Shown here piece after piece: positions 1 through 64,000 of a stretch of 64,000 nt of DNA. The DNA comes from Myxococcota bacterium (GTDB lineage: Bacteria; Myxococcota_A; UBA9160; UBA4427). The DNA is taken from assembly GCA_965250285.1 (NCBI GenBank), contig OZ252299.1, positions 4,320,001-4,384,000 of the forward strand, written 5' to 3'. The position numbers were made by a program, and so were the translations under genes. Within the stretch, counting starts at the first letter, position 1, and each line of letters begins with the position of its first letter. The notes under the pieces are model-generated. The model was not told where the DNA came from, did no database searches, and saw nothing but the letters and a program-made list of their open reading frames with translations.

Positions 1-1632
1 CGCGGCGTCGGGCTGCCCGAGCCGCACGGCCATGCGTGCACGCTGCAAGTGGGCGAACGCGCTCCGGGGATCGGACGCGAGCGCGCGGTCGATCTCGACG
101 CGCGCTTCGTCGATGCGGCCCATCTCGAGCAACGCTGTAGCGATCGTCGCCTGCACGAAGGCCGACGCGGGCATGCCGACCAGCGCGCGGCGCAGCGGCA
201 CGAGTGCGCGCTCGGGCTCGCCGGCCTGCATGCGCAGCTGGCCGAGTGCGACGTTCGCGTGGACATGATTCGGATAGATGTCGACGGCGCGCTCCAGCTG
301 CGCGACGGCCGCCGTATCGAAGCCGCCTTCGAGCAGACGCATGGCCTTGTAAAAGAGCGCCATGACGTCTCGGTCGTGCACGGCGAGCGCGTGATCGAAG
401 AGTGCATTCGAATCACGCCATGTCGACGCCTGCGCACGCGCTGCGGCCGCGGCCGGAACGAGCAACAGCGCCGCCAGCCCGCCCGCGACGACCGGACGCC
501 GGGGAACGGCCTCGAGCAGGCGCGCCGCCGTGAAGGCCAGAGCCACGAGCAGACCGATCATCGCGAGCTGCAGCTGTCGGTCGTGCATCATCCGAAGGCC
601 GATCGGAACGAGACCCGCAACCGGAACGATCATCACGAGGTACCAGAACCAGCCTGCGAGTGCGGGCCGAGCAGCAGCTCCAGCGCGTACGAGCCCCACG
701 GTGATCAGCGCGATCGCGACGAGCCCGAGGGTGACCTGCCACAACGGCACGGGCCCGAGCCCCATCTGGATCGTCGTCGGCGCCGTGAAGGCCAGATCGC
801 TCGGCCAGACGATCCGACCGATGCCCGTGAACACGTTCGCGACGACGATCCCGAACCGCTCGAAGAGACTCGGATCGGCGCCCCACGGACTCGTCACTTC
901 GGCATCGGCCACCAGCCGCGCAGCGAGGCCCACGATGCCGATCACGAGCAGCGGCGCCTTCTCGGCGAGCAGCAACGCCGGCGAAGCTTCGGGTCGATCG
1001 GCGAAGCGACCGATGCGCGTACCGGCAAAGCCGAGTCGACCGAGCGGCCACACGTCGAGCACGAGCAGGAGGAAGGGCACCGCGGCGAAGCGGCCTCCTG
1101 CAAGCACGCCGCCCATCGCGCAGAGCACGACGGCGGCAAAGCGCACGCGGCCAGGACGATCGACGTAGATGGCCCAGGTGCCGAGCAGCGCAGCAAAGAA
1201 GAAGTGCGCGAGCGCGTCAGCCCGACCAAAGGCCCACGCGACGCTCTCGGCGGCGATCGGGTGCACGGCGTACATCGCCGCCACGAACGCGCTCGGCCAG
1301 AAGGCACCGGTGAGCCTTGCGAGCGCGAAGAGCAGCAGCAGCGTCGTTCCGATGTGGAGGGCGAGATTGCCGAGCAGCACCGGCCCGGCGTCCGACAGTC
1401 CGTGCCACTCGTCGCCGGCCTGTAGGCTGATCCACGCGAGCGGCTGCCACGGCAGCCCGGGCTCGATCTCGAAGGCGCGGGTCACGTTGCCGTCGTTGAA
1501 ACCGCGCTGGACCAGCACGTTGTCGACGATCATCCGCTGATCGCCGTAGTCGACGTACTCGTGCAGATTGACCCCGCTGAAGATTCCGAAGGTCAGAACC
1601 GCGATCACGATGTAGACGGTGGCGGGGTGCAC
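1..1632 (-). CDS. TMTC-like GT-C membrane glycosyltransferase with C-terminal TPR repeats (3' end runs off window)
   Basis: Not in ORF track (no stop in window). Read manually at both ends and at internal segments: GTG at 1632, with an in-frame TAA 4 codons upstream. MHPATVYIVIAVLTFGIFSG..HEYVDYGD..WQPLAWIS..NLALH..MYAVHPIAAESVAWAFGRAD..GWFWYLVMIVP..MMHDRQL..TWRDSNALFDHAL, then TPR-like helices (ALGQLRMQAGEPERAL..RAL). The + ORF 49..1425 is its antisense shadow. Confidence 0.85.
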   Translation of the reverse strand, partial: MHPATVYIVIAVLTFGIFSGVNLHEYVDYGDQRMIVDNVLVQRGFNDGNVTRAFEIEPGLPWQPLAWISLQAGDEWHGLSDAGPVLLGNLALHIGTTLLLLFALARLTGAFWPSAFVAAMYAVHPIAAESVAWAFGRADALAHFFFAALLGTWAIYVDRPGRVRFAAVVLCAMGGVLAGGRFAAVPFLLLVLDVWPLGRLGFAGTRIGRFADRPEASPALLLAEKAPLLVIGIVGLAARLVADAEVTSPWGADPSLFERFGIVVANVFTGIGRIVWPSDLAFTAPTTIQMGLGPVPLWQVTLGLVAIALITVGLVRAGAAARPALAGWFWYLVMIVPVAGLVPIGLRMMHDRQLQLAMIGLLVALAFTAARLLEAVPRRPVVAGGLAALLLVPAAAAARAQASTWRDSNALFDHALAVHDRDVMALFYKAMRLLEGGFDTAAVAQLERAVDIYPNHVHANVALGQLRMQAGEPERALVPLRRALVGMPASAFVQATIATALLEMGRIDEARVEIDRALASDPRSAFAHLQRARMAVRLGQPDAA

Positions 1633-1763
1633 GGCGCGCGATTATGCAGCAGATCGCCGGCGCGAGGGGAACAACTTGCCGGCGACCACACGCGTGGCCG
1701 CCGGCAGAGCAGTGCAGATGCAGAACGCGGGCAAGCGAGCTGCGCTCGCAGCGCCCACCGTCG

Positions 1764-3470
1764 CTAGAGGCTCGTTCGCGTGAGCTCCACGTCGGCGCGC
1801 GCCCAGGCGTTCTCGAAGCCCTGCCGCGCCCACTCGGCCTCGGGCGCCTTGCCCTCCTGCTCGAGACCCTCGGCCAGGCCATAGAGCGCCCAGCCGTTTC
1901 TCGGATACTGCTCGAGATCGACGCGGTACACCTCGACCGCCCGGGCCGACTCGTCCATGTCGAGCAGCTGTGCGCCGAGCGCGAGGCGCGGCGAGGCGTA
2001 CCAGGGCGGCGGCTCCATGTACGCGAGGGCATCGTGCTGCGCGGCCGCGCTCTCGAGCGCGGCGACGGCCGCTGCATCGTCGCCCGCGAGGGCGGCGATC
2101 TCACCCGAGAGATGCGCCTCGGCGATGGCCAACAGCGACTGTGCGCTGGCCGTCCCGCCGGCGAGGATCAAGGCCTCGGCCTCGGGCCGCGCGCCCTGCC
2201 TCTTCAGTTCGGCGAGCGCGGCGTTGGCCTCGTCGGCGTTGCCCTTGCGCGCGTGCGCCAGGCCACGGGTGTAGCTCGAGATGCCGGCGAGGTAGACGTA
2301 GGCATCGTCCGGTACGGGCTCGCCAAGCACGGCGTCCCACTCGCCGAAGCGCGCGAGCGTCAGCATCGGTACGGCCGCGAACTCCTGCGTGAAGGGGGCT
2401 TCGTCGAGGCCGTCCCGCGTCGCGGCGGCGAGCTTGCGGGCCGTACTGATCGCGAGCTCGCTCTGACCCTCGGCGCTCGCGGCCGCCCATAGAAAGTGCA
2501 CGTTGTGGGGGTAGTAGGCCGCGCGGTAGAACGCGTCGGGGCCACACCACGAGAAATACTGCTCGTCGGCGGCGGCCGCGCGCTGATTGATCTCGGCGGC
2601 CTCTTCGTAGCGGCCGACCCGCCAGTAGATGTGCGAGGGCATGTGGACGAGGTGCCCCGAGTCGGGCGCGAGACCATTCAGACGATCCGCGGCCGGCTCG
2701 CCCCGCTCGGGAAAGAACTCTTCGACGGCGTGGATGTAGAGATGATTCGCGCCGACGTGATCGGGCTCGGCTTCGATCACCGCCTCGAGCACCGCGAGCA
2801 GCTCTTCGGTGTATGCCCTGGGCTCGCCGTCGTCGGTCCAGTAGTTCCAGGGGTAGAGATCCATCAGAGACTCGGCGAAGAGCGTCGCTGCGTCGACGTC
2901 GGCGGGGTCGGCGAGATGCACCTCACGCATCGCGTCGGCATACGCGAGGTCGAGGCCCGTACGCGACTCGGGGATCGTCTCGCTGTAGCGCATCGCGAGC
3001 GCCTCGATGTAGGCGCGTTCGCGCGGCGTCGCGTTGGCGGCGGCTTCGAGCGCGCGCTGCGACGCGGCCCAGGCCTGCGCCGCGGCTTCGGGCCCCATCG
3101 GCCGGTTGATGTTCGGGCCCAGGCCGATCGCGACGCCCCAGTGGCACATCGCACAGTCGGGATCGAGACGCAGCGCCTCTTCGAACGATCGAATCGCGGC
3201 TTCGTGGTTGAAGCCATAGAGCAGGATCAGGCCCTGGTCGAAGTACTGCTGGGCCTCTTCGGTGCTGGTCGTGATGGGGTGATTGGCCGCCGGGAGCCCT
3301 TCGAGCAGCTTCGGCCGACCGTGGGGGGCGGTCTCGGCGGTCGCCGGCTCTTCGGGTGCGGCGGGGCCACCGTCGTGGCCACACGCGACGAACGCGAGCG
3401 TCGCGATCGACGCCAGGAGAGTCAGGGTAGAAAGCAGCGGTCTGTGGATCCGGAGGGAGCGGCCGATCAT
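1764..3470 (-). CDS. TPR-containing lipoprotein with His-rich motifs
   Basis: ORF 1764..3560, start moved to ATG 3470 (GAGGAG RBS). Lipobox-like FVAC; AQQYFDQGL..YGFNHEAA; DPDCAMCHWG; NHLYIH, HLVHMPSHIY, YYPHNVHF; TPR-like helices. Confidence 0.85.
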   Translation of the reverse strand: MIGRSLRIHRPLLSTLTLLASIATLAFVACGHDGGPAAPEEPATAETAPHGRPKLLEGLPAANHPITTSTEEAQQYFDQGLILLYGFNHEAAIRSFEEALRLDPDCAMCHWGVAIGLGPNINRPMGPEAAAQAWAASQRALEAAANATPRERAYIEALAMRYSETIPESRTGLDLAYADAMREVHLADPADVDAATLFAESLMDLYPWNYWTDDGEPRAYTEELLAVLEAVIEAEPDHVGANHLYIHAVEEFFPERGEPAADRLNGLAPDSGHLVHMPSHIYWRVGRYEEAAEINQRAAAADEQYFSWCGPDAFYRAAYYPHNVHFLWAAASAEGQSELAISTARKLAAATRDGLDEAPFTQEFAAVPMLTLARFGEWDAVLGEPVPDDAYVYLAGISSYTRGLAHARKGNADEANAALAELKRQGARPEAEALILAGGTASAQSLLAIAEAHLSGEIAALAGDDAAAVAALESAAAQHDALAYMEPPPWYASPRLALGAQLLDMDESARAVEVYRVDLEQYPRNGWALYGLAEGLEQEGKAPEAEWARQGFENAWARADVELTRTSL

Positions 3471-3605
3471 GACGAACTCCTCTCGGCCGCGATGCGGGCG
3501 CGACCGGTCACGCGCGCATCCCGGCACGGCCCCTGCCATCCCGGAATGCGCGCTGCGCATCGAGCATGCCCGATGCGCAGCGCACCCGCGATGGGGGCAT
3601 CCCCC

Positions 3606-4481
3606 CTACATCGCCGGAATGCCTGCGGGATCGATCGGCAGGTTGCCCTTGCCGATGCGATCGGCGCGATCGGTGAGCGTCGCGTGCGCACCGTCGTGGC
3701 CGATCATGATCACGAACTGGCCGTCGCGGATGCCCTGGAGCGCCACCTGCGCGAGATCATCGAGATCCTGGAACTGGAGCTCCATGCCCGCGGCCTTCGC
3801 CGCCTGCTTGAAATCCTCGATGCTGGGAGCCGGCGCCGCTTCGGTTTCACGGGCGAGCTCAGCCGGGCGGTTTCGGGCCGTCGTCCAGATGCCCGTCTCG
3901 AGCAGGCCGCCCGAGGGATAGAAGATCGACGCGCCGAGCTTGGTGCCCTCGCTCTCGAGCTGGGCGGCGAGACACTCGGTCAGACAAGAGACCGCGGCCT
4001 TGCTCGAGGCGTAGACCGACTGGTACGGCAGCGGCGAGATGCCGCCGTCGCCCGACGACGTATTGATCACCCAGCCCTCTTCGCCCGATTCGATCATGCG
4101 GGGCACGAACGCGATCACCCCGTGCATCACGCCATTCACGTTGACGCCGTGCACCCAGCGCCAGTCGTTCGGGGTCGTCTCCCAGACGTTCGAGTTCGGC
4201 GCGGCAACGCCGGCGTTGTTGAAGAGCAGATGGCATGCGCCCTCGTTCGAGAACACGTCGTCGGCGAGGCTCTCGAGCGACTCGGGCTTCGAGACGTCGA
4301 CGACGACGCCGCGCACCTCACCCTCCCCCTTGAGCTCGTCGACCGCCGCTTCGAGCGCCGACTGCTCGACGTCGCCGATCACCACGCGCGATCCCTCGCG
4401 GAGCAGCGCGCGCACGAGCGCCTTGCCGATGCCCGAAGCGCCGCCCGTCACCACTGCCACCTTGCCGCTGAAGTCGTCCAT
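3606..4481 (-). CDS. SDR family oxidoreductase
   Basis: TGGASGIG, NNAG, YASSK motifs. Confidence 0.95.
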   Translation of the reverse strand: MDDFSGKVAVVTGGASGIGKALVRALLREGSRVVIGDVEQSALEAAVDELKGEGEVRGVVVDVSKPESLESLADDVFSNEGACHLLFNNAGVAAPNSNVWETTPNDWRWVHGVNVNGVMHGVIAFVPRMIESGEEGWVINTSSGDGGISPLPYQSVYASSKAAVSCLTECLAAQLESEGTKLGASIFYPSGGLLETGIWTTARNRPAELARETEAAPAPSIEDFKQAAKAAGMELQFQDLDDLAQVALQGIRDGQFVIMIGHDGAHATLTDRADRIGKGNLPIDPAGIPAM

Positions 4482-4678
4482 TGCGTGTCTCCGTCATTCG
4501 CGGCGCACCGAGCGTGCATCGCGGGTCGAAATGGAGGCAGGCGCGAAGCCCGCCGAGACCCATGAGTCAATCGAATGGACCGAAGGGTTTCAACTTCGCG
4601 GCGCAGGCACCACTCGGATGAAGGTGTCGACCCGGCGCCGGGGCGATCGGGCGACGCGCCATCGGCTTCGCCGGGCAG

Positions 4679-5677
4679 CTACTGCGGGCCCGCGACCGAG
4701 ATCACGACCTTGCCGAGCGCATCCCCCGAGGCCACGCGCTCGATCGCGGCGGGCGTCTCTGCGAACGAGAAGACGCGATCGACGGGCACGCGCAATCGGC
4801 CGTCGCCGTGCATCTCGAGCAGGCGCGCGTGCGCATCGAGGCGGAACACGCGGTCGTAGCCCGAGGGCATCACGCCGAGCACCGAGTAGTTTCGCTGAAC
4901 GAGATGCGCCGCGCGCGGCTCGCCCCAGCGGCCGCTCGCGTAGCCCACGACGAGCAATCGGCCCTCGTGGGCGATGCAGCGGGTGGCCGACCGGAACGCG
5001 TCCCCGCCGACCGTGTCGTAGACGACGGCCGCGCCGGTGCCACCCGTGATCTTTCGGACGGCCTCTTCGACGTTCTCCGCCGACCGATCGATGACCGCTT
5101 CGGCACCGAGGGCCCGGCAGTAGTCGACGCGCGCGGCGCCGGCGGCCGTCGCGATCACCCGGGCGCCCAGCGCGGCACCCAGCGAGATCGCCGCCGAGCC
5201 CGTCCCGCCCGCACCCCCGAGCACGAGCAGCCACTCACCCGCTTCGATCCGAGCGCGCCGAACGAGCCCGACCCAGGCCGTGTGCGTGGGGATCGCGATC
5301 GCCGCGGCCTCGGGCCCGGCGAGCGAATCGGGCGCGGGCAACGCGAAGTCGTCGTAGAGCAGACACTCGTCGGCGAAGCCCCCGCTCCCGGTGATGAACG
5401 CCGTGACACCGAGCACGCGCGCACCGAGCTCACTGACGGCGCCTTCACCGGTCGCGACCACCTCGCCGACGACCTCCTGGCCGGGCGTGAAGGGGCGCGG
5501 CGGCGTCAGCGCGTAGGCGCCTCCGCCGCGACACATGAAGGCGTCGGGCAGGCCGACACCCGCGTGCGAGACGCGCACGCGGAGCAGGCCGGGGCCCGGG
5601 TCGGGCACCGCGACGCCGGTGGCGAGCTCGAGGGCCTCGGACGGCGCGCCTTCGCGCACGACTTGCCAGGCTCTCAA
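4679..5677 (-). CDS. NADPH:quinone oxidoreductase (MDR/zeta-crystallin family)
   Basis: PFTPGQE, GGAGGTGSAA, YDTVGG, GKVVI. Likely TTG start at 5677 after a GGAGG RBS (ORF extends to 5704). Confidence 0.9.
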   Translation of the reverse strand: MRAWQVVREGAPSEALELATGVAVPDPGPGLLRVRVSHAGVGLPDAFMCRGGGAYALTPPRPFTPGQEVVGEVVATGEGAVSELGARVLGVTAFITGSGGFADECLLYDDFALPAPDSLAGPEAAAIAIPTHTAWVGLVRRARIEAGEWLLVLGGAGGTGSAAISLGAALGARVIATAAGAARVDYCRALGAEAVIDRSAENVEEAVRKITGGTGAAVVYDTVGGDAFRSATRCIAHEGRLLVVGYASGRWGEPRAAHLVQRNYSVLGVMPSGYDRVFRLDAHARLLEMHGDGRLRVPVDRVFSFAETPAAIERVASGDALGKVVISVAGPQ

Positions 5678-5711
5678 GCCCCGCCTCCGATCGTCGCAGC
5701 CCACGCCCAGC

Positions 5712-6482
5712 TCAACGCGGTACCAGCCCGCCGTCGATCCCGAACGTGGCGCCCGTGACGAAGCTCGAGGCGTCGCTCGCGAGGTAGAGGGCGAGCGGCG
5801 CGACCTCGTCGGGCTCGGCCGCGCGCTTGAGGAGCGCTGCCGCCTTCATCGCCTCCTGCGCCTCGGGCGGGTTGTTTCGCACCATGTCGGTATCGATCGT
5901 GCCTGGCGCGATGCCGTTCACGCGCACGCCCCGCAGCGCGAGCTCGGCGGCTTGCGAGCGCGTGTGTGCGAGCAGCGCGGCCTTGGCACCTGCATAGAGC
6001 GAGATGTAGGGCGAGAAGAGAAAGGCGCCGGCACTCGCGACGTTGATGACCGACCCATGGCCCCCCGCCTCGAGATGCGGGAGCGCGTACTGCGTGAGAA
6101 ACACGGGCCCGCGCAGGTTCACGTCGATCGACTTCTGGAACGCCTCGGGTGTGAGCTGGCCGAATGGCTGAGCAAGCGGGTTCGCCGCGTTGTTCACCAA
6201 CACGTCGAGCCGGCCGAATGCTTCGACGGTGCCTTCGACGAGTCGCTCGAGATCATCGAGCTCGCCCATGTGGACGGCGATCGCCTTGGCTTCACCGCCG
6301 GCTCCACGAATGTCGGCGGCCACCGTCTCGCATGCATCGAGCTTTCGGCTCGCGACCACGACCCGAGCGCCAGCGAGGGCAAAGGTCTCGGCAATCGAAC
6401 GGCCAATGCCGCGGCTACCGCCGGTCACGATGGCCACGCGGCCTTCGAGAGAGAACGTCGCGTCGAATCGCGCTCGGTCCAA
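5712..6482 (-). CDS. SDR family oxidoreductase (DHRS4/FabG-like)
   Basis: TGGSRGIG, NNAA, YAGAK, RVNGIAPG, DGG. Confidence 0.95.
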   Translation of the reverse strand: MDRARFDATFSLEGRVAIVTGGSRGIGRSIAETFALAGARVVVASRKLDACETVAADIRGAGGEAKAIAVHMGELDDLERLVEGTVEAFGRLDVLVNNAANPLAQPFGQLTPEAFQKSIDVNLRGPVFLTQYALPHLEAGGHGSVINVASAGAFLFSPYISLYAGAKAALLAHTRSQAAELALRGVRVNGIAPGTIDTDMVRNNPPEAQEAMKAAALLKRAAEPDEVAPLALYLASDASSFVTGATFGIDGGLVPR

Positions 6483-7011
6483 GCTTCATCATCCTTTCGG
6501 TCGATCGAGGGGCGACCGGCAACTCGTGTGCAGCTCGCTCGCCTCGTGCACGCCAAACTCGCGCTGTGCGTCGTTGCGCGTGGAGCATCATCCCCTCAGG
6601 CGCAGAATCTGGACAACGTACGAAACGGAGCCGTCGAATATGTCGACGAAACCCCACTGCGTTCGCCTGTTCACCGCACTCCCAGCGAAGCGGGATGGTA
6701 TCCGAGTCGTCCTCGCGCGCAGACCGAACTTCGAGGGCCTGAGCAGCATCGCACCCAGGAGTGAGATGTGACGCTCGCCCCGGCATCGAGTAATCTCCGA
6801 ACATCCGTTCGGCGCATTCGTCGGGGCCAAGGCAACACATCTCCGGCGGCGTTCGCGTATGGCACTGCATCCCAAGCGGATCCGATCCCGCCCAAGTGCG
6901 TAACCAGAGAGACGAACGAGCAAGACGCACCGCACGACGAAGACAGCGACGAAGAAACCGAACCAGAGGCAGCCCGTCCCGAGGTCACAGAGTCAAAGAG
7001 GCAATGAGCCG

Positions 7012-7734
7012 ATGTCCTCCCCGCACGACGTCAGCGATGTTCGCGAAGTGACCCATCCGCTCCCCACCGAGGGTGCGTCGGATCCGACACGCGATCGCAG
7101 CTCGGGGTCGGCCGAGACGCGCGAGCGACTCCTCGACGCCGCAGAGCGATTGTTTGCCGATCGCGGCTTCGAAGGCACGTCGATGCGCGCGATCACCCAG
7201 GCCGCGGGCACGAGCGTGTCGGCGGCGAACTACCACTTCGGTTCGAAGGAGAAGCTCCTTCACGAGACGATCCGACGCGCGACCGAGCCGGTCAACGATC
7301 GACGTCTCGAGCTACTCGATGAGGCCGAAGCCGGCTCGGGCGGCGCACCGCTCTCGCTCGAGACGATCCTCGACGCATATCTGCGCCCCGTCATCGAGTA
7401 CCGGCAGCAGGGCATGACCGAAGAAGGACGACAGATCAGCGCGCGTCTGTTCAGCGACCCGCCCGAGCTGATCCAGTCGATCAAGATCGAGATCTTCGGC
7501 CCGATGAGTCGCCGATTCATGTAAGCGCTCGGTCGCACGCTCTCGGATCGACGCGCCGTCGACGTCGAGTACGGATATCAGTTTCTGATCGCGGTCATGG
7601 TGTACGTGATCAGTGGTCAGCTCGAATCGAGCAGCCTCGCCGCGATGCAGCCCGAGGGCATCGACGACGATAAGCTGCTCGCACGGATGATCGAGTTCGC
7701 AGCCGCCGGGCTCCGCGCCCTCCCGACGGCCTGA
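7012..7734 (+). pseudogene. TetR/AcrR family regulator interrupted by an in-frame TAA (7522-7524)
   Basis: HTH (TRERLLDAAERLFADRGFEGTSMRAIT..ANYHFGSKE). After the TAA the same frame continues ALGRTLSDRRAVDVEYGYQFLIAVMVYV..KLLARMIEFAAAGLRALPTA to TGA 7732-7734, a typical TetR C-terminus. Confidence 0.8.
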
Positions 7735-7758
7735 CACAACACGGGAAGTACCATCCCG

Positions 7759-9033
7759 ATGAAGCCCGCCTGGCGCCGCGTCGTCGCACCGATTGCGATC
7801 CTGATTCTGGGTGTATGTATCGTCATCGTCGTCTTTGCGACGAAGCCGACGGTCACGCCCCGCCCCGCCGACATTCCCCGACCCTTGATTCGGACCGTCA
7901 CGGTCGAGCCCCAGCGCGTGCAGTTCGTCGTCGAGGCGAGCGGTACGGTCGCACCGACCACCGCCGGCGATCTGGTGCCCCAGGTCTCGGGCGAGGTCGT
8001 TTGGGTCTCGCCCGCCTTCGTCTCGGGCGGGTTCTTCGAGAAGGGTGAGCCGCTGCTGCGGATCGATCGCGCCGACTACGAGGTCGCCCTCGAATCGGCC
8101 CGCGCGAACGTCGCCGCAGCCGAGAGCGAGTTCGCTCGCACGAAGAAGGAGCTCGAGCGCCAGCGCCGCCTCGCGGATCGATCGGTCGCGAGCGAAGCGC
8201 GCATCGATGACGCCGAGAACGCCTACCGGGTCGCGCGCGCCCGGCTGCGCGAGGCGCGAAGCGAGCTTCAGCGCGCCGAACGCGACATCGAGCGCACGGA
8301 GATCCTGGCTCCCTACGACGGCCGCGTGCGCAGCGAAGCCGTCGACGTCGGCCAGTTCGTCAGTCGCGGGACGATGGTCGCTCGGCTCTATGCGGTCGAC
8401 TTCGCCGAGGTTCGGCTGCCGCTGCCCGACCGCGAGCTCGCCTACCTCGACCTCGCCCTCGACTACCGCGAGCGAAGCGAGATCGCGCTCGAGCCCGGCG
8501 AAAGCGAGCTGGTCATCGAGCAGGTCGAGCCGATGCTCGTCATCGAAGACCCCGCGGTGATCCTCGAGGCCGAGTTCGCCGGCGCCCTGCACGAATGGGA
8601 GGGCCGCATCGTGCGCACCGAGGGCGAGATCGACCCGAAGAGTCGGATGGTGCACGTCGTCGCCCGGGTCGCCGACCCATATGGCCGCTCGAGCGATGTG
8701 GCACGCCCGCCGCTCGCCGTCGGCCTCTTCGTCGACGCCGAGATCATGGGCCGAGTCGTCGACGACGCGTACGTGGTCCCCCGCGCCGCCCTGCGAGCGT
8801 GGGAGGGCTCGGACATCGATCAAGTGCTCGTCGTCGACGCCGAGTCTCGGCTGCGCTTCCGAGCGGTCGAAATTCTCCGCACTGAACGCGACCGTGTGAT
8901 CATCGGCGCAGGGCTCGAGCCCGGCGAACGCGTCTGCATCTCACCGATTCGCGCCGTCACCGACGGCATGTTCGTCGAGGTCGCGGACGCAGTGCCGGTC
9001 GGCGCCACGAGCGCCGTGGGAGCGGGATCGTGA
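7759..9033 (+). CDS. RND efflux periplasmic adaptor (membrane fusion protein)
   Basis: N-terminal TM, PQVSGEV lipoyl-like motif, coiled hairpin, IlAPYDG, GLFVDAEI. Confidence 0.95.
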   Translation: MKPAWRRVVAPIAILILGVCIVIVVFATKPTVTPRPADIPRPLIRTVTVEPQRVQFVVEASGTVAPTTAGDLVPQVSGEVVWVSPAFVSGGFFEKGEPLLRIDRADYEVALESARANVAAAESEFARTKKELERQRRLADRSVASEARIDDAENAYRVARARLREARSELQRAERDIERTEILAPYDGRVRSEAVDVGQFVSRGTMVARLYAVDFAEVRLPLPDRELAYLDLALDYRERSEIALEPGESELVIEQVEPMLVIEDPAVILEAEFAGALHEWEGRIVRTEGEIDPKSRMVHVVARVADPYGRSSDVARPPLAVGLFVDAEIMGRVVDDAYVVPRAALRAWEGSDIDQVLVVDAESRLRFRAVEILRTERDRVIIGAGLEPGERVCISPIRAVTDGMFVEVADAVPVGATSAVGAGS

Positions 9034-9106
9034 GGCGCCTCGCGCAGAGCCGCGCATCGCGGTGCGTGGGTGCGCCGCTCTGCGGGTCGCGTGAAGGAGC
9101 GCGGTC

Positions 9107-12100
9107 GTGAGGCCGATCATCGGCTGGTTCGGCGCCAACCCGGTCGCCGCGAATCTGCTGATGTTCATGCTGATCTTCGCGGGTGCCGCGACGCTGCCCT
9201 CGGTTCAGCAGAAGTCGTTCCCCGACATCGACATCGACGTGATCCAGGTCGGCGTGACCTATCTCGGGGCCGCGCCCGCCGAGGTCGAAGAGGGCGTCTG
9301 TGTCCGGATCGAAGAGGAGATCCAGGGCATCGAGGGGATCGAGAAGATCACCTCGTCGGCGGCCGAAGGCGCGTGCGGGGTCTCGGCCGAGCTGATCCAG
9401 GGCTACCCGAAAGACCGCGCCCTCACCGAGATCAAGAACGCCGTCGACGCCATCACGACCTTCCCCGAAGAGACCGAGAAGCCGGTGGTCAGTCAGGTCG
9501 TGCCCCGGCGCAACGCAATCAAGATCGCGCTGTCGGGCGATGCGCCCGAATCGACGCTCAAGGCCGTGGGCGAGCAGCTGCGAGACGAGATCGCGGGCCT
9601 GCCCGACGTCACCCAGGTCACGCTCAACAACACGCGGCGCTACGAGATCTCGATCGAGGTCTCCGAAGATGCTCTGCGCCGCTACGGCCTGACCTTCGAC
9701 GACGTGGTGCGCGCCGTACAGCGAAGCTCCCTCGACCGACCCGGCGGCTCGATCAAGGCGGATACGGGCGAGATCCTGCTGCGCACGAAGGGGCAGGCCT
9801 ACACCGGAACCGACTTCGAGCAGATCGTGGTCCTCACGCGCGAGGACGGCACGCGCTTGATGCTCCCGGATGTCGCGCGCGTCATCGACGGCTTCGAAGA
9901 AGACGCCAGCTATGCCCGCTTCGACGGTGAGCCGGCCGTGCTCGTGCAGGTCTTTCGAGTGGGTGACCAGCGGGTCATCGAGCTCACCGACAGGGTCAAG
10001 GCCTACGCAGCCGAGGTCTCCAGTCGCCTGCCCGAGGGTCTGAACTTCACCGTCTGGCAGGACGGCAGCAAGAGCCTGCGTGACCGCCTCGACATCATGC
10101 TGCGCAACGGTCGCAGCGGCTTCATCCTCGTGTTCATCGTGCTGGCGATCTTCTTGCGCCTGCGCCTCGCTTTCTGGGTGTCGGTGGGGGTGCCCGTGGC
10201 GATGCTCGCCGCGCTCGCGCTCTTCCCGGCACTCGACCTCTCGATCGACGTGATCAGCGTCTTCGCGTTCATTCTGGTGCTCGGCCTCCTGGTCGACGAC
10301 GCCATCGTGGTCGCGGAGAACGTGCACTCGCATCAAGAAGCCAGCGAGGAGCCCCGGGAGGCCGCGATTCGGGGCGCCCAGGAGGTGTCTGTCCCGGTCA
10401 TCTTCGGCGTGCTCACCACCGTGGCCGCGTTCCTGCCCATGATCTTTGCGCCCGGCGTCATGGGTCAGATCTTCGGCACGATCGGCGTAGTGGTGATCTG
10501 CTGCCTCTTCTTCTCGGTCGTCGAGTCGCAGCTGGTCCTGCCCAGCCACCTGTCGCACATGAAGATCAAGGTCGACGACCCGTCGAAGCCGCCGAACGCC
10601 TGGAAGCGATTCCAGACGCGCGCGGCCGGAGCGCTCACACGCCTCGCGCGACGTCGCTACCGGCCACTTCTCGAGCGCGCGCTCGAGTGGCGCTACACCT
10701 CTGTGTCGACGTGTGTCGTGCTCCTGATGATCGTCCTCGCCGTCGTCGCCAGCGGGCGGATCAAGTTCAGCTTCTTTCCGCCGCTTCAGGGCGACTACGT
10801 ATCGGCGAGCGTGACGATGCCGCAGGGCACCTCTTCGGAGGTGACGGCGGCAGCCGTCCGCCAGCTCGAGGCGGCGGCACGACGCACCCGCGATCGCCTC
10901 GATGCCGAGTACCCGATCGCCGACGGCAGCATGATCCGCCACGTCCTCGCGTCGATCGGTCAGCAGCCGAGCACGGGCAGCGGGCCGCCGGGGACCACCG
11001 AGGTGGTGCCCGAGACGCATCTCGGCGAGGTGTCCCTCGAGCTCGCGCCCGCCGACGTCCGGCCGATCGATGCCGCGCTCGTCACCCAGGTATGGCGCGA
11101 AGAGACGCCGGCGATCCCCGACGTCGAGGAGCTGACGTTCAAGTCGACGCTCTTCACCGCCGGCGACGCGATCAACATCGAGCTCCAGGCGGCCTCGGTC
11201 GATACGCTCGAGCTGGCGGCCGACGAGCTCAAGGCCAAGCTCGCCGAGTACCCGGGCGTCTTCGACATCACCGACTCGTTCAGCAGCGGCAAGGACGAGA
11301 TCCAGCTCGACATCCTGCCTGCGGCCGAGACCCTCGGTGTCAGCCTCGACGATCTGTCGAAGCAGGTACGACAGGCCTTCTACGGGGCCGAGGCCCAACG
11401 GATCCAGCGCGGCCGCGACGACATCCGCGTGATGGTGCGCTACCCGGCCGAAGAACGACGCTCCCTCGCCGATCTCGAGAACATGCGGGTGCGGACCGCC
11501 GATGGTGGCGAAGTGCCCTTCTACGCCGTCGCCGACGTCGAGAAGGGCCGCGGCTTCTCGACCATCAAGCGTGCCGACCGCCAGCGCGTGATCAACGTCG
11601 TCGCCGACGTCGACCTGAGCCAGGGCAACGCCAACGAGGTGCTCGCCAATCTGCGCGCGGGCTTCCTCGAAGAGCTGCGCGCGCGCTATCCCGGCCTGAC
11701 GTATCGGCTCGAAGGCGAGCAGCGCGAGCAGCGAAAGGCGTTCTCGGCGCTGCAGCGCAACTACGTGCTCGCCATGGCCCTCGTCTACGTGCTGCTCGCG
11801 ATCCCGCTCAAGTCGTACGCGCAGCCGCTGATCATCATGGCGGTGATCCCGTTCGGGCTCGTCGGCGCGCTGGCGGGGCATTTCTTCATGCGGCTGTTCA
11901 TGCCGATGAACCTCAGCATGATGTCGGTCTTCGGCGTCGTGGCGCTCTCGGGTGTGGTCGTCAACGACAGCCTGGTGCTGGTGCACTACATCAACAAGCG
12001 TCGCGCGGAGGGCGCGCCGATCCAAGAGGCCGTCCGCGAAGCCGGCGTGGCGCGCTTCAGGCCGATTCTGCTGACATCGATCACGACCTTTGCCGGCCTG

Positions 12101-12334
12101 ACGCCGCTGCTGCTCGAGCGCAGCGTGACGGCGCAGTTTCTGATCCCGATGGCGACCTCGCTCGCGTTCGGCGTGCTCTTTGCCACGGTGATCTCGCTGA
12201 TCCTCGTGCCGTGCCTGTACCTCGTCATCGACGACCTGGGTCACATCGCGCGCGGCGTCTTCTCGAGGTCGAGCGAGCCACCCCCCGAGATCGTGCCCGG
12301 CACGAGCCGCTGGCGCCGCCCGCCCGCGACCTAG
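9107..12334 (+). CDS. RND efflux permease (AcrB/AcrD/AcrF family)
   Basis: 1075 aa; NPVAANLLM, GLLVDDAIVVAEN, GVVVNDSLVLV, RFRPILLTSITT. Confidence 0.97.
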   Translation: MRPIIGWFGANPVAANLLMFMLIFAGAATLPSVQQKSFPDIDIDVIQVGVTYLGAAPAEVEEGVCVRIEEEIQGIEGIEKITSSAAEGACGVSAELIQGYPKDRALTEIKNAVDAITTFPEETEKPVVSQVVPRRNAIKIALSGDAPESTLKAVGEQLRDEIAGLPDVTQVTLNNTRRYEISIEVSEDALRRYGLTFDDVVRAVQRSSLDRPGGSIKADTGEILLRTKGQAYTGTDFEQIVVLTREDGTRLMLPDVARVIDGFEEDASYARFDGEPAVLVQVFRVGDQRVIELTDRVKAYAAEVSSRLPEGLNFTVWQDGSKSLRDRLDIMLRNGRSGFILVFIVLAIFLRLRLAFWVSVGVPVAMLAALALFPALDLSIDVISVFAFILVLGLLVDDAIVVAENVHSHQEASEEPREAAIRGAQEVSVPVIFGVLTTVAAFLPMIFAPGVMGQIFGTIGVVVICCLFFSVVESQLVLPSHLSHMKIKVDDPSKPPNAWKRFQTRAAGALTRLARRRYRPLLERALEWRYTSVSTCVVLLMIVLAVVASGRIKFSFFPPLQGDYVSASVTMPQGTSSEVTAAAVRQLEAAARRTRDRLDAEYPIADGSMIRHVLASIGQQPSTGSGPPGTTEVVPETHLGEVSLELAPADVRPIDAALVTQVWREETPAIPDVEELTFKSTLFTAGDAINIELQAASVDTLELAADELKAKLAEYPGVFDITDSFSSGKDEIQLDILPAAETLGVSLDDLSKQVRQAFYGAEAQRIQRGRDDIRVMVRYPAEERRSLADLENMRVRTADGGEVPFYAVADVEKGRGFSTIKRADRQRVINVVADVDLSQGNANEVLANLRAGFLEELRARYPGLTYRLEGEQREQRKAFSALQRNYVLAMALVYVLLAIPLKSYAQPLIIMAVIPFGLVGALAGHFFMRLFMPMNLSMMSVFGVVALSGVVVNDSLVLVHYINKRRAEGAPIQEAVREAGVARFRPILLTSITTFAGLTPLLLERSVTAQFLIPMATSLAFGVLFATVISLILVPCLYLVIDDLGHIARGVFSRSSEPPPEIVPGTSRWRRPPAT

Positions 12335-12894
12335 AAGAACAGCCCCAGCGTCGGATAGTCGATGTCGGCCATGTCGAGCACGATCTCGCGATCGGCGATG
12401 CGCAGGCCTTCGTCGGTGCGGCGCAGCACGTCGCGTCGCTGCCCGGCGTACAGGAAGTTGCGGCTGCCCGGTCGCGCGTAGTGCAGATGAAAGCTGCTCG
12501 TCACGCCGAGCGCGTCCTCGGCTACCTCGAGGATCTCGACGTTGCCGATGATGCGGCGCGTCCGCGCGGGCGGATTCTCGGCCCACGAGTTTGGCGCGAA
12601 TGCACGCATCACGCGCATGGCGAGATACGGGTGGCTCTCGTCGCGCAGGGGCAGTCGGTCACCGGCCTGATCTTCGAGCTCGCGATCGACCGAGATCATC
12701 GACTCGTGGCCGCGCTCGGCGTTGTCGACGAGGGGATTCGCGCGTGCGGGCATCACGTAGCGGATGTCCTCGGTACAGAGGGCGAACCACGTCTGATATT
12801 GGCGGCCGTCGAGCAGGCGAGCCTCGTAGTAGTAGAACTGCTCGACCTCGTGCTGCAGCTCGAGTGTGACGCTGCCCGGATCTCGCCCCATCAC
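12331..12894 (-). CDS. Aromatic ring-hydroxylating dioxygenase beta subunit
   Basis: FYYYEARLLD..W, WAENPPARTRR, GQRRDVLR; overlaps the alpha subunit stop by 4 nt. Confidence 0.93.
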   Translation of the reverse strand: MMGRDPGSVTLELQHEVEQFYYYEARLLDGRQYQTWFALCTEDIRYVMPARANPLVDNAERGHESMISVDRELEDQAGDRLPLRDESHPYLAMRVMRAFAPNSWAENPPARTRRIIGNVEILEVAEDALGVTSSFHLHYARPGSRNFLYAGQRRDVLRRTDEGLRIADREIVLDMADIDYPTLGLFF

Positions 12895-14174
12895 GCGCCC
12901 TCCACCGCCTCGAGGGCGGCTCGCCAGCGCTTGAAGAAGTGACGCGCGTACGCCTCGTTGGCGGTGCTCGTCACGAGGCCGGGCATCTCGGGATGCGGCG
13001 CTTCTTCACCGAGACCCAGCCCGTAGAAGTAGGGCCGGTCGTCGGCGAAGTCGAAGTTGCTGCCGCGGTGCTGCTGCATCCACGCCTCCGAATCCTCCTG
13101 CTCGACGATCCCCCCCGGTCCGAAGAACGACGTGTGGTTGCTGCGCAGCACCTTCTTGATCTCGTCGGGCGCGTCGGCCGGCACCACCGACCAGCACCAG
13201 TACTCGACGCGGCCCGGACCGCGCGGGTGGCTGACCTTGAACGCGGTGTTCGACCAGAGAAACGACAGGTTCGGGTAGACCCCGAACGTCAGGCCCTTGA
13301 AGCGCGCGCGAATCGGCCCCACGCGCTCGGCCGCCTTCGCATGGATCTCGCGCAGATAGTCATGCACGACCGGCCCACCCAGCAGCGTGGCGAGCCCTTC
13401 GAAGCCCCAGGCGACCTGCTCGACCGGTGCGTCCTCGGGCATCAGGCGAAACGTCGCGCCGTGCCCGGCGCCCGGGATCGCGCTCACGCCGTGATCGACG
13501 ATCTCCTGGTTCGCCGAGGCCGGGATCACCGATGCGTGGAGGAAGGGGCCGTGGTTCACGTCGCCGAGCTGATTCTCCATCGGGAGCTTCCAGTTCGCGT
13601 CGATCACCCAGCGCTGGGGCGAGCCGATGAACTCGACGCCGGCCGGAAACCGGTCGAAGAACGCGCCGAGGTAGTACTTCATATCGCCGAGATAGGCGTC
13701 GAGCGACTCGATGCCCTCGTCGAAGCTGCCGAAGATGAGGCCGTTCCAGCTCTCGACCCGGGGCACCTTCTTGAGTCCGAGCTTGCTCTTGTCGGGGCGC
13801 TCCTTCAGCTGGCGCTCCTGCGGAATCGCCTGCAGCTTGCCCGTCACGTCGTAGTTCCAGTTGTGATACGGACACACGAAGCTGCGGGTGTTGCCGTGGT
13901 CGGCGCGACACACCGGTACGCCGCGGTGAGTACAGCTGTTGATCGACGCATGGACCGCTTCGTCGGGGCCGCGCGCGACGATGATCGGCGTCTCGCACAT
14001 GTAGGCCTGAACGAAGTCGCCGGGGTTCGGGATCTGGGACTCGTGGGCGAGGAAGAGCCAGGCGCGCCCGAAGATGCCTCGCTTCTCGAGCTCATAGATC
14101 GCAGGATCGGTCCAGGCCCGGCGGCTGATGAGGGTGGCGTCGTCATTGACGACGTCGCGGATCGGCAGCGTCAT
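12891..14174 (-). CDS. Rieske ring-hydroxylating oxygenase alpha subunit
   Basis: Rieske CTH..CPYH; WKLPMEN..GDVNH..FLH; QEDSEAW iron ligand region. Start ATG 14174 with GGAGG RBS. Confidence 0.95.
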   Translation of the reverse strand: MTLPIRDVVNDDATLISRRAWTDPAIYELEKRGIFGRAWLFLAHESQIPNPGDFVQAYMCETPIIVARGPDEAVHASINSCTHRGVPVCRADHGNTRSFVCPYHNWNYDVTGKLQAIPQERQLKERPDKSKLGLKKVPRVESWNGLIFGSFDEGIESLDAYLGDMKYYLGAFFDRFPAGVEFIGSPQRWVIDANWKLPMENQLGDVNHGPFLHASVIPASANQEIVDHGVSAIPGAGHGATFRLMPEDAPVEQVAWGFEGLATLLGGPVVHDYLREIHAKAAERVGPIRARFKGLTFGVYPNLSFLWSNTAFKVSHPRGPGRVEYWCWSVVPADAPDEIKKVLRSNHTSFFGPGGIVEQEDSEAWMQQHRGSNFDFADDRPYFYGLGLGEEAPHPEMPGLVTSTANEAYARHFFKRWRAALEAVEGA

Positions 14175-14197
14175 GGCGCCCTCCATGGGTCGACAAA

Positions 14198-14217
14198 AAA
14201 TTATCAGGCGATAATTT
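14198..14217. promoter_or_regulatory. Palindromic operator AAATTATC-N4-GATAATTT (likely TetR site)
   Basis: Perfect 8-bp AT-rich inverted repeat in the 79-bp gap between the divergent Rieske alpha and tetR genes. Confidence 0.75.
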
Positions 14218-14253
14218 ATCTGCAAGGGCCGACGTCGCGCAGGGGAGTCACCG

Positions 14254-14901
14254 ATGAGCGCAGTCAGATCCGCGCAGCACGACGATGCGAGCGCGCGCGC
14301 GCGGCCGACCAAGGGGGAGCGCACGGCGGCCCGCATCCTCGACGCAGCCGAGGGGGTCTTCGCCGAACACGGCTACGAGGCGGCCTCGCTGCGCGAGATC
14401 GCGCGCCGCGCGCGCCTCCAGCAGCCGGGGCTGTACAACCACTTCGGGAGCAAGCGAGATCTGTACGCGGCGGTCCTCGACCGCGCGCTCAGCCCGATGG
14501 CCGAGGCGATGGAGACGCACATGCGCGACGACCCGCCGCTCGCCGTGCTCGCCACGCTGCCGGCCGTCATGACCGATCACCTCCTGGCGCATCCCCACAT
14601 GGCGGCGCTCTTCCAGCAGGCGCTGCAGGATCAGGCTTCACCCGGGCAGGCGCTGATGCGCGACTGGCTCGACCGGCTGCTCGTCCAGGGGGTGGACACG
14701 CTGCGCGGGGCATTGCCGGGCCCGGTCGATCGCGAAGAGCTCGCGTTGCAAGTCATCGCCATGTTCAACCTCACGACGGGCTACTTTCTGTCGCAGCGCG
14801 CGTTCGACAGTCTCGGGCTGTCGAGCCTGGCCGACCCAGACAACGTCGCGCGTCAGAAGGCGCTGCTCGGGCGCATCGCGGGGGCGCTCACGCGCAGATA
14901 G
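14254..14901 (+). CDS. TetR/AcrR family regulator
   Basis: RILDAAEGVFAEHGYEAASLREIA..LYNHFGSKRDL. Confidence 0.95.
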   Translation: MSAVRSAQHDDASARARPTKGERTAARILDAAEGVFAEHGYEAASLREIARRARLQQPGLYNHFGSKRDLYAAVLDRALSPMAEAMETHMRDDPPLAVLATLPAVMTDHLLAHPHMAALFQQALQDQASPGQALMRDWLDRLLVQGVDTLRGALPGPVDREELALQVIAMFNLTTGYFLSQRAFDSLGLSSLADPDNVARQKALLGRIAGALTRR

Positions 14902-14917
14902 GGAGGTCGAGCACACG

Positions 14918-15430
14918 ATGTGGTGGAGAATCGCAGCGAGGGATGCCGTCTTCATCGGCGCGGTCGTCGCGCTCTGGCGTTTTCTGGCGCCGCTCTCGGG
15001 TGGCGATGGCGCCCTGGCCGACCTGAGCGGCCTGCTGATCGGGCTGGGCGTCGGTGTATCGACGTTTCTGCTGCACGAGTGGGGACACCTGCTCGGTGGC
15101 CTGGCGAGCGGCAGTGACGTCCGCGCGCCGAAGACGCTGACGTCGGCGTATCTGTTCAGCTACGACACGAAGGCCAACTCGCGCCGACAGTTCCTCGTGA
15201 TGTCGTTCGGCGGCTTCATCGTCACGGGGCTCGCCATCTGGCTCGCCTACGCATGGATGCCGGGTGAGCTGCTCGCGACCCGCGTCGCGCGCGGCGCGAT
15301 CGTCTTCCTCGCCTCGCTGACGGTCTTCATCGAGTTTCCGCTGGTGATCTTCTCGCTCTTCCGTTGGCAATCGATGCCCTCGGTCGAGGTGTTCGAGCCC
15401 GAGCCGCCCGAGCCCGAGCGCGCCGGCTAG
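14918..15430 (+). CDS. Small membrane protein with HExxH (M50-like)
   Basis: GGAGG RBS; about 4 hydrophobic segments; LLHEWGHLLGG. Confidence 0.75.
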   Translation: MWWRIAARDAVFIGAVVALWRFLAPLSGGDGALADLSGLLIGLGVGVSTFLLHEWGHLLGGLASGSDVRAPKTLTSAYLFSYDTKANSRRQFLVMSFGGFIVTGLAIWLAYAWMPGELLATRVARGAIVFLASLTVFIEFPLVIFSLFRWQSMPSVEVFEPEPPEPERAG

Positions 15431-15450
15431 GGAACCTTCGCACAGCCCGC

Positions 15451-15584
15451 CGCGCCAGGGCCGGGGCAGGCGGGGGTACCGCGCGCAGTTTGCAGGCGCG
15501 ACGGGCGCAACATCCGAGCTCCCCTTCCGGCTCGCGCCGAGAATGTCTGAGCACGGTGCCCCCGCCTGCCCCGGCCCTGGCACG
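15451..15584. repeat. Structured palindromic element, copy C
   Basis: 28-bp inverted arms 15454-15481 and 15554-15581 (one T.G pair); inner stem GGCGCGA/TCGCGCC; shares motifs with the copies at 40.7-41.2 kb. Confidence 0.85.
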
Positions 15585-15610
15585 CGCGAAGCGAGACCTA
15601 CAGAGCCTCG

Positions 15611-17134
15611 CTAGGTGAAGAGCCGTCCGATCTTCGTTCCGAACAGGAACCGGATGAAGCCCTGCATCTGATCCTCTGACTTGCGCGTGTAGGGGTAGTT
15701 GCTCTGCCCCTTCTTGCCGATGACGATCGGATGGGGGTGCGTGTACCCGCGCAGGCCGACCTCGCCATTCACCTGCCCGACCCCCGAGCTCTTGACCCCG
15801 CCGAACGGGGCCTCGGGAATGCCGTACGTCACGGCCATGTCGTTCACGCAGACGCCCCCGGTCTCCATCTTCTCGGCGATTCGGGCGCCCTTCTCGAGAT
15901 CGCGCGTCCAGACGTTGCCATCGAGGCCGTACTCGCTGTCGTTCGCCAGCGCGAGCGCTTCGTCTTCGTCGCGCACCTTCTGAATCGCCAGGATCGGCCC
16001 GAAGGTCTCCTCGCGCATCAGTGCCATGTCGTGGTCGACGTCGACGACGACCGTCGGTTGAAAGTAGAGACCCTGCAGATCGGGGTTGCGGGCGCCCCCC
16101 ACGAGCACCTGGGCGCCGCGATCGACGGCGTCCTCCATGTGGCGCTCGATGATGTCCATCTGCTTGTCCCAGAAGACCGCACCGACATCACACTCGCCGG
16201 TATCGCTCTGGCGCAGTGCCTTCGTCTGTTCGACGACGCGTTCGAGGAACGCGTCGTAGACGCTCTCGACGACGTAGATGCGCTCGGTGCCGCAGCAGTA
16301 GTGGCCCGTGTTCATACACGAGCCCATGACGGCGCCCTTCGCCGCGACGTCGAGATCGGCGTCGGCACACACGATCATCGCGTCCTTGCCGCCGAGCTCG
16401 AGGGTCACGGGGATCAGCCGCTCTCCGCACGCGGCCGCGACCTTGCGACCCGTCGCGGCGCTGCCCGTGAACGAGATCTTGTCGACGCCGGCGGCGATCA
16501 GATCGGCGCCGGTCTGGCCGTCCCCGCGCACCACCTGATAGAGACCCTCGGGCAGACCCGCCTCGCGGACGAGCGACTCGATCAGGAGCGCCGAGAGCGG
16601 CGTCACCTCGCTCGGCTTGTGCACCACGGCGTTGCCCGCCATGAGCGCCTGCACCATCGGGTTCATGGCCAGGACGACGGGGCCGTTCCAGGGCGTGATC
16701 AGCCCGACGACGCCGAGCGGCTTGTAGACGAGCTTGACCTTCTTGGCGAGGCCCATGAGCCCGGCCGGTCGACGCACCGTCGGGGCGAGCATCTTCTTCG
16801 CGCGCTTGGCGTAGTACGAGATCGCGGCGCAAGGTGAGAAGACCTCCATCGCGATCGCCTCACTGCGCGCCTTGCCCGTCTCCTTCACGACGATGTCGAC
16901 GATCTCGTCCTGACGCGCGACGACGCGGTCGACGAGCCGCCACATGATCTCGGCGCGCTCGTCGAACGAACGCTGCGCCCACTCGGCCTGGGCCTTGCGC
17001 GCTCGATCGACCGCCGCGACGACTTCATCCTTCGTCGCGGCATCGAAGTCGCCGATCGGCTCGAAGGTCACCGGGCTCTTCACTTGATAGCGGCGACGAC
17101 CGGCGTCAGAGGGGATCGATTCGAAGATGGCCAT
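15611..17134 (-). CDS. Aldehyde dehydrogenase family protein
   Basis: ITPWN, KPSE, FTGS, LELGGKD, catalytic Cys region GHYCCG, EETFGP, FGGVKSSG. Confidence 0.96.
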   Translation of the reverse strand: MAIFESIPSDAGRRRYQVKSPVTFEPIGDFDAATKDEVVAAVDRARKAQAEWAQRSFDERAEIMWRLVDRVVARQDEIVDIVVKETGKARSEAIAMEVFSPCAAISYYAKRAKKMLAPTVRRPAGLMGLAKKVKLVYKPLGVVGLITPWNGPVVLAMNPMVQALMAGNAVVHKPSEVTPLSALLIESLVREAGLPEGLYQVVRGDGQTGADLIAAGVDKISFTGSAATGRKVAAACGERLIPVTLELGGKDAMIVCADADLDVAAKGAVMGSCMNTGHYCCGTERIYVVESVYDAFLERVVEQTKALRQSDTGECDVGAVFWDKQMDIIERHMEDAVDRGAQVLVGGARNPDLQGLYFQPTVVVDVDHDMALMREETFGPILAIQKVRDEDEALALANDSEYGLDGNVWTRDLEKGARIAEKMETGGVCVNDMAVTYGIPEAPFGGVKSSGVGQVNGEVGLRGYTHPHPIVIGKKGQSNYPYTRKSEDQMQGFIRFLFGTKIGRLFT

Positions 17135-17218
17135 GAGAGAATCTCACCTGGGAAGCCGAACGCTTCCGAATGGGGTGGGCGTGATGCGCAGCGTTCGAGG
17201 CAGGGTAGCCTTCCCCTC

Positions 17219-18244
17219 ATGACCGATCACGCCGCCACCCCGCCCCCCGTGCATGCCGCCCTGCGCATCAACATGACGGGCCTGCAGCCCGACCCGCGCG
17301 CCGAGTCGGAGCGCTACCGAGCCGCCATCGAAATGGCGGTGTACGCCGAAGAGAACGGCTTCGACACGGTCAACCTCGAAGAGCACCACTGCGCCGACAA
17401 CGGCTGGCTGCCCTCTCCCCTCGTACTCGCAGCGATGATCATCGCGCGCACGAAGCGGGTGCGCGTGAGCGTCACCGCACTGCTCGCGACGCTCTACGAC
17501 CCGATCCGCCTCGCCGAAGACGTCGCGGTGCTCGATCTCGTGAGCGAGGGGCGCTTCACGTTCACGGCCGGCCTCGGGTACCGACCGATCGAATACCACG
17601 CGACCGGCAAGCGCTGGGACGAGCGCGGCCGGCTCATGGACGAGCTCATCGAAACCCTGCTGACGGCGTGGAAGGGCGAGCCGTTCGAGTACCGCGGTGA
17701 GACGATCCGCGTGACGCCGACGCCGATGACGAAGCCGCACCCGCTCTTCCTCGTCGGTGGCATGAGCAAGGTCGCGGCGCGGCGAGCCGCTCGCTTCGGC
17801 TTGCCCTTCTATCCTCCGCAGCACCAGCCCGAGCTCGAGCGCTTCTACTACGCCGAGCTCGAGAAGCACGGCAAGCAGGGGTTCTATCTGCATCCCGGCG
17901 AGGGCAACTCGATGCTCGTCGTCGAGCCCGACCCCGAGCGGGCCTGGCAGGAGCTTGCGCCCTACTACCTGCGCGAGCTGCAGGAGTACGGAAGCTGGAA
18001 GGTCGAGGGCGTACCGCGACCGAGCGAAGAGCACGTCGAATCGATCGAAGAGCTGCGCGCACAGAAGCGCTTCGAGATCTTCTCGCCCGAAGACGCGCTC
18101 GACGAGCTCGCGAGCGGGCGACGGCCGACGGCCGTGCTGCATCCACTCGCGGGCGGCGTCCCGCTCGAGCGGGCGTGGCGACAGCTCGAGACGTTCAGTA
18201 CCGACGTACTCGCGCCGGTGCGACGCGGCGACGTGGCGGTCTAG
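17219..18244 (+). CDS. LLM class flavin-dependent oxidoreductase
   Basis: EEHH..WLPSP, DPIRLAEDVAVLD..SEGR, GLGYR; start moved to ATG 17219. Confidence 0.93.
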   Translation: MTDHAATPPPVHAALRINMTGLQPDPRAESERYRAAIEMAVYAEENGFDTVNLEEHHCADNGWLPSPLVLAAMIIARTKRVRVSVTALLATLYDPIRLAEDVAVLDLVSEGRFTFTAGLGYRPIEYHATGKRWDERGRLMDELIETLLTAWKGEPFEYRGETIRVTPTPMTKPHPLFLVGGMSKVAARRAARFGLPFYPPQHQPELERFYYAELEKHGKQGFYLHPGEGNSMLVVEPDPERAWQELAPYYLRELQEYGSWKVEGVPRPSEEHVESIEELRAQKRFEIFSPEDALDELASGRRPTAVLHPLAGGVPLERAWRQLETFSTDVLAPVRRGDVAV

Positions 18245-18246
18245 TC

Positions 18247-18900
18247 GTGGCGGAGACATTCGTCGGTATCGACGTCAGCCGGCGTCGAGGTTCGGCCGTG
18301 GCCGCCCTCGACGAAGCCGGGCGCATCTTCGAAGCACGCTGGATCGAGCCCGACGCCGATCTGCGCACCGAGATGCTCGGCCTCGTCGACCGATACGAGC
18401 AGCCGACGTTCGGCATCGACAGCCCGCGCTGTCCGCTCGAGCAGCCGCGCGACTGGTACTGGACGCGCGACCGCTGGACGCGGCGCAGCGATCAGGAGGG
18501 CTGGGGTCGACACTGCGAGGTCGTCGTGAGCGCCCACCGCCTCGCCCGGCCCCAGTGGACCCCGCACGGCTCGCAAGCGCCCGAGTGGATGCAGATCGGG
18601 TTCGAGATGTTTCGCAGCCTCGACGGCCGCGCGCCCGCGCACGAGGTCTTCCCGTCGGCGGCCTACACGCTGCTCGATGGCGACACGAGCGCCCGATTCG
18701 ACCTCTCGCTCGACGGGTTCCGTCGCAACCCCAAGGACATGCTCGACGCGGCAGTCGCCGCGCTCAGCGTCCGAGAGTTCGCAACGGGGCGCGGCTGCGA
18801 GGTCGGGGGCGGGGACGGACTCGGCACGATCGTGCTGCCCCGCCCGATCCCGAGCCCGATCGAAGCCGTCCTCAGCTGGCCCGAACGCGCCGGCGCCTAG
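18247..18900 (+). CDS. DUF429-like predicted nuclease (RNase H fold)
   Basis: FVGIDVS, GIDSP, HEVFPSA, DMLDA acidic motifs; GTG 2 nt after the LLM stop. Confidence 0.75.
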   Translation: MAETFVGIDVSRRRGSAVAALDEAGRIFEARWIEPDADLRTEMLGLVDRYEQPTFGIDSPRCPLEQPRDWYWTRDRWTRRSDQEGWGRHCEVVVSAHRLARPQWTPHGSQAPEWMQIGFEMFRSLDGRAPAHEVFPSAAYTLLDGDTSARFDLSLDGFRRNPKDMLDAAVAALSVREFATGRGCEVGGGDGLGTIVLPRPIPSPIEAVLSWPERAGA

Positions 18901-20315
18901 CGCGCAGCGTGCACGACGCCCTGGGCAGCCGCCTCGAGCGCTTCGAGGGCGACCGGGATCCCGTCCGCGATCGCCTGGGCGTCTTCGACCAGATCGGGGT
19001 CGACCAGAAAACCGAAGTCGATTCGATCCATGTACGACACCGCCGTCACGTTGAGGCCATTGCCCACCTGCAGAATCGACATCGGGTACATCGCGTCGAC
19101 CTTCGCGCCGGCCATGTAGACGGGCACCGGAAGACCGCGCACGTTCGAGAAGACGAAGTTCCCCGGCAACGGGACGTAGTCGAGCGCCAGACCGCTCGCC
19201 GACATCAGCCACTGGATCGCGTTCGGCGAGAGCACCTCGCCGACGGCGCTCATCAGATCGAATCCGCCCCGCGACACCTTCCTCTTGGCGTGCGCGGCGC
19301 TGCGATGAATCGACTTGAGTCGCTGGGCAGGGTCGGCCAGGTGCGTCGCGATCGACACCGACATCGTGCCGATCTGATTGTCGAGCGTCTTGTCGCCCGC
19401 CTCGCGGCGCGAAACCGGGCAGCACGCCACGAGCGAGTCCTGCGGCAGCGCGCCGCGTTCGCGCATCGACCGACGCAGCGAAGCCCCGACGAGCTCGAGC
19501 AGGACGTCATTCACCGTGACGTCGAAGTGCTTCTTGAGCTCGCGCACCGACTCGAGGGAGACCGAGGCCGACGCGAAGCCGCGCCGCGGCCCGACGCCCT
19601 CGTTGAACTCGGCGCGCGGCACCTCTGCCGACCGCGGTGCATACCGGGTCGACGGGTCACCGAGCCACTGCTCGCCGAGCGACTTCAGTGCGCTGACGCC
19701 GTGGTCGAAGAGCTTGCCCGAGCGTGTGATCGCGTTCTTCGCGGCGCGGGCCACGATCTCGTTGGCCGCCGGCGCCGCCGGAGCGTGCTCCTGCATCTCG
19801 ACCGGGATCAGCGGCTGGTCGGCATCGGGGGTGAGATCCATGAGGATCTCGGCGAGCCCGACGCCGCCTTCCCCGTCGAGCAGGCAGTGGTGCATCTTGA
19901 TCAGCATCGCGACACGGCCGTCGGCCAGGCCCTCGATCCACCACGCCTCCCAGAGCGGGCGCGAGCGATCGAGCGGGCGCGCGTGGAGCAACCCCGCCAT
20001 GTCGTGGAGATCGCGCAGCGTGCCGTCGCCCGCCAGCGCGATCCGGTGGATGTGGGATCGCGGGACGAAGTCGGCATCTTCGACGAAGTACGGGCGGTCG
20101 AGACCGAAGGGCACCTCGAGCAGCTTCCAGCCGAAGCGTGGCACCAGCGAGATGCGATCCTCGATGCGGGCGACCATCCGCTCGAAGCCGAAGCCGTCGA
20201 CATCGCGGCCATCGATGATCGTGAGGCCGCCGATGTGGCTGGGGGCGCGGTCGCTCTCGACGGCGACGAAGATCGCATCCCCGTCGGCGAGCTGGTGGAT
20301 GTGTCTCTCGTTCAT
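18897..20315 (-). CDS. Wax ester/triacylglycerol synthase family O-acyltransferase
   Basis: LDRSRPLWE, KMHHCLLDG, TVNDV, SNVRG; start ATG 20315. Confidence 0.95.
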   Translation of the reverse strand: MNERHIHQLADGDAIFVAVESDRAPSHIGGLTIIDGRDVDGFGFERMVARIEDRISLVPRFGWKLLEVPFGLDRPYFVEDADFVPRSHIHRIALAGDGTLRDLHDMAGLLHARPLDRSRPLWEAWWIEGLADGRVAMLIKMHHCLLDGEGGVGLAEILMDLTPDADQPLIPVEMQEHAPAAPAANEIVARAAKNAITRSGKLFDHGVSALKSLGEQWLGDPSTRYAPRSAEVPRAEFNEGVGPRRGFASASVSLESVRELKKHFDVTVNDVLLELVGASLRRSMRERGALPQDSLVACCPVSRREAGDKTLDNQIGTMSVSIATHLADPAQRLKSIHRSAAHAKRKVSRGGFDLMSAVGEVLSPNAIQWLMSASGLALDYVPLPGNFVFSNVRGLPVPVYMAGAKVDAMYPMSILQVGNGLNVTAVSYMDRIDFGFLVDPDLVEDAQAIADGIPVALEALEAAAQGVVHAAR

Positions 20316-20490
20316 GACGTGTTCTTTTCTTCCGTCTCGAGATCGCGCCGGGCCCGGGTCCCATCGGGCGCGCGATGCTCGAATTGCGAGGTCACCGGCA
20401 GTGTGTGCACCTCGAGTGACGACACAAGCACGATGGCGAGGCGTCTTCGAAGCAACACGATTCGGCGCTCGAATCGAGGCGGGGCAAACC

Positions 20491-20505
20491 GCAGATGCGG
20501 TGCCA
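20491..20505 (-). promoter_or_regulatory. Putative sigma-54 promoter upstream of wax ester synthase
   Basis: Minus strand reads TGGCACCGCATCTGC: GG-N10-GC spacing, one mismatch to TGGCAC-N5-TTGC, about 175 nt upstream of the start. Confidence 0.45.
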
Positions 20506-20787
20506 CTTGATTTCGACCACGTGTGTGAGACATCCACCGGGGCGCCGGCAGCGCTCGTTCGGATCCTCCAGTCCCGACGTTCGTCGGGTACCGGGGTTCC
20601 ATCCCCGACCGCGAGGACGCGGCCTGACTCGGGGAACGGCGCGCAGTGTATAGACCGACGCTGCCCGCGCAAGCGCTCGAAGCGCGCCGCGCCGTCACAT
20701 CATGGTTTCAACACGGCGCCTGCAGATTGTGCGGTGCACCTCGAAGCGCTGCGCTGAGCGAGAGTCGCGGGCAGAGGGGGTCGCCCC

Positions 20788-21996
20788 TCAATGTCGACGA
20801 TCGGCGCAACGAACTGCGGCGCCGCCAATGCGCGCGATCCGGGCGTCACCGAAGGGTGTCCCGACGCCGCTGTTGACGGTGAGCGCAACCGACAATTCGC
20901 GATCTGGATCGGCCCACGCCCCCGAGCCGCCGAACCCGAAGTGGCCGAAGCCCCGCGGAACGCGCCCGCGCGTCGTGAAGACACGGTGGTAGCCGAGTCG
21001 AAAGTGCATCGGCACCGGGATCACCCGGCCCATGCCCCGGTTCTGCACCGTGCCCATGGCCTGCACGGTTTCGGGCGACAGCAGCCGCACACCGTCGAGC
21101 TCGCCACCGGCCGCGAGACAGGCGTAGAGGCGCGCGAGCGACCGGGCCGTGAACAGACCGTTGGCCGCCGGCACCGACGCCGAGCGGTATTCGGCCGAGT
21201 TCATGTCGAGCAACGCCATGCCCTGGGGCGAAAGGGCTCGCATCGCTTCTCTCGGGTCGTAGGAGACGCCCACCCGGCGCAGCCGTCGGGCCCAGCGGTC
21301 GGCCCCCGCCCGCATCCGCTCGAGACGCCGCACCCGCTCGGCGTCGGTGCCCTCGAGCATCGATGACATCAGCTTCGCGACCCGGTGGTGCTCGCTGTCG
21401 GGCGCGCCGCAATAGAGCCCGTCGAGCCCCAGCGGTCGGGCGAGCTCACGCTCGATCAGCTCGGCGAAGGGCTTCCCACCCAGCAGGCGCCTTGCCAGCT
21501 CGCCCACGAGCCAGCCGTACGTCAGCGCGTGATAGCCGTGGGCGGTACCGGGCTCGTAGCGGGGCTCGCTCTCGGCGAGGCGACGCGTCACGAGATCCCA
21601 GTCGAGCATGTCGCTCGGCGCGTCGACGATCCCCTCGGCCGAGTGCAGGCCGGCTTCGTGGCACATCAGCTGTCGCACCGTGATCGCCTGCTTGCCGGCC
21701 TGGCCGAACTCGGGCCAGACCTCGGCGACCGGTGTGTCGTACGCGACCAGGCCCCGGTCGGCGCAGACGTGCAGCAGCGTCGACGCGACCCCCTTCGTCG
21801 TCGAGAATGAGAGGCTCAGCGTGTCTTCCTGCCAGGGCGTGCCTTCGGGGTCCTTCGTGCCGCCCCAGGCGTCGACGACCTTCTCGCCGCGGTGATACAC
21901 GCAGACCGCTGCGCCCCCGGGCCCGGTCTTCGGAACGATGCGCCGCAGCATCGTCGCGACGCCGGCAAAGTCGGGATGAATCTGACCTTCGAGCAC
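20788..21996 (-). CDS. Serine hydrolase (beta-lactamase class C / esterase family VIII)
   Basis: FSTTKG (SxxK), GYHALTYG, FGHFGFGGS; GTG start 21996 after GAGGAG. Confidence 0.93.
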   Translation of the reverse strand: MLEGQIHPDFAGVATMLRRIVPKTGPGGAAVCVYHRGEKVVDAWGGTKDPEGTPWQEDTLSLSFSTTKGVASTLLHVCADRGLVAYDTPVAEVWPEFGQAGKQAITVRQLMCHEAGLHSAEGIVDAPSDMLDWDLVTRRLAESEPRYEPGTAHGYHALTYGWLVGELARRLLGGKPFAELIERELARPLGLDGLYCGAPDSEHHRVAKLMSSMLEGTDAERVRRLERMRAGADRWARRLRRVGVSYDPREAMRALSPQGMALLDMNSAEYRSASVPAANGLFTARSLARLYACLAAGGELDGVRLLSPETVQAMGTVQNRGMGRVIPVPMHFRLGYHRVFTTRGRVPRGFGHFGFGGSGAWADPDRELSVALTVNSGVGTPFGDARIARIGGAAVRCADRRH

Positions 21997-22042
21997 GCTG
22001 CTCTCCTCGCTCTGGTTCCGGACGCGCGGCGCGAGCCGCGCT

Positions 22043-23230
22043 TCAGGCGCTGGCGCTGGCGACGATCCCCGAGCCCGCGAGCTTCGCGATTTCGTCGGGT
22101 GCGTAGCCGAGCTCGCCGAGGATCTCTTCGGTGTGTTCGCCGAGCAGCGGGGCGGGGCGGCGAATCTCGCTCGGTGTGCCGTCCATGCGCTCGGGGGGGC
22201 GCGTCTGGCGCACGAGACCGACGACCGGGTGCTCGTCTTCGACGACGATCCCGTTCTCGATGACCTGCGGATGCAGGTGGACGTCGTCCCTCGTGAGCAC
22301 GGGCGCGCATGGCACGTCGGCGTCATCGAGCACTTTGAGCCAGTGCGCACTCGGCCGGGTCGCGATGACGGCCGACATCATGTCGAGCCGCTCCTTCGCG
22401 TGGCGGACGAGCCCGGCCGTATCCTGGAATCGGTCGTCCTCGAGCCACTCGGGCTTCTCGGCGGCCTCGCAAAAGGCGACCCACTCGCGGTGCGCCACCG
22501 TCGAGATCATGATGTGGCCGTCGGCGGTGGCGTAGACCAGATCGCGGCGCGCGACCGGCTTCGCCTTCGGCAGATCGGGCGAGACGAACGTGTGATACGC
22601 CATGCCTTCGGGCCAGACGAACGACAGCACCGAGTCGAGCATCGACAGCTCGATGTGCTGACCGACTCCGGTGCGTTCGCGGGCCAGCAGCGCGGCCGTG
22701 ATCGCCTGCGCCGCGGTCAACGCCGTGACCTTGTCGGGGACGATCACACGCACGAGCCGCGGTCGATCGGTGCCGAAGCCCTGGATCTCGGCCAGCGTCG
22801 ACATGCCCTGGATCAGCGGGTCGTAGACCCGCTTGTGCGCATAGGGCCCGCTCGCACCGAATCCGCTGATCGAGACGTAGACCAGACGCGGGTTCAGGCC
22901 GCGCAGGCGCTCCGGGCCGTAGCCCATGCGTTCGGCCGCGCCGGGCCGGCTGTTCTGGATGAACACGTCGGCTCCCTCGACCAGGCGGTCGAGCACGTCG
23001 TGCGCGCCCTCCTTCTTGAGGTCGAGCACGACCGAGCGCTTGCTGCGGTTGATGGTGGTGAAGGTCGGGGCGAGGCCGCGCAGGCCGCCCATGTGCCGCA
23101 GCGTGTCGCCCCGCGGTGGCTCGACCTTGATCACGTCCGCGCCCTGGTCGCCCAGGATGCGCGTGGCGAGCGGCCCCGAGATCACCTGGGTCGCGTCGAT
23201 GATGCGGAAGCCGTCGAGTGCGCCTGCCAC
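22043..23230 (-). CDS. CoA-transferase family III (CaiB/BaiF)
   Basis: [38 protein letters not shown]. Confidence 0.95.
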
Positions 23231-23278
23231 GTTCGATCCTCGCGTGAGGGGCGGCCGGGCGGACGCGCGCGTCTCGCC

Positions 23279-24694
23279 TCAGTCGGCCGGCTTCCAATTG
23301 CCATGGAAGCCCCACGGTATGCGGGCCGGGCACTGGATCGTAGCAAGCGGTCCGGCTTCGATCTGCTGGGCATCGAGCACCAGCAGATCGCTGCGATTCT
23401 CGGCACCGCGGTACACGATCGCGAGGACGAAGCCGTCGCCCTCGGCCGCATCGGGGCCTCGGGGCACGAACTGCGGCTCGCCGGTCGCGTCGCCGTCGGG
23501 CAGCCTGTACGTGCGGCGCGCGCCGCTGCGCATGTCGTAGTGGAAGATGCAGTTGTTGTTCATCGGCTCGCCCGCGGCGCGGGGGATGCCCTCGCTGCCG
23601 AGCGTCCAGGTGTCGGCGTAGCGCTTGCCGACGAAGCGCGGATCGACGCGACCGAACTCGGCCGGCGACTCGTCGAGGGCCTCGTCCTTGAGCGAGCCCG
23701 ACTCGAGGTCGATCGTCCATCGGTGGAGGGTCGGCGGGCTCGGGGGTGCGCCGTCATCGGCCAGGCGCAGCGCGACGTGGTCGAGGTGGAAGACGTCGGC
23801 GTAGACCGTCTGCCCCTCGGTCCACGCGTTGACGTAGTGAAAGACGTACCCGGCCTCTTTCTCGATCCACACGATGTCGTCGTTGCCGCCATCGCGGGGC
23901 ATCACGCCGATGTGCGAGCCACGCTCGGGCTGCCAGCTGAGGAGAGAACCGTTCTCGGCCATGCGTTCGAAGTCGAAGATCGCCGGATGGTGCGGGAAGA
24001 TCACGTGCTCCGAAGTCGTCACGAAGTCGTGCATCATGTTCGGGAAGGGAGCATCGACGACGTCGGATCGTTTGACGTGTCCATCGGGACCGATCACGTG
24101 GTAGACCATCCACGGCGCCATCGGGCTGTAGCCGAAGCCGATCAGCTCGCCCGTGTCGGGGTCTTCCTTCGGGTGCGCCGTCATGATGTCGGAGCCCATC
24201 TGGCCGAAGCGCTCGCGAGAGAAGGCGCCCGCGTCGTCCCAGACGCCGATGGTCTCGAGGGTCACCGGGTCGAGCTCGGTCGGAGGGCCTGCCTCCCACA
24301 GAGCCAACAAGCGACCGCCGTGCCAGATGATGTTCGTGTTGGCCGTGTTCCCGCTGACGCCCTCGGTCTTCGCGTCGCCCTCCCCCGAGCCGAGCCCGCC
24401 GAAGAGCGACCGGCCCGCCTCGCGCTCGAGGTCGAAACGCGCGGTGCGCACCCAGCGATTGCGGTAGTCGCAGCGACCGTCTTCGAACCAGAAGCCGTGG
24501 ATCATGCCGTCGCCTTCGAACCAGTGATACGACGGCGACGGCGCGAACTGCGGGTTCGAGCCGTTTCGGTAGTACGCCCCGCGCAGCTCGGCCGGAATCT
24601 CACCCTCGACCACGAGGTCGGGTGCGTCGCTCTCCATCAACAGAGGGGCGAAGTTGCCGCTCAGGAACGGGTTGTCGGGGAAGGGTCGACTCAT
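23279..24694 (-). CDS. Carotenoid/lignostilbene cleavage oxygenase (RPE65 family)
   Basis: RNGSNP, FEGDGM, four Fe-His (TAHPK, MMHDF, VFHYVN, GFHG), GEPQFVP. Confidence 0.95.
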   Translation of the reverse strand: MSRPFPDNPFLSGNFAPLLMESDAPDLVVEGEIPAELRGAYYRNGSNPQFAPSPSYHWFEGDGMIHGFWFEDGRCDYRNRWVRTARFDLEREAGRSLFGGLGSGEGDAKTEGVSGNTANTNIIWHGGRLLALWEAGPPTELDPVTLETIGVWDDAGAFSRERFGQMGSDIMTAHPKEDPDTGELIGFGYSPMAPWMVYHVIGPDGHVKRSDVVDAPFPNMMHDFVTTSEHVIFPHHPAIFDFERMAENGSLLSWQPERGSHIGVMPRDGGNDDIVWIEKEAGYVFHYVNAWTEGQTVYADVFHLDHVALRLADDGAPPSPPTLHRWTIDLESGSLKDEALDESPAEFGRVDPRFVGKRYADTWTLGSEGIPRAAGEPMNNNCIFHYDMRSGARRTYRLPDGDATGEPQFVPRGPDAAEGDGFVLAIVYRGAENRSDLLVLDAQQIEAGPLATIQCPARIPWGFHGNWKPAD

Positions 24695-24843
24695 GACGAG
24701 ACCTCGAGCAAGGGGGCGCTGCGTGAGCCGGGCGGCCGGCCCTCACTCGAGTGTAGTGCGACGGGGGCGCGCCGGTGTGGGGCCGGGATTCGTGATCGAA
24801 TCGATTCCGTGTCGAGAAGGCACGGGCCGATCGGCGCAGATCG

Positions 24844-27417
24844 CTATGCGTCGCCCGACGCCGCGGCGGAGTGGGTGGACACCCGCGCATGGATCGCGAC
24901 GCGCACCGCGTCGGCCAGGGCGCTGGGTTCGTAGGGCTTCTGCAGAAAGTGGGCGATCCCGAGGGCGCCGAAGCGCGCCAGGGCGTCGGCCTCGGGGTAG
25001 CCGCTCGACAGGATCAGCGGGATGTCGGGATCGAGGGCGCGCATGCGCCGAGCCGTCTCGACGCCATCCATCCGCGGCATGGTGAGGTCGAGCACCACGC
25101 ACTGCACCTGGTGGTGATGCTTCTCGAAGAACTCGAGCCCTTCGACCCCGTCGCTGGCCTGGTCGACGTGCAGCCCGCGGCGTTCGAGCACGGTGGCGGC
25201 AAAGTCGCGGGCGGCCTCGTCGTCTTCGACGAGCAGCACGCGACCCCCGACGAGGTCGGTCTGAAGCGGCCGCGCAGGTGCGGCGGGCGCCTCGGACGCT
25301 ATGTCGTCGATCCAATCGACCGGCGGCAGCAGCACCGTCATCGTCGTCCCCGCGCCGGGCGCACTCGCAATGCTCAGGCCCCCGCGATAGCGGCGCACGA
25401 TGCCCAGCACGGCGGCCAGCCCGAGGCCGCGCCCCTGGAACTTCGTCGAATAGAACGGCTCGAAGAGGCGACGTCGCGTCTCCTCCTCCATGCCACCGCC
25501 GTCGTCTGTGACGCGCAGCAGCACGTAGCGACCCGGTTCGAGGGTCTCGCCCAGCAGCACGTCGGCGAGCATGGCGCGGTCGACGTCTTCGATGGCCACA
25601 TGGATATCGACGCGACCCGGTCCGTCGCCGATCGCTTCGGCGGCGTTCGTGATGAGATTGAGGACCACCTGACGCAGCTGGCTCGGATCGGCTTCGACCC
25701 CGACCGGCTCTGCGCTGACGTCGACCTCGAGCGCGATCGTGCTCGGGATCGAAGCGCGCAATAGCTCCTGCATCTCGTCGACGACGTCGCGCAGATCGAC
25801 GCGCTCTTCGACCACCGAGCCCATGCCGGCGTAGGCGAGCATCTGCTTGCAGAGATCGGCCGCCCGGCGCGCCGCGCGCTCGATGCGGGTCAGGCTTCGT
25901 TGGGCCGGATGATCGGAGTCGAGGTCTTCGCGGGCCAGACTCGCGTGGCCGAGCATCGCGACCAGCAGGTTGTTGAAGTCGTGTGCGATGCCGCCAGCGA
26001 GCCCACCCAGGCTCTCGAGTCGCTGGGTTTCCTGAATGCGCGACTCGAGCTGGGCGCGCTCCTCTGCGGCGCGCCTTTGATCGGTGAAATCGAGGGCGAC
26101 CCCGTCGAGGCGCCGGCCCTCGTGCGTCTGGGTCACGCTCACCCGCTGACGGATGAAGCGCACCTCGCCGCCCTCGCGCACGATGCGGTACTCGCTGGCG
26201 GCCTCGTCGAGATCGCCGCGGATCAGCGCACGATACGTGCTCCGAACGCGCTCACGATCCTCGGGGTGGACGAGGTGGCCCCAGTTCGTGTGCTTCTCGA
26301 GGTCGTGCATCGTGTGACCGCTGATCACCTCGATGAAGCGCGACTGATACCGAACTTTCACCGTGCCGTCGGGCAGAGCCAACGTGCTCCACACGTAGGC
26401 GGGCAGCGAATTGACGACCGACGCGAGCTCGTCGCGCGCGGCCTTCTCGGCGACCTCGGCCTGGGTGCGGCGGGTGACCTCTCGAGCCAGCCGCGAGTTG
26501 GCCACGCGCAGGCGCTGATTGCGCAGCCGTCCCATCCAGGCACTGCGAAGCGCCGTGGTCAGCAGAAACGCGACGACGATCCCGCCCATCAGCAGGATCG
26601 CAGGCAACGGGGTGAGGTACGTGCGGACAACGGCCGGCGACGGCGACACGGTGACGGTCCAGGTCTGATTGCCGACCGACACGTCGGCCGACCGCGCGTA
26701 CCGCATGACGCCATCGACGCTCCGGCGATCCCCGAGCCGACCCATCGTGCCCGTGATCTCGACGTCATAGCGGGTCGCGACGTGCGTCATCAGCGACTCC
26801 ATCACGACCGAGCCTTCGTAGATGCCGACGAGGTACCCGGCCGACTCGCCATCGACGATCAGCGGGTACGTGATGGCGAAGCCGATCTCGCCCGAGATGA
26901 GTTCGAGCACGGGCGAGACGTACCCCGCCGTCCAGCGCGAGGCGCCGTCGTACTCTGTGTGATTCTCGGCGAGCTGCTCGATGCGGCGCCCGACGGTCGA
27001 CTCGACCCCCGGGACCGACACCATCCAGCGTATGACGAAGTCGGGGTCGACCCACTGGATCGATCGGATGTAGTCGAAATCCTTGATCAGCCGGCCGGCA
27101 TGCGGGCCGAACTGGGCCTCGCCGATGCCTTCGGGGCTCGACCAGCGCGCGCGCAGACGGGAGAGCGCCGACAGCTGCGCCTGCATGCGCAGATCGATCG
27201 TGCCGGTGATCTCGCGGAGTGCGCCGTCCGTCGCTTCTTCGAGCGCGAGTCGTTGGGCGGCGTATTGCTGCTCGGCGACGACGACGGTGCCGCCGAGCAC
27301 GGCCAGCCCGATCAGGAGCGGGACCCAGCGCACCGCTCCGGCTTCGCGGGGCAGCAGCAGCCCGAAGGGCGATGAAGCCCTCGTCGCACGAGTCGAGCTC
27401 GCGTCGTCCGAAGCCAC
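24844..27417 (-). CDS. Hybrid sensor histidine kinase (CHASE-PAS-HisKA-HATPase-REC)
   Basis: Two TM segments around a CHASE-like region; VHPEDR PAS; GGIAHDFNNLL; FEPFYSTK..GRGLGL; VEDD, LDLTMPRMDG, FLQKP. Confidence 0.95.
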   Translation of the reverse strand: MASDDASSTRATRASSPFGLLLPREAGAVRWVPLLIGLAVLGGTVVVAEQQYAAQRLALEEATDGALREITGTIDLRMQAQLSALSRLRARWSSPEGIGEAQFGPHAGRLIKDFDYIRSIQWVDPDFVIRWMVSVPGVESTVGRRIEQLAENHTEYDGASRWTAGYVSPVLELISGEIGFAITYPLIVDGESAGYLVGIYEGSVVMESLMTHVATRYDVEITGTMGRLGDRRSVDGVMRYARSADVSVGNQTWTVTVSPSPAVVRTYLTPLPAILLMGGIVVAFLLTTALRSAWMGRLRNQRLRVANSRLAREVTRRTQAEVAEKAARDELASVVNSLPAYVWSTLALPDGTVKVRYQSRFIEVISGHTMHDLEKHTNWGHLVHPEDRERVRSTYRALIRGDLDEAASEYRIVREGGEVRFIRQRVSVTQTHEGRRLDGVALDFTDQRRAAEERAQLESRIQETQRLESLGGLAGGIAHDFNNLLVAMLGHASLAREDLDSDHPAQRSLTRIERAARRAADLCKQMLAYAGMGSVVEERVDLRDVVDEMQELLRASIPSTIALEVDVSAEPVGVEADPSQLRQVVLNLITNAAEAIGDGPGRVDIHVAIEDVDRAMLADVLLGETLEPGRYVLLRVTDDGGGMEEETRRRLFEPFYSTKFQGRGLGLAAVLGIVRRYRGGLSIASAPGAGTTMTVLLPPVDWIDDIASEAPAAPARPLQTDLVGGRVLLVEDDEAARDFAATVLERRGLHVDQASDGVEGLEFFEKHHHQVQCVVLDLTMPRMDGVETARRMRALDPDIPLILSSGYPEADALARFGALGIAHFLQKPYEPSALADAVRVAIHARVSTHSAAASGDA

Positions 27418-27529
27418 CCGGCCTCCTTACACCCCCGTACCAGCCAGACTAGCAGAGGCGCGTGTTCACAATGGAAACGAATTCGGTCGGCATCGCGCAC
27501 GCGGACGACTTCGTTCGCACGCGCGTTCG

Positions 27530-30010
27530 CTACCGCCCGAAGAGCCCGTCGATCCCGCGCTGAATGTCCTGCTCGATGCCCTTCGACCCCGAACCGGACG
27601 TGTCGGATCCGTCCTGTGATTCTTCGGGCGCATTCGACGTTTCCGAATTCGATGCCTCATCGGACTTTTCGCGGCGTCCAGATCTGAGCAGGCCCTCGAG
27701 CGCGGATGTCGCGGTGCCGACGGCGGTCTTGGTGAGCGCCTGACCGAGGTACTTCTCGTCGACCTTGACCGTCGGATCGGTCACGTCGCCGGTGATCTCG
27801 ACGGGCACCACCAGGCGACCGACGTGATCGAGCAGATGCTGCGTGGGGCCCGCTACACCGACGAGACTCGTCGCCAGGGCCGGGCTGCTCTTGAACTCGG
27901 TCTTCAGGTCGACCGATCCATCGAGGCCGATCGTCCCTCCCCCGACCAGCCCGAAGTCGTCGGTCTCGAGCGCCAGATCGTTCGTTCGCAGCTTGCCCTG
28001 TTCGATCTCGACGTCGGCGCCCATCTCTTTGAATACGGTGTTCCCCGTCGAGAAGACGCGGGGATGCTTCTCTTTCACCTTCGGCGAGATCCATCCCGAC
28101 AGACCCGGCACGCCCGTCGCTCCCCGCAACACCTCCTCAGCGAGGTTGACGTTGATCAGCTCACCGTCGTGGATGTCGATGCGGCCCTGCCCCATGAGGC
28201 TCTTGAGGAGCGCATCGGTGTCGAGCCCCTGTGCACCGAGAGCGAGGTCGGTATCGATGCTCCCCGCGACGACGGCCCCCGCTGCCGGAAAGTAGACGCT
28301 CACGATCTCGGCGGCCTGCACACCGCTCAGCGTGAGCTTGCCGCTGTAGCTGGGCGATTCGGCGTCGGTCTCATCGAGCGCGCCGTTCATCGAGATCGCA
28401 CCGCCGAGCATCTTCGCCGTGAGCGCTTCGAGCTGCATCCGCGCCCCGTCGACGCTCGCGCGACCTTCCAGCTCGGTGTAGTCGATGCTCTGAAGCCGAC
28501 CGTTCGGCGATGCGAAGCGGACGTCGGCGACGAGATCGTCGCTGCGCAGGTCGGCACGACCGACCGCGCGGAGCGCGCGCAGCTGGTCGTCTTGCTCGGT
28601 GCCCGGCTCGAGCACGCCGACCGCGGCGAGCGGCAGGGTCGGCGCGTCGAGCGCGAACCGCACCTCGGGCGCGTTCAGATCGGCGACGTCGGCCTCGAGC
28701 TTCATGCCCGCCCCGCCGACGTCGAAGGTCGTGTCGCGCAGCTCGGCCGCCTTGCCCTTCAGCGTGAGGCGGGCTTCGAGGTGCTCGACCGGCGGCGTGT
28801 CGGCCATGCGAACCGCGACATCGGTGAGCGAAACGGTGCCGTCGAGGCTCGGCAGATCTTCCGAAGACGACTTGCCCCGCGCCCGCACGTCGAGGTTGAC
28901 GCGGCCCTCCACCGGAATCCCCGCCGCCGCAGGCAAGAGCTCCCCCCAGCCCCCGAGCGGCACGTCACTGCCGCGCACGCGCGCGTCGTACGCGCCGGCT
29001 GCGTCGAGCCCGACCTTGGCCTGACCGTCCACGCGGGCGCCTGCGAGCGTGAATGCGAATGCATCGACGGTCGCCGTTTCGGTCTGTGCCTGGCCCTGGG
29101 CCTCGAGCTGCAGCGGCGTCGCCGGCTTCTTGACGAGATCGCTGCCCATCTCGAGATCGGCCTGAAGAGCGTCGACGTTGACGTTGAAGCGCACGTCGTC
29201 GGGCGTTCCCGAGGCAGAGAGGCTCGCGTCGAGGGTGCCCCCCATGCGCGTGTCGGCGGGCAGCGCCGCGGCGACGTCTTCGAGCTTCGCGACGTCGGCG
29301 AGCGAGAGCGCGTCGAGGGTGAAGTCGACGTCGAACTCGAGCGGGGTATCGCCGGCGCCGAGCACCGGCCCGGCCGTCCCCTCGCCAAAGAGATTCGGCG
29401 AATCGGCGCCGAGCAGGCTGGCCGACAGCGTGAAGTGAAGAGGCGCCGAGGGCCCGATGTCGTCGACCTCGAGGTCGACGTGGTCGATGACCGACTCGAC
29501 CACCTCATCGCCCGTTCGGTCTTCGAAGACGACGCGTCCGTCCGAGATGCGAAGCGCAGAGATGGTGAGGTCGAGCGGCGACGCCTCTTCGGTCTCGGGG
29601 GTCGCCGTCGCCTCGTCTTCAGGGATCATGCTCTCGAAGCTGAAGCCGCGCGCATCCCGAATGATGCGGATGTCGGGCGCAGCCAGCACGATCTCGCCGA
29701 TCTCGATGCGCCCGAAGAGCGCGGGCAGAATCGAGATGCGCACGACGCCGGTGTCGAGCGTCAAAAAGGACGCGTCGCCGTAGCTCGGATCCTCACCGAT
29801 GCTCAGCCCGTCGATCCGCACGCCGAAGCCACCCCAGAGCTGCACTCCGAGATCGTCGATGGTCACGGGTCGGCCGATCGCCGAGCCGATCTCCTCTTCG
29901 ATCATGTCCTGGTTCTCGTCGAGCCACGCGTCGAGGTTCATCGCCGCCACGGCGACGACGGCCACCACGATCACCGCGAGGCCACCGATGACGATCCATC
30001 GCTTCTTCAT
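27530..30010 (-). CDS. AsmA family protein
   Basis: N-terminal TM (MKKRWIVIGG), IGRPVTI, SILPALFG, long beta-rich body, AsmA-like C-terminus; start ATG 30010. Confidence 0.85.
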   Translation of the reverse strand: MKKRWIVIGGLAVIVVAVVAVAAMNLDAWLDENQDMIEEEIGSAIGRPVTIDDLGVQLWGGFGVRIDGLSIGEDPSYGDASFLTLDTGVVRISILPALFGRIEIGEIVLAAPDIRIIRDARGFSFESMIPEDEATATPETEEASPLDLTISALRISDGRVVFEDRTGDEVVESVIDHVDLEVDDIGPSAPLHFTLSASLLGADSPNLFGEGTAGPVLGAGDTPLEFDVDFTLDALSLADVAKLEDVAAALPADTRMGGTLDASLSASGTPDDVRFNVNVDALQADLEMGSDLVKKPATPLQLEAQGQAQTETATVDAFAFTLAGARVDGQAKVGLDAAGAYDARVRGSDVPLGGWGELLPAAAGIPVEGRVNLDVRARGKSSSEDLPSLDGTVSLTDVAVRMADTPPVEHLEARLTLKGKAAELRDTTFDVGGAGMKLEADVADLNAPEVRFALDAPTLPLAAVGVLEPGTEQDDQLRALRAVGRADLRSDDLVADVRFASPNGRLQSIDYTELEGRASVDGARMQLEALTAKMLGGAISMNGALDETDAESPSYSGKLTLSGVQAAEIVSVYFPAAGAVVAGSIDTDLALGAQGLDTDALLKSLMGQGRIDIHDGELINVNLAEEVLRGATGVPGLSGWISPKVKEKHPRVFSTGNTVFKEMGADVEIEQGKLRTNDLALETDDFGLVGGGTIGLDGSVDLKTEFKSSPALATSLVGVAGPTQHLLDHVGRLVVPVEITGDVTDPTVKVDEKYLGQALTKTAVGTATSALEGLLRSGRREKSDEASNSETSNAPEESQDGSDTSGSGSKGIEQDIQRGIDGLFGR

Positions 30011-30115
30011 GCAAGGTCCCCCCGACCCGATTTCGACACCACGCAGGCGAAGAAGGTGCCGATGTGCCTGCCTCCGCACGAACGGCGGCGCCGTGTGCGA
30101 GTGCCTTGCCCGGCT

Positions 30116-30868
30116 CTAGTGCCGAAACGCGACCAGGCCGCCGCCATCCATGACGAGCGTCTGGCCCGTGATCCAGCTGCCGCCCTCCGACGCGAGATAC
30201 GTCGCCGCGGCCGCGACGTCCTCGGGCGTGCCCAGACGTTGAAGCGGGTAGCGTCGAATCGCGCGGGCCTCACCCTCGCCCTCCCACAGGGCGCGGGCGA
30301 AGTCGGTCTTGATCAGCCCCGGTGCGATCGCGTTGACGCGCACCTTCGGGCCGAGCTCGGCAGCGAGCTGTTGGGTGAGGTGGATCAGCGCCGCCTTCGT
30401 CACGTCGTAGGTGCCGATCACCGGGCTCGTCGAGAGGGCGCCGACGCTCGCAATGTTGAGGACGACCCCGCCGTGCTCCTGCATCGCCTTCTGCCACGCG
30501 GCCTGGGTCCATAGGAGCGGCGCCGTGAGATTGATCTCGAACGTCTTGTCCCAGCGGGCGCGGTCGATGTCGATCGTCAGCCCGGCATAGGGGCTCGTCG
30601 CGGCGTTGTTCACCAGGATGTCGAGGCCACCGAGGCGCCCGATCGTCGCGTCGATCACCCGGGCCCGGTCTTCGTCGTGACCGATGTGCCCTGGCTCGAA
30701 CTCGACGCCGCCTCCGATCTCACGCGCGGCCTCCTCGCAGCTCTCGGCCTTGCGCGAAGTGATCATCACCCGCGCCCCCGCACCCGCGAACGCAGCAGCA
30801 ATGCCCTTGCCGATGCCCCGCGAGCCGCCGGTCACCAGCGCCACCTTGCCAGAAAGATCGAGCTTCAT
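30116..30868 (-). CDS. SDR family oxidoreductase (DHRS4-like)
   Basis: TGGSRGIG, NNAAT, YDVTK, RVNAIAPGLIKTDF. Confidence 0.95.
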   Translation of the reverse strand: MKLDLSGKVALVTGGSRGIGKGIAAAFAGAGARVMITSRKAESCEEAAREIGGGVEFEPGHIGHDEDRARVIDATIGRLGGLDILVNNAATSPYAGLTIDIDRARWDKTFEINLTAPLLWTQAAWQKAMQEHGGVVLNIASVGALSTSPVIGTYDVTKAALIHLTQQLAAELGPKVRVNAIAPGLIKTDFARALWEGEGEARAIRRYPLQRLGTPEDVAAAATYLASEGGSWITGQTLVMDGGGLVAFRH

Positions 30869-31037
30869 CCCACCTCCTCAGATCTCGGGAGTCTACGCGC
30901 TCTCGTGTCGTGGTGTGGGTGGGTTTGCATGGATCGTCGGACGCAGAACCGCGCGCCGAACGATCCCATCGAGCCGAATCGCGCGAACGGTGCGATCGCT
31001 GCGGGCCGAACGCGCTCCGCGCGGTGCGTCCTGCGGC

Positions 31038-31685
31038 CTAGAGCAGGGGCGAGTACGGCATCGGGAAGAGCCGCATCATGCGCTCGCGCGGCGCCACCTC
31101 GCGCAGCGGGCCGAAGAAGCCCGCCTCCATTGCCGGGTCGGCCGGCGCGTAGGGCAGCTGCCCCGGGTTGCCGCGCCAGAGGTCGATCACGCGGCTCGGA
31201 TCGCCGACGACGTCGCGCCACGACGCGAGGATCGGCAGCTGGGCTGCGCCCATGCCGAGCAGCTTCTTGAAGTCGGCCATCCGGCCGGGCAGGACCTCGA
31301 GGATCGCGAACGTGTACTCGCCCGCCGGCTTCTCGCTGGCCTTCGCAATGCCCGCGTCGAGGCTCTCGGCAGCCACGGGCCCGAGATCTTCGAGCAGCGT
31401 CGTGCCGCGCGTCGGCGCGAGCGCTTCGTCGACGCTGCGCAGGCCGGCGAACTCGCTCCCCTCTTCGACCGATCTACGAGCGCGGTCGAAGGCGGCGAGG
31501 TCTTCGAAGGCCGTCACGTGGGTCACCTGGAAGAACCACTCCTCCGTCGAGAAGAAAGCCGCCTTCAGCTGCCCGCCCTCCGACGCCCAGCCGGGCACCA
31601 GCGTCTTCTCGGCATGCTCGATGAATCGGTCCCGCGTGGCGGGCGAGGCCGGGTGCAGGTCGAAGGTCTGCTTCAGAAAGATCAT
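31038..31685 (-). CDS. NIPSNAP-like dimeric alpha/beta barrel protein
   Basis: Two NIPSNAP-like halves (EVLPGRMADF..), C-terminal PMPYSPL typical of the family. Confidence 0.65.
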   Translation of the reverse strand: MIFLKQTFDLHPASPATRDRFIEHAEKTLVPGWASEGGQLKAAFFSTEEWFFQVTHVTAFEDLAAFDRARRSVEEGSEFAGLRSVDEALAPTRGTTLLEDLGPVAAESLDAGIAKASEKPAGEYTFAILEVLPGRMADFKKLLGMGAAQLPILASWRDVVGDPSRVIDLWRGNPGQLPYAPADPAMEAGFFGPLREVAPRERMMRLFPMPYSPLL

Positions 31686-31918
31686 CGCGTCGTCCTCGGT
31701 GTCGTGTGTCGCTCACGCGGACCGCGCGCGCCGACGAGGGCTCGCCCCTCATCGTGCTCGCCCGCGGGCCGTACACCCAAGGCTAGGAGGCGTCTTCGCT
31801 CGACTCCACCCCCGTTGCCTGCTGGTGGATCGACGGGATGTCGATGAATCGTCTGGACCGTCGAGATGTCGTCTCGCGGCGCTAGATTGAGCGCGATCCG
31901 ACGTGTAAAGGAGCCGCC

Positions 31919-32944
31919 ATGGAAACCAGCGAGACCCGCGACCGCGTCGACCGCGCCCTGGCCCGCATCCACGCCCACGCCGACGAGGACGACCGGGGGT
32001 TCACCAGCCACGCCCCGATGGTGGTCGACGCGCTGGTCGCGCTCGACCGAGCCGACCGCATCGAGCCCTTCCTCGATGCCTACCTGCCGGCCTTCGCCGA
32101 GATCGACCCGGCGCGTGACCCCGTCGAAGCGGCGGCCCGGACCTGGATCGAAGCGCACGGGGCGGCCGATGACTGGGCCACCGTGCTCGACGCCGAGCTG
32201 CGGTCGCTCGCGCCGAGTGTCTTTTCGGCGGCGACGCACGGGCTGATTCGCGCGGCCCACGCCACCCGCATGCTCGCCGAGCACGACAACGCAGTGCGCC
32301 GCCACGAGCTCGCCCGCGCGCTCGCCTACTGGCGCGCCACCGAAGCGAGCCTGCCCGGCGAGCCAGGCTCGGCGGCCGAGCCCGACCTCACCGCCGACCG
32401 ATTGATCGCCGACCTCGTGGTCGTGCCCAACGAACAGCGCAACTTCGGGCTCTTCACCGAGGGCGTGAAGGTACTGCCGGAGCATGCCCCCTTCGGCGAG
32501 ACGGTTTCGCGCCTCGTCGTGCCCGATCGCGTCGACGGCGACGGCGTGTCGGCGCTCACGCGCGCGATGCTCGGTCCCTACTTCGAGAGCCCGCTCCTGC
32601 GGATCGCGTACGTCCATACCATCACCGCGCCCAGCTCGATTCGGCTCGTCGCACCGCACGTATCGCAGACGACGCTGCGCGCGCTGTATCGCTACGGCGT
32701 GCAGTCGGTGGCGGCGCTGCATGCGATCTCGAAGCTGCCGACCGACACGACCGTCGACGACGAGGTGCGTGTGCTCGCCGGCGACGTCGAGGCACTCGCG
32801 AGCCGGGCGGCCGACACCCTCGAGGAGCACGTCATCAAGTTCACCGAGGCGTGCCTGCGCGAACGCGCCGCGAGCGGCGACGCGCGCTTCCTGCTGGCCG
32901 CAGCCGATGCGACGGTGGCGGAGGAGCGACGCGCAGCCGCATGA
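31919..32944 (+). CDS. Questin oxidase family (DUF4243-like) protein
   Basis: FTSHAPM, AATHGLIRAAH, ELARALAYW, VHTITAP, EEHVIKFTEAC. Confidence 0.75.
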   Translation: METSETRDRVDRALARIHAHADEDDRGFTSHAPMVVDALVALDRADRIEPFLDAYLPAFAEIDPARDPVEAAARTWIEAHGAADDWATVLDAELRSLAPSVFSAATHGLIRAAHATRMLAEHDNAVRRHELARALAYWRATEASLPGEPGSAAEPDLTADRLIADLVVVPNEQRNFGLFTEGVKVLPEHAPFGETVSRLVVPDRVDGDGVSALTRAMLGPYFESPLLRIAYVHTITAPSSIRLVAPHVSQTTLRALYRYGVQSVAALHAISKLPTDTTVDDEVRVLAGDVEALASRAADTLEEHVIKFTEACLRERAASGDARFLLAAADATVAEERRAAA

Positions 32945-32963
32945 TGACTCGACGCGCCTCGGG

Positions 32964-34073
32964 TCAGTCGCGCGGAATCTCCGCGACCGGTACGACGCGC
33001 ACGTTCGGCTCGGGATAGCCGTCGGTCAGCACGTAGCGCAGCGCCATCGTGCCGTGGCGGTGACCGGCGGTGTCGATCCAGTTTTCGACGCCGCCCGGAT
33101 CCTCGTGCGCCACGACCAGCCGGAACGATCCGTCTTCGCGGTACTTCGCCTGGCCGCTGTTGACGTGCACGTTGCGGAAGTCGTAGTCGAGGCTCTCGGC
33201 CCAGATGTTGCCCAGCTGGAAGTTCCAGTAGTGGCAGTTCGGCGGCGTCGTCTCGATGACGAGCGCCTCTTCGGGGCCGAGCTCCCAGCGACCGAGGAAC
33301 ATCCGAATGTTGGGGTCGCCGCCCATCACCCGGTGCTTCTCTTCGTCGGGCAGATGGAAGTCGTTCTTCGGCGCCTTCTCGAGGAACTCGGTGACCCAAT
33401 CGGCGAACCAGACCGAGGCGCCGATCGCGTAGAGCGCCCCACCGAGCAGCATGCCGGGTACGCGCTCGGGCTCGAGCGGCGGCGGCGGGCCCTCGCTCTC
33501 GAGGCACTCGATCTCGAGGTCGACCTGCTGCTCGCGCTCGCGGTGCAGGAACGTCTGGCGCACGAGGATCTGTTTGGTCTGATCGGTCATGCGCAGCCAG
33601 TTGCCGTCGTGCTCCTTCGTGCTCGCGATGATCTCGAAGGTGCCGTCGTCGTTCAGCTCGAGCTCGCTCGCGTTCAGATGGCCGGCGCCCCCCGTGATCT
33701 TGTCCTTCGCGGCGAAGTTCTGATTCTGCGCGGCGAAGCTCAGGTAGTGGATCGTGCGGCGATGACCACGAATCCGATACGTGTACTGCGGGCTCACCGA
33801 CGCGCTGACGTAGTAGTTGTCGGGGTTGTCGAGGCCGAGCTTCACGCCCTCGGGCATCTTGCGAAACTTCGGGTTCTCCATGGTCGAGAGCTCACCGAAG
33901 CTGAACAGCCCGGCCCGAAGCAGGCGCGCGAGGTAGCGGTGCCCCTCGCCCCGGTCGAATGCGTCGGTCTCGAGGTCTTCGCGCAGCAACACCTGGCCGG
34001 CCTGCTTGAGCAGATCACAGAACTCGTTCCAGGCCTCGCCGCTCATCACCTTGTCGACTGCTTCGTTGGACAT
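32964..34073 (-). CDS. DUF1214 domain-containing protein
   Basis: GLDNPDNYY, DDGTFEI, YWNFQL.N.W.ESLDY, VAHEDPG..NWIDTAGH; start ATG 34073. Confidence 0.85.
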   Translation of the reverse strand: MSNEAVDKVMSGEAWNEFCDLLKQAGQVLLREDLETDAFDRGEGHRYLARLLRAGLFSFGELSTMENPKFRKMPEGVKLGLDNPDNYYVSASVSPQYTYRIRGHRRTIHYLSFAAQNQNFAAKDKITGGAGHLNASELELNDDGTFEIIASTKEHDGNWLRMTDQTKQILVRQTFLHREREQQVDLEIECLESEGPPPPLEPERVPGMLLGGALYAIGASVWFADWVTEFLEKAPKNDFHLPDEEKHRVMGGDPNIRMFLGRWELGPEEALVIETTPPNCHYWNFQLGNIWAESLDYDFRNVHVNSGQAKYREDGSFRLVVAHEDPGGVENWIDTAGHRHGTMALRYVLTDGYPEPNVRVVPVAEIPRD

Positions 34074-34336
34074 CGGGTTTCTCCGCGCGCATGGCGCCAG
34101 GGGTGAGGCGCTCACGCGCCGGGCCTTCGAGCATCGCGAAAACACTTCGCGCGATCAAACGTGCACATCCGACACGGTGCGCGATTCTGTCGCGTCCCCT
34201 GCCGATCCCGAGCGATCCGCGTCCGCGTTCGGTACCCGAGCCCCCGGCCTGCATGCAGGGCGCACGCTGCGGCGAACCGGGCCGCGGGATGCGCTACTCG
34301 TGCCGATGAGGCGACGCCTTCCAGGAGAAGCAATCC

Positions 34337-34822
34337 ATGTCCGTGACGATCTTGCTCATGATCCTCGCCGTGGTGCTCGTGCTGGTGGGTCTCGGCGGAC
34401 TCATGCTGCCGGCCTTGCCGGGCGCACCGTTCGTCTTCGCCGGCCTCTTCGTCGCCGCCTGGGCCGAGCATTTCGAGTACGTCGGGACCGGCACGCTCGT
34501 CGCGCTCGCGGTGCTGGCCGTGCTGACGTACGCCGCCGACTTCGTCGCGGGCGCATTCGGCGCCAAGAAGTTCGGCGCGTCGAGGAAGGCGATGGTGGGC
34601 GCCATGCTCGGCGCGGTGGGCGGGCTCTTCTTCGGGCTGCCCGGGATCGTGCTGGGGCCCTTCGTCGGCGCGGTGATCGGTGAGTACATGGAGCACCCGG
34701 ACATCTTCAAGGCGGGCCACGCCGGTCTCGGCGCGACGCTCGGCCTGGCTCTCGGCATCGCGGCCAAGATGTCGCTCGCCTTCACGATGATCGGCATCTA
34801 CCTCTTCATGCGCTTCTTCTGA
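34337..34822 (+). CDS. DUF456 family membrane protein
   Basis: LPALPG, GAKKFGAS, GPFVGAVIGE; AGGAG RBS. Confidence 0.9.
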   Translation: MSVTILLMILAVVLVLVGLGGLMLPALPGAPFVFAGLFVAAWAEHFEYVGTGTLVALAVLAVLTYAADFVAGAFGAKKFGASRKAMVGAMLGAVGGLFFGLPGIVLGPFVGAVIGEYMEHPDIFKAGHAGLGATLGLALGIAAKMSLAFTMIGIYLFMRFF

Positions 34823-34859
34823 GACGACGGCGTCGCGCAGAAGGCATTCCAACGACTTG

Positions 34860-34935
34860 TTTTCAATGAACTTTCCGGAAACCGCACGCGATCGCCCAAT
34901 ATTTAGAAACTTTTGATATCTTCTAAACATCGAAT
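34860..34935. promoter_or_regulatory. AT-rich arsR promoter/operator region
   Basis: Sharp AT-rich island with inverted repeat TTTAGAA(34902-34908)-N12-TTCTAAA(34921-34927), just upstream of arsR. Confidence 0.6.
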
Positions 34936-34974
34936 CGACAGCAAGCCAGCTGCGAGACCAGAAAGGAGGCCGCC

Positions 34975-35325
34975 ATGCCCCAGCCCGCCATGCAGAAGCA
35001 GGACGCCCTGGCCGCACTCGCCGCCCTCGCCCACGAGACCCGACTCGACGTGTTTCGGCTGCTCGTGCAGGCGGGACCAGAAGGGCTCGCCGCCGGCGAG
35101 ATCGCCGAGCGGCTGGGGGTTCAGGCGGCCACGCTCAGCCACCACCTGAAGGAGCTCAAGAGCGCTCGGGTGGTGCACTGCCGGCGCGAGGGCCGGTCGT
35201 TGATCTACTCGCCCGACTTCACCGCCATGGGCGATCTCGTCGGTTACCTGAGTGAGAACTGCTGCGCAGAAGGCGGCTGCCATCCAGGCCCCGGCGGCGC
35301 GTCGATCGTCCAAGACCGCGGCTGA
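34975..35325 (+). CDS. arsR: ArsR/SmtB family metalloregulator
   Basis: ALAALAHETRLDVFRLLVQAGPEG, TLSHHLKEL, C-terminal ENCCAEGGC; AGGAGG RBS. Confidence 0.92.
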   Translation: MPQPAMQKQDALAALAALAHETRLDVFRLLVQAGPEGLAAGEIAERLGVQAATLSHHLKELKSARVVHCRREGRSLIYSPDFTAMGDLVGYLSENCCAEGGCHPGPGGASIVQDRG

Positions 35326-35407
35326 TCCGTCGGCTGCTCGGCGCCGAGACCGATCTCGAACGAACCCAAGAACGCAGGACCAAGAACGAAACAGAGGAGA
35401 TACCCAG

Positions 35408-35851
35408 ATGCGACTCCAACTCGCTCTCAACGTGCGCGATCTCGACGAAGCCGTCGGGTTCTATTCGAAGCTCTTCGGCACGTCCCCTAACAAGACGAAG
35501 CCCGGCTACGCCAACTTCGCCATCGAAGAGCCCCCGCTGAAGCTGGTGCTCTTCGAGTCGCCCGACGCCGACGAGCGCCTCAATCACCTCGGCGTCGAGG
35601 TGTTCGAGGATGAGCAGGTCGACGAGGCGACCGAGCGTCTGCGCTCTGCGGGCCTGGCCGACCTCGTCGAAGACGAGACCACCTGCTGCTACGCCAAGGC
35701 GAACAAGGTGTGGGCTCAGGAGCCCCAGGGGCTGCGCTGGGAGTTCTACAAGGTGCTCGAAGACTCGGAGACCTTCGGCCGCGACCCGGAGATTCCCGCG
35801 GACGCCCGAATGGCCGCCGGAGACGGATCGGAGATCGGATGCTGCTCGTAG
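35408..35851 (+). CDS. arsI: ArsI/CadI family C-As lyase-like VOC metalloenzyme
   Basis: MRLQLALNV, FYSKLF, GYANF, LNHLG, TCCYA vicinal Cys, RWEFY, terminal GCCS. Confidence 0.85.
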   Translation: MRLQLALNVRDLDEAVGFYSKLFGTSPNKTKPGYANFAIEEPPLKLVLFESPDADERLNHLGVEVFEDEQVDEATERLRSAGLADLVEDETTCCYAKANKVWAQEPQGLRWEFYKVLEDSETFGRDPEIPADARMAAGDGSEIGCCS

Positions 35852-36147
35852 TCGCTGGCGACGTCGAAATCGATCCGTCGAACCGAGACGCCGCCATCGA
35901 GGCGGCGCGCAAGGTCATGGCCGCGACCCGCGAGGAGCCCGGCTGTCTCGAGTACACGATCTCGGCCGACGTCGACGATCCCGGGCGCTTCGTCATCCTC
36001 GAGCGCTGGGCGTCGCCCGAGGCACTCGAGGCCCACTTCGCGACCCCGCACATGGCCGAGTTCCAGGCGGCCATGGGCGGTCTGGGCGTGCGGCGGGTCG
36101 ACGTGAAGCGCTACGACGTCGCTCAGGAGGGCCCAGTGAGGGGCTGA
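35839..36147 (+). CDS. Putative quinol monooxygenase (ABM domain)
   Basis: TREEPGCLEY, ERW, AHFATPH; overlaps arsI by 13 nt. Confidence 0.88.
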   Translation: MLLVVAGDVEIDPSNRDAAIEAARKVMAATREEPGCLEYTISADVDDPGRFVILERWASPEALEAHFATPHMAEFQAAMGGLGVRRVDVKRYDVAQEGPVRG

Positions 36148-36313
36148 GGCCCCGCTTCTGCTGCCGCCTCCGCGCGCCTCGCCGTCGCGCAGGCCGGGGG
36201 CAGCTCTCGACCTAAGGTCGTGAATCTCCTGCGCCGATAAGAGGACGGCACGGTGCGGCCCCGCTCAGCGGGCCGCGCCCGTGCCCTTCTTCTGATCACG
36301 CGCGAGGGACGAC

Positions 36314-37774
36314 ATGACCTGTACGCCGCGAACCCACGCCGGCTCTCTCCATACCCACACGCTGCGCCTCGTCGCATGGGCGGTCCTCGCGACCGCGATC
36401 GGCTGCGGCGGGGGCGGCGATACCTCGAACCCCGCGAAGCCCCAGCTCGGCGTGAACTCCGACCAGGAAGGCCTGACTTCGTGGGGCCAGGCCCAACGCG
36501 CCCAGGACGATCGCGGCGAGATCGTGCCCGGCTTCGCCAACGCATGGGATCTGGCGCGCGACTTCGCCATCGACACCGGCGGCAACGCGCAGTTCAACGG
36601 CGCGCTCGTGCTCGAAGTCGACGGCACCCCCTTCCCCGCCGATCTGAACTACGACGACCTGCAGTTCATGACGCCGGTCTTCGGCACCGCAGATGGCCTG
36701 GTCGCGGGGGTCGTCTACGACGGCACCATCAGCGGCTTCCCGACGGGCGCGGGCACCTACTCACTCGCGATCGCACCGACGCAGAGCTCACGCATCCAGC
36801 AGAACATCGACCTCAGCAACGCGGTCGCACCGATCACGCTGGCCTTCGCAGCGCTTCCGCTGGTCGAGGAGAGCGCCTTCGCCGACGAAGACGGCTGGGT
36901 CCGGGTTGCGATCAAGAACACGGCCAACACGATCCTCCAGACGGTCTACTACCTCGACAACGACGGCACCGAGATCGGCAGCTTTGCAGCCAACCTCGAC
37001 GCCTACGCGGGTCAGGTCATCCGTCTGGCCGTCGAGGCCCGCTCGACCCCCGATTCGTCGCTGCTCTTCGACGACTTCTCGATTCTCGACAGCGATCTCA
37101 CCGAGTACGTCACGAACGGCGATTTCGAGCGCGGTGATCTGGCCGGTTGGTCTCGCGGCACGCCCGCTTTCGTTCGAAACGTCACGACACCGTCGCGCAC
37201 CGTCGAGGGGCTCGACGTCACGCGATCGTTCTACGCGACGCCGAACTCGGACTGGGCGCGCATGGTCGACGTCTTCACCAACTCGTCGGGCGCTCCGGTC
37301 GATCGCACGATCGGCTACCTCGTGACGCTCGATGCGGGCGGCGAGGGCATCATCTACGGCGCAGACTCGACCGGAACGATCTACCCCTACGACATGGAGA
37401 ACGACGCGGCGCAGGCGGTGAGCGCATGGGACAGCGTCGCAGGCGGCATCCGCAACATCGGTTGGGCCTTCGGCGACGCGGACAACGTCAGCTGGGAATC
37501 GGACGATGCCCTCGGCGTGTCGGGCAACGGCGACGACAACATCCTCGTCGAGTTCGACATCACCGTGCCGGCGGGCGAGAGCGTCGCCCTGGCCCACTTC
37601 GTCGTGCTCGACACGACGAACACCGGCAACACGGCCACCGCTCTCAGCGATCAGTCGCCCTCGGTCGACACCGACCTGCAGGCGATCCTGAATGGCTGGC
37701 CCGCCGACGGCGTCGTCAACACCTACACGAGCGGCCTCACCCAGGGCCAGATCGATGCCGTCGTGAACTTCTGA
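36314..37774 (+). CDS. Uncharacterised secreted lipoprotein, beta-rich
   Basis: Signal ending LATAIGC-GGGG; strong GC3 codon bias; YVTNGDFERGDLAGW (CBM-like opener). Confidence 0.8.
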   Translation: MTCTPRTHAGSLHTHTLRLVAWAVLATAIGCGGGGDTSNPAKPQLGVNSDQEGLTSWGQAQRAQDDRGEIVPGFANAWDLARDFAIDTGGNAQFNGALVLEVDGTPFPADLNYDDLQFMTPVFGTADGLVAGVVYDGTISGFPTGAGTYSLAIAPTQSSRIQQNIDLSNAVAPITLAFAALPLVEESAFADEDGWVRVAIKNTANTILQTVYYLDNDGTEIGSFAANLDAYAGQVIRLAVEARSTPDSSLLFDDFSILDSDLTEYVTNGDFERGDLAGWSRGTPAFVRNVTTPSRTVEGLDVTRSFYATPNSDWARMVDVFTNSSGAPVDRTIGYLVTLDAGGEGIIYGADSTGTIYPYDMENDAAQAVSAWDSVAGGIRNIGWAFGDADNVSWESDDALGVSGNGDDNILVEFDITVPAGESVALAHFVVLDTTNTGNTATALSDQSPSVDTDLQAILNGWPADGVVNTYTSGLTQGQIDAVVNF

Positions 37775-37947
37775 CGGCACGCAGCGAGTGCAGAGCCGGT
37801 GGCGCAGATCACCATCGCGCGCCCAAACGTGACCTGCGACACGCTGCGGTGACGACTCTCGGCGCTTCGGGTCACGGGTGACCTGAAGCGGCCGCTGCGT
37901 CTAGCCGATGCATCGGGGAACGGGCCCGCGGGCCAGGAGGACCCTCG

Positions 37948-38277
37948 ATGAAGACCTTCGAACGCTACCGGCGCCGCATGACGTGCGAGCTCATCGTGGA
38001 GGGCTCGCGTCACGGCGGTCTGATCACCGACCTCTCGGCGAGCGGTCTCTTCGTGCGCACCAAGCACACGTCGCGCGCGGGCGATCGCGTGCGCATCGTG
38101 CTGCACCAGGAAGAAGGCGAGCTCGAGATCGACGCCCGTGTCGTACGCGAGCATCGCATGAGTCGCCACCACACGACCGGCACGCCCAGCGGCATCGGCG
38201 TCAGCATCATGTCGGCGCCCGAGGGCTACTTCCACATGCTCGGGCGGCTCATGAGCGAAACGCGCCCGACCGCCTGA
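37948..38277 (+). CDS. PilZ domain protein
   Basis: ERYRRR, DLSASGLFV, ARVVR, GIGV; AGGAGG RBS. Confidence 0.8.
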   Translation: MKTFERYRRRMTCELIVEGSRHGGLITDLSASGLFVRTKHTSRAGDRVRIVLHQEEGELEIDARVVREHRMSRHHTTGTPSGIGVSIMSAPEGYFHMLGRLMSETRPTA

Positions 38278-38324
38278 CCGCCTGACCCTGCCCGCAGCCC
38301 GGGCGACGTGCCCGGACCGGCTTG

Positions 38325-39449
38325 CTAGGCCGCGCGGTCGACCTCGAGCGGCGCCAGATCGATGCCGTAGAGATCGGCGACGTTCTCGCACAGAATTCCG
38401 CGCCGCTGCTCATCCGTCAGGTGCGCGCCATGCTCGGCGAGCATGTCCTGACTCCACGGCCACGTCGAGTCACTGTGAGGGAAGTCGTTGGCCCAGAGCA
38501 GACGCCGCCAGTTCATCAGGTCGGCGACCTTGAAGGCCACCCAGTCATCCTGGAAGGTCGTGTAGATGTGCTCCGAGAAGTACTCGCTCGGCAGCTTCGA
38601 GAGCGCCTGACCGGCCGGCAGCCAGTTGTGATGCCGCTTGTAGGCGTGATCCATCCGATACATGTAGTGGGGCACCCAGCCGGCATCGGCCTCGACACAT
38701 ACGACCTTCAGGTCGGGATTGCGCTCGAAGACGCCGCCGAGCACGAGCGTCCCCATGATGTCCTGGCAGCCGCGGATGATCGACAGGAACCCGTTCATCG
38801 CCGGTCCGCGCACGGGCGCCGTCTCTCGCGTCGTGAGGATGTGAAACGAGAGTGGCAGCTCGAGCTCGATCGCCTTCTGCCAGAACGGGTCGTAGACCGG
38901 GGAGTGGTAGTCCTCGACCGCCGGGTTGCCCGGCATCATCACGCCGCGCAGCCCGAGATCCTTGATCGCCTGTAGATCGCGGAGGCCATCCTCGACCGAC
39001 CGCATCGCGGTCTGGCCGCAGCCGAGCAGGCGGTCGGGATGCGCCGAGCAGTACTCGGCGATCCAGCGGTTGTACGCCTCGAAGCACGCCTGCTTATAGT
39101 CGAAGTCCTTGTGATTGCAGAGCACCATGCCGACGGTCGGGTAGATGACCTCAGCGGCGACGCCATCGCGCACCTGATCGGCCATGCGCGCCTCCGGGTC
39201 CCAGCCGCCCCGATGCAGATCCTCGAAGTTCGAGCCGGTGACCCGAATCTCCTCGGGCTTCTTGCCTGCGGCGGCGACGAGACCGAGCGGAACGGGCTTG
39301 TCCATGCCGTCGACGACGAAGAAGTCGCCTGCATCGCCGAGCCGTTCGATGCGCGGCGCCTTGTCCTTCCACTTGGCGTCGATGCGACTGGTGTAGGTGT
39401 CACCCGGCTCGGTGATGTGGGAGTCGGCGGAGATGATCGGGTACGACAT
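38325..39449 (-). CDS. Amidohydrolase family protein (Amidohydro_2)
   Basis: ISADSH, YPT, YNRW, SFH, VEADAGW, NDFPHSDSTWP; start ATG 39449. Confidence 0.95.
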   Translation of the reverse strand: MSYPIISADSHITEPGDTYTSRIDAKWKDKAPRIERLGDAGDFFVVDGMDKPVPLGLVAAAGKKPEEIRVTGSNFEDLHRGGWDPEARMADQVRDGVAAEVIYPTVGMVLCNHKDFDYKQACFEAYNRWIAEYCSAHPDRLLGCGQTAMRSVEDGLRDLQAIKDLGLRGVMMPGNPAVEDYHSPVYDPFWQKAIELELPLSFHILTTRETAPVRGPAMNGFLSIIRGCQDIMGTLVLGGVFERNPDLKVVCVEADAGWVPHYMYRMDHAYKRHHNWLPAGQALSKLPSEYFSEHIYTTFQDDWVAFKVADLMNWRRLLWANDFPHSDSTWPWSQDMLAEHGAHLTDEQRRGILCENVADLYGIDLAPLEVDRAA

Positions 39450-39505
39450 GGCGGGCTCCTCGCTGGCGGATCGTTCGGACCGACTGGGGGCGATTGGGGC
39501 CAGTC

Positions 39506-40645
39506 TCAGGTGCGCATGTGGCGCATGCAGGTGCGCACCTCGTCGACGAAGGTCTCGGGCTGCTCGAACGCGGCGAAGTGACCGCCCTTCTCGAGCTGGT
39601 TGTAGTGCACGAGCTTCGGAAAGCGCGCCTGACACCAGCGCTCGCTGCTGCGGAAGATTTCCTTCGGGAAGATGCTGCAGCCGACCTTGACGTTGACCGG
39701 ATCGAACGGCGGCGTGTTGAAGCTCTCCCAGTAGAGGCGTGCCGAGGACGCCCCCGTCGCGGGCAGCCAGTACATCATGACGTTGTCGAGCAGCTCGTCC
39801 TTCGTGAGCACGTTCTCGGGGTGGCCGTCGCAGTCCATCCAGCTCCAGAACTTCTCGACGACCCACGCCATCTGGCCGACCGGCGAATCGACGAGGCCGT
39901 AGCCGAGCGTCTGCGGCCGGGTGCTCTGCTGCTTCGAGTAACCGCTGTCCCACTGGTTGTAGTGGTTCATCCCCTCCATGGCGCCCTGCTCGAACTCGGT
40001 CAGGTTGTCGAGCGAATCGGGCGTCGGCGGCGCGATCGGCATGTTCAGATGGATGCCCGCGCAGCCGTCCTCGTCTTGCGCGCCCACGCACGTCGTGACC
40101 ATCGCGCCCCAGTCTCCACCCTGGGCGACGTATCGCTCGTAGCCGAGCTTGCGCATGAGCGCGCCCCAGGTATCGGCGATGCGTCCGACCCCCCAGCCCG
40201 TCTCGGTCGGCTTGTCACTGAAGCCGTAGCCCGGCAGCGAGGGGCACACGACGTGGAACGCATCCTCGGCCTTGCCGCCATGCGCGACCGGATCGGTCAG
40301 CGGACCGATCACCTTGTGAAACTCGACGATCGAGCCCGGCCAACCGTGCGTCATCACCATGGGCAGCGCGTTCGCCTCGGGCGAGCGCACGTGAATGAAG
40401 TGCACGCCCAGACCGTCGACCTCGGTCTTGAACTGCGCGAACTCGTTCAGGTGCGCCTCGCGCGCGCGCCAGTCGTACTTCTCGGCCCAGTAGCTCGCGA
40501 GCTCCTGCACGTACGAGAGCGGAATCCCCTGAGACCAGTCGTCGACCGTCTCTTCATTGGGCCAACGCGTCGCCTGGATCCGCCGACGCAGATCGTCGAG
40601 TTCTTCGTCGGTCGCTTCGATTCGAAAGGGAGTGATGTCGCTCAT
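39506..40645 (-). CDS. Epoxide hydrolase (microsomal/EHN type)
   Basis: HGWPGS, PSLPGYGFS, QGGDWG, DSPVG, GGHFAAFEQP. Confidence 0.96.
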   Translation of the reverse strand: MSDITPFRIEATDEELDDLRRRIQATRWPNEETVDDWSQGIPLSYVQELASYWAEKYDWRAREAHLNEFAQFKTEVDGLGVHFIHVRSPEANALPMVMTHGWPGSIVEFHKVIGPLTDPVAHGGKAEDAFHVVCPSLPGYGFSDKPTETGWGVGRIADTWGALMRKLGYERYVAQGGDWGAMVTTCVGAQDEDGCAGIHLNMPIAPPTPDSLDNLTEFEQGAMEGMNHYNQWDSGYSKQQSTRPQTLGYGLVDSPVGQMAWVVEKFWSWMDCDGHPENVLTKDELLDNVMMYWLPATGASSARLYWESFNTPPFDPVNVKVGCSIFPKEIFRSSERWCQARFPKLVHYNQLEKGGHFAAFEQPETFVDEVRTCMRHMRT

Positions 40646-40742
40646 GGGGGGCTCCGGGGTGGGTGGGTCGGGAGGGGGATAGTCTCGATGAATCTGAGAC
40701 TGGAGTCCAGCCGGGCGTGGGGCGGTTGGTTTGGGGGTGGGG

Positions 40743-40878
40743 TCGGGTTTTCGGGGGTGTCGTCCTCAGATTCCGGCGGGCGGGCTTTACGAGGTTGCAC
40801 GGCTTTCGCATGGAGCGCGGGGTGGTGCAGCTTTGGGCGCCCGCCTTCAACTTGCGGGCGCCACCCCCGAAAACCCGA
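40743..40878. repeat. Structured palindromic element, copy A
   Basis: Terminal inverted repeats TCGGGTTTTCGGGGGTGTCG / CGCCACCCCCGAAAACCCGA; its reverse complement aligns end to end with copy B. Confidence 0.9.
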
Positions 40879-41016
40879 AGGGATGGTTTCCCCCATTTTC
40901 TTTGTTGCGGAGGGGCCCTCGGCCTTTTGGGCCTCGTGCCCGGTGCTTGGCGGCAGGTCCTCGACAAGGTCGCTGAGTCGAGCAGCAACGAACGCAACGG
41001 GGGCTTTGCAAGAACC

Positions 41017-41070
41017 GCTCGCCGCGGCCGCAGGCCGCGGCGAGCCCCGCCCCAACAAGCACGGCGGGGC
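41017..41070. repeat. Two GC hairpins in the spacer between copies A and B
   Basis: Perfect 13-bp stem GCTCGCCGCGGCC-GCA-GGCCGCGGCGAGC (41017-41045) and 8-bp stem GCCCCGCC..GGCGGGGC (41044-41070). Confidence 0.75.
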
Positions 41071-41091
41071 AGGCCGATCGGTCAACCCCCT

Positions 41092-41225
41092 CGCGTTTTC
41101 GGGGGTGGCGCCCGCAAGTTGGAGGCGAGCGCCGAAGCCGACTCATCGCGACGTTCCAACCAAACGCGGCGCGATCCCGTAAGGCCAGCTCGCCGGAATC
41201 TGAGGACGCCACCCCCGAAAACGCG
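41092..41225. repeat. Structured palindromic element, copy B (inverted relative to A)
   Basis: Perfect 19-bp terminal inverted repeats CGCGTTTTCGGGGGTGGCG / CGCCACCCCCGAAAACGCG. Confidence 0.9.
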
Positions 41226-41244
41226 CCCGGCCTTGCACCCCGGT

Positions 41245-42018
41245 TCACTCACCCGGCGGCAAGAACTGCCCCGTCTGCGCCGTCATCCCCCCGTCGACCG
41301 GCACCAGAACGCCCGTCACGAACGAAGCCGCCGGCGACACCAGAAATACGATCACCTCGGCCACCTCGGTGGGCTCGCCCCAGCGCTGCAGCGGGATCCG
41401 GCGAGCCATGGCTTCGTACTCGCTCGGCGCGGCACGCTCGATGAATGCGGTCATCGCGGTGCGGGTCGGGCCCGGGCACACGCCGTTCACGCGAATGCGA
41501 CGATGGGCGAGCGATACCGCGCAAGAGCGCACGAAGTTCACCGCTGCGCCCTTCGCGGTGTTGTACGCCCACATGCCCGGATCGCCGCCGAGCCCCGAAG
41601 TCGACGCCGTGACGACGACGGCGGGCGCGGCCGAGGCCTCGAGGGTCGAGAGCGCGGCGCGCAGGCCGAGGGCCGGGCCGTGCACATTCACCGCGAGCAC
41701 GCGCTCGAAGTCTTCCATCGACAGCTCTTCGAGGCCGCCGAGACTCGGCACACCGGCATTGAGCACGACCCCGTCGAGACGGCCGAAGGCATCGACGGCA
41801 CGCGCGACGGCCGCATCGTTGTCGGCGGGTCGCGTCACGTCGCCCACGATTGCTTCGACGTGCCCGTGGTCTTTCGTCCAAGCGAGCGCATCCTCGGTGA
41901 GATCCATCGCGACCACGCGCCCGCCCTCATCGGCGAGGCGTTCGACGGTCGCGCGACCGATGCCGCTCGCCGCGCCGGTGACCCAGGTGACGCGTGCTTC
42001 CGCGTTCGCACCGCTCAT
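41245..42018 (-). CDS. SDR family oxidoreductase
   Basis: TGAASGIG, LNAG, YNTAK, RVNGVCPG, VDGG. Confidence 0.95.
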   Translation of the reverse strand: MSGANAEARVTWVTGAASGIGRATVERLADEGGRVVAMDLTEDALAWTKDHGHVEAIVGDVTRPADNDAAVARAVDAFGRLDGVVLNAGVPSLGGLEELSMEDFERVLAVNVHGPALGLRAALSTLEASAAPAVVVTASTSGLGGDPGMWAYNTAKGAAVNFVRSCAVSLAHRRIRVNGVCPGPTRTAMTAFIERAAPSEYEAMARRIPLQRWGEPTEVAEVIVFLVSPAASFVTGVLVPVDGGMTAQTGQFLPPGE

Positions 42019-42449
42019 GTGTTCTCCTCGGGCGGCCCCTTGAGTTCGACCACGTTGCCATCGGGATCACGGACGTACATCGAAGGCCCCTGACCGAGGG
42101 CACCGTAACGCGAAGCCACCTCGCCCGGCTCGATGCCGTGCGATTCGAGATGCGCCCGCAGCGCACGCTCGTCGAAGCGCGCGAGCTGCAGCGCGAAGTG
42201 ATCGACGTTGCGCCCGGCCTCGACCGGAGCGCCGCCGCCCGCGCGACCGAGCGGCGAGTCGACGGGCACGAGGTCGACGAGGTGCGCGCCGAGTCGCACT
42301 TGGTGCAGGCCGATCTCGGCGAGCTCTCGCTCCATCTGCCCACCGAGCGCATCGACGTAGAATCGCGTCGACGCCGCCAGATCGACCACCCGCACCACGA
42401 CGTGGTCGAGGCCCACGACCTCGACCGCGCTCTCCCTGTTCGAAGTCAT
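42015..42449 (-). CDS. VOC family (glyoxalase) protein
   Basis: LDHVVVRV, VDHFAL, YGALGQGPSMYVRDPDGNVVELK. Confidence 0.92.
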   Translation of the reverse strand: MTSNRESAVEVVGLDHVVVRVVDLAASTRFYVDALGGQMERELAEIGLHQVRLGAHLVDLVPVDSPLGRAGGGAPVEAGRNVDHFALQLARFDERALRAHLESHGIEPGEVASRYGALGQGPSMYVRDPDGNVVELKGPPEENT

Positions 42450-42489
42450 CCCGCCCTCCGCATCCGTCGATGATCACTTGCCCGGCCGA

Positions 42490-42528
42490 AAAAGAGAAGG
42501 GCGCCCTCACGAACATGTGAGGGCGCCC
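42490..42528 (-). terminator. Intrinsic terminator after the cupin gene
   Basis: 12-bp stem GGGCGCCCTCAC/GTGAGGGCGCCC with 6-nt loop, followed on the minus strand by TTCTCTTTT. Confidence 0.75.
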
Positions 42529-42552
42529 CGGGAATGCATGCGCGCTGATCGC

Positions 42553-42942
42553 TCAGGTGTTCTTCAACTCGACGAGGAACTCGTAGTAGGTCTTCTCGCC
42601 CACGTTGTACGCCCATTCGACGCCGCCCTTGGGTACGAACACGGTGTTGCCTTCGGGCGGCACGATCCCGACGAAGGCATCCATCGGACCACCTTCGGGC
42701 ATGACGCCGGCCACGAGGTCACCCTGGAGAATGATCAGGTAGTAGTCGTGGTCATGGCGATGCAGCGCACTCGCCTCGCCGGGCTCGAGCTTCATGTCCC
42801 AGATTCGGACGTTGTCGTCTTCGAAGAGAACCCGGCTGCCGACGCCACCGATCTCGTCGTCCTTGTGCTCGTCTCGAAACTGGTCGAGGCGGGCCTTCAT
42901 CTCGGGAGTGATCTCGGCGTATTGGGGCTCGGAGTAGATCAC
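42553..42942 (-). CDS. Cupin domain protein
   Basis: GTG 42942 after AGGAG; VLFEDDNVRIW..LEPGE..LHRHDHDY; AYNVG..EFLVELK. Confidence 0.8.
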   Translation of the reverse strand: MIYSEPQYAEITPEMKARLDQFRDEHKDDEIGGVGSRVLFEDDNVRIWDMKLEPGEASALHRHDHDYYLIILQGDLVAGVMPEGGPMDAFVGIVPPEGNTVFVPKGGVEWAYNVGEKTYYEFLVELKNT

Positions 42943-43168
42943 GATTCGTTCTCCTGCGGGCGCGAGCGCTGGCTGCGCGGTGTGTTCCGACCCGATGGGT
43001 CGTGTGGATGGCGGGCGCGCCCGGGGGCACCCCCGATTCGAGGTGGCTCTGCGATGGGCGGATCGTCGCGCTTCGCGGAGCGCCCGGATTCTACCGGACG
43101 CGGAGACGACCGACCCCTTCGCAGGCGTCATCGAGCGATGGCTGACGCCGGAAGCGAAACCCGTCGAC

Positions 43169-44242
43169 TCAGCGCAGCGATCCCTGCTCGATGTCGCCGC
43201 CGTCGGCGGGCAGCACGAAGTGCATCCCGTCGTCGCCGATGACCACGCCATTCATGTCGAGGTCGCGGGCGAAGATGCGCTCGACCAGCCGATTTCGTAG
43301 CGGCGGAACGTTGTGCGTGAGCACGAGCAGGTCGACGCCCGCCTCGTCGGCCAGCGCCTTCGCCTGCGTCGGACTCGTGTGGTAGTCGAGGATGTCGTTC
43401 GCAAGGTGGCTCTGCCGCTCGCGTCCGGCCTCCCCGAGGATGTTCGAGATGCGCTCGACCAGCTCGAAGCTGAGCGCCTCGTGGATCAGCATGTCGGCGC
43501 CGGTGGCGGCGGCGACGAGGCTCGGCGACGGAGCCGTATCCCCGCTGATGACGACGCTGCGGCCGCCGAACTCGACGCGATAGCCGACGGCCGGCACGAC
43601 CGGCGTGTGATCGACGACGAACGCCGTGACCGTCAGCCCGTCGTCGTCGATGATCGTGACCTGCTCACCAGGCGACGGCATCTCGAACGCACGCGGCGCG
43701 CCGAGCCCCCCCGATGCCGGCATGAACTTCGCCGTGTGGTGGTCTTCGCGATGCACCCGATCGTGTGAGTAGGCGCGATTGAAGCCCTCGACGACCTCGT
43801 CGACGCCCGGAGGACCGTACACCGGCAGGGCCGCGTCGCGGCCGCTCGCGATCCACGACTGCGTCACCACCTCGCCGAGCTCGCCCATGTGATCGCTGTG
43901 GAAGTGCGTGAGCAGCACATCGGATACACGACCGATCGGCGTGCCCCACACCTGCAGGTTCTCCCAGGCGCCGGGGCCGGTGTCGAAGACCATGAACCGC
44001 CCACCGGCGATCACTGCGGTGCACGACGCGGCCCGTTCGGGATCAGGCAGCGGCGAACCGGTGCCGCACAGAACGACGTGCAGATCTCCGTCGTCGGGAT
44101 CGATCACGGGCGGGGTCGTCGCCTGGTTGCGGATCACTCGATCGACGATCGCGTCACACGCGACGCACGTCGAGCAGACGATCGCGAGCACGAACAGCCT
44201 CGCGATCCGAAGCCTCCAGCCGGCCCAGCCGTGCATGAACAT
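43169..44242 (-). CDS. MBL-fold hydrolase (RNase Z/AtsA-like), probably exported
   Basis: CGTGSP, FDTG, THFHSDH, VDH, SGDT, HEA, YHTSP, LTH; N-terminal hydrophobic segment ending CVAC. Confidence 0.9.
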   Translation of the reverse strand: MFMHGWAGWRLRIARLFVLAIVCSTCVACDAIVDRVIRNQATTPPVIDPDDGDLHVVLCGTGSPLPDPERAASCTAVIAGGRFMVFDTGPGAWENLQVWGTPIGRVSDVLLTHFHSDHMGELGEVVTQSWIASGRDAALPVYGPPGVDEVVEGFNRAYSHDRVHREDHHTAKFMPASGGLGAPRAFEMPSPGEQVTIIDDDGLTVTAFVVDHTPVVPAVGYRVEFGGRSVVISGDTAPSPSLVAAATGADMLIHEALSFELVERISNILGEAGRERQSHLANDILDYHTSPTQAKALADEAGVDLLVLTHNVPPLRNRLVERIFARDLDMNGVVIGDDGMHFVLPADGGDIEQGSLR

Positions 44243-44259
44243 GCCTCCTCGTCGGCCGC

Positions 44260-44994
44260 TCAGTCCTTCCAACCCGACGTCGCTCCCTTGACCATCGCGA
44301 AGGGGCCGACGGGCCAGTTGAAGCAGTCGACCATCAATTGGTTGACCTCTTCGTGACTCGCGACGCCTTCTGCGACCACCGCACCGGCCTCACGCAGCAT
44401 CGCACCGTAGATGCGGTTCGCGACGAACCCCCAGTGCATCGGGTTGTCGTTCACGACCACCGGGTGCTTGCCGCAGGCGCGCGCGACATCGCATACGCGC
44501 TCGATCGCGTCTTCGTCGGTCTTCGGCGTGCGCACGATCTCGGCGAACTTCATGACCGGGGGCGGCGATGCCCAGTGCCAGACCACGACGCGCGACGGCC
44601 GATTCGTCACGGCCGCAATCGCGGTGAGCGGAAACCCCGACGTGTTCGAAGCGAGGATCGCGTCTTCGGGCGCGCGCGCGTCGAGATCGCGGAAGACCTC
44701 GAGCTTGAGCCCCAGATCTTCGGGGACGCACTCGATCACGAGCCCGGCGTCGGCGGCGAGATCGAGGTCGGTCGTGAACGAGAGCCGGTCGAGGGCGGCG
44801 TCGGCTTCGGCCCGCTCGATCTTGCCCCTCGAGACGGCGCGCTCGAAACCGTAGCGCCCGGTCCGAACCAGCTCGCCGGCCTTCTCGACGGCCGCCTCCG
44901 AAGTGTCGAAGCCGACCGTCTCGTAGCCCGCCTGCGCGCAGCTCTGCGCAATGCCGCTGCCCATCACGCCCGCCCCGATGACCCCGATTCGCAT
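44260..44994 (-). CDS. 3-hydroxyacyl-CoA dehydrogenase family protein (short form)
   Basis: GAGVMGSGIA, ECVPE..K, SNTS, WHWASPP..E, GFVANR, GPF. Confidence 0.92.
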   Translation of the reverse strand: MRIGVIGAGVMGSGIAQSCAQAGYETVGFDTSEAAVEKAGELVRTGRYGFERAVSRGKIERAEADAALDRLSFTTDLDLAADAGLVIECVPEDLGLKLEVFRDLDARAPEDAILASNTSGFPLTAIAAVTNRPSRVVVWHWASPPPVMKFAEIVRTPKTDEDAIERVCDVARACGKHPVVVNDNPMHWGFVANRIYGAMLREAGAVVAEGVASHEEVNQLMVDCFNWPVGPFAMVKGATSGWKD

Positions 44995-45141
44995 GCGCTC
45001 GGCTCTCCTTCGTCACCCCGTCCTCGGGGATCGAGGCGCCGAGCGTAGCAACGACCTCGCCGTTCGCGGGCGCGCGCTAACGTCGTCGCGGGCTCTCCGG
45101 GCGAACACAGCGCGCCCGCGACGGCGGACGAAGGGGCGCAC

Positions 45142-46245
45142 GTGGCCAACGAACGGATCCTGGTAACCGGTGCAGGGGGCTTCCTCGGCCAGGCCATCGT
45201 GCGCGAGCTCCAGCCCCGGCTCGCCGATCCCGAAGATCCGCTCCGAGAGATCCGGGTCCTCGACCTCGACGGCGAGAAGCTCCCGCGGCACGAGGGCATC
45301 GTGCCCTTCGCCGGCAGCGTGACCGACGCTGCGTTGATCGAGAAGGCCTGCGATCGCGTCGATGGGATCATCCACAGCGCCGCGGTCATCGACTGGGGCA
45401 ACATCTCGGACGATGTGCTGCGCGACGTGAACGTCGGTGGCACGCGCAATCTGCTCGAAGCAGCGCTTCGGGCCGGCGTGAGATCGTTCGTGTACACGAG
45501 CTCGATGGACGTCGTGTGCGGTCATGCCCCGGTCGTCGACGTGAACGAGGAGGTCGCGATCCCCGACGACCTCGAGAACATCTACTGTGAAACGAAGGCC
45601 GAAGCCGAGACGCTCGTCCTCGATCACGACGGGGCCGAGCGAGCGCGCCGTGCTGACGATGCAGAGGGTGCACCGGCACAGATGCACACGGCGGCGGTGC
45701 GACCCTGCGGCATGTACGGCGAGGGCGATCCGTACCACGTCAAGAACGTGGTCGAGGTCGTGCGGAGCGGTGGCCTGAAGGCGCGGCCGGGCGACGGCAG
45801 TGCGAAGTTCGAGCATGCGTACGTCGAGAATGTCGCACTCGTTCACGCGCTGGCGCTCGATCGCCTCGATGCGGGCGATGAGGCGACCTTCGGCCAGGCC
45901 TTCTTTGCGACCGACGACACGCCTGCCGCCGACTTTCTCGACTTCATGGAGCCGATCATGGAGGGGCTCGGGCTCGAGCTACCCCCGCGCAGTCGCCGGG
46001 TGCCCTATCCGATCATGTGGATCGCCGCCGTCGGGGCCGAGTTCGCTGCCTTCGTCGGTCGCCCGTTCGGTGCCAAACCGCCCGTGCTGACCCGGTCGAG
46101 CGTGCGGTTCATCTGCAAGACGCACACGTTCGACGGCAGCAAGGCCAGACGGGTCCTGGGCTACACGCCCCGCGTCTCACATGAAGAGGCGATCGCCCGC
46201 ACGATCTCGTGGTGGCGAGATCATCTGGAGAAGGAAGCCGCCTGA
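45142..46245 (+). CDS. 3-beta-hydroxysteroid dehydrogenase-like extended SDR
   Basis: TGAGGFLG, NVGGTRNLL, YTSSMDV, YCETK, RPCGMYGEGD, YVENVA. Confidence 0.9.
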   Translation: MANERILVTGAGGFLGQAIVRELQPRLADPEDPLREIRVLDLDGEKLPRHEGIVPFAGSVTDAALIEKACDRVDGIIHSAAVIDWGNISDDVLRDVNVGGTRNLLEAALRAGVRSFVYTSSMDVVCGHAPVVDVNEEVAIPDDLENIYCETKAEAETLVLDHDGAERARRADDAEGAPAQMHTAAVRPCGMYGEGDPYHVKNVVEVVRSGGLKARPGDGSAKFEHAYVENVALVHALALDRLDAGDEATFGQAFFATDDTPAADFLDFMEPIMEGLGLELPPRSRRVPYPIMWIAAVGAEFAAFVGRPFGAKPPVLTRSSVRFICKTHTFDGSKARRVLGYTPRVSHEEAIARTISWWRDHLEKEAA

Positions 46246-46260
46246 GCTCCGCGGAGCTCT

Positions 46261-46962
46261 TCAGAGCTTCTCACACTCTCCGAACTCACCGAACATGTGC
46301 TCGCTCCAGGCCGAGAGCAACGGGGCCGCCGTCTCGAGGCCAAGCGCTCGCAGCTCGGTCGCAATCTCATGGTCGCCGAGCTCGAGCGCCACGCCTTCGC
46401 CGCCCGGCGTCGTCTTCTCGCCGCGACCACCCCGCGTGAACGTCAGGCTGTGGGGCACGCCTTCGATCACCGTGTAGCCCACGGCCTCGCTCTCGGGTGT
46501 CTCGCCGTCGCCGCCGCGCGGAACGGTCAGGGTGAGCACGTGCTGCCCGCCCATCTCGAGCCGACAGGTCGCCGATGCGTCTCCATAGTTGAAGTCGATC
46601 GTCTCGACGCTCTTCGGAAAGCCCCAGATGCGGCAGCCGGCCTCGCAGGTGAACGACTGATTCACCGGCAGCTTGTAGATGTACGAGCCCATCTCGGCGT
46701 CGGGCTGACCCTTGGGCCGCACGAAGAAGACGATCCCGACCTCGTCGTAGTCGCCCAGGTCGTTGTCCTTGTAGTCGACAATGACGATCGTGCACTGCGT
46801 CTGGCCGGGTGCGGCTTCGACGACCTCGAAGGCGTCGGGTACCAGCTTCGCGGCCGCGTCGGCGGGCACCATGTACATGACCGACCCATTCGCCGCGTCG
46901 CGCACGACGGCGGGCAACGTAACGTTGCGTCCCTCGATCTCGTAGCTCTCTGCGTTCGACAC
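46261..46962 (-). CDS. Acetoacetate decarboxylase-like family protein
   Basis: VDYKDNDLGDYDE, LPVNQSFTCEAGCRIWGFPK. Confidence 0.85.
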   Translation of the reverse strand: MSNAESYEIEGRNVTLPAVVRDAANGSVMYMVPADAAAKLVPDAFEVVEAAPGQTQCTIVIVDYKDNDLGDYDEVGIVFFVRPKGQPDAEMGSYIYKLPVNQSFTCEAGCRIWGFPKSVETIDFNYGDASATCRLEMGGQHVLTLTVPRGGDGETPESEAVGYTVIEGVPHSLTFTRGGRGEKTTPGGEGVALELGDHEIATELRALGLETAAPLLSAWSEHMFGEFGECEKL

Positions 46963-47066
46963 GTCGCTTCTCCCATCGTCTGCGGCTCGTCCAGATTCGG
47001 TGTCTCGCCAAGCAGAGAGTATGCTGTGGACGACCTTGCCAGCGCCAGGCCACCGAGGACCCCGCC

Positions 47067-47627
47067 GTGCCCCCTAGACTCTCGACCCCCCGCATCGCAC
47101 CGCTCGCAGAAGACGACCTGCCCGAGGCCGCGCGCGTGAACATGGGCAGCGGCCCGACGCTCAACATCTTTCGCACGCTCGCGAACCACCCCGACCTGGC
47201 GCGACGTTGGCTGGTGTTCGGAAATCACATCCTCGGTAAGTCAACGCTGCCCGAGCGCGATCGCGAGATCGCGATTCTGCGAATCGGCTGGCTGTGCCGG
47301 TCGGCCTACGAGTGGGGGCAACACGTGGTGATCGGCAAACGCTGCGGGCTCGACGACGACGAGATCGAGCGCATCGCCGAAGGCCCGGACGCGGCCGGCT
47401 GGTCGGCGCTCGATCAGGCGATCCTGCGCGCGACCGACGACCTGCACTCAGACGCCTTCGTGAGCGACGCCCACTGGGCCGCGCTCGCCGAGCACTACGA
47501 CACGAAGCAGCTGATGGATTTCGTGTTCACGGTCGGCCAGTACAACCTGGTGTCGATGGCGCTCAACACCTTTGGCGTGCAGCCCGAGCCGGGGCTGCCG
47601 CCGCTGCCGGAGGTCGAGCGATCATGA
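47067..47627 (+). CDS. Carboxymuconolactone decarboxylase/AhpD family protein
   Basis: NIFRTLANHP, REIAILR, YEWGQH, GQYNLVS. Confidence 0.9.
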   Translation: MPPRLSTPRIAPLAEDDLPEAARVNMGSGPTLNIFRTLANHPDLARRWLVFGNHILGKSTLPERDREIAILRIGWLCRSAYEWGQHVVIGKRCGLDDDEIERIAEGPDAAGWSALDQAILRATDDLHSDAFVSDAHWAALAEHYDTKQLMDFVFTVGQYNLVSMALNTFGVQPEPGLPPLPEVERS

Positions 47628-48169
47628 GCGAGACGACGCAGAGCGCTCTTACTCCGGGTCGCTTCGCGGCGATCAACGTCGTCATCACGACGGCGGCCCT
47701 CGGCTTTCTCGTCTGGCTCGTCTACTTCCACGACGAGCCCGCGTCGGGTGGATCGACCCAGCTGCCCGCGTTGAATGCGTTCTTCAACGCCGTGGCCGCG
47801 ACCCTGCTCGTGCTCGGCCGCCGCGCCATCGCGCGCGGCGAGCGCAAGCTGCACCAGCAGCTCATGCTGTCGGCGTTGGCTGCTTCGGCGCTCTTCCTCG
47901 TCACCTACATCTACTACCACTACGGGTACGGAGACACGAAGTTCGCCGGCCAGGGCTTCATTCGGCCGATCTACTTCGCGATTCTGATCTCACACATCGG
48001 TCTCTCGGCGATCGTCTTCCCCGCGATCCTCACGAGCGTCTACCTGGCGTTCACGAACCGCATTGCCACCCACAAGCGCGTCGCCCGGTGGACGTGGGCG
48101 GGCTGGATGTACGTCTCGGTCACGGGCATCGTCATCTGGCTGATGCTCCACGTGATCGCCTGGGGCTGA
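47624..48169 (+). CDS. DUF420 family membrane protein
   Basis: LPALNA, HQQLM, FLVTY..H, YFAILISHI, HKRVAR, WMYVSVTG; ATG overlaps the upstream stop. Confidence 0.9.
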   Translation: MSETTQSALTPGRFAAINVVITTAALGFLVWLVYFHDEPASGGSTQLPALNAFFNAVAATLLVLGRRAIARGERKLHQQLMLSALAASALFLVTYIYYHYGYGDTKFAGQGFIRPIYFAILISHIGLSAIVFPAILTSVYLAFTNRIATHKRVARWTWAGWMYVSVTGIVIWLMLHVIAWG

Positions 48170-48183
48170 CGCGGCGCAGCGGC

Positions 48184-49116
48184 TCAGCCGCCGGGCGGGC
48201 CCGTCGGCAGCTTCATCGCCGCCGGGATGACCTCTTCGGCCAGTCGCCGGGTCTGCTCCATCAAGTCCCGCTGCTCCGACGCCACCGGGATTGCGACGAA
48301 CTTCGTGATGCCGCCGCGCGCATACGCGGCGAAGTGCTCGATCAACGCATCGGCGGTGCCCGTGACCACCAGCTTCGACGCCGAGCGCAGCGGCACAGCG
48401 GCCGCGTCGGTCTTGCGAGCCGACTCCTCAGCCGTCTCGATGCGATAGAGCACCGTCGCGCCGTAGTGATCGTCGGGGATCGGCTTGCCCTGGGCCTCGC
48501 CTTCAGCCCGGATCTCACCGGCTGTGGTGATGGCCCCGTCGATGTCCTGCAAGCCGGCGAGCCAGCCCGTGCCGTAGCGCACGGTGCGCACGATCGCGGC
48601 GCGGCTCGAGCCGCCGATCCAGATGGGCAGCGGCTGCTGGGTCGGCCGCGGTGAGATCGTCGCTTCTTCGACCTCGATCGACTCGCCCGCGAAGCTGACC
48701 TTCTCTTCGGCCCACAGCCGGGTGATCACCTCGAGCGCCTCGTTGGCGCGCTTGCCTCGACCGGCCGGCGTGCGTCCGGTCGCTTTCCACGCGTCGAGCC
48801 CGCCGTTGCCGACACCGACGACGGGCAGCAGCCGTCCCTCGCTCAAGTGATCGATCGAAGCGCATTGCCGCGCAAACGTGACCGGGTCGCGAAACCCGAG
48901 CACCACGGCGTTCATGCCGATCTTCAGCCGACGGGTGGCGCCGGCGATGACGGCGAGCAACGACAGCGGCTCGTGAAAGGGCTCGTTCGAGATCACGCGA
49001 TCCGATTGCCAGATCGAGTCGATCGAGCTCCCCTCGCACGCATCGACCCAGGCCCGAAAGCCCGGCACGTCGTCGAAGACGAAGCGCCCCACACCGATCC
49101 CGACTCGTACGCCCAT
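48184..49116 (-). CDS. LLM class flavin-dependent oxidoreductase
   Basis: DSIWQSDR, RDPVTFARQCASIDHLSEGRL, PIWIGG, GWLA; start ATG 49116. Confidence 0.92.
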   Translation of the reverse strand: MGVRVGIGVGRFVFDDVPGFRAWVDACEGSSIDSIWQSDRVISNEPFHEPLSLLAVIAGATRRLKIGMNAVVLGFRDPVTFARQCASIDHLSEGRLLPVVGVGNGGLDAWKATGRTPAGRGKRANEALEVITRLWAEEKVSFAGESIEVEEATISPRPTQQPLPIWIGGSSRAAIVRTVRYGTGWLAGLQDIDGAITTAGEIRAEGEAQGKPIPDDHYGATVLYRIETAEESARKTDAAAVPLRSASKLVVTGTADALIEHFAAYARGGITKFVAIPVASEQRDLMEQTRRLAEEVIPAAMKLPTGPPGG

Positions 49117-49284
49117 GTCGCCTGCCTCCTGGCCGAATGCTGCCGCGCCCGCGGGCGCTTCGCTCGTTCGATGCCCGCAGGGCGAATCCGGTGCACCCGC
49201 GATGCTTTGGCTGCGATGCAGCACGCCGGATACCCTGTCGAGCCCGCCTCGGGCGCCTCTCACGCCCGCCCCAGGAGCCCCGCC

Positions 49285-50169
49285 ATGAACCTCAAAGGAA
49301 GCCCTGCCTACGTGGGCCGCCACTGCGGCTCGAACGAGTACGACGTCACGCAGGAGGTCGTCGACTTCTATGTCGATGCGCTCGGCGAGCCCAGTCAGAG
49401 CGGCCGCAAGTTCGCGCCGCCGCTGCTGCATCACAGCGAGTGCTACGAGCACCTGGGCGAGTGGTATCTCAAGAACCTCTTCGGGAACCTCCACGGCCAG
49501 CAGGATTGGTTCCTCTTCGCCCCCATCGAGATCGGCTCGAAGATCAGGACGCGCTCGACGATCATCGATCGCTTCCACAAGCGCGGGCGAGACTACGTCG
49601 TGAACGAGACCGACATCATGGACGCCCTCGACGGCCGGCTGCTCGTGCGCGGCCGCACGTTCCAGTCGTTCCTGCCGCCCAGGGACGAGACCGAGAAGAG
49701 CGACGGCTTCGTGGTCGACGCGGCGACGGCCTCGAAGAAGAAGGCCGAGCGGGCGGCGGCTCGACCGCCCTTCCCGACGGCGACGGGCCGCGATTTCGAG
49801 TCGATCCCGAAGCTCGTCGACGAACGCCGCTGCTGGATGTTCTCGGGTCCGGGTGCCAACTATCACACCGACCGCGAGCAGGCGAAGAAGCTCGGCTTTC
49901 CGACCATCGTCGTGCAGGGCATGATGACGACGTGCTTCGTGAGCGAGATCATGGAGCGCGAGTTCGGCGAAGGCTGGCTCACGGGCGGCCGCATGTCGGT
50001 CAAGCTCACGAACGTCGTCTGGGTCGACGACGCGCTCTCGGTGCATGGCCGCATCAAGCACGAAGAGCCCGAGGGCACCCAGACTCGCGTGCACTGTGAG
50101 GTCTGGGTCGACAAGCAGGACGACGATACGACGCGGGTGCTGCTCGGCGAGGCCAGCGCCGTCGTCTAG
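49285..50169 (+). CDS. Double hot-dog MaoC-family dehydratase
   Basis: GNLH, KRGRDY, NYHTDREQAKKLGF..VVQGM, VWVDD; AGGAG RBS. Confidence 0.85.
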   Translation: MNLKGSPAYVGRHCGSNEYDVTQEVVDFYVDALGEPSQSGRKFAPPLLHHSECYEHLGEWYLKNLFGNLHGQQDWFLFAPIEIGSKIRTRSTIIDRFHKRGRDYVVNETDIMDALDGRLLVRGRTFQSFLPPRDETEKSDGFVVDAATASKKKAERAAARPPFPTATGRDFESIPKLVDERRCWMFSGPGANYHTDREQAKKLGFPTIVVQGMMTTCFVSEIMEREFGEGWLTGGRMSVKLTNVVWVDDALSVHGRIKHEEPEGTQTRVHCEVWVDKQDDDTTRVLLGEASAVV

Positions 50170-50187
50170 CCCCGCGCGCCGCCGAGC

Positions 50188-50796
50188 TCACTCTTCATAG
50201 ATCTCGGTGTACACCTCCACGTGGCAGTCCGAGCCGAACCCCGCGCCGACCTCGAAGCCGTCTCGACCGATCAGATCCTCGTTGCCCAGCACGATGACAT
50301 CGATGAGCCGTGCGTTCCCACTGCCGAAGATGTACTCCCAATCGCGCTCGTCGGGCCGGTGCCGGTACTCCCGCCAGATCGAGCTCGTCCACTGCAGCGG
50401 GCCGCCATCCCACTCGTCGACCCTGAAGCTGAAGCGCAGATCGATCTCTTCAGAGGCGTCGAACGGGACCGAGACCCGCGTGCCCGAGACGTCGACGTCC
50501 TCGCCGACCGCGGCCGTGAGCGGCACAACGGCCGACCCGAGGAGCGTGAAGGTCCGGGTATCGCCGCCCTTCCCCCCGGTCCGGATGGTCACCTCTTCGA
50601 TCTCAACCGTAAGATCGAAGTCGCCCGGGCCCCCGGCGCCGGGATCACAATCGGAGTAGACGTTCATGGCGGTGATCTCGGCCGTCACATGCGGCGGGGC
50701 CATCGCAGCTTCGTCGCACGCAATGAAGAGAAGACTGCCGAGGCAGAGAACCGAGCGGAGCAGCGTTCGAATCGGGTGAGCGGGCGTCGTCAGCAT
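50188..50796 (-). CDS. Hypothetical lipoprotein
   Basis: Signal ending LFIAC; acidic, beta-rich; fills the gap between convergent genes. Confidence 0.6.
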   Translation of the reverse strand: MLTTPAHPIRTLLRSVLCLGSLLFIACDEAAMAPPHVTAEITAMNVYSDCDPGAGGPGDFDLTVEIEEVTIRTGGKGGDTRTFTLLGSAVVPLTAAVGEDVDVSGTRVSVPFDASEEIDLRFSFRVDEWDGGPLQWTSSIWREYRHRPDERDWEYIFGSGNARLIDVIVLGNEDLIGRDGFEVGAGFGSDCHVEVYTEIYEE

Positions 50797-50979
50797 GATG
50801 TCAACGTGCCACAGGGCCCCGCCCGAGGGCAGGTGCCGATCGGCAGGGTCATGGCCGCTGCACCGCCGTCGTAGGCCGAGTTGCCGGGCACGGATCGCGA
50901 CGAGTTGCGCGTCTGTTGCGGGTCAACGAGCCAGGCTCGAGATCGTGCGTCAGCCGAAACCGCCTGACCGACGCAGCGA

Positions 50980-52230
50980 TCAGGCGGCCGTCACCGCCCG
51001 GTGCGTCGCCTCGAAGCGACGCAGCGCACCAAACGTCGCCGCGGCCAGCACGATCTCGGCCGCCCCCGCGACGAGGAACGCCGCTCGGTAGCCCGCGGGC
51101 CAGCCGAAGCTCGATGCCACAGACTCGCTCACGAGGCCGCCGACGATCGGCCCGACGATGAAACCGAGGCTGCCGGCGGCGTTGAATGCACCGAGCGAAG
51201 TGGTGCGCAGTCGCTCCGGCGTCAGCTCGGTCGTCATCAGCATCGAGGGCACGAACATCACGGCGGCGAGTGTGCCGTTCACGAACATGAAGAAGGGCAA
51301 CGCGCCGGGCGACCAGAAGGTGAGGCTCCCCACCGCGAGACCGTAGAGCGCGCTCCCACCGCAGAGCAGCAGAGCCAGCGAAATGCGGCGCGAGAGCAGG
51401 CCGAGCGGGACAGACAGCAACGCGAACGGCAGCATGAAGGCGGCGATGAGCCCCCCGACGCCCGCCGGGTCGAAGCCATGGATGCGCGTCAGGTAGAGCG
51501 AGAACGTCGACGTGAAGAAGCCGACCGTGAATCGGTCGGCAAAGGCGAACGCGAGCGGCGCCGCGACGAGCGGGCGATCGCGCACCATGTCGATCATGTC
51601 CCCGAGCCCGGCGCGTTCGCGGCCTGCCACGTGCGTTTCGCGCAGGACCGCGATGGCCAGAACGGCCGTCCCGAGCAGCAGCACAGCCCCGAGACGCAGC
51701 GGGACGAGCGGGTCGTCTTCGCCGAGCACGCCCCCGATGGGCGCTCCGATCGCGACGCCGAGCAATAGACCTCCGCCGGCGAGGCCCATCGCGAGGCCGC
51801 GCTCGGGCTCGGGCCGCGCACCGTGGGCGAGCCCGAGCAGCAGCGAGAGCGCGACGATGTGCGCGCAGCCTTCGACGAAGCGGATCGACATGAAGAGCGG
51901 AAAAGAGACGTCGAGCGTCAGCGCGAAGAAGCAGAGCGCATCGAGGACGAGCGCGGCGGCGATGAAGAGTGGGCGGCGCAGATGGCGGTCGGCGAGCAGG
52001 CCCGCGAGGGGGGCCGCCACGGCCGCGCCGATCATGTTGATCGACATGAAGAGCGACGTCGCCAGCTCGGAGACGTCGAAGCGGTCCTGCACCAGCGTGC
52101 GCAGGACGGGCACCGGCAGTGTGACCGGGATCAGGATCAGCACCGCGAGTAGAGCGAGCGCGGCGAGTCGCCACGCCTCGTACCGCGCGCCGCTCGCTGC
52201 ATTCGCGTGGGGGTCGAGTGTCTCGCTCAT
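50980..52230 (-). CDS. MFS transporter
   Basis: About 12 hydrophobic segments, GLLADR, RFVEG, GPIVGG. Confidence 0.93.
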   Translation of the reverse strand: MSETLDPHANAASGARYEAWRLAALALLAVLILIPVTLPVPVLRTLVQDRFDVSELATSLFMSINMIGAAVAAPLAGLLADRHLRRPLFIAAALVLDALCFFALTLDVSFPLFMSIRFVEGCAHIVALSLLLGLAHGARPEPERGLAMGLAGGGLLLGVAIGAPIGGVLGEDDPLVPLRLGAVLLLGTAVLAIAVLRETHVAGRERAGLGDMIDMVRDRPLVAAPLAFAFADRFTVGFFTSTFSLYLTRIHGFDPAGVGGLIAAFMLPFALLSVPLGLLSRRISLALLLCGGSALYGLAVGSLTFWSPGALPFFMFVNGTLAAVMFVPSMLMTTELTPERLRTTSLGAFNAAGSLGFIVGPIVGGLVSESVASSFGWPAGYRAAFLVAGAAEIVLAAATFGALRRFEATHRAVTAA

Positions 52231-52323
52231 GGGCGGAGCGCGATTCTAGCGCTCCGACCCATCGACGACCGAGCGTCGTCGCGGATCTCGCACGGGGCGA
52301 GACCCGCGACGGGCTCCTCTGGA

Positions 52324-53397
52324 TCAGGTGGGGTCGGGCGCCGGCGTGTTCGGGCCGCTCGCCGGCAGCTCGGGGCGCGCGACGAACTCGGCGTCGACAC
52401 GGCCGGTGAGCGAGCCCAGGAACGCCTCGATCTCGGCGATCTGCTCGGCCGTCAGCTCGGCCCCGAGCTGGTGGTACCCCATCAACCGGATGGCCTCGGC
52501 GAGGGTCTCGATCTGACCGTTGTGGAAGTAGGGGCCGGTCTCGGCGACGTTGCGCAGCGACGGCACCTTGAACATCTGCCGATCGCTCTCCTTGCCGGTG
52601 ACCTCTTCGAGGCCCTTGTCGGGATCGTCGTACGGATGGACGACGCCCAGCTTCTGGAAGCTGCCCGCACCGAAGAGCGCCCCGGTGTGACAGGCCGTGC
52701 ACCCCGTATCCATGAAGCGCTTCAACCCGGCGAGCTGCTGCTCGTTCAGCGCGTCGTCGTCACCGCTCAGGAAGTCGTCGAAGGGCGACGGCGTCAGCAG
52801 TTGACGCTCGAACGCGCCGATCGCCCGCCCCATGTTCTGATACGTGATCGGCTGCTCGTCGGCCGGGAAAGCCGCGGCGAAGAGCGGCGCATAGCCGGGG
52901 ATCGACTGCAGCACGGCCTCGACGGCTTCGGCGTTGGGCATCGCCATCTCGATCGGGTTGAGCGGCGGACCGAGCGCCTGCGCTTCGACGTCGGGCTCGC
53001 GCCCATCCCAGAACTGCGACACGTGAAGCGCCGCGTTGAGGCTGGTCGGCGCATTGCGACCGCCCTTCTGGCCTCGGTGCCCGGTCGACGTCGCCAAACC
53101 GTCGACGCCGAATCGGTCGAGCAGGTGGCAGGTGTTGCACGAGATGTCCTGGTTCTTCGACAGGCGCTCGTCGTAGTAGAGGATACGCCCCAGGTCGACC
53201 TTCTCGTCGGTCACCGTGTTCTCGGGGTTCGGCGCGTCGCTCGGCAGCACACTGAACACGAGCGTGGCCCGCTCGCGCAGATCGTCGGCGTCGGGCGCGG
53301 CCAACGCACCGGCGAACGGCGCGAGCGCGACGATCAGCAAGGCTGTGACGGCGCCCCATATTCGGCGCGGTTGCCGCGCGACTCGATTGATAGCCAC
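52324..53397 (-). CDS. Di-heme cytochrome c peroxidase (CcpA/MauG family)
   Basis: CNTCH and CTACH, RNAPT, QFWDGR, FKVPSLRNV..TGPYFH; GTG 53397 after GGAGG; signal peptide. Confidence 0.95.
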   Translation of the reverse strand: MAINRVARQPRRIWGAVTALLIVALAPFAGALAAPDADDLRERATLVFSVLPSDAPNPENTVTDEKVDLGRILYYDERLSKNQDISCNTCHLLDRFGVDGLATSTGHRGQKGGRNAPTSLNAALHVSQFWDGREPDVEAQALGPPLNPIEMAMPNAEAVEAVLQSIPGYAPLFAAAFPADEQPITYQNMGRAIGAFERQLLTPSPFDDFLSGDDDALNEQQLAGLKRFMDTGCTACHTGALFGAGSFQKLGVVHPYDDPDKGLEEVTGKESDRQMFKVPSLRNVAETGPYFHNGQIETLAEAIRLMGYHQLGAELTAEQIAEIEAFLGSLTGRVDAEFVARPELPASGPNTPAPDPT

Positions 53398-53465
53398 GAT
53401 GTTGTTCCTCCCCTGGCGAGCGCTCCGCGACCGGGTGCGGTCGGCTCTTCTTGGATGCCGTTCGA

Positions 53466-53933
53466 TCACGACGGCGTCACCTCGTCTCGGGCCGTCGTGA
53501 GCGACTCGGCCCTCTCCTGGATCGCCGCCGACATCTCGGTGAAACCTCGACGGAGCTGTCCACCCAGAAGGCCCTGGACGATGGACGAGACGGGCCCGGC
53601 GATCTCGAATCTCGACATGTAGCGGCAGCGCTCGGCGTCGATCGGTTCGATCTCGTGACAGCGCTCGCTCCTGAGTGCGCGCCCCGGCGTCTTCGACATC
53701 GCGTAGCAGAAGCCTCGGCCGGGCTCGATCGAGGTGATCCACTCGCGCTGTCGCTGGGTCATGAAGGGCAGAACGCGCACTTGCATGTCCATGGCAGCGC
53801 CGACCTCGAGCGAGCAGCTCGCGGCCACGACGAACGGGTTCCAGTCGCCGTAGGCCTCGAAGTCGGTCAGAACCTTCCAGACCACCTCGGCGGGCGCGTC
53901 GATTTCATGGGTGTGGTCGATTCGGAGCGGCAC
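53466..53933 (-). CDS. SRPBCC/START domain protein
   Basis: EIDAPAEVVWKVLTDFEAYGDWNPF. Confidence 0.88.
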   Translation of the reverse strand: MPLRIDHTHEIDAPAEVVWKVLTDFEAYGDWNPFVVAASCSLEVGAAMDMQVRVLPFMTQRQREWITSIEPGRGFCYAMSKTPGRALRSERCHEIEPIDAERCRYMSRFEIAGPVSSIVQGLLGGQLRRGFTEMSAAIQERAESLTTARDEVTPS

Positions 53934-54003
53934 CGCCCATGTCTACACCAGCCGCGGCGGGCTCGAAAGCGGCCCGAATCTGGACACGCGCGCGCCGCTT
54001 CGA

Positions 54004-55233
54004 TCAGCCTGCCGTGCCCCGCTCGAGGCGGACGAGCGCCGTCGTGAAGACGAGGGAGAGGCCGAGCACGAGGCCGCCCATCGCGTACAGCGTGGTGCGT
54101 TCACCCACCGCGTCGGCGAGCACACCGTAGGGCAACGCCATGAGCCCAAAGCCGGCGAAGGCGAGCAGCGTGAGAGACATCACGCGCCCGATGTAGACGG
54201 GCTCGACCCGCTTCGCGATCACCGCGGAGTTGAGCGCCTGGAACCCCCCGCTCGCGACGCCCGCACCGAACATGGCGACCGACGCGACGGTCCAGTTTGG
54301 TGCCGCGGCGAGGAGCACCAGAGAAGCGCCGAAGCCGAACGAGAACGTCGAGTACACCAGCAGGGCATGCTTCGAGTCGGCCAGCCGCGCGACGCCCAGA
54401 CTGGCCGCCAGCGCGCCGACGGCCGACCAGACGAAGAGCCCGCTGACCTGCTCGGGCGGTAGATCGAGCTGATTCGCGAGCAGCCCCGGCAGCACCGTCA
54501 CGTGGGGAAAGCCCGCGAGGATGACCGTCACGAAATAGAGAAGCAGCAAGCGCACCTCTTTGTGCGCCCATACGTAGGCGAGACCCTCGCGCAGATCCGC
54601 GAGCACGTGCTTCTCGGTGGCGCCTTCGCGCACGGGCGAGTGCGGCAGCCAACCGACGCTCAGCGCCGAAACCGCATAGAGCGAACCCATCACCGCAAAA
54701 GCACCGGCTGCGCCGAACGCCGCGAACGAGAGGCAGAGCCCGGCGGCCGCCGGGCCGAAGACCCGCGACGCCGTGTTCGCGACGTTGGTCAGGGCCATGG
54801 CGTTGCCCCGCAGCGCATCGGGGACGTACTCGATCGCCAGCGCCTGCCGCGCCGGTCCGAGAAAGGCGAAGCTCGCGCCCATCACGAACGCCCCGCCGGC
54901 GAGCCACGCCAGATGAATGCGCTCGGCAGCGACCAGCGCGGCGAGCATGACGAAGACCGCGGCGGCGACGAGCTGCCCCGTCGCGATCACACGGCGCTTG
55001 GGCAGACGATCGGCGTAGGCGCCGCCGATCGGACCGAGCAGCGCCATCGTCACGCCCTGCGCAAAGACGACGCTGCCTACGGCGTCGTTGCGGCCGGTCA
55101 GATCGAAGGCCACAACGCTCTGAACGACCGTCGACATGAAGAAGGCGAGAAAGGAGAGGAGCGTCCCGACCCATAGCAGCCGGAACGACGGGAGTGCGAG
55201 CGCCGCGAAGGTCTCGGTGAAGATCGATCGCAT
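54004..55233 (-). CDS. MFS transporter
   Basis: FRLLW, GGAYADRLPKR, GRVMS, GVLAD. Confidence 0.93.
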   Translation of the reverse strand: MRSIFTETFAALALPSFRLLWVGTLLSFLAFFMSTVVQSVVAFDLTGRNDAVGSVVFAQGVTMALLGPIGGAYADRLPKRRVIATGQLVAAAVFVMLAALVAAERIHLAWLAGGAFVMGASFAFLGPARQALAIEYVPDALRGNAMALTNVANTASRVFGPAAAGLCLSFAAFGAAGAFAVMGSLYAVSALSVGWLPHSPVREGATEKHVLADLREGLAYVWAHKEVRLLLLYFVTVILAGFPHVTVLPGLLANQLDLPPEQVSGLFVWSAVGALAASLGVARLADSKHALLVYSTFSFGFGASLVLLAAAPNWTVASVAMFGAGVASGGFQALNSAVIAKRVEPVYIGRVMSLTLLAFAGFGLMALPYGVLADAVGERTTLYAMGGLVLGLSLVFTTALVRLERGTAG

Positions 55234-55263
55234 CGTGGGCGCCGGCCTCCGAGGCGGTGAGAT

Positions 55264-55680
55264 CTAGCCGAGCGCCTTCACGCGATCTTCGATCCATCCA
55301 CCCATCAGCGCGTACATGCCTTCGATCGCCGTCTTCAGCTCTTCGGGCGTCGTCCCCTCTATGGGCGTTGCCTCGCAGCTCCAGCTGAGCGTCGTCCGGC
55401 CGGCCGAGTCGTCGACGACCATCGTCGCCTCGTACCCCGTGGCCGGAAACGGCGCGCCCTCGTCATGGATCTTGTAGACGAGCGTCCGCGCGGGCGCGTC
55501 GAGCCGAACCAGCTGCTCGCGGATCACGCCCCCCACGACGCGGGTCATGCCGACGCCCTCACCCTCGAGTTCGACGCTCGTGCCGGCGGGCATCCAGCTG
55601 CAGTCGCCGAAGTTCTCGATCAGTGCCCACAGCGCATCGGCGGGGACGTCCATGTTGCGGGTGGTCGCGGCGGCGGGCAT
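55264..55680 (-). CDS. SRPBCC family protein
   Basis: PADALWALIENF..WMP, GVGMTR, IREQL; start ATG 55680. Confidence 0.88.
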   Translation of the reverse strand: MPAAATTRNMDVPADALWALIENFGDCSWMPAGTSVELEGEGVGMTRVVGGVIREQLVRLDAPARTLVYKIHDEGAPFPATGYEATMVVDDSAGRTTLSWSCEATPIEGTTPEELKTAIEGMYALMGGWIEDRVKALG

Positions 55681-55843
55681 CGGGTGTCTCGCTTTCTCTT
55701 CGTCTAGCCTGTTGCGGGTCGGGATCGGCGCGCGCTTCGGCGCCTCGACGCGCGCGCCCCTCGACGTTGGCCCATTCGCGCCAGTGCGTCCAATCGCAGG
55801 CGCACCGCCCACGCGAACGTCATCGGAGCGGAGGAGAACCGTC

Positions 55844-57178
55844 ATGCCGAGAGCCTGCGTCGTCGGTGCGGGGCCCTCCGGTCTCGTCGCGACGAAGACA
55901 CTCCTCGCTGCCGGCGTCGATGCCGACTGCCTCGAGATGTCGACCGTGATCGGGGGGCAGTGGGCTTACGACAACCCCAATGGTCGCTCGGCGATCTACC
56001 GCTCGATCCATACGAACACGACACTGGCGATGAGTCGGTTGAGCGACTTCGAGATGCCCGCGGATTGGCCCCCCTTTCCGACCCACGAGCAGGTGCTGGG
56101 CTGGTTCGAGTCGTACATCGACGCGTTCGACTTTCGAGACCGCATTCAGCTGGGCGTCGAGGTCGTCGCCGCCGAGGCGCTCGAACCCACCGGCTGGCGC
56201 ATCACGGTGCGCGACAGGGCGAGCGGCGACGTCAGCGAAGAGCGGTACGACGCGCTGCTGGCCTGCACCGGCAACTACTGGGCACCGAAGCGGCCCGAGG
56301 TGCCGGGCGTCTTCGCGGGCGAGGCGTTCCACTCGCAGGCATATCGCGACCCCGAGACGCCGGCGTCACTCGCCGGTCGCCGCGTCGTCGTAGCCGGCAC
56401 GGGCAACACGGGCTGCGAGATCGCGTGCGAAGCCGCCGAGGCCGGCGCAGAGGCCGTCTTTCTGTCGGCGCGCGGCGGCACGTGGATCCTGCCGAAGTTC
56501 GCAGAGGGCCGGCCCGCGGCCGAGGGTGCGCCGATGATGCACCCCTGCGATGACGTGCCGGGCGCGTTCGCACGGTTGCCGCGCAGCGTGCGCGAGGCGG
56601 CGTTCGCAAAGCTCAGCGGCGTGATGATGCGCAAGCGCTTCGGTGAACGCATGCGACGCTTCGAAGCGCTGGGGCTGCCGCCGCCGCCCGCCGACGTGGG
56701 CGCAAAGCGCGCGACGGTGTGCGAGCCGCTCCTCGATGCGCTCGAGCGCGGCGTCGTGCAGGCGCGACCGACGATCTCGCGCTTCGACGGCGAACGGGTC
56801 GCGTTCGAGGGGGGCGGGGTCGAAGCGGCGGACGTCGTGATCTTCGCGACGGGGTTCCACCTGCAGTACCCGTACCTGCCGACCCAGCTGGTCGACACCC
56901 ACGACGACGACCTCGACCTCTTCATGGGCACCATGCACCCCCGACGCCACGACCTCTTCGTGCTCGGCGTCGGTCGACCGACAGGATCGTTCTGGCCCAT
57001 CGCCGAGATGCATGCGCTGCTCGCGTCCGCCCTGCTGAGTGGCCGATACCGGCTGCCCGGCCAGCGCGCGATCGATCGCGACACGAAGCCGATCCTCGGT
57101 GGGCGCTCGTTCAATCCGGCGCTCTTCGGTCTCGCGATCCGCGAGGAGATCGCGCGCGGCGAGAAGCGGGCTCGCTGA
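55844..57178 (+). CDS. Flavin-containing monooxygenase (class B)
   Basis: GAGPSG, GGQW, FAGEAFHSQAY (FxGxxxHxxxY), GTGNTG, FATGF. Confidence 0.95.
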   Translation: MPRACVVGAGPSGLVATKTLLAAGVDADCLEMSTVIGGQWAYDNPNGRSAIYRSIHTNTTLAMSRLSDFEMPADWPPFPTHEQVLGWFESYIDAFDFRDRIQLGVEVVAAEALEPTGWRITVRDRASGDVSEERYDALLACTGNYWAPKRPEVPGVFAGEAFHSQAYRDPETPASLAGRRVVVAGTGNTGCEIACEAAEAGAEAVFLSARGGTWILPKFAEGRPAAEGAPMMHPCDDVPGAFARLPRSVREAAFAKLSGVMMRKRFGERMRRFEALGLPPPPADVGAKRATVCEPLLDALERGVVQARPTISRFDGERVAFEGGGVEAADVVIFATGFHLQYPYLPTQLVDTHDDDLDLFMGTMHPRRHDLFVLGVGRPTGSFWPIAEMHALLASALLSGRYRLPGQRAIDRDTKPILGGRSFNPALFGLAIREEIARGEKRAR

Positions 57179-57363
57179 TACACGAGGCCTCGAACGGCCG
57201 TCGCAAAAAACCCACACATCAGTCCATCCCCCGATCCCCGTCCGAGTTTCATCAAGCCGTTCGCCGAACGGCCGATGAGAGGGGCTCACTCGAACCGCGC
57301 TCCCAGCCGGCGGTCGCGATCGGATCGCGTCCCCGCCCGAGCGACTCCAGATGGATGGATGAA

Positions 57364-58779
57364 ATGAAGATCGCACGCGCCATTGCGGTACTCGGCACGA
57401 TGCTCCTGCTCGTTGCCTGCAGTGACGACTCGAATCCCGAGGTCACGGGTGTCTTCGTCGACGCCGAGGTCGCGGGCCTCGGCTACGAGTGCGGGGACGA
57501 CACGACCCGACGCTTCACCAACGCAGCGGGCGAGTTCACCTGCCCCGCCGGCAGTGAGGTGCGCTTCTACATCGGCGAGATTCTGCTCGGCAGCGTCACC
57601 GCCACCCTCGACCTCGAGGTCGTCACGCCCTCGATGCTCACCGGCGCCGATGTCGACGACCTGGCGGCCGTCGGCTACGGCGGCTCGATGCCGAGCCCCG
57701 AGCTCTTCTCGAGCGTCAACATGGCGGCGCTGCTGCAGAGCTTCGACGAGGACGGCGATCCCGACAACGGCATCGTGATCACCGACGAGATCCACGACGC
57801 GTTCCCCGTGCCGGGTGAGTGGGACTACGACGAAGAAGAGTCGCCCGTCGTCGAAGAGCTCTTCGACGCCCTCGAAGAGCTCGAGATCGAGCCCGTCGAC
57901 GAAGAAGAAGCCTTCGAGCACCTGCTCGAGCAGACCGAGAAGCTGCTCTACGGCATGTACGAGGGCACGGTCGTCGACGAAGAAGAGACGATCGAGATCG
58001 ACCTCTTCCTCTTCTACAACGCGGGCGGCGGCAACGCCGATCCGGGCATGCAGGCCCGCCTGCTCCTCTCGAACCTCGATGAGTCGGAGCCCGTCCAGAT
58101 CGAGCTGGGTGTGCCCTACGTCTCGATGGACGACGTCTACCTGGCGATGGACCTCTCGCTGAACGGCATCGTCGTGCGCGTGTACGACGCGGTCGCCATG
58201 GCGGAGGCCGAGTTCGAGCCCCCCGTCACCGAGGACGGCCAAGCCGACCTCGCGGCGGCGAGCCCGTACCTGATGCACACCGTCAACCTGGTGAAGACGG
58301 TCGACACGCCCGACGTGACGATCCTCGACATCGGGACGTTCCTCGCGCAGCTGCCCGAGGGCAGCGAGGTGCCCGAGGATCTCGACGAGATCAGCGGCCC
58401 GCGCGTCGGTATCTTCGCCGCCATCCCCGAAGAAGAGTCGCCGGCACCCATCGCCGGCTTCTCGCAGGGCGGTGAGCTCTGGATCTACGGTCAGGCGCAG
58501 AAGACCGGCTTCGGCGGTGGTTTCCTCGACCTCTACGTCGATGGGGGTCATCTCGTCGTCGAGAGCCTGAGCGAGTCGACGCTCGTCTACGTCGGCCGCG
58601 CGTTCATGACGCGGTACGAGATCATCGAAGAGCAGTGGGTCGATACGACGCTCTGGGGCGACGCGCGCATTCAGATCAACGTCGACGGCAGCGTCCAGTT
58701 CGACGTCACGGCCGACGACGGCGTCTCGTTCAGCGAGTCGCTCGAAGTCATGGAGGCCGGAGTGGGCCAGCCCTTCTAG
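57364..58779 (+). CDS. Highly acidic lipoprotein
   Basis: MKIARAIAVLGTMLLLVAC lipobox; GVFVDAEVAGLGY..TNAAGEF..FYIG..LG; LQSFDEDGDPDNGI. Confidence 0.85.
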   Translation: MKIARAIAVLGTMLLLVACSDDSNPEVTGVFVDAEVAGLGYECGDDTTRRFTNAAGEFTCPAGSEVRFYIGEILLGSVTATLDLEVVTPSMLTGADVDDLAAVGYGGSMPSPELFSSVNMAALLQSFDEDGDPDNGIVITDEIHDAFPVPGEWDYDEEESPVVEELFDALEELEIEPVDEEEAFEHLLEQTEKLLYGMYEGTVVDEEETIEIDLFLFYNAGGGNADPGMQARLLLSNLDESEPVQIELGVPYVSMDDVYLAMDLSLNGIVVRVYDAVAMAEAEFEPPVTEDGQADLAAASPYLMHTVNLVKTVDTPDVTILDIGTFLAQLPEGSEVPEDLDEISGPRVGIFAAIPEEESPAPIAGFSQGGELWIYGQAQKTGFGGGFLDLYVDGGHLVVESLSESTLVYVGRAFMTRYEIIEEQWVDTTLWGDARIQINVDGSVQFDVTADDGVSFSESLEVMEAGVGQPF

Positions 58780-58805
58780 CCCGCACGATCGAGCCGAAAC
58801 ACCCG

Positions 58806-58843
58806 GGGCGGGGCCGCGCGAGCGGTCCCGCCCTTCTTCGTTT
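58806..58843 (+). terminator. Intrinsic terminator
   Basis: GGGCGGGGCCGC-GCGA-GCGGTCCCGCCC followed by TTCTTCGTTT. Confidence 0.75.
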
Positions 58844-58956
58844 CGGGCCGCGCACGGGAGCGTTGGGGCGCGGGAACGCGCGGCCCACGTCGAGCGAAGG
58901 CCTGGCTGCTACCCTCCGAGGGCGGCGCCGACGTGCGCCCGCGCCTGGAGACGACG

Positions 58957-59814
58957 GTGTCCGATCACACCGAATACGAAGAGCTCGAGAAGGTGCTCTC
59001 CTGGGAGCAGCCCTCGAAGGAGGCGACCGAACGCTTCCTTTCTCTCTTTCGCTTCTACTTTGCGCCCACGTTCCATGGCACCGCGAACCTCGACGCGTCC
59101 CGCCCGACGATGTACGTCGCGAACCACTCGATCTACTCGTTGGCCGACCCGGTGTTGATGATCGGCATCTACGACACGCTGGGCGAGGTGCCCCGCGGCC
59201 TCGCCGACCGGCTCCACTTCAAGCTGCCCTTCTACCGCGACTTCGTCGAGTCGCTCGGCGCCGTGACCGGGGATCGCGAGCTCGTCCGGGGCCTGATGCG
59301 CACCGAGCAGAGCATCGTCGTCTTTCCGGGCGGCAGCCGCGAGGTGATGAAGAAGCGCCACGAAGGCCATCGACTCGTCTGGAAGCAGCGCACCGGCTTC
59401 ATTCAGCTCGCGATCGAGATGAACTACACGATCACACCGGTCGGTGTGGCCGGAGGCGATCACTGCTTCGACGTCGTCGCCGACGCCGACGACTACATGA
59501 ACACCTTGATCGGCAAGTGGGTGCATCGGTCGGGCCTACTCGACCGCTTCCTCCGCGGTCGCGACGAACTGCCGCCCGTCGTGCGCGGCATGGGTCTCTC
59601 CGTTCTGCCCAAGCCGGTGCCGATCCACGTCAGCTATGGCCGAGCCATCGACGTCGCCGAGCTGACGAACGGGGCCACGACCGACCCGGCACTCTTCGCA
59701 GCGCGCGAAGAGGTCGCGAAACAGATCGACCTGCTGGTCGAGCAGGGGCTCGCCGCGCAGGCCCGGCAGCAGAAGTCGACGTCGTGGCTTCGGTGGCTTC
59801 TGACGCGCAGCTAG
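58957..59814 (+). CDS. Lysophospholipid/DGAT-like acyltransferase
   Basis: VANHS..D, RGLAD, VFPGGSRE, RTGF. Confidence 0.92.
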   Translation: MSDHTEYEELEKVLSWEQPSKEATERFLSLFRFYFAPTFHGTANLDASRPTMYVANHSIYSLADPVLMIGIYDTLGEVPRGLADRLHFKLPFYRDFVESLGAVTGDRELVRGLMRTEQSIVVFPGGSREVMKKRHEGHRLVWKQRTGFIQLAIEMNYTITPVGVAGGDHCFDVVADADDYMNTLIGKWVHRSGLLDRFLRGRDELPPVVRGMGLSVLPKPVPIHVSYGRAIDVAELTNGATTDPALFAAREEVAKQIDLLVEQGLAAQARQQKSTSWLRWLLTRS

Positions 59815-59942
59815 GCTTCACCCGCGGGCAAGATGCCGGACGGGCGAAGCCGTCGTGAATCCACTATCCCCTCATGTCAGCGATTTCGACTCCGGACCGC
59901 CACCGCGGCGCGCATCCGGAGGAACCCCCAAGGAGACCCCAG

Positions 59943-60338
59943 GTGGCAGAGCAGATCCCCTTCGTCGACTACCTCGTTCTGGGCGACGACCCGCACCTCG
60001 AGGCCAACGAGTGCACCGCGTGCGGCGCCCGCTTCTTCGATCGCCGCAACGCGTGCGCCAACTGCTCGGGCACCGAGTTCAAGCGGGCCCGCATCGCCAC
60101 CCAGGGCACGCTTCGCACGTTCACGATCGTCTCGTTCGCGGCGCCCGGGATCCCGGTGCCGTTCGTGGCCGGCGTCGTCGACTGCGACGGCACCAGCGTG
60201 CGCGCCAACATCGTGAACGTCGAGCCGACCGCCGAGCACGTGAAGCTCGGCATGCCGGTCAAGCTCACGACCGTGCCCGTCGGCACCGACGGCGAAGGCG
60301 TCGAGGCGGTCAACTTCGCCTTCGAGCCCGCGGCCTAG
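59943..60338 (+). CDS. DUF35 Zn-ribbon/OB-fold protein
   Basis: CTAC..CANC, GTLRTFTIV, GMPV; AAGGAG RBS before GTG 59943. Confidence 0.92.
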   Translation: MAEQIPFVDYLVLGDDPHLEANECTACGARFFDRRNACANCSGTEFKRARIATQGTLRTFTIVSFAAPGIPVPFVAGVVDCDGTSVRANIVNVEPTAEHVKLGMPVKLTTVPVGTDGEGVEAVNFAFEPAA

Positions 60339-60423
60339 GCAGGGCGGCCTCACTTCGATCTGCGCCCGAGGCTCGACCCGGGCGACCCCCAAGACCACGA
60401 TCCATCGATCCAGGAGAAATCAC

Positions 60424-61632
60424 ATGGGTTCGAACGACGTCTACATCCTCGGCATCAACATGACCAAGTTCGGCAAGCACAAGGAGCTGGACGTGGCCGA
60501 CCTCGCGTCGCAGGCCACGCTCGCCGCGATCGCCGACGCCGGTGTCTCGATGAAGGACATGGGCATCATCGCGGCCGGCAACCTGATGGGAGGCCCCCTG
60601 CCGATCGCGCAGACGATCCAGAAGCAGTGCGGCCAGACCGGCATCCCGGCCTACAACGTCTCGAATGCATGCGCGACCGGCGCGACCGCGCTGCGCGTCG
60701 CGATCATGTCGGTCAAGGCCGGCGAGAGCGACTTCGGCCTCGCGGTCGGCGTCGAGAAGCTCGCCGGCGCAGGCCTCCTCGCGGGCGGCAGCGCCAAGAA
60801 GGACGGCGACAGCTGGCAGCGATCGGGCCGCTTCGGTGCCGTCGCAGGCGTCGATGGGCGCATCGGCACCGAGACGATGCCGGGCGTGTTCGCGCAGATC
60901 GGCCAGGAGTACGGCCACAAGTACGGCGGTGCCAACTTCGAGCTGTTCGCCAAGATCTCGGAGAAGAACCACGGGCACTCGACGCTCAACCCGCTCGCGG
61001 CCTACACCAAGGCGATGACCGTCGAGGAGATCATGAACGACATCATGATCGCCTACCCGAACACGCGGCCGATGTGTTCGGCCAACTGCGATGGGGCTGC
61101 GGCGGCGGTGGTCGTGAGCGGCTCGAAGCTGGCCACGCTCTCTCAGGAGCAGCAGCGACGCGCGGTGAAGGTGAGCGCTTCGGTGCTGACGAGCGATCCC
61201 TACCAGGAGGCGTGCCAGGTGCTGCCCGACGTCAACACGCTCACCCGCCAGGCCGCCACCCAGGCCTACGAGCAGGCGGGCATCGGCCCGGAGGATCTCA
61301 ACCTCGTCGAGCTGCACGACTGCTTCGCGACGGCCGAGCTCGTTCACTACGACAACCTGATGCTCTGCGAAGAAGGCGGCGCCGTCGACTTCTTCAAGAG
61401 CGGCGCGCCGTACCGTGACGGCCGGCTGCCGGTCAACGTCTCGGGCGGGCTGCAGTCGAAGGGTCACCCGATCGCCGCTACAGGCATCGCGAACATCTGG
61501 GAGATCTGCCATCACCTGCGCGGTGAAGCCGGCCCGCGCCAGATCGAAGGCGCGAAGGTGGGCCTGGCCCACGTGATCGGCCTGGCCTCGGCCTGCGGCG
61601 TGCACATCCTCGAGAGCAACTCGGCCAGCTAG
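60424..61632 (+). CDS. SCP2-type thiolase family protein
   Basis: NACATG, DGAAA, VELHDCF, NVSGGL..GHPIAATG. Confidence 0.95.
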   Translation: MGSNDVYILGINMTKFGKHKELDVADLASQATLAAIADAGVSMKDMGIIAAGNLMGGPLPIAQTIQKQCGQTGIPAYNVSNACATGATALRVAIMSVKAGESDFGLAVGVEKLAGAGLLAGGSAKKDGDSWQRSGRFGAVAGVDGRIGTETMPGVFAQIGQEYGHKYGGANFELFAKISEKNHGHSTLNPLAAYTKAMTVEEIMNDIMIAYPNTRPMCSANCDGAAAAVVVSGSKLATLSQEQQRRAVKVSASVLTSDPYQEACQVLPDVNTLTRQAATQAYEQAGIGPEDLNLVELHDCFATAELVHYDNLMLCEEGGAVDFFKSGAPYRDGRLPVNVSGGLQSKGHPIAATGIANIWEICHHLRGEAGPRQIEGAKVGLAHVIGLASACGVHILESNSAS

Positions 61633-61657
61633 GGTCGACGTTCGAGGCTCGAATCGA

Positions 61658-61689
61658 GACGGGGGATCGACGCAAGTCGATCCCCCGTC
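61658..61689. terminator. Perfect 14-bp hairpin with GCAA tetraloop after the thiolase gene
   Basis: GACGGGGGATCGAC-GCAA-GTCGATCCCCCGTC; only a weak U-tract. Confidence 0.55.
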
Positions 61690-61732
61690 GTGCTTTGGCC
61701 TCCGCGATGCGGCTTCCCGAAGGAGCGCAGTC

Positions 61733-62629
61733 ATGGCGAGCGAGCAGTACCACGCATTGATGGCCGCCCTGCCCGGCGGCGACGTGCACCACGAAGACCC
61801 GATCGAGATCGTGCGCGAGAAGATGCACGCGATCCATCCGAACGCGGCGAGCCCGGGCACCGTGGTCGAGCCGGTCGAACTCGACGGCATCGAGGCCAAG
61901 TGGATCTACCTGCCCGAGCACCGCGACAGCCCGCGCGTCGTGCTGCACGTGCACGGCGGCGCGTTCGTCTCGACGGTCATCGACCACTACTTGATGTACG
62001 GCGAGCACCTCTCTCGCCATTGCGATGCGAAGGTCGTCTGCTTTCAGTGGACCTGGGCCGACGAGGCGCCCTACCCCCGCGCCGTCGACGACACGGTGCA
62101 GGCCTACCGTGCGCTCGTCGCTTCGGGCATCGCGCCCGACCGCATCGTCGTCGCCGGCGATTCGTGCGGGGGCGGGATCGGCCTCGCCGCGCTCTGCGCG
62201 CTGCGCGACGCCGGCGATCCTTTGCCCGCCGGCCTGGTGGGGCTCACCCCGTGGCTCGATGCCGAGCAAACGGGCGACGCGGCGGTTCATCCGAGGGGCG
62301 ACGACCCGTTCGTCGAGGCGAAGTGGATCCGCGCGCGCTTTCGCGACTACGCGGGACCGAACGGCGACCTGACCGACCCCGGGATCTCACCGATGCATGC
62401 CGACCTGACGGGTCTGCCGCCGATGTACCTGGCGGTGGGCGAGATCGACACGACGTCGGACGATTCGACGCGCCTCGCGATGCGCGCCGCGCAGACCGGC
62501 GCGTCGGTGATCCTCGACTGCGCCGCCGAGATGGTGCACGGCTATCTCGGGCTCTGCGGGATGTTCCCCGAGGCGACCGAGGGCATGCAGCGCGTCGGCG
62601 CGTTCGTCAAGCAGCGCGTGCCGGGCTGA
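61733..62629 (+). CDS. Alpha/beta hydrolase (HSL family esterase)
   Basis: HGGAF, GDSCGG, ISP, MVHG. Confidence 0.93.
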   Translation: MASEQYHALMAALPGGDVHHEDPIEIVREKMHAIHPNAASPGTVVEPVELDGIEAKWIYLPEHRDSPRVVLHVHGGAFVSTVIDHYLMYGEHLSRHCDAKVVCFQWTWADEAPYPRAVDDTVQAYRALVASGIAPDRIVVAGDSCGGGIGLAALCALRDAGDPLPAGLVGLTPWLDAEQTGDAAVHPRGDDPFVEAKWIRARFRDYAGPNGDLTDPGISPMHADLTGLPPMYLAVGEIDTTSDDSTRLAMRAAQTGASVILDCAAEMVHGYLGLCGMFPEATEGMQRVGAFVKQRVPG

Positions 62630-62664
62630 GCCCGGGCGCACTGCCGGGGGCGAGAAGACGCGCT

Positions 62665-63153
62665 TCAGTCGCCGAGCATCGCGACGAGGGCGTCGAGCTT
62701 GTCAGCACTCTCCCGCTCGAGCGCGGAGAGGGCATCGAGTTCGTCCCGATCGGCCTGGGGCATGTCGTCGCGCTTGAGACCCTGCCAGGCCTGGGCCCCC
62801 TGGCGCTCGGCGATGGCCTGCAGCGCGAGCTGCTCCTTCAAGGGCAACGCATCGAAGGTCGCGTAGTAGGTGTCGCGGGCCCCGGGCAGCGCCGCCTCGA
62901 TGGCAGCGAGATCGCTCGCCACCACCGGGAACAGCGCGTCGGCCCGAATCGCGATCTGCTCCTCACTCGCCGCGCACCCGAGCAAGACATCGGCATGCTC
63001 GGGGAGCGCCGCGGCCCAGGCGCGGTAGCGGTCGGCCGCTCCGCGCTCGAGGCGCGCCAGGAACCGCGGCACCGACGCCGCGGGCACCTGCGAGAGATAG
63101 GGCCCGAGCAGGGCGCCGAAGTTCGGTGCATCAGCGGGGATCGATTCGGCCAT
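62665..63153 (-). CDS. Hypothetical four-helix (ferritin-like?) protein
   Basis: ATG 63153; LARLERGAADRY..EEQIA..AERQGAQAW..LERESA. Confidence 0.65.
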   Translation of the reverse strand: MAESIPADAPNFGALLGPYLSQVPAASVPRFLARLERGAADRYRAWAAALPEHADVLLGCAASEEQIAIRADALFPVVASDLAAIEAALPGARDTYYATFDALPLKEQLALQAIAERQGAQAWQGLKRDDMPQADRDELDALSALERESADKLDALVAMLGD

Positions 63154-63253
63154 GCGGCCCAGGCTAGCCGATCGGTTGGCCCGTGCGGACGCGACGCCGA
63201 AGCGGGTAGGCTCTGCGCCACGAGACCGCGAGGTCTCGAGAGGAGGACGTCCC

Positions 63254-64000
63254 ATGGGAACCATCGCCATCACGGGGGCCGCTTCGGGCATCTGCGCGGC
63301 CGCCGCCGACCGACTGAAGCGCGAGGGGCACCACATCATCGGCGTCGACGTCCAGCCGACCGACGTCGTCGCCGACCTCGGCACCGAGTCGGGGCGCGCG
63401 CATGCGTCCGAGCGCGTCCGCGAACTCGCCTCGGGTCGACTCGACGGCCTCGTCTCGGGTGCCGCGCTCGGCCCCTACGCCGACCCTGCATCGATCATCC
63501 GCGTCAACTACTTCGGCGCGGTGGCCATCCTCGAAGACTTGAAGGACGTGCTCGCCGCCGGCGACGCGCCCGCCGCCGTCGCGATCTCGTCGATCGGCGC
63601 GATCTTCGCCGACGTCGTCCCCGACAACGGCGTGCCCGCGTGCCTCGACGCCTGCCTCGCGGGCGACGAAGCCGCGGCCGTCGACGCCATCGAAGGTCGC
63701 GACGGTACGACGGCCTACAGCTGCGCCAAGCGCGCGCTGGCGTTCAAGGTGCGCGCGCTCACCGCCGACTGGGGCGCCGCCGGCATTCGACTGAACGCCG
63801 TCGCACCCGGCACGACCGAGACGCCGATGCTCGATCAGATCTACGCGACGCCCGAGATCGCCGAGCCCGTGCGTGCGCTGCCGATTCCGATCGGACGCAC
63901 CGCACCCGCCGAAGAGCTCGCGAGCGTCGTGTGCTTCCTGCTGGGCCCCGATGCACGCTTCGTCCACGGCGCGGTGCTTCACGCCGACGGTGGATCGGAC
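63254..64000 (+). CDS. SDR family oxidoreductase (3-alpha-HSD/carbonyl reductase-like), runs off window
   Basis: Not in ORF track. MGTIAITGAASGI.., RVNYFG, YSCAK, RLNAVAPG, ADGG; AGGAGG RBS. Confidence 0.93.
   Translation, partial: MGTIAITGAASGICAAAADRLKREGHHIIGVDVQPTDVVADLGTESGRAHASERVRELASGRLDGLVSGAALGPYADPASIIRVNYFGAVAILEDLKDVLAAGDAPAAVAISSIGAIFADVVPDNGVPACLDACLAGDEAAAVDAIEGRDGTTAYSCAKRALAFKVRALTADWGAAGIRLNAVAPGTTETPMLDQIYATPEIAEPVRALPIPIGRTAPAEELASVVCFLLGPDARFVHGAVLHADGGSD

What the first reader, a model, noticed from the sequence alone, without database searches (positions are those of the whole stretch)
15451..41225. Dispersed family of ~135-bp structured elements with covarying stems (3 copies)
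Seen: copies C (15451-15584), B (41092-41225) and the reverse complement of A (40743-40878) share one architecture. The outer stem core CGGGGGT.. varies with its partner (GGTGGCG/CGCCACC in B; GGTACCG/CGGTGCC in C). It is followed by a mismatch-containing region (CCCGCAAGTTGGA..GGAATCTGAGGA in B, CCCGCAAGTTGAA..GGAATCTGAGGA in A, CGCGCAGTTTGCA..GAATGTCTGAGCA in C) in which the C.A and G.A mismatch positions are kept while a paired position swaps (C-G vs G-C). An inner stem covaries in all three: GGCGAGC/GCTCGCC (B), GGCGGGC/GCCCGCC (A), GGCGCGA/TCGCGCC (C), closing a variable loop. The outer ends also covary (CGGG/CCCG vs CGCG/CGCG). B and C lie in the same orientation just past the stop of a minus-strand gene and share a CCCGGCC-TT/CTG-GCAC motif. 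Inference: selection on fold rather than sequence points to a ssDNA or RNA hairpin recognised by a protein (REP/REPIN-like substrate of an HUH enzyme, a MITE, or a 3'-UTR RNA motif). It lacks the GTAG REP tetranucleotide and attC AAC/GTT ends, and I do not recognise it as a described family.
Basis: partly seen in the sequence, partly recalled or inferred. Interest (0 to 1): 0.8.

Follow-up and report, generated by a model that had tools for sequence, protein, structure and literature searches.

The report
Phylum-crossing one-strand DNA hairpin family
The three hairpins belong to an apparently undescribed family of about 130-base repeats that sit between genes in several bacterial phyla, keep a fixed core of mismatched bases inside freely varying stems, and likely work as folded single-stranded DNA read by a still unidentified protein; one form has been picked up and spread by an IS5 transposon.

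Summary
Real, and larger than reported. The genome holds 63 copies in two subfamilies: 38 C-type at 28 sites and 25 A/B-type. The C-type core recurs exactly in about 740 GTDB stretches. Examples seen include Myxococcota, Coriobacteriia, Omnitrophota, Bdellovibrionota, Planctomycetota and Verrucomicrobiota, with unrelated but complementary stems. That strand is mostly antisense to the gene whose stop it abuts, which argues against a 3'-UTR RNA. Copies favour convergent gaps, form inverted doublets and tandem arrays, and are present or absent at orthologous sites. C-type copies here ride inside IS5-derived MITEs; intact IS5 elements carry the hairpin in one relative, while sister IS5 elements in 10 of 14 genomes lack it. 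It fails the REP (no GTAG, no flanked RAYT) and attC tests and has no Rfam match. The sheared-G·A core resembles hairpins at phiX174, ColE1 and Vibrio inovirus origins, but that likeness is not conserved in two phiX relatives. Best reading: a REP/BIME-like single-strand DNA element whose enzyme is unknown.

The parts
15451..15584 (+). Copy C: C-type hairpin, folded strand +
15480..15490 (+). C-type 5' core box (CGCGCGCAGTT)
   Evidence: exact in GTDB matches
15544..15555 (+). C-type 3' core box (TGTCTGAGCACG)
15427..15450 (+). CTAG plus an IS5 terminal inverted repeat; TAG 15428-15430 is the stop of ORF 14918-15430 (+). This flank reads as an inverted copy of the MITE right end.
15585..15614 (+). 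Degenerate IS5 right end ending in CTAG; 15611-15613 is the TAG stop of the aldehyde dehydrogenase gene 15611-17134 (-). Did not pass the repeat match and was read by eye.
40743..40878 (-). Copy A: B-type hairpin, folded strand -, about 99 nt upstream of the epoxide hydrolase gene 39506-40645 (-)
40879..41091 (.). Spacer of the inverted A/B doublet; similar to the spacer of the doublet at G000 616 kb and to the orthologous gap in G001
41017..41045 (+). Small GCA-triloop hairpin in the spacer; relatives occur upstream of four other B-type copies or doublets
41092..41225 (+). Copy B: B-type hairpin, folded strand +; core boxes 41109-41118 (CGCCCGCAAG) and 41200-41208 (CTGAGGACG)
41226..41242 (+). 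3' tail (CCC..GCAC type), facing the stop of the short-chain dehydrogenase gene 41245-42018 (-)

Best explanation
This is a dispersed, non-coding hairpin family, present or absent at matching sites in related genomes, that likely folds on one DNA strand into a long rod whose fixed mismatched core is likely read by a protein, and that likely spreads, as REP/BIME elements do, by nick-primed copying with an enzyme supplied from elsewhere. Shown: multicopy and intergenic position, compensatory stems, a strand-asymmetric mismatch pattern, inverted doublets, tandem arrays, presence or absence at orthologous sites, and carriage of the C-type inside IS5. Inferred: the stems only present the core, which is helix / 1x1 mismatch / 2 bp / G(N)A opposite GA (predicted sheared G·A pairs) / helix, often twice. 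The element would fold when DNA is single-stranded; an HUH-type nuclease acting in trans would nick next to it, and fold-back synthesis from the 3'-OH would make inverted doublets and local copies. The enzyme was not found and may have been lost from this genome. Separately, an IS5 lineage took the hairpin into its 3' end and scattered the C-type copies as MITEs into CTAG sites.
For: 63 copies, all intergenic by my gene calls. 31 of 47 sites are in convergent gaps against 784 of 4543 gaps genome-wide. Doublets are minus-then-plus in 5 of 5 inverted pairs counted here and 8 of 10 close pairs elsewhere, sometimes of mixed subtype. 13 of 25 B-type sites lie in 88 kb of housekeeping genes, like the local REP spread near a recent REPtron described in PMC8266576 (passages). 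Stems: 114 distinct arm pairs average 13.4 of 16 Watson-Crick pairs against 6.2 for arms swapped between copies; B alignment 98.4% paired with 21 of 30 pairs changed on both sides, slid controls 35-48%. Strand: G·T 81 vs A·C 19 and G·A 20 vs T·C 6 in 94 stems (copies not independent). Folded strand antisense 21 vs sense 6 and 8 vs 4 here. GNA-triloop mini-hairpins occur in loops and spacers; such hairpins are much more stable as DNA than RNA (PMC13037366, passages). Element in 2 of 23 orthologous Eggerthellaceae gaps. IS5 carriage. In Coriobacteriia, Y1 genes occur in 27 of 41 carriers vs 23 of 110 non-carriers (confounded by kinship).
Against: No Y1/RAYT in G000 (95% complete) or in 4 of 5 related genomes chosen as carriers. 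14 of 41 Coriobacteriia carriers have no Y1 hit, and 0 of 38 Y1 loci carry the element in their flanks; the three RAYT-like genes inspected have their own, different repeats. No guide tetranucleotide: GTAG/GTGG at the foot of 1 of 62. No gene family recurs beside the element across 126 loci. REPs are species-specific (PMC6006769, passages) whereas this core is exact across phyla, which fits a conserved host reader better. One orthologous copy is kept with compensatory changes in 14 genomes, and G001 holds a B-type copy at the site of A, so many copies are old and stationary. No precise empty site was found.
Confidence: 0.45

Rival explanations
1. The core is a host-read single-strand priming signal of the primosome-assembly-site (PriA) kind; the repeats would be dispersed restart or priming signals, and doublets would be pairs of such signals on opposite strands.
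For: The phiX174 F-G hairpin has CC-GA-AG opposite CT-GA-GG after a 1x1 mismatch, the B-type core minus one base. ColE1 has GAGC-GTA-GCGAGT about 140 nt past the origin region (1 match, 0.09 expected). A closed-loop form TGTTTGAGC-N3-5-GCGAGTT makes up 36 of 123 viral matches against about 12 if loop lengths were even, and lies just past a hairpin about 450 nt before a Rep_trans gene in three inovirus-like contigs; the same stretch matches CTXphi records. Open GCGAGTT variants in Coriobacteriia bridge the two forms. That these phiX174 and ColE1 coordinates are the mapped pas sites is recalled; PMC5778457 and PMC3167613 (passages) say only that pas is a PriA-bound hairpin and lies downstream of the ColE1 origin.
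Against: The homologous F-G hairpins of phages ID2 and ID18 are fully paired at that place. No match in F plasmid 30-70 kb. The open form was not found in viral contigs (0 hits; 0 of 9 and 0 of 120 hits with stems) or plasmids. No lagging-template preference: C 14 of 28, B 3 of 14, mixed in three Coriobacteriia genomes. Tandem G·A is a generically stable motif, so convergence is easy. CTX ori(+) is 167 bp with several stem-loops (PMC4439123, passages), so the phage motif may serve Rep instead.
Confidence: 0.2
2. The element works as RNA, for example as an antisense or 3'-end structure bound by a protein or nuclease.
For: Both strands fold stably as RNA. G·U tolerance and tandem G·A are RNA-compatible. 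Copies hug stop codons and convergent gaps. In IS5 the folded strand is the sense strand just after the transposase stop.
Against: In co-directional gaps the folded strand is antisense 21:6 and 8:4. No terminator or promoter pattern at A/B. No Rfam family. GNA triloops favour DNA (PMC13037366, passages).
Confidence: 0.15
3. A functionless IS5 relic whose arms are kept complementary by template-switch correction of quasi-palindromes.
For: 19 of 28 C-type sites keep a recognisable right repeat and 19 a left repeat. Copy C and the copy at G000 3,097,908 have symmetrised left flanks, showing that arm-to-arm copying happens.
Against: Correction would erase, not keep, the same mismatches in the middle of perfect stems across phyla and in 34-72% GC DNA. 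It would not give G·T over A·C. B-type and Coriobacteriia copies have no IS5 ends. IS5 elements in 10 of 14 genomes lack the hairpin.
Confidence: 0.08
4. An atypical attC-like recombination site for a tyrosine recombinase.
For: Variable stems with fixed unpaired bases and one-strand folding are attC traits. The genome encodes an integron integrase. B-type copies lean to the leading-strand template (11 of 14, p = 0.057).
Against: 0 of 63 copies hold RYYYAAC..GTTRRRY; the genome's own attC array (24 sites seen) is unrelated and 41.8 kb from the nearest copy. Neighbours are housekeeping genes in mixed orientation, not cassettes.
Confidence: 0.04

Closest known systems
REP / BIME / REPIN elements with TnpA-REP (RAYT) (PMC6006769, PMC8266576; passages read)
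   Same: Extragenic, multicopy, singles and inverted doublets of mixed subtype, local clustering, one-strand recognition through a conserved stem irregularity.
   Different: About 105-135 nt instead of 21-65; no GTAG/GTGG foot (1 of 62); core exact across phyla while stems are free; no REPtron found (0 of 38 Y1 loci; no Y1 gene in this genome).
IS5-family (NF033581) MITEs
   Same: C-type copies here lie in deletion derivatives with about 17-bp terminal repeats, CTAG ends and transposase remnants; intact 1.2-kb elements with the hairpin exist in G111.
   Different: The hairpin is a passenger: sister IS5 elements in 10 of 14 genomes lack it, and B-type and Coriobacteriia copies have no IS5 ends.
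phiX174 / ColE1 primosome assembly sites and Vibrio inovirus origin hairpins
   Same: Tandem G·A between short helices; near-identical local sequence; GNA mini-hairpins.
   Different: Extra base between G and A, long flanking stems, chromosomal dispersal; motif absent in two phiX relatives and in the F segment tested; no PriA test.
Integron attC sites
   Same: Structure conserved over sequence; strand-specific fold; similar length.
   Different: No R boxes, no cassette arrays, unrelated to this genome's own attC sites.

Membership tests
REP/BIME (RAYT substrate) | Extragenic, multicopy palindrome | tested here: met
   63 copies, all between called genes
REP/BIME (RAYT substrate) | Inverted doublets | tested here: met
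   5 here; 8 of 10 close pairs elsewhere
REP/BIME (RAYT substrate) | GTAG/GTGG tetranucleotide at the 5' foot | tested here: not met
   1 of 62
REP/BIME (RAYT substrate) | Length 21-65 nt, loop 2-5 nt (PMC6006769) | tested here: not met
   about 105-135 nt, loops up to about 50 nt
REP/BIME (RAYT substrate) | Cognate tnpA-REP flanked by the repeat | tested here: not met
   none in G000; 0 of 38 Y1 loci; not all Y1 loci of carriers were fetched
REP/BIME (RAYT substrate) | Strand-specific cleavage by an HUH enzyme | not testable with these tools
   needs an in vitro assay
IS5 MITE (carrier of C-type) | Terminal inverted repeats | tested here: met
   right repeat at 19 of 28 sites, left at 19 of 28
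IS5 MITE (carrier of C-type) | CTAG-type target at the ends | tested here: met
   CTAG intact at the right end and a neighbour's stop inside it at 11 of the 19 sites
IS5 MITE (carrier of C-type) | Transposase remnant or intact parent | tested here: met
   remnant hits NF033581 at E 6e-8; intact parent 323 bits, cut-off 140
attC | RYYYAAC ... GTTRRRY ends | tested here: not met
   0 of 63
attC | Direct-repeat array separating cassettes near intI | tested here: not met
Primosome assembly site (n'-pas/ssi) | Hairpin with the local motif seen in phiX174 and ColE1 | tested here: inconclusive
   close match but absent in ID2, ID18 and the F segment
Primosome assembly site (n'-pas/ssi) | AAGCGG hexamer (recalled feature) | tested here: not met
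   absent from the three window copies by direct reading; other copies not counted
Primosome assembly site (n'-pas/ssi) | PriA binding, ATPase activation, priming on SSB-coated ssDNA | not testable with these tools
   needs an experiment
Rfam RNA families | Score at or above a gathering threshold | tested here: not met
   window 0; 20 loci, no hit on the elements; 12 loci, only weak miRNA-type hits far below cut-off

The most novel reading that the evidence does not exclude
A class of mobile primosome-loading hairpins: an inside-out form of the phage and plasmid single-strand priming signal that has colonised chromosomes of several phyla, copies itself with host replication proteins alone, and is captured by insertion sequences because it helps them replicate or repair.
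Probability: 0.15. Interest if true: 0.85.

Novelty: new variant of a known kind. Interest (0 to 1): 0.58.

Why it matters
REP-like repeats are normally species-specific and tied to one RAYT. Here an exact 23-base core is kept across several phyla while the stems are free, and no cognate enzyme sits next to it. That points to a widely conserved or widely travelling reader of folded single-stranded DNA that has not been named. The family gives a ready substrate set, with natural stem variants and named cultured carriers (Collinsella stercoris, Adlercreutzia species), to test whether host PriA or an HUH enzyme reads it. It also shows an IS5 lineage capturing such a signal in its 3' end.

Tried and rejected
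Cognate enzyme searches led nowhere: PF01797 and NF047646 in G000; PF01797 in carriers; PF04986 in five genomes (no control rang, so uninformative); regular-expression scans for GIY-YIG and HUH motifs in my G000 proteins; clustering of ORFs from 126 neighbourhoods; Pfam on 113 and NCBIfam on 24 neighbouring proteins. No intact DDE_Tnp_1 in G000. Viral contigs: open form not found. Plasmids: only short chance matches. Replication-strand bias: not shown. Tree of 12 IS5 ends: unresolved, so a single capture is not shown. GNA-triloop count upstream of B copies: 5 on the folded strand vs 3 on the other, no strand signal. Sequencing runs: no RNA holder listed; contigs of run X1 cover A, the spacer and B with no differences, and no empty allele was seen. 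Hammerhead, hairpin-ribozyme and kink-turn consensus were compared by eye from recall and did not fit. The hairpin-less IS5 end in G154 keeps both feet of the element, so I read it as a stem deletion, not an empty site. Paper searches that found no description; PMC3008174 was not held. Supplements were not opened; those of PMC5737381 and later motif surveys could hold a similar motif that is not in Rfam.
Full report
Observation. Copies C (15451-15584, +), A (40743-40878, -) and B (41092-41225, +) are as described and fold far better than shuffles as DNA and RNA. The window lies in G000, one contig of 6.25 Mb, 68.6% GC. BLAST and nhmmer give two subfamilies that do not find each other. The C-type has 38 copies at 28 sites (20 single, 7 tandem pairs, 1 array of four). 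The B-type has 25 sites, one a fused partial copy. Rfam has no match.

Anatomy. Both types are one long rod: outer stem of 16-30 bp, C-G and G-C pairs, a C·A mismatch, two pairs, G(N)A opposite GA, a short helix, usually a second G(N)A/GA-type loop, an inner stem of about 7 bp, and a free loop. B-type core: CC-G(S)A-AG opposite CT-GA-GG. C-type core: GC-G(C)A-GT opposite TY-GA-GC. That the G·A oppositions are sheared pairs is inferred. On 36 B-type sequences (G000, G001 and 10 metagenome copies; I left out the long-loop, fused and most diverged copies) 98.4% of cells pair, 21 of 30 pairs change on both sides, and slid controls give 35-48%. The second motif, which the search pattern did not impose, passed a strict test in 53 of 101 distinct C-type cores; several lineages replace it with a plain stem.

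Spread. The exact pattern CGCGCGCAGTT-N45-75-TGTYYGAGCACG is estimated in about 740 GTDB stretches; 112 loci were returned, from about 75 assemblies by my count of accession prefixes. Record titles include many Coriobacteriia and Myxococcota, plus Omnitrophota, Bdellovibrionales, Planctomycetales, Opitutales and Spirochaetia. Some titles may be misbinned, but copies in 34-47% GC contigs have AT-rich stems of their own. In 114 distinct arm pairs the mean is 13.4 of 16 Watson-Crick pairs, against 6.2 for swapped arms; 77% reach 13 or more against 0.5%. Carriage is patchy: 6 of 301 genomes of the own phylum match, only 2 in many copies, and 48 of 151 Coriobacteriia match, 41 with the structured core by my reading. 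The B-type is narrower: G001 only among 30 relatives, and 21 of 125 metagenome matches have stems of 13 or more.

Strand and position. In 94 C-type stems G·T outnumbers A·C 81:19 and G·A outnumbers T·C 20:6; in 36 B-type stems 9:0 and 22:2 (related copies are not independent). With my own rough gene calls, 31 of 47 sites are in convergent gaps (background 784 of 4543), and co-directional singles are antisense 8, sense 4. In 44 scorable loci of 112 from other genomes: antisense 21, convergent 14, sense 6, divergent 3. A motif acting in the 3' UTR of the adjacent gene is therefore unlikely. Close pairs are minus-then-plus, as A/B is. No replication-strand rule emerged.

Mobility and stasis. At one Eggerthellaceae gap the element is in 2 of 23 genomes. 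In one of them it forms a doublet with a GCGAGTT variant. In contrast, 14 of 20 loci fetched are one orthologous copy, kept with compensatory stem changes after a gene I recognise as dUTPase (gene name from recall). G001 has a B-type copy of another subtype at the site of A. 13 of 25 B-type sites cluster in 88 kb of housekeeping genes with no transposase.

IS5. C-type flanks here carry IS5 terminal repeats, CTAG ends and transposase remnants; 11 sites give a neighbour its TAG stop. Among IS5 ends from 14 genomes, the hairpin lies between the transposase stop and the right repeat in G000, G111 (6 of 6 copies, intact) and G127; G154 keeps only the feet; 10 genomes lack it. The tree is unresolved. 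Three C-like copies here and all B-type copies lack IS5 ends. The hairpin is thus a passenger of IS5, not its end.

No Y1/RAYT is found in G000. Y1 genes co-occur with the element in Coriobacteriia (27 of 41 vs 23 of 110; 12 of 26 vs 23 of 110 after removing 15 close kin), but no Y1 locus of 38 is flanked by it and those inspected have other repeats. The genome's integron has ordinary attC sites unrelated to the element. A recalled closed-loop motif proved real: 36 of 123 viral matches have 3-5-nt loops and the 9 with a stem below are all short-loop (related phages not collapsed). It lies near inovirus-type replication origins, and similar tandem G·A hairpins occur in ColE1 and phiX174. Against a priming role: phages ID2 and ID18 lack the G·A pairs there, the F segment has no match, and the open form is not found in viruses or plasmids.

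Papers. Passages only were read in PMC3167613, PMC4439123, PMC5778457, PMC13037366, PMC4129139, PMC6006769, PMC8266576 and PMC5737381; PMC3733652 was seen as a search listing. Searches gave no description of this family; supplements were not opened. Earlier notes of this scan returned no sequence match; notes found by words describe similar hairpin families and were used as leads only.

Verdict. A real, apparently undescribed family that behaves like REP/BIME but is not a member by the defining tests. Best explanation 0.45, priming signal 0.2, RNA 0.15, neutral relic 0.08, attC-like 0.04. Novelty: new variant of a known kind. Interest 0.58.

Noticed in passing
G000:C1:5462834-5479900: Chromosomal integron: IntI over the TIGR02249 cut-off followed by at least 24 attC sites of about 131 nt, often only 400-500 nt apart; the array runs past the range scanned.
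   Followed up: partly
G000:C1:5242320-5242528: Two B-type copies fused head to head and overlapping, so that the core of one lies in the loop of the other.
   Followed up: no
window 15427-15614; also G000:C1:3097908-3098041: MITE whose left flank is an inverted copy of its right end; in the window both convergent genes end on TAG codons in its CTAG ends.
   Followed up: partly
L193, L194, L196: RAYT-like Y1 genes (260-271 aa) of Coriobacteriia are flanked by their own inverted repeats of 35-56 nt without GTAG, although this subclass is reported to lack REPs (subclass assigned by motif only).
   Followed up: partly
L211, L216, L236, L237, L243, L246, L250, L272, L293: Closed-loop form of the core at the tip of long rods in unrelated viral or proviral contigs; in L211 inside an element with terminal inverted repeats.
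   Followed up: partly
L205, L239 (upstream of the origin-like hairpin): GACTGAGGACG, identical to the B-type 3' box, lies just upstream of the origin-like hairpin in two inovirus-like contigs.
   Followed up: no
L053, L084: Nested or tandem short forms of the element with two 3' boxes.
   Followed up: no
L144:284-386; L135: One copy lies just downstream of an RNase P RNA gene and another near a TPP riboswitch-like match.
   Followed up: no
G000:C1:2161589-2161683: A separate short tandem repeat of about 38 nt with inverted parts, unrelated to this family.
   Followed up: no
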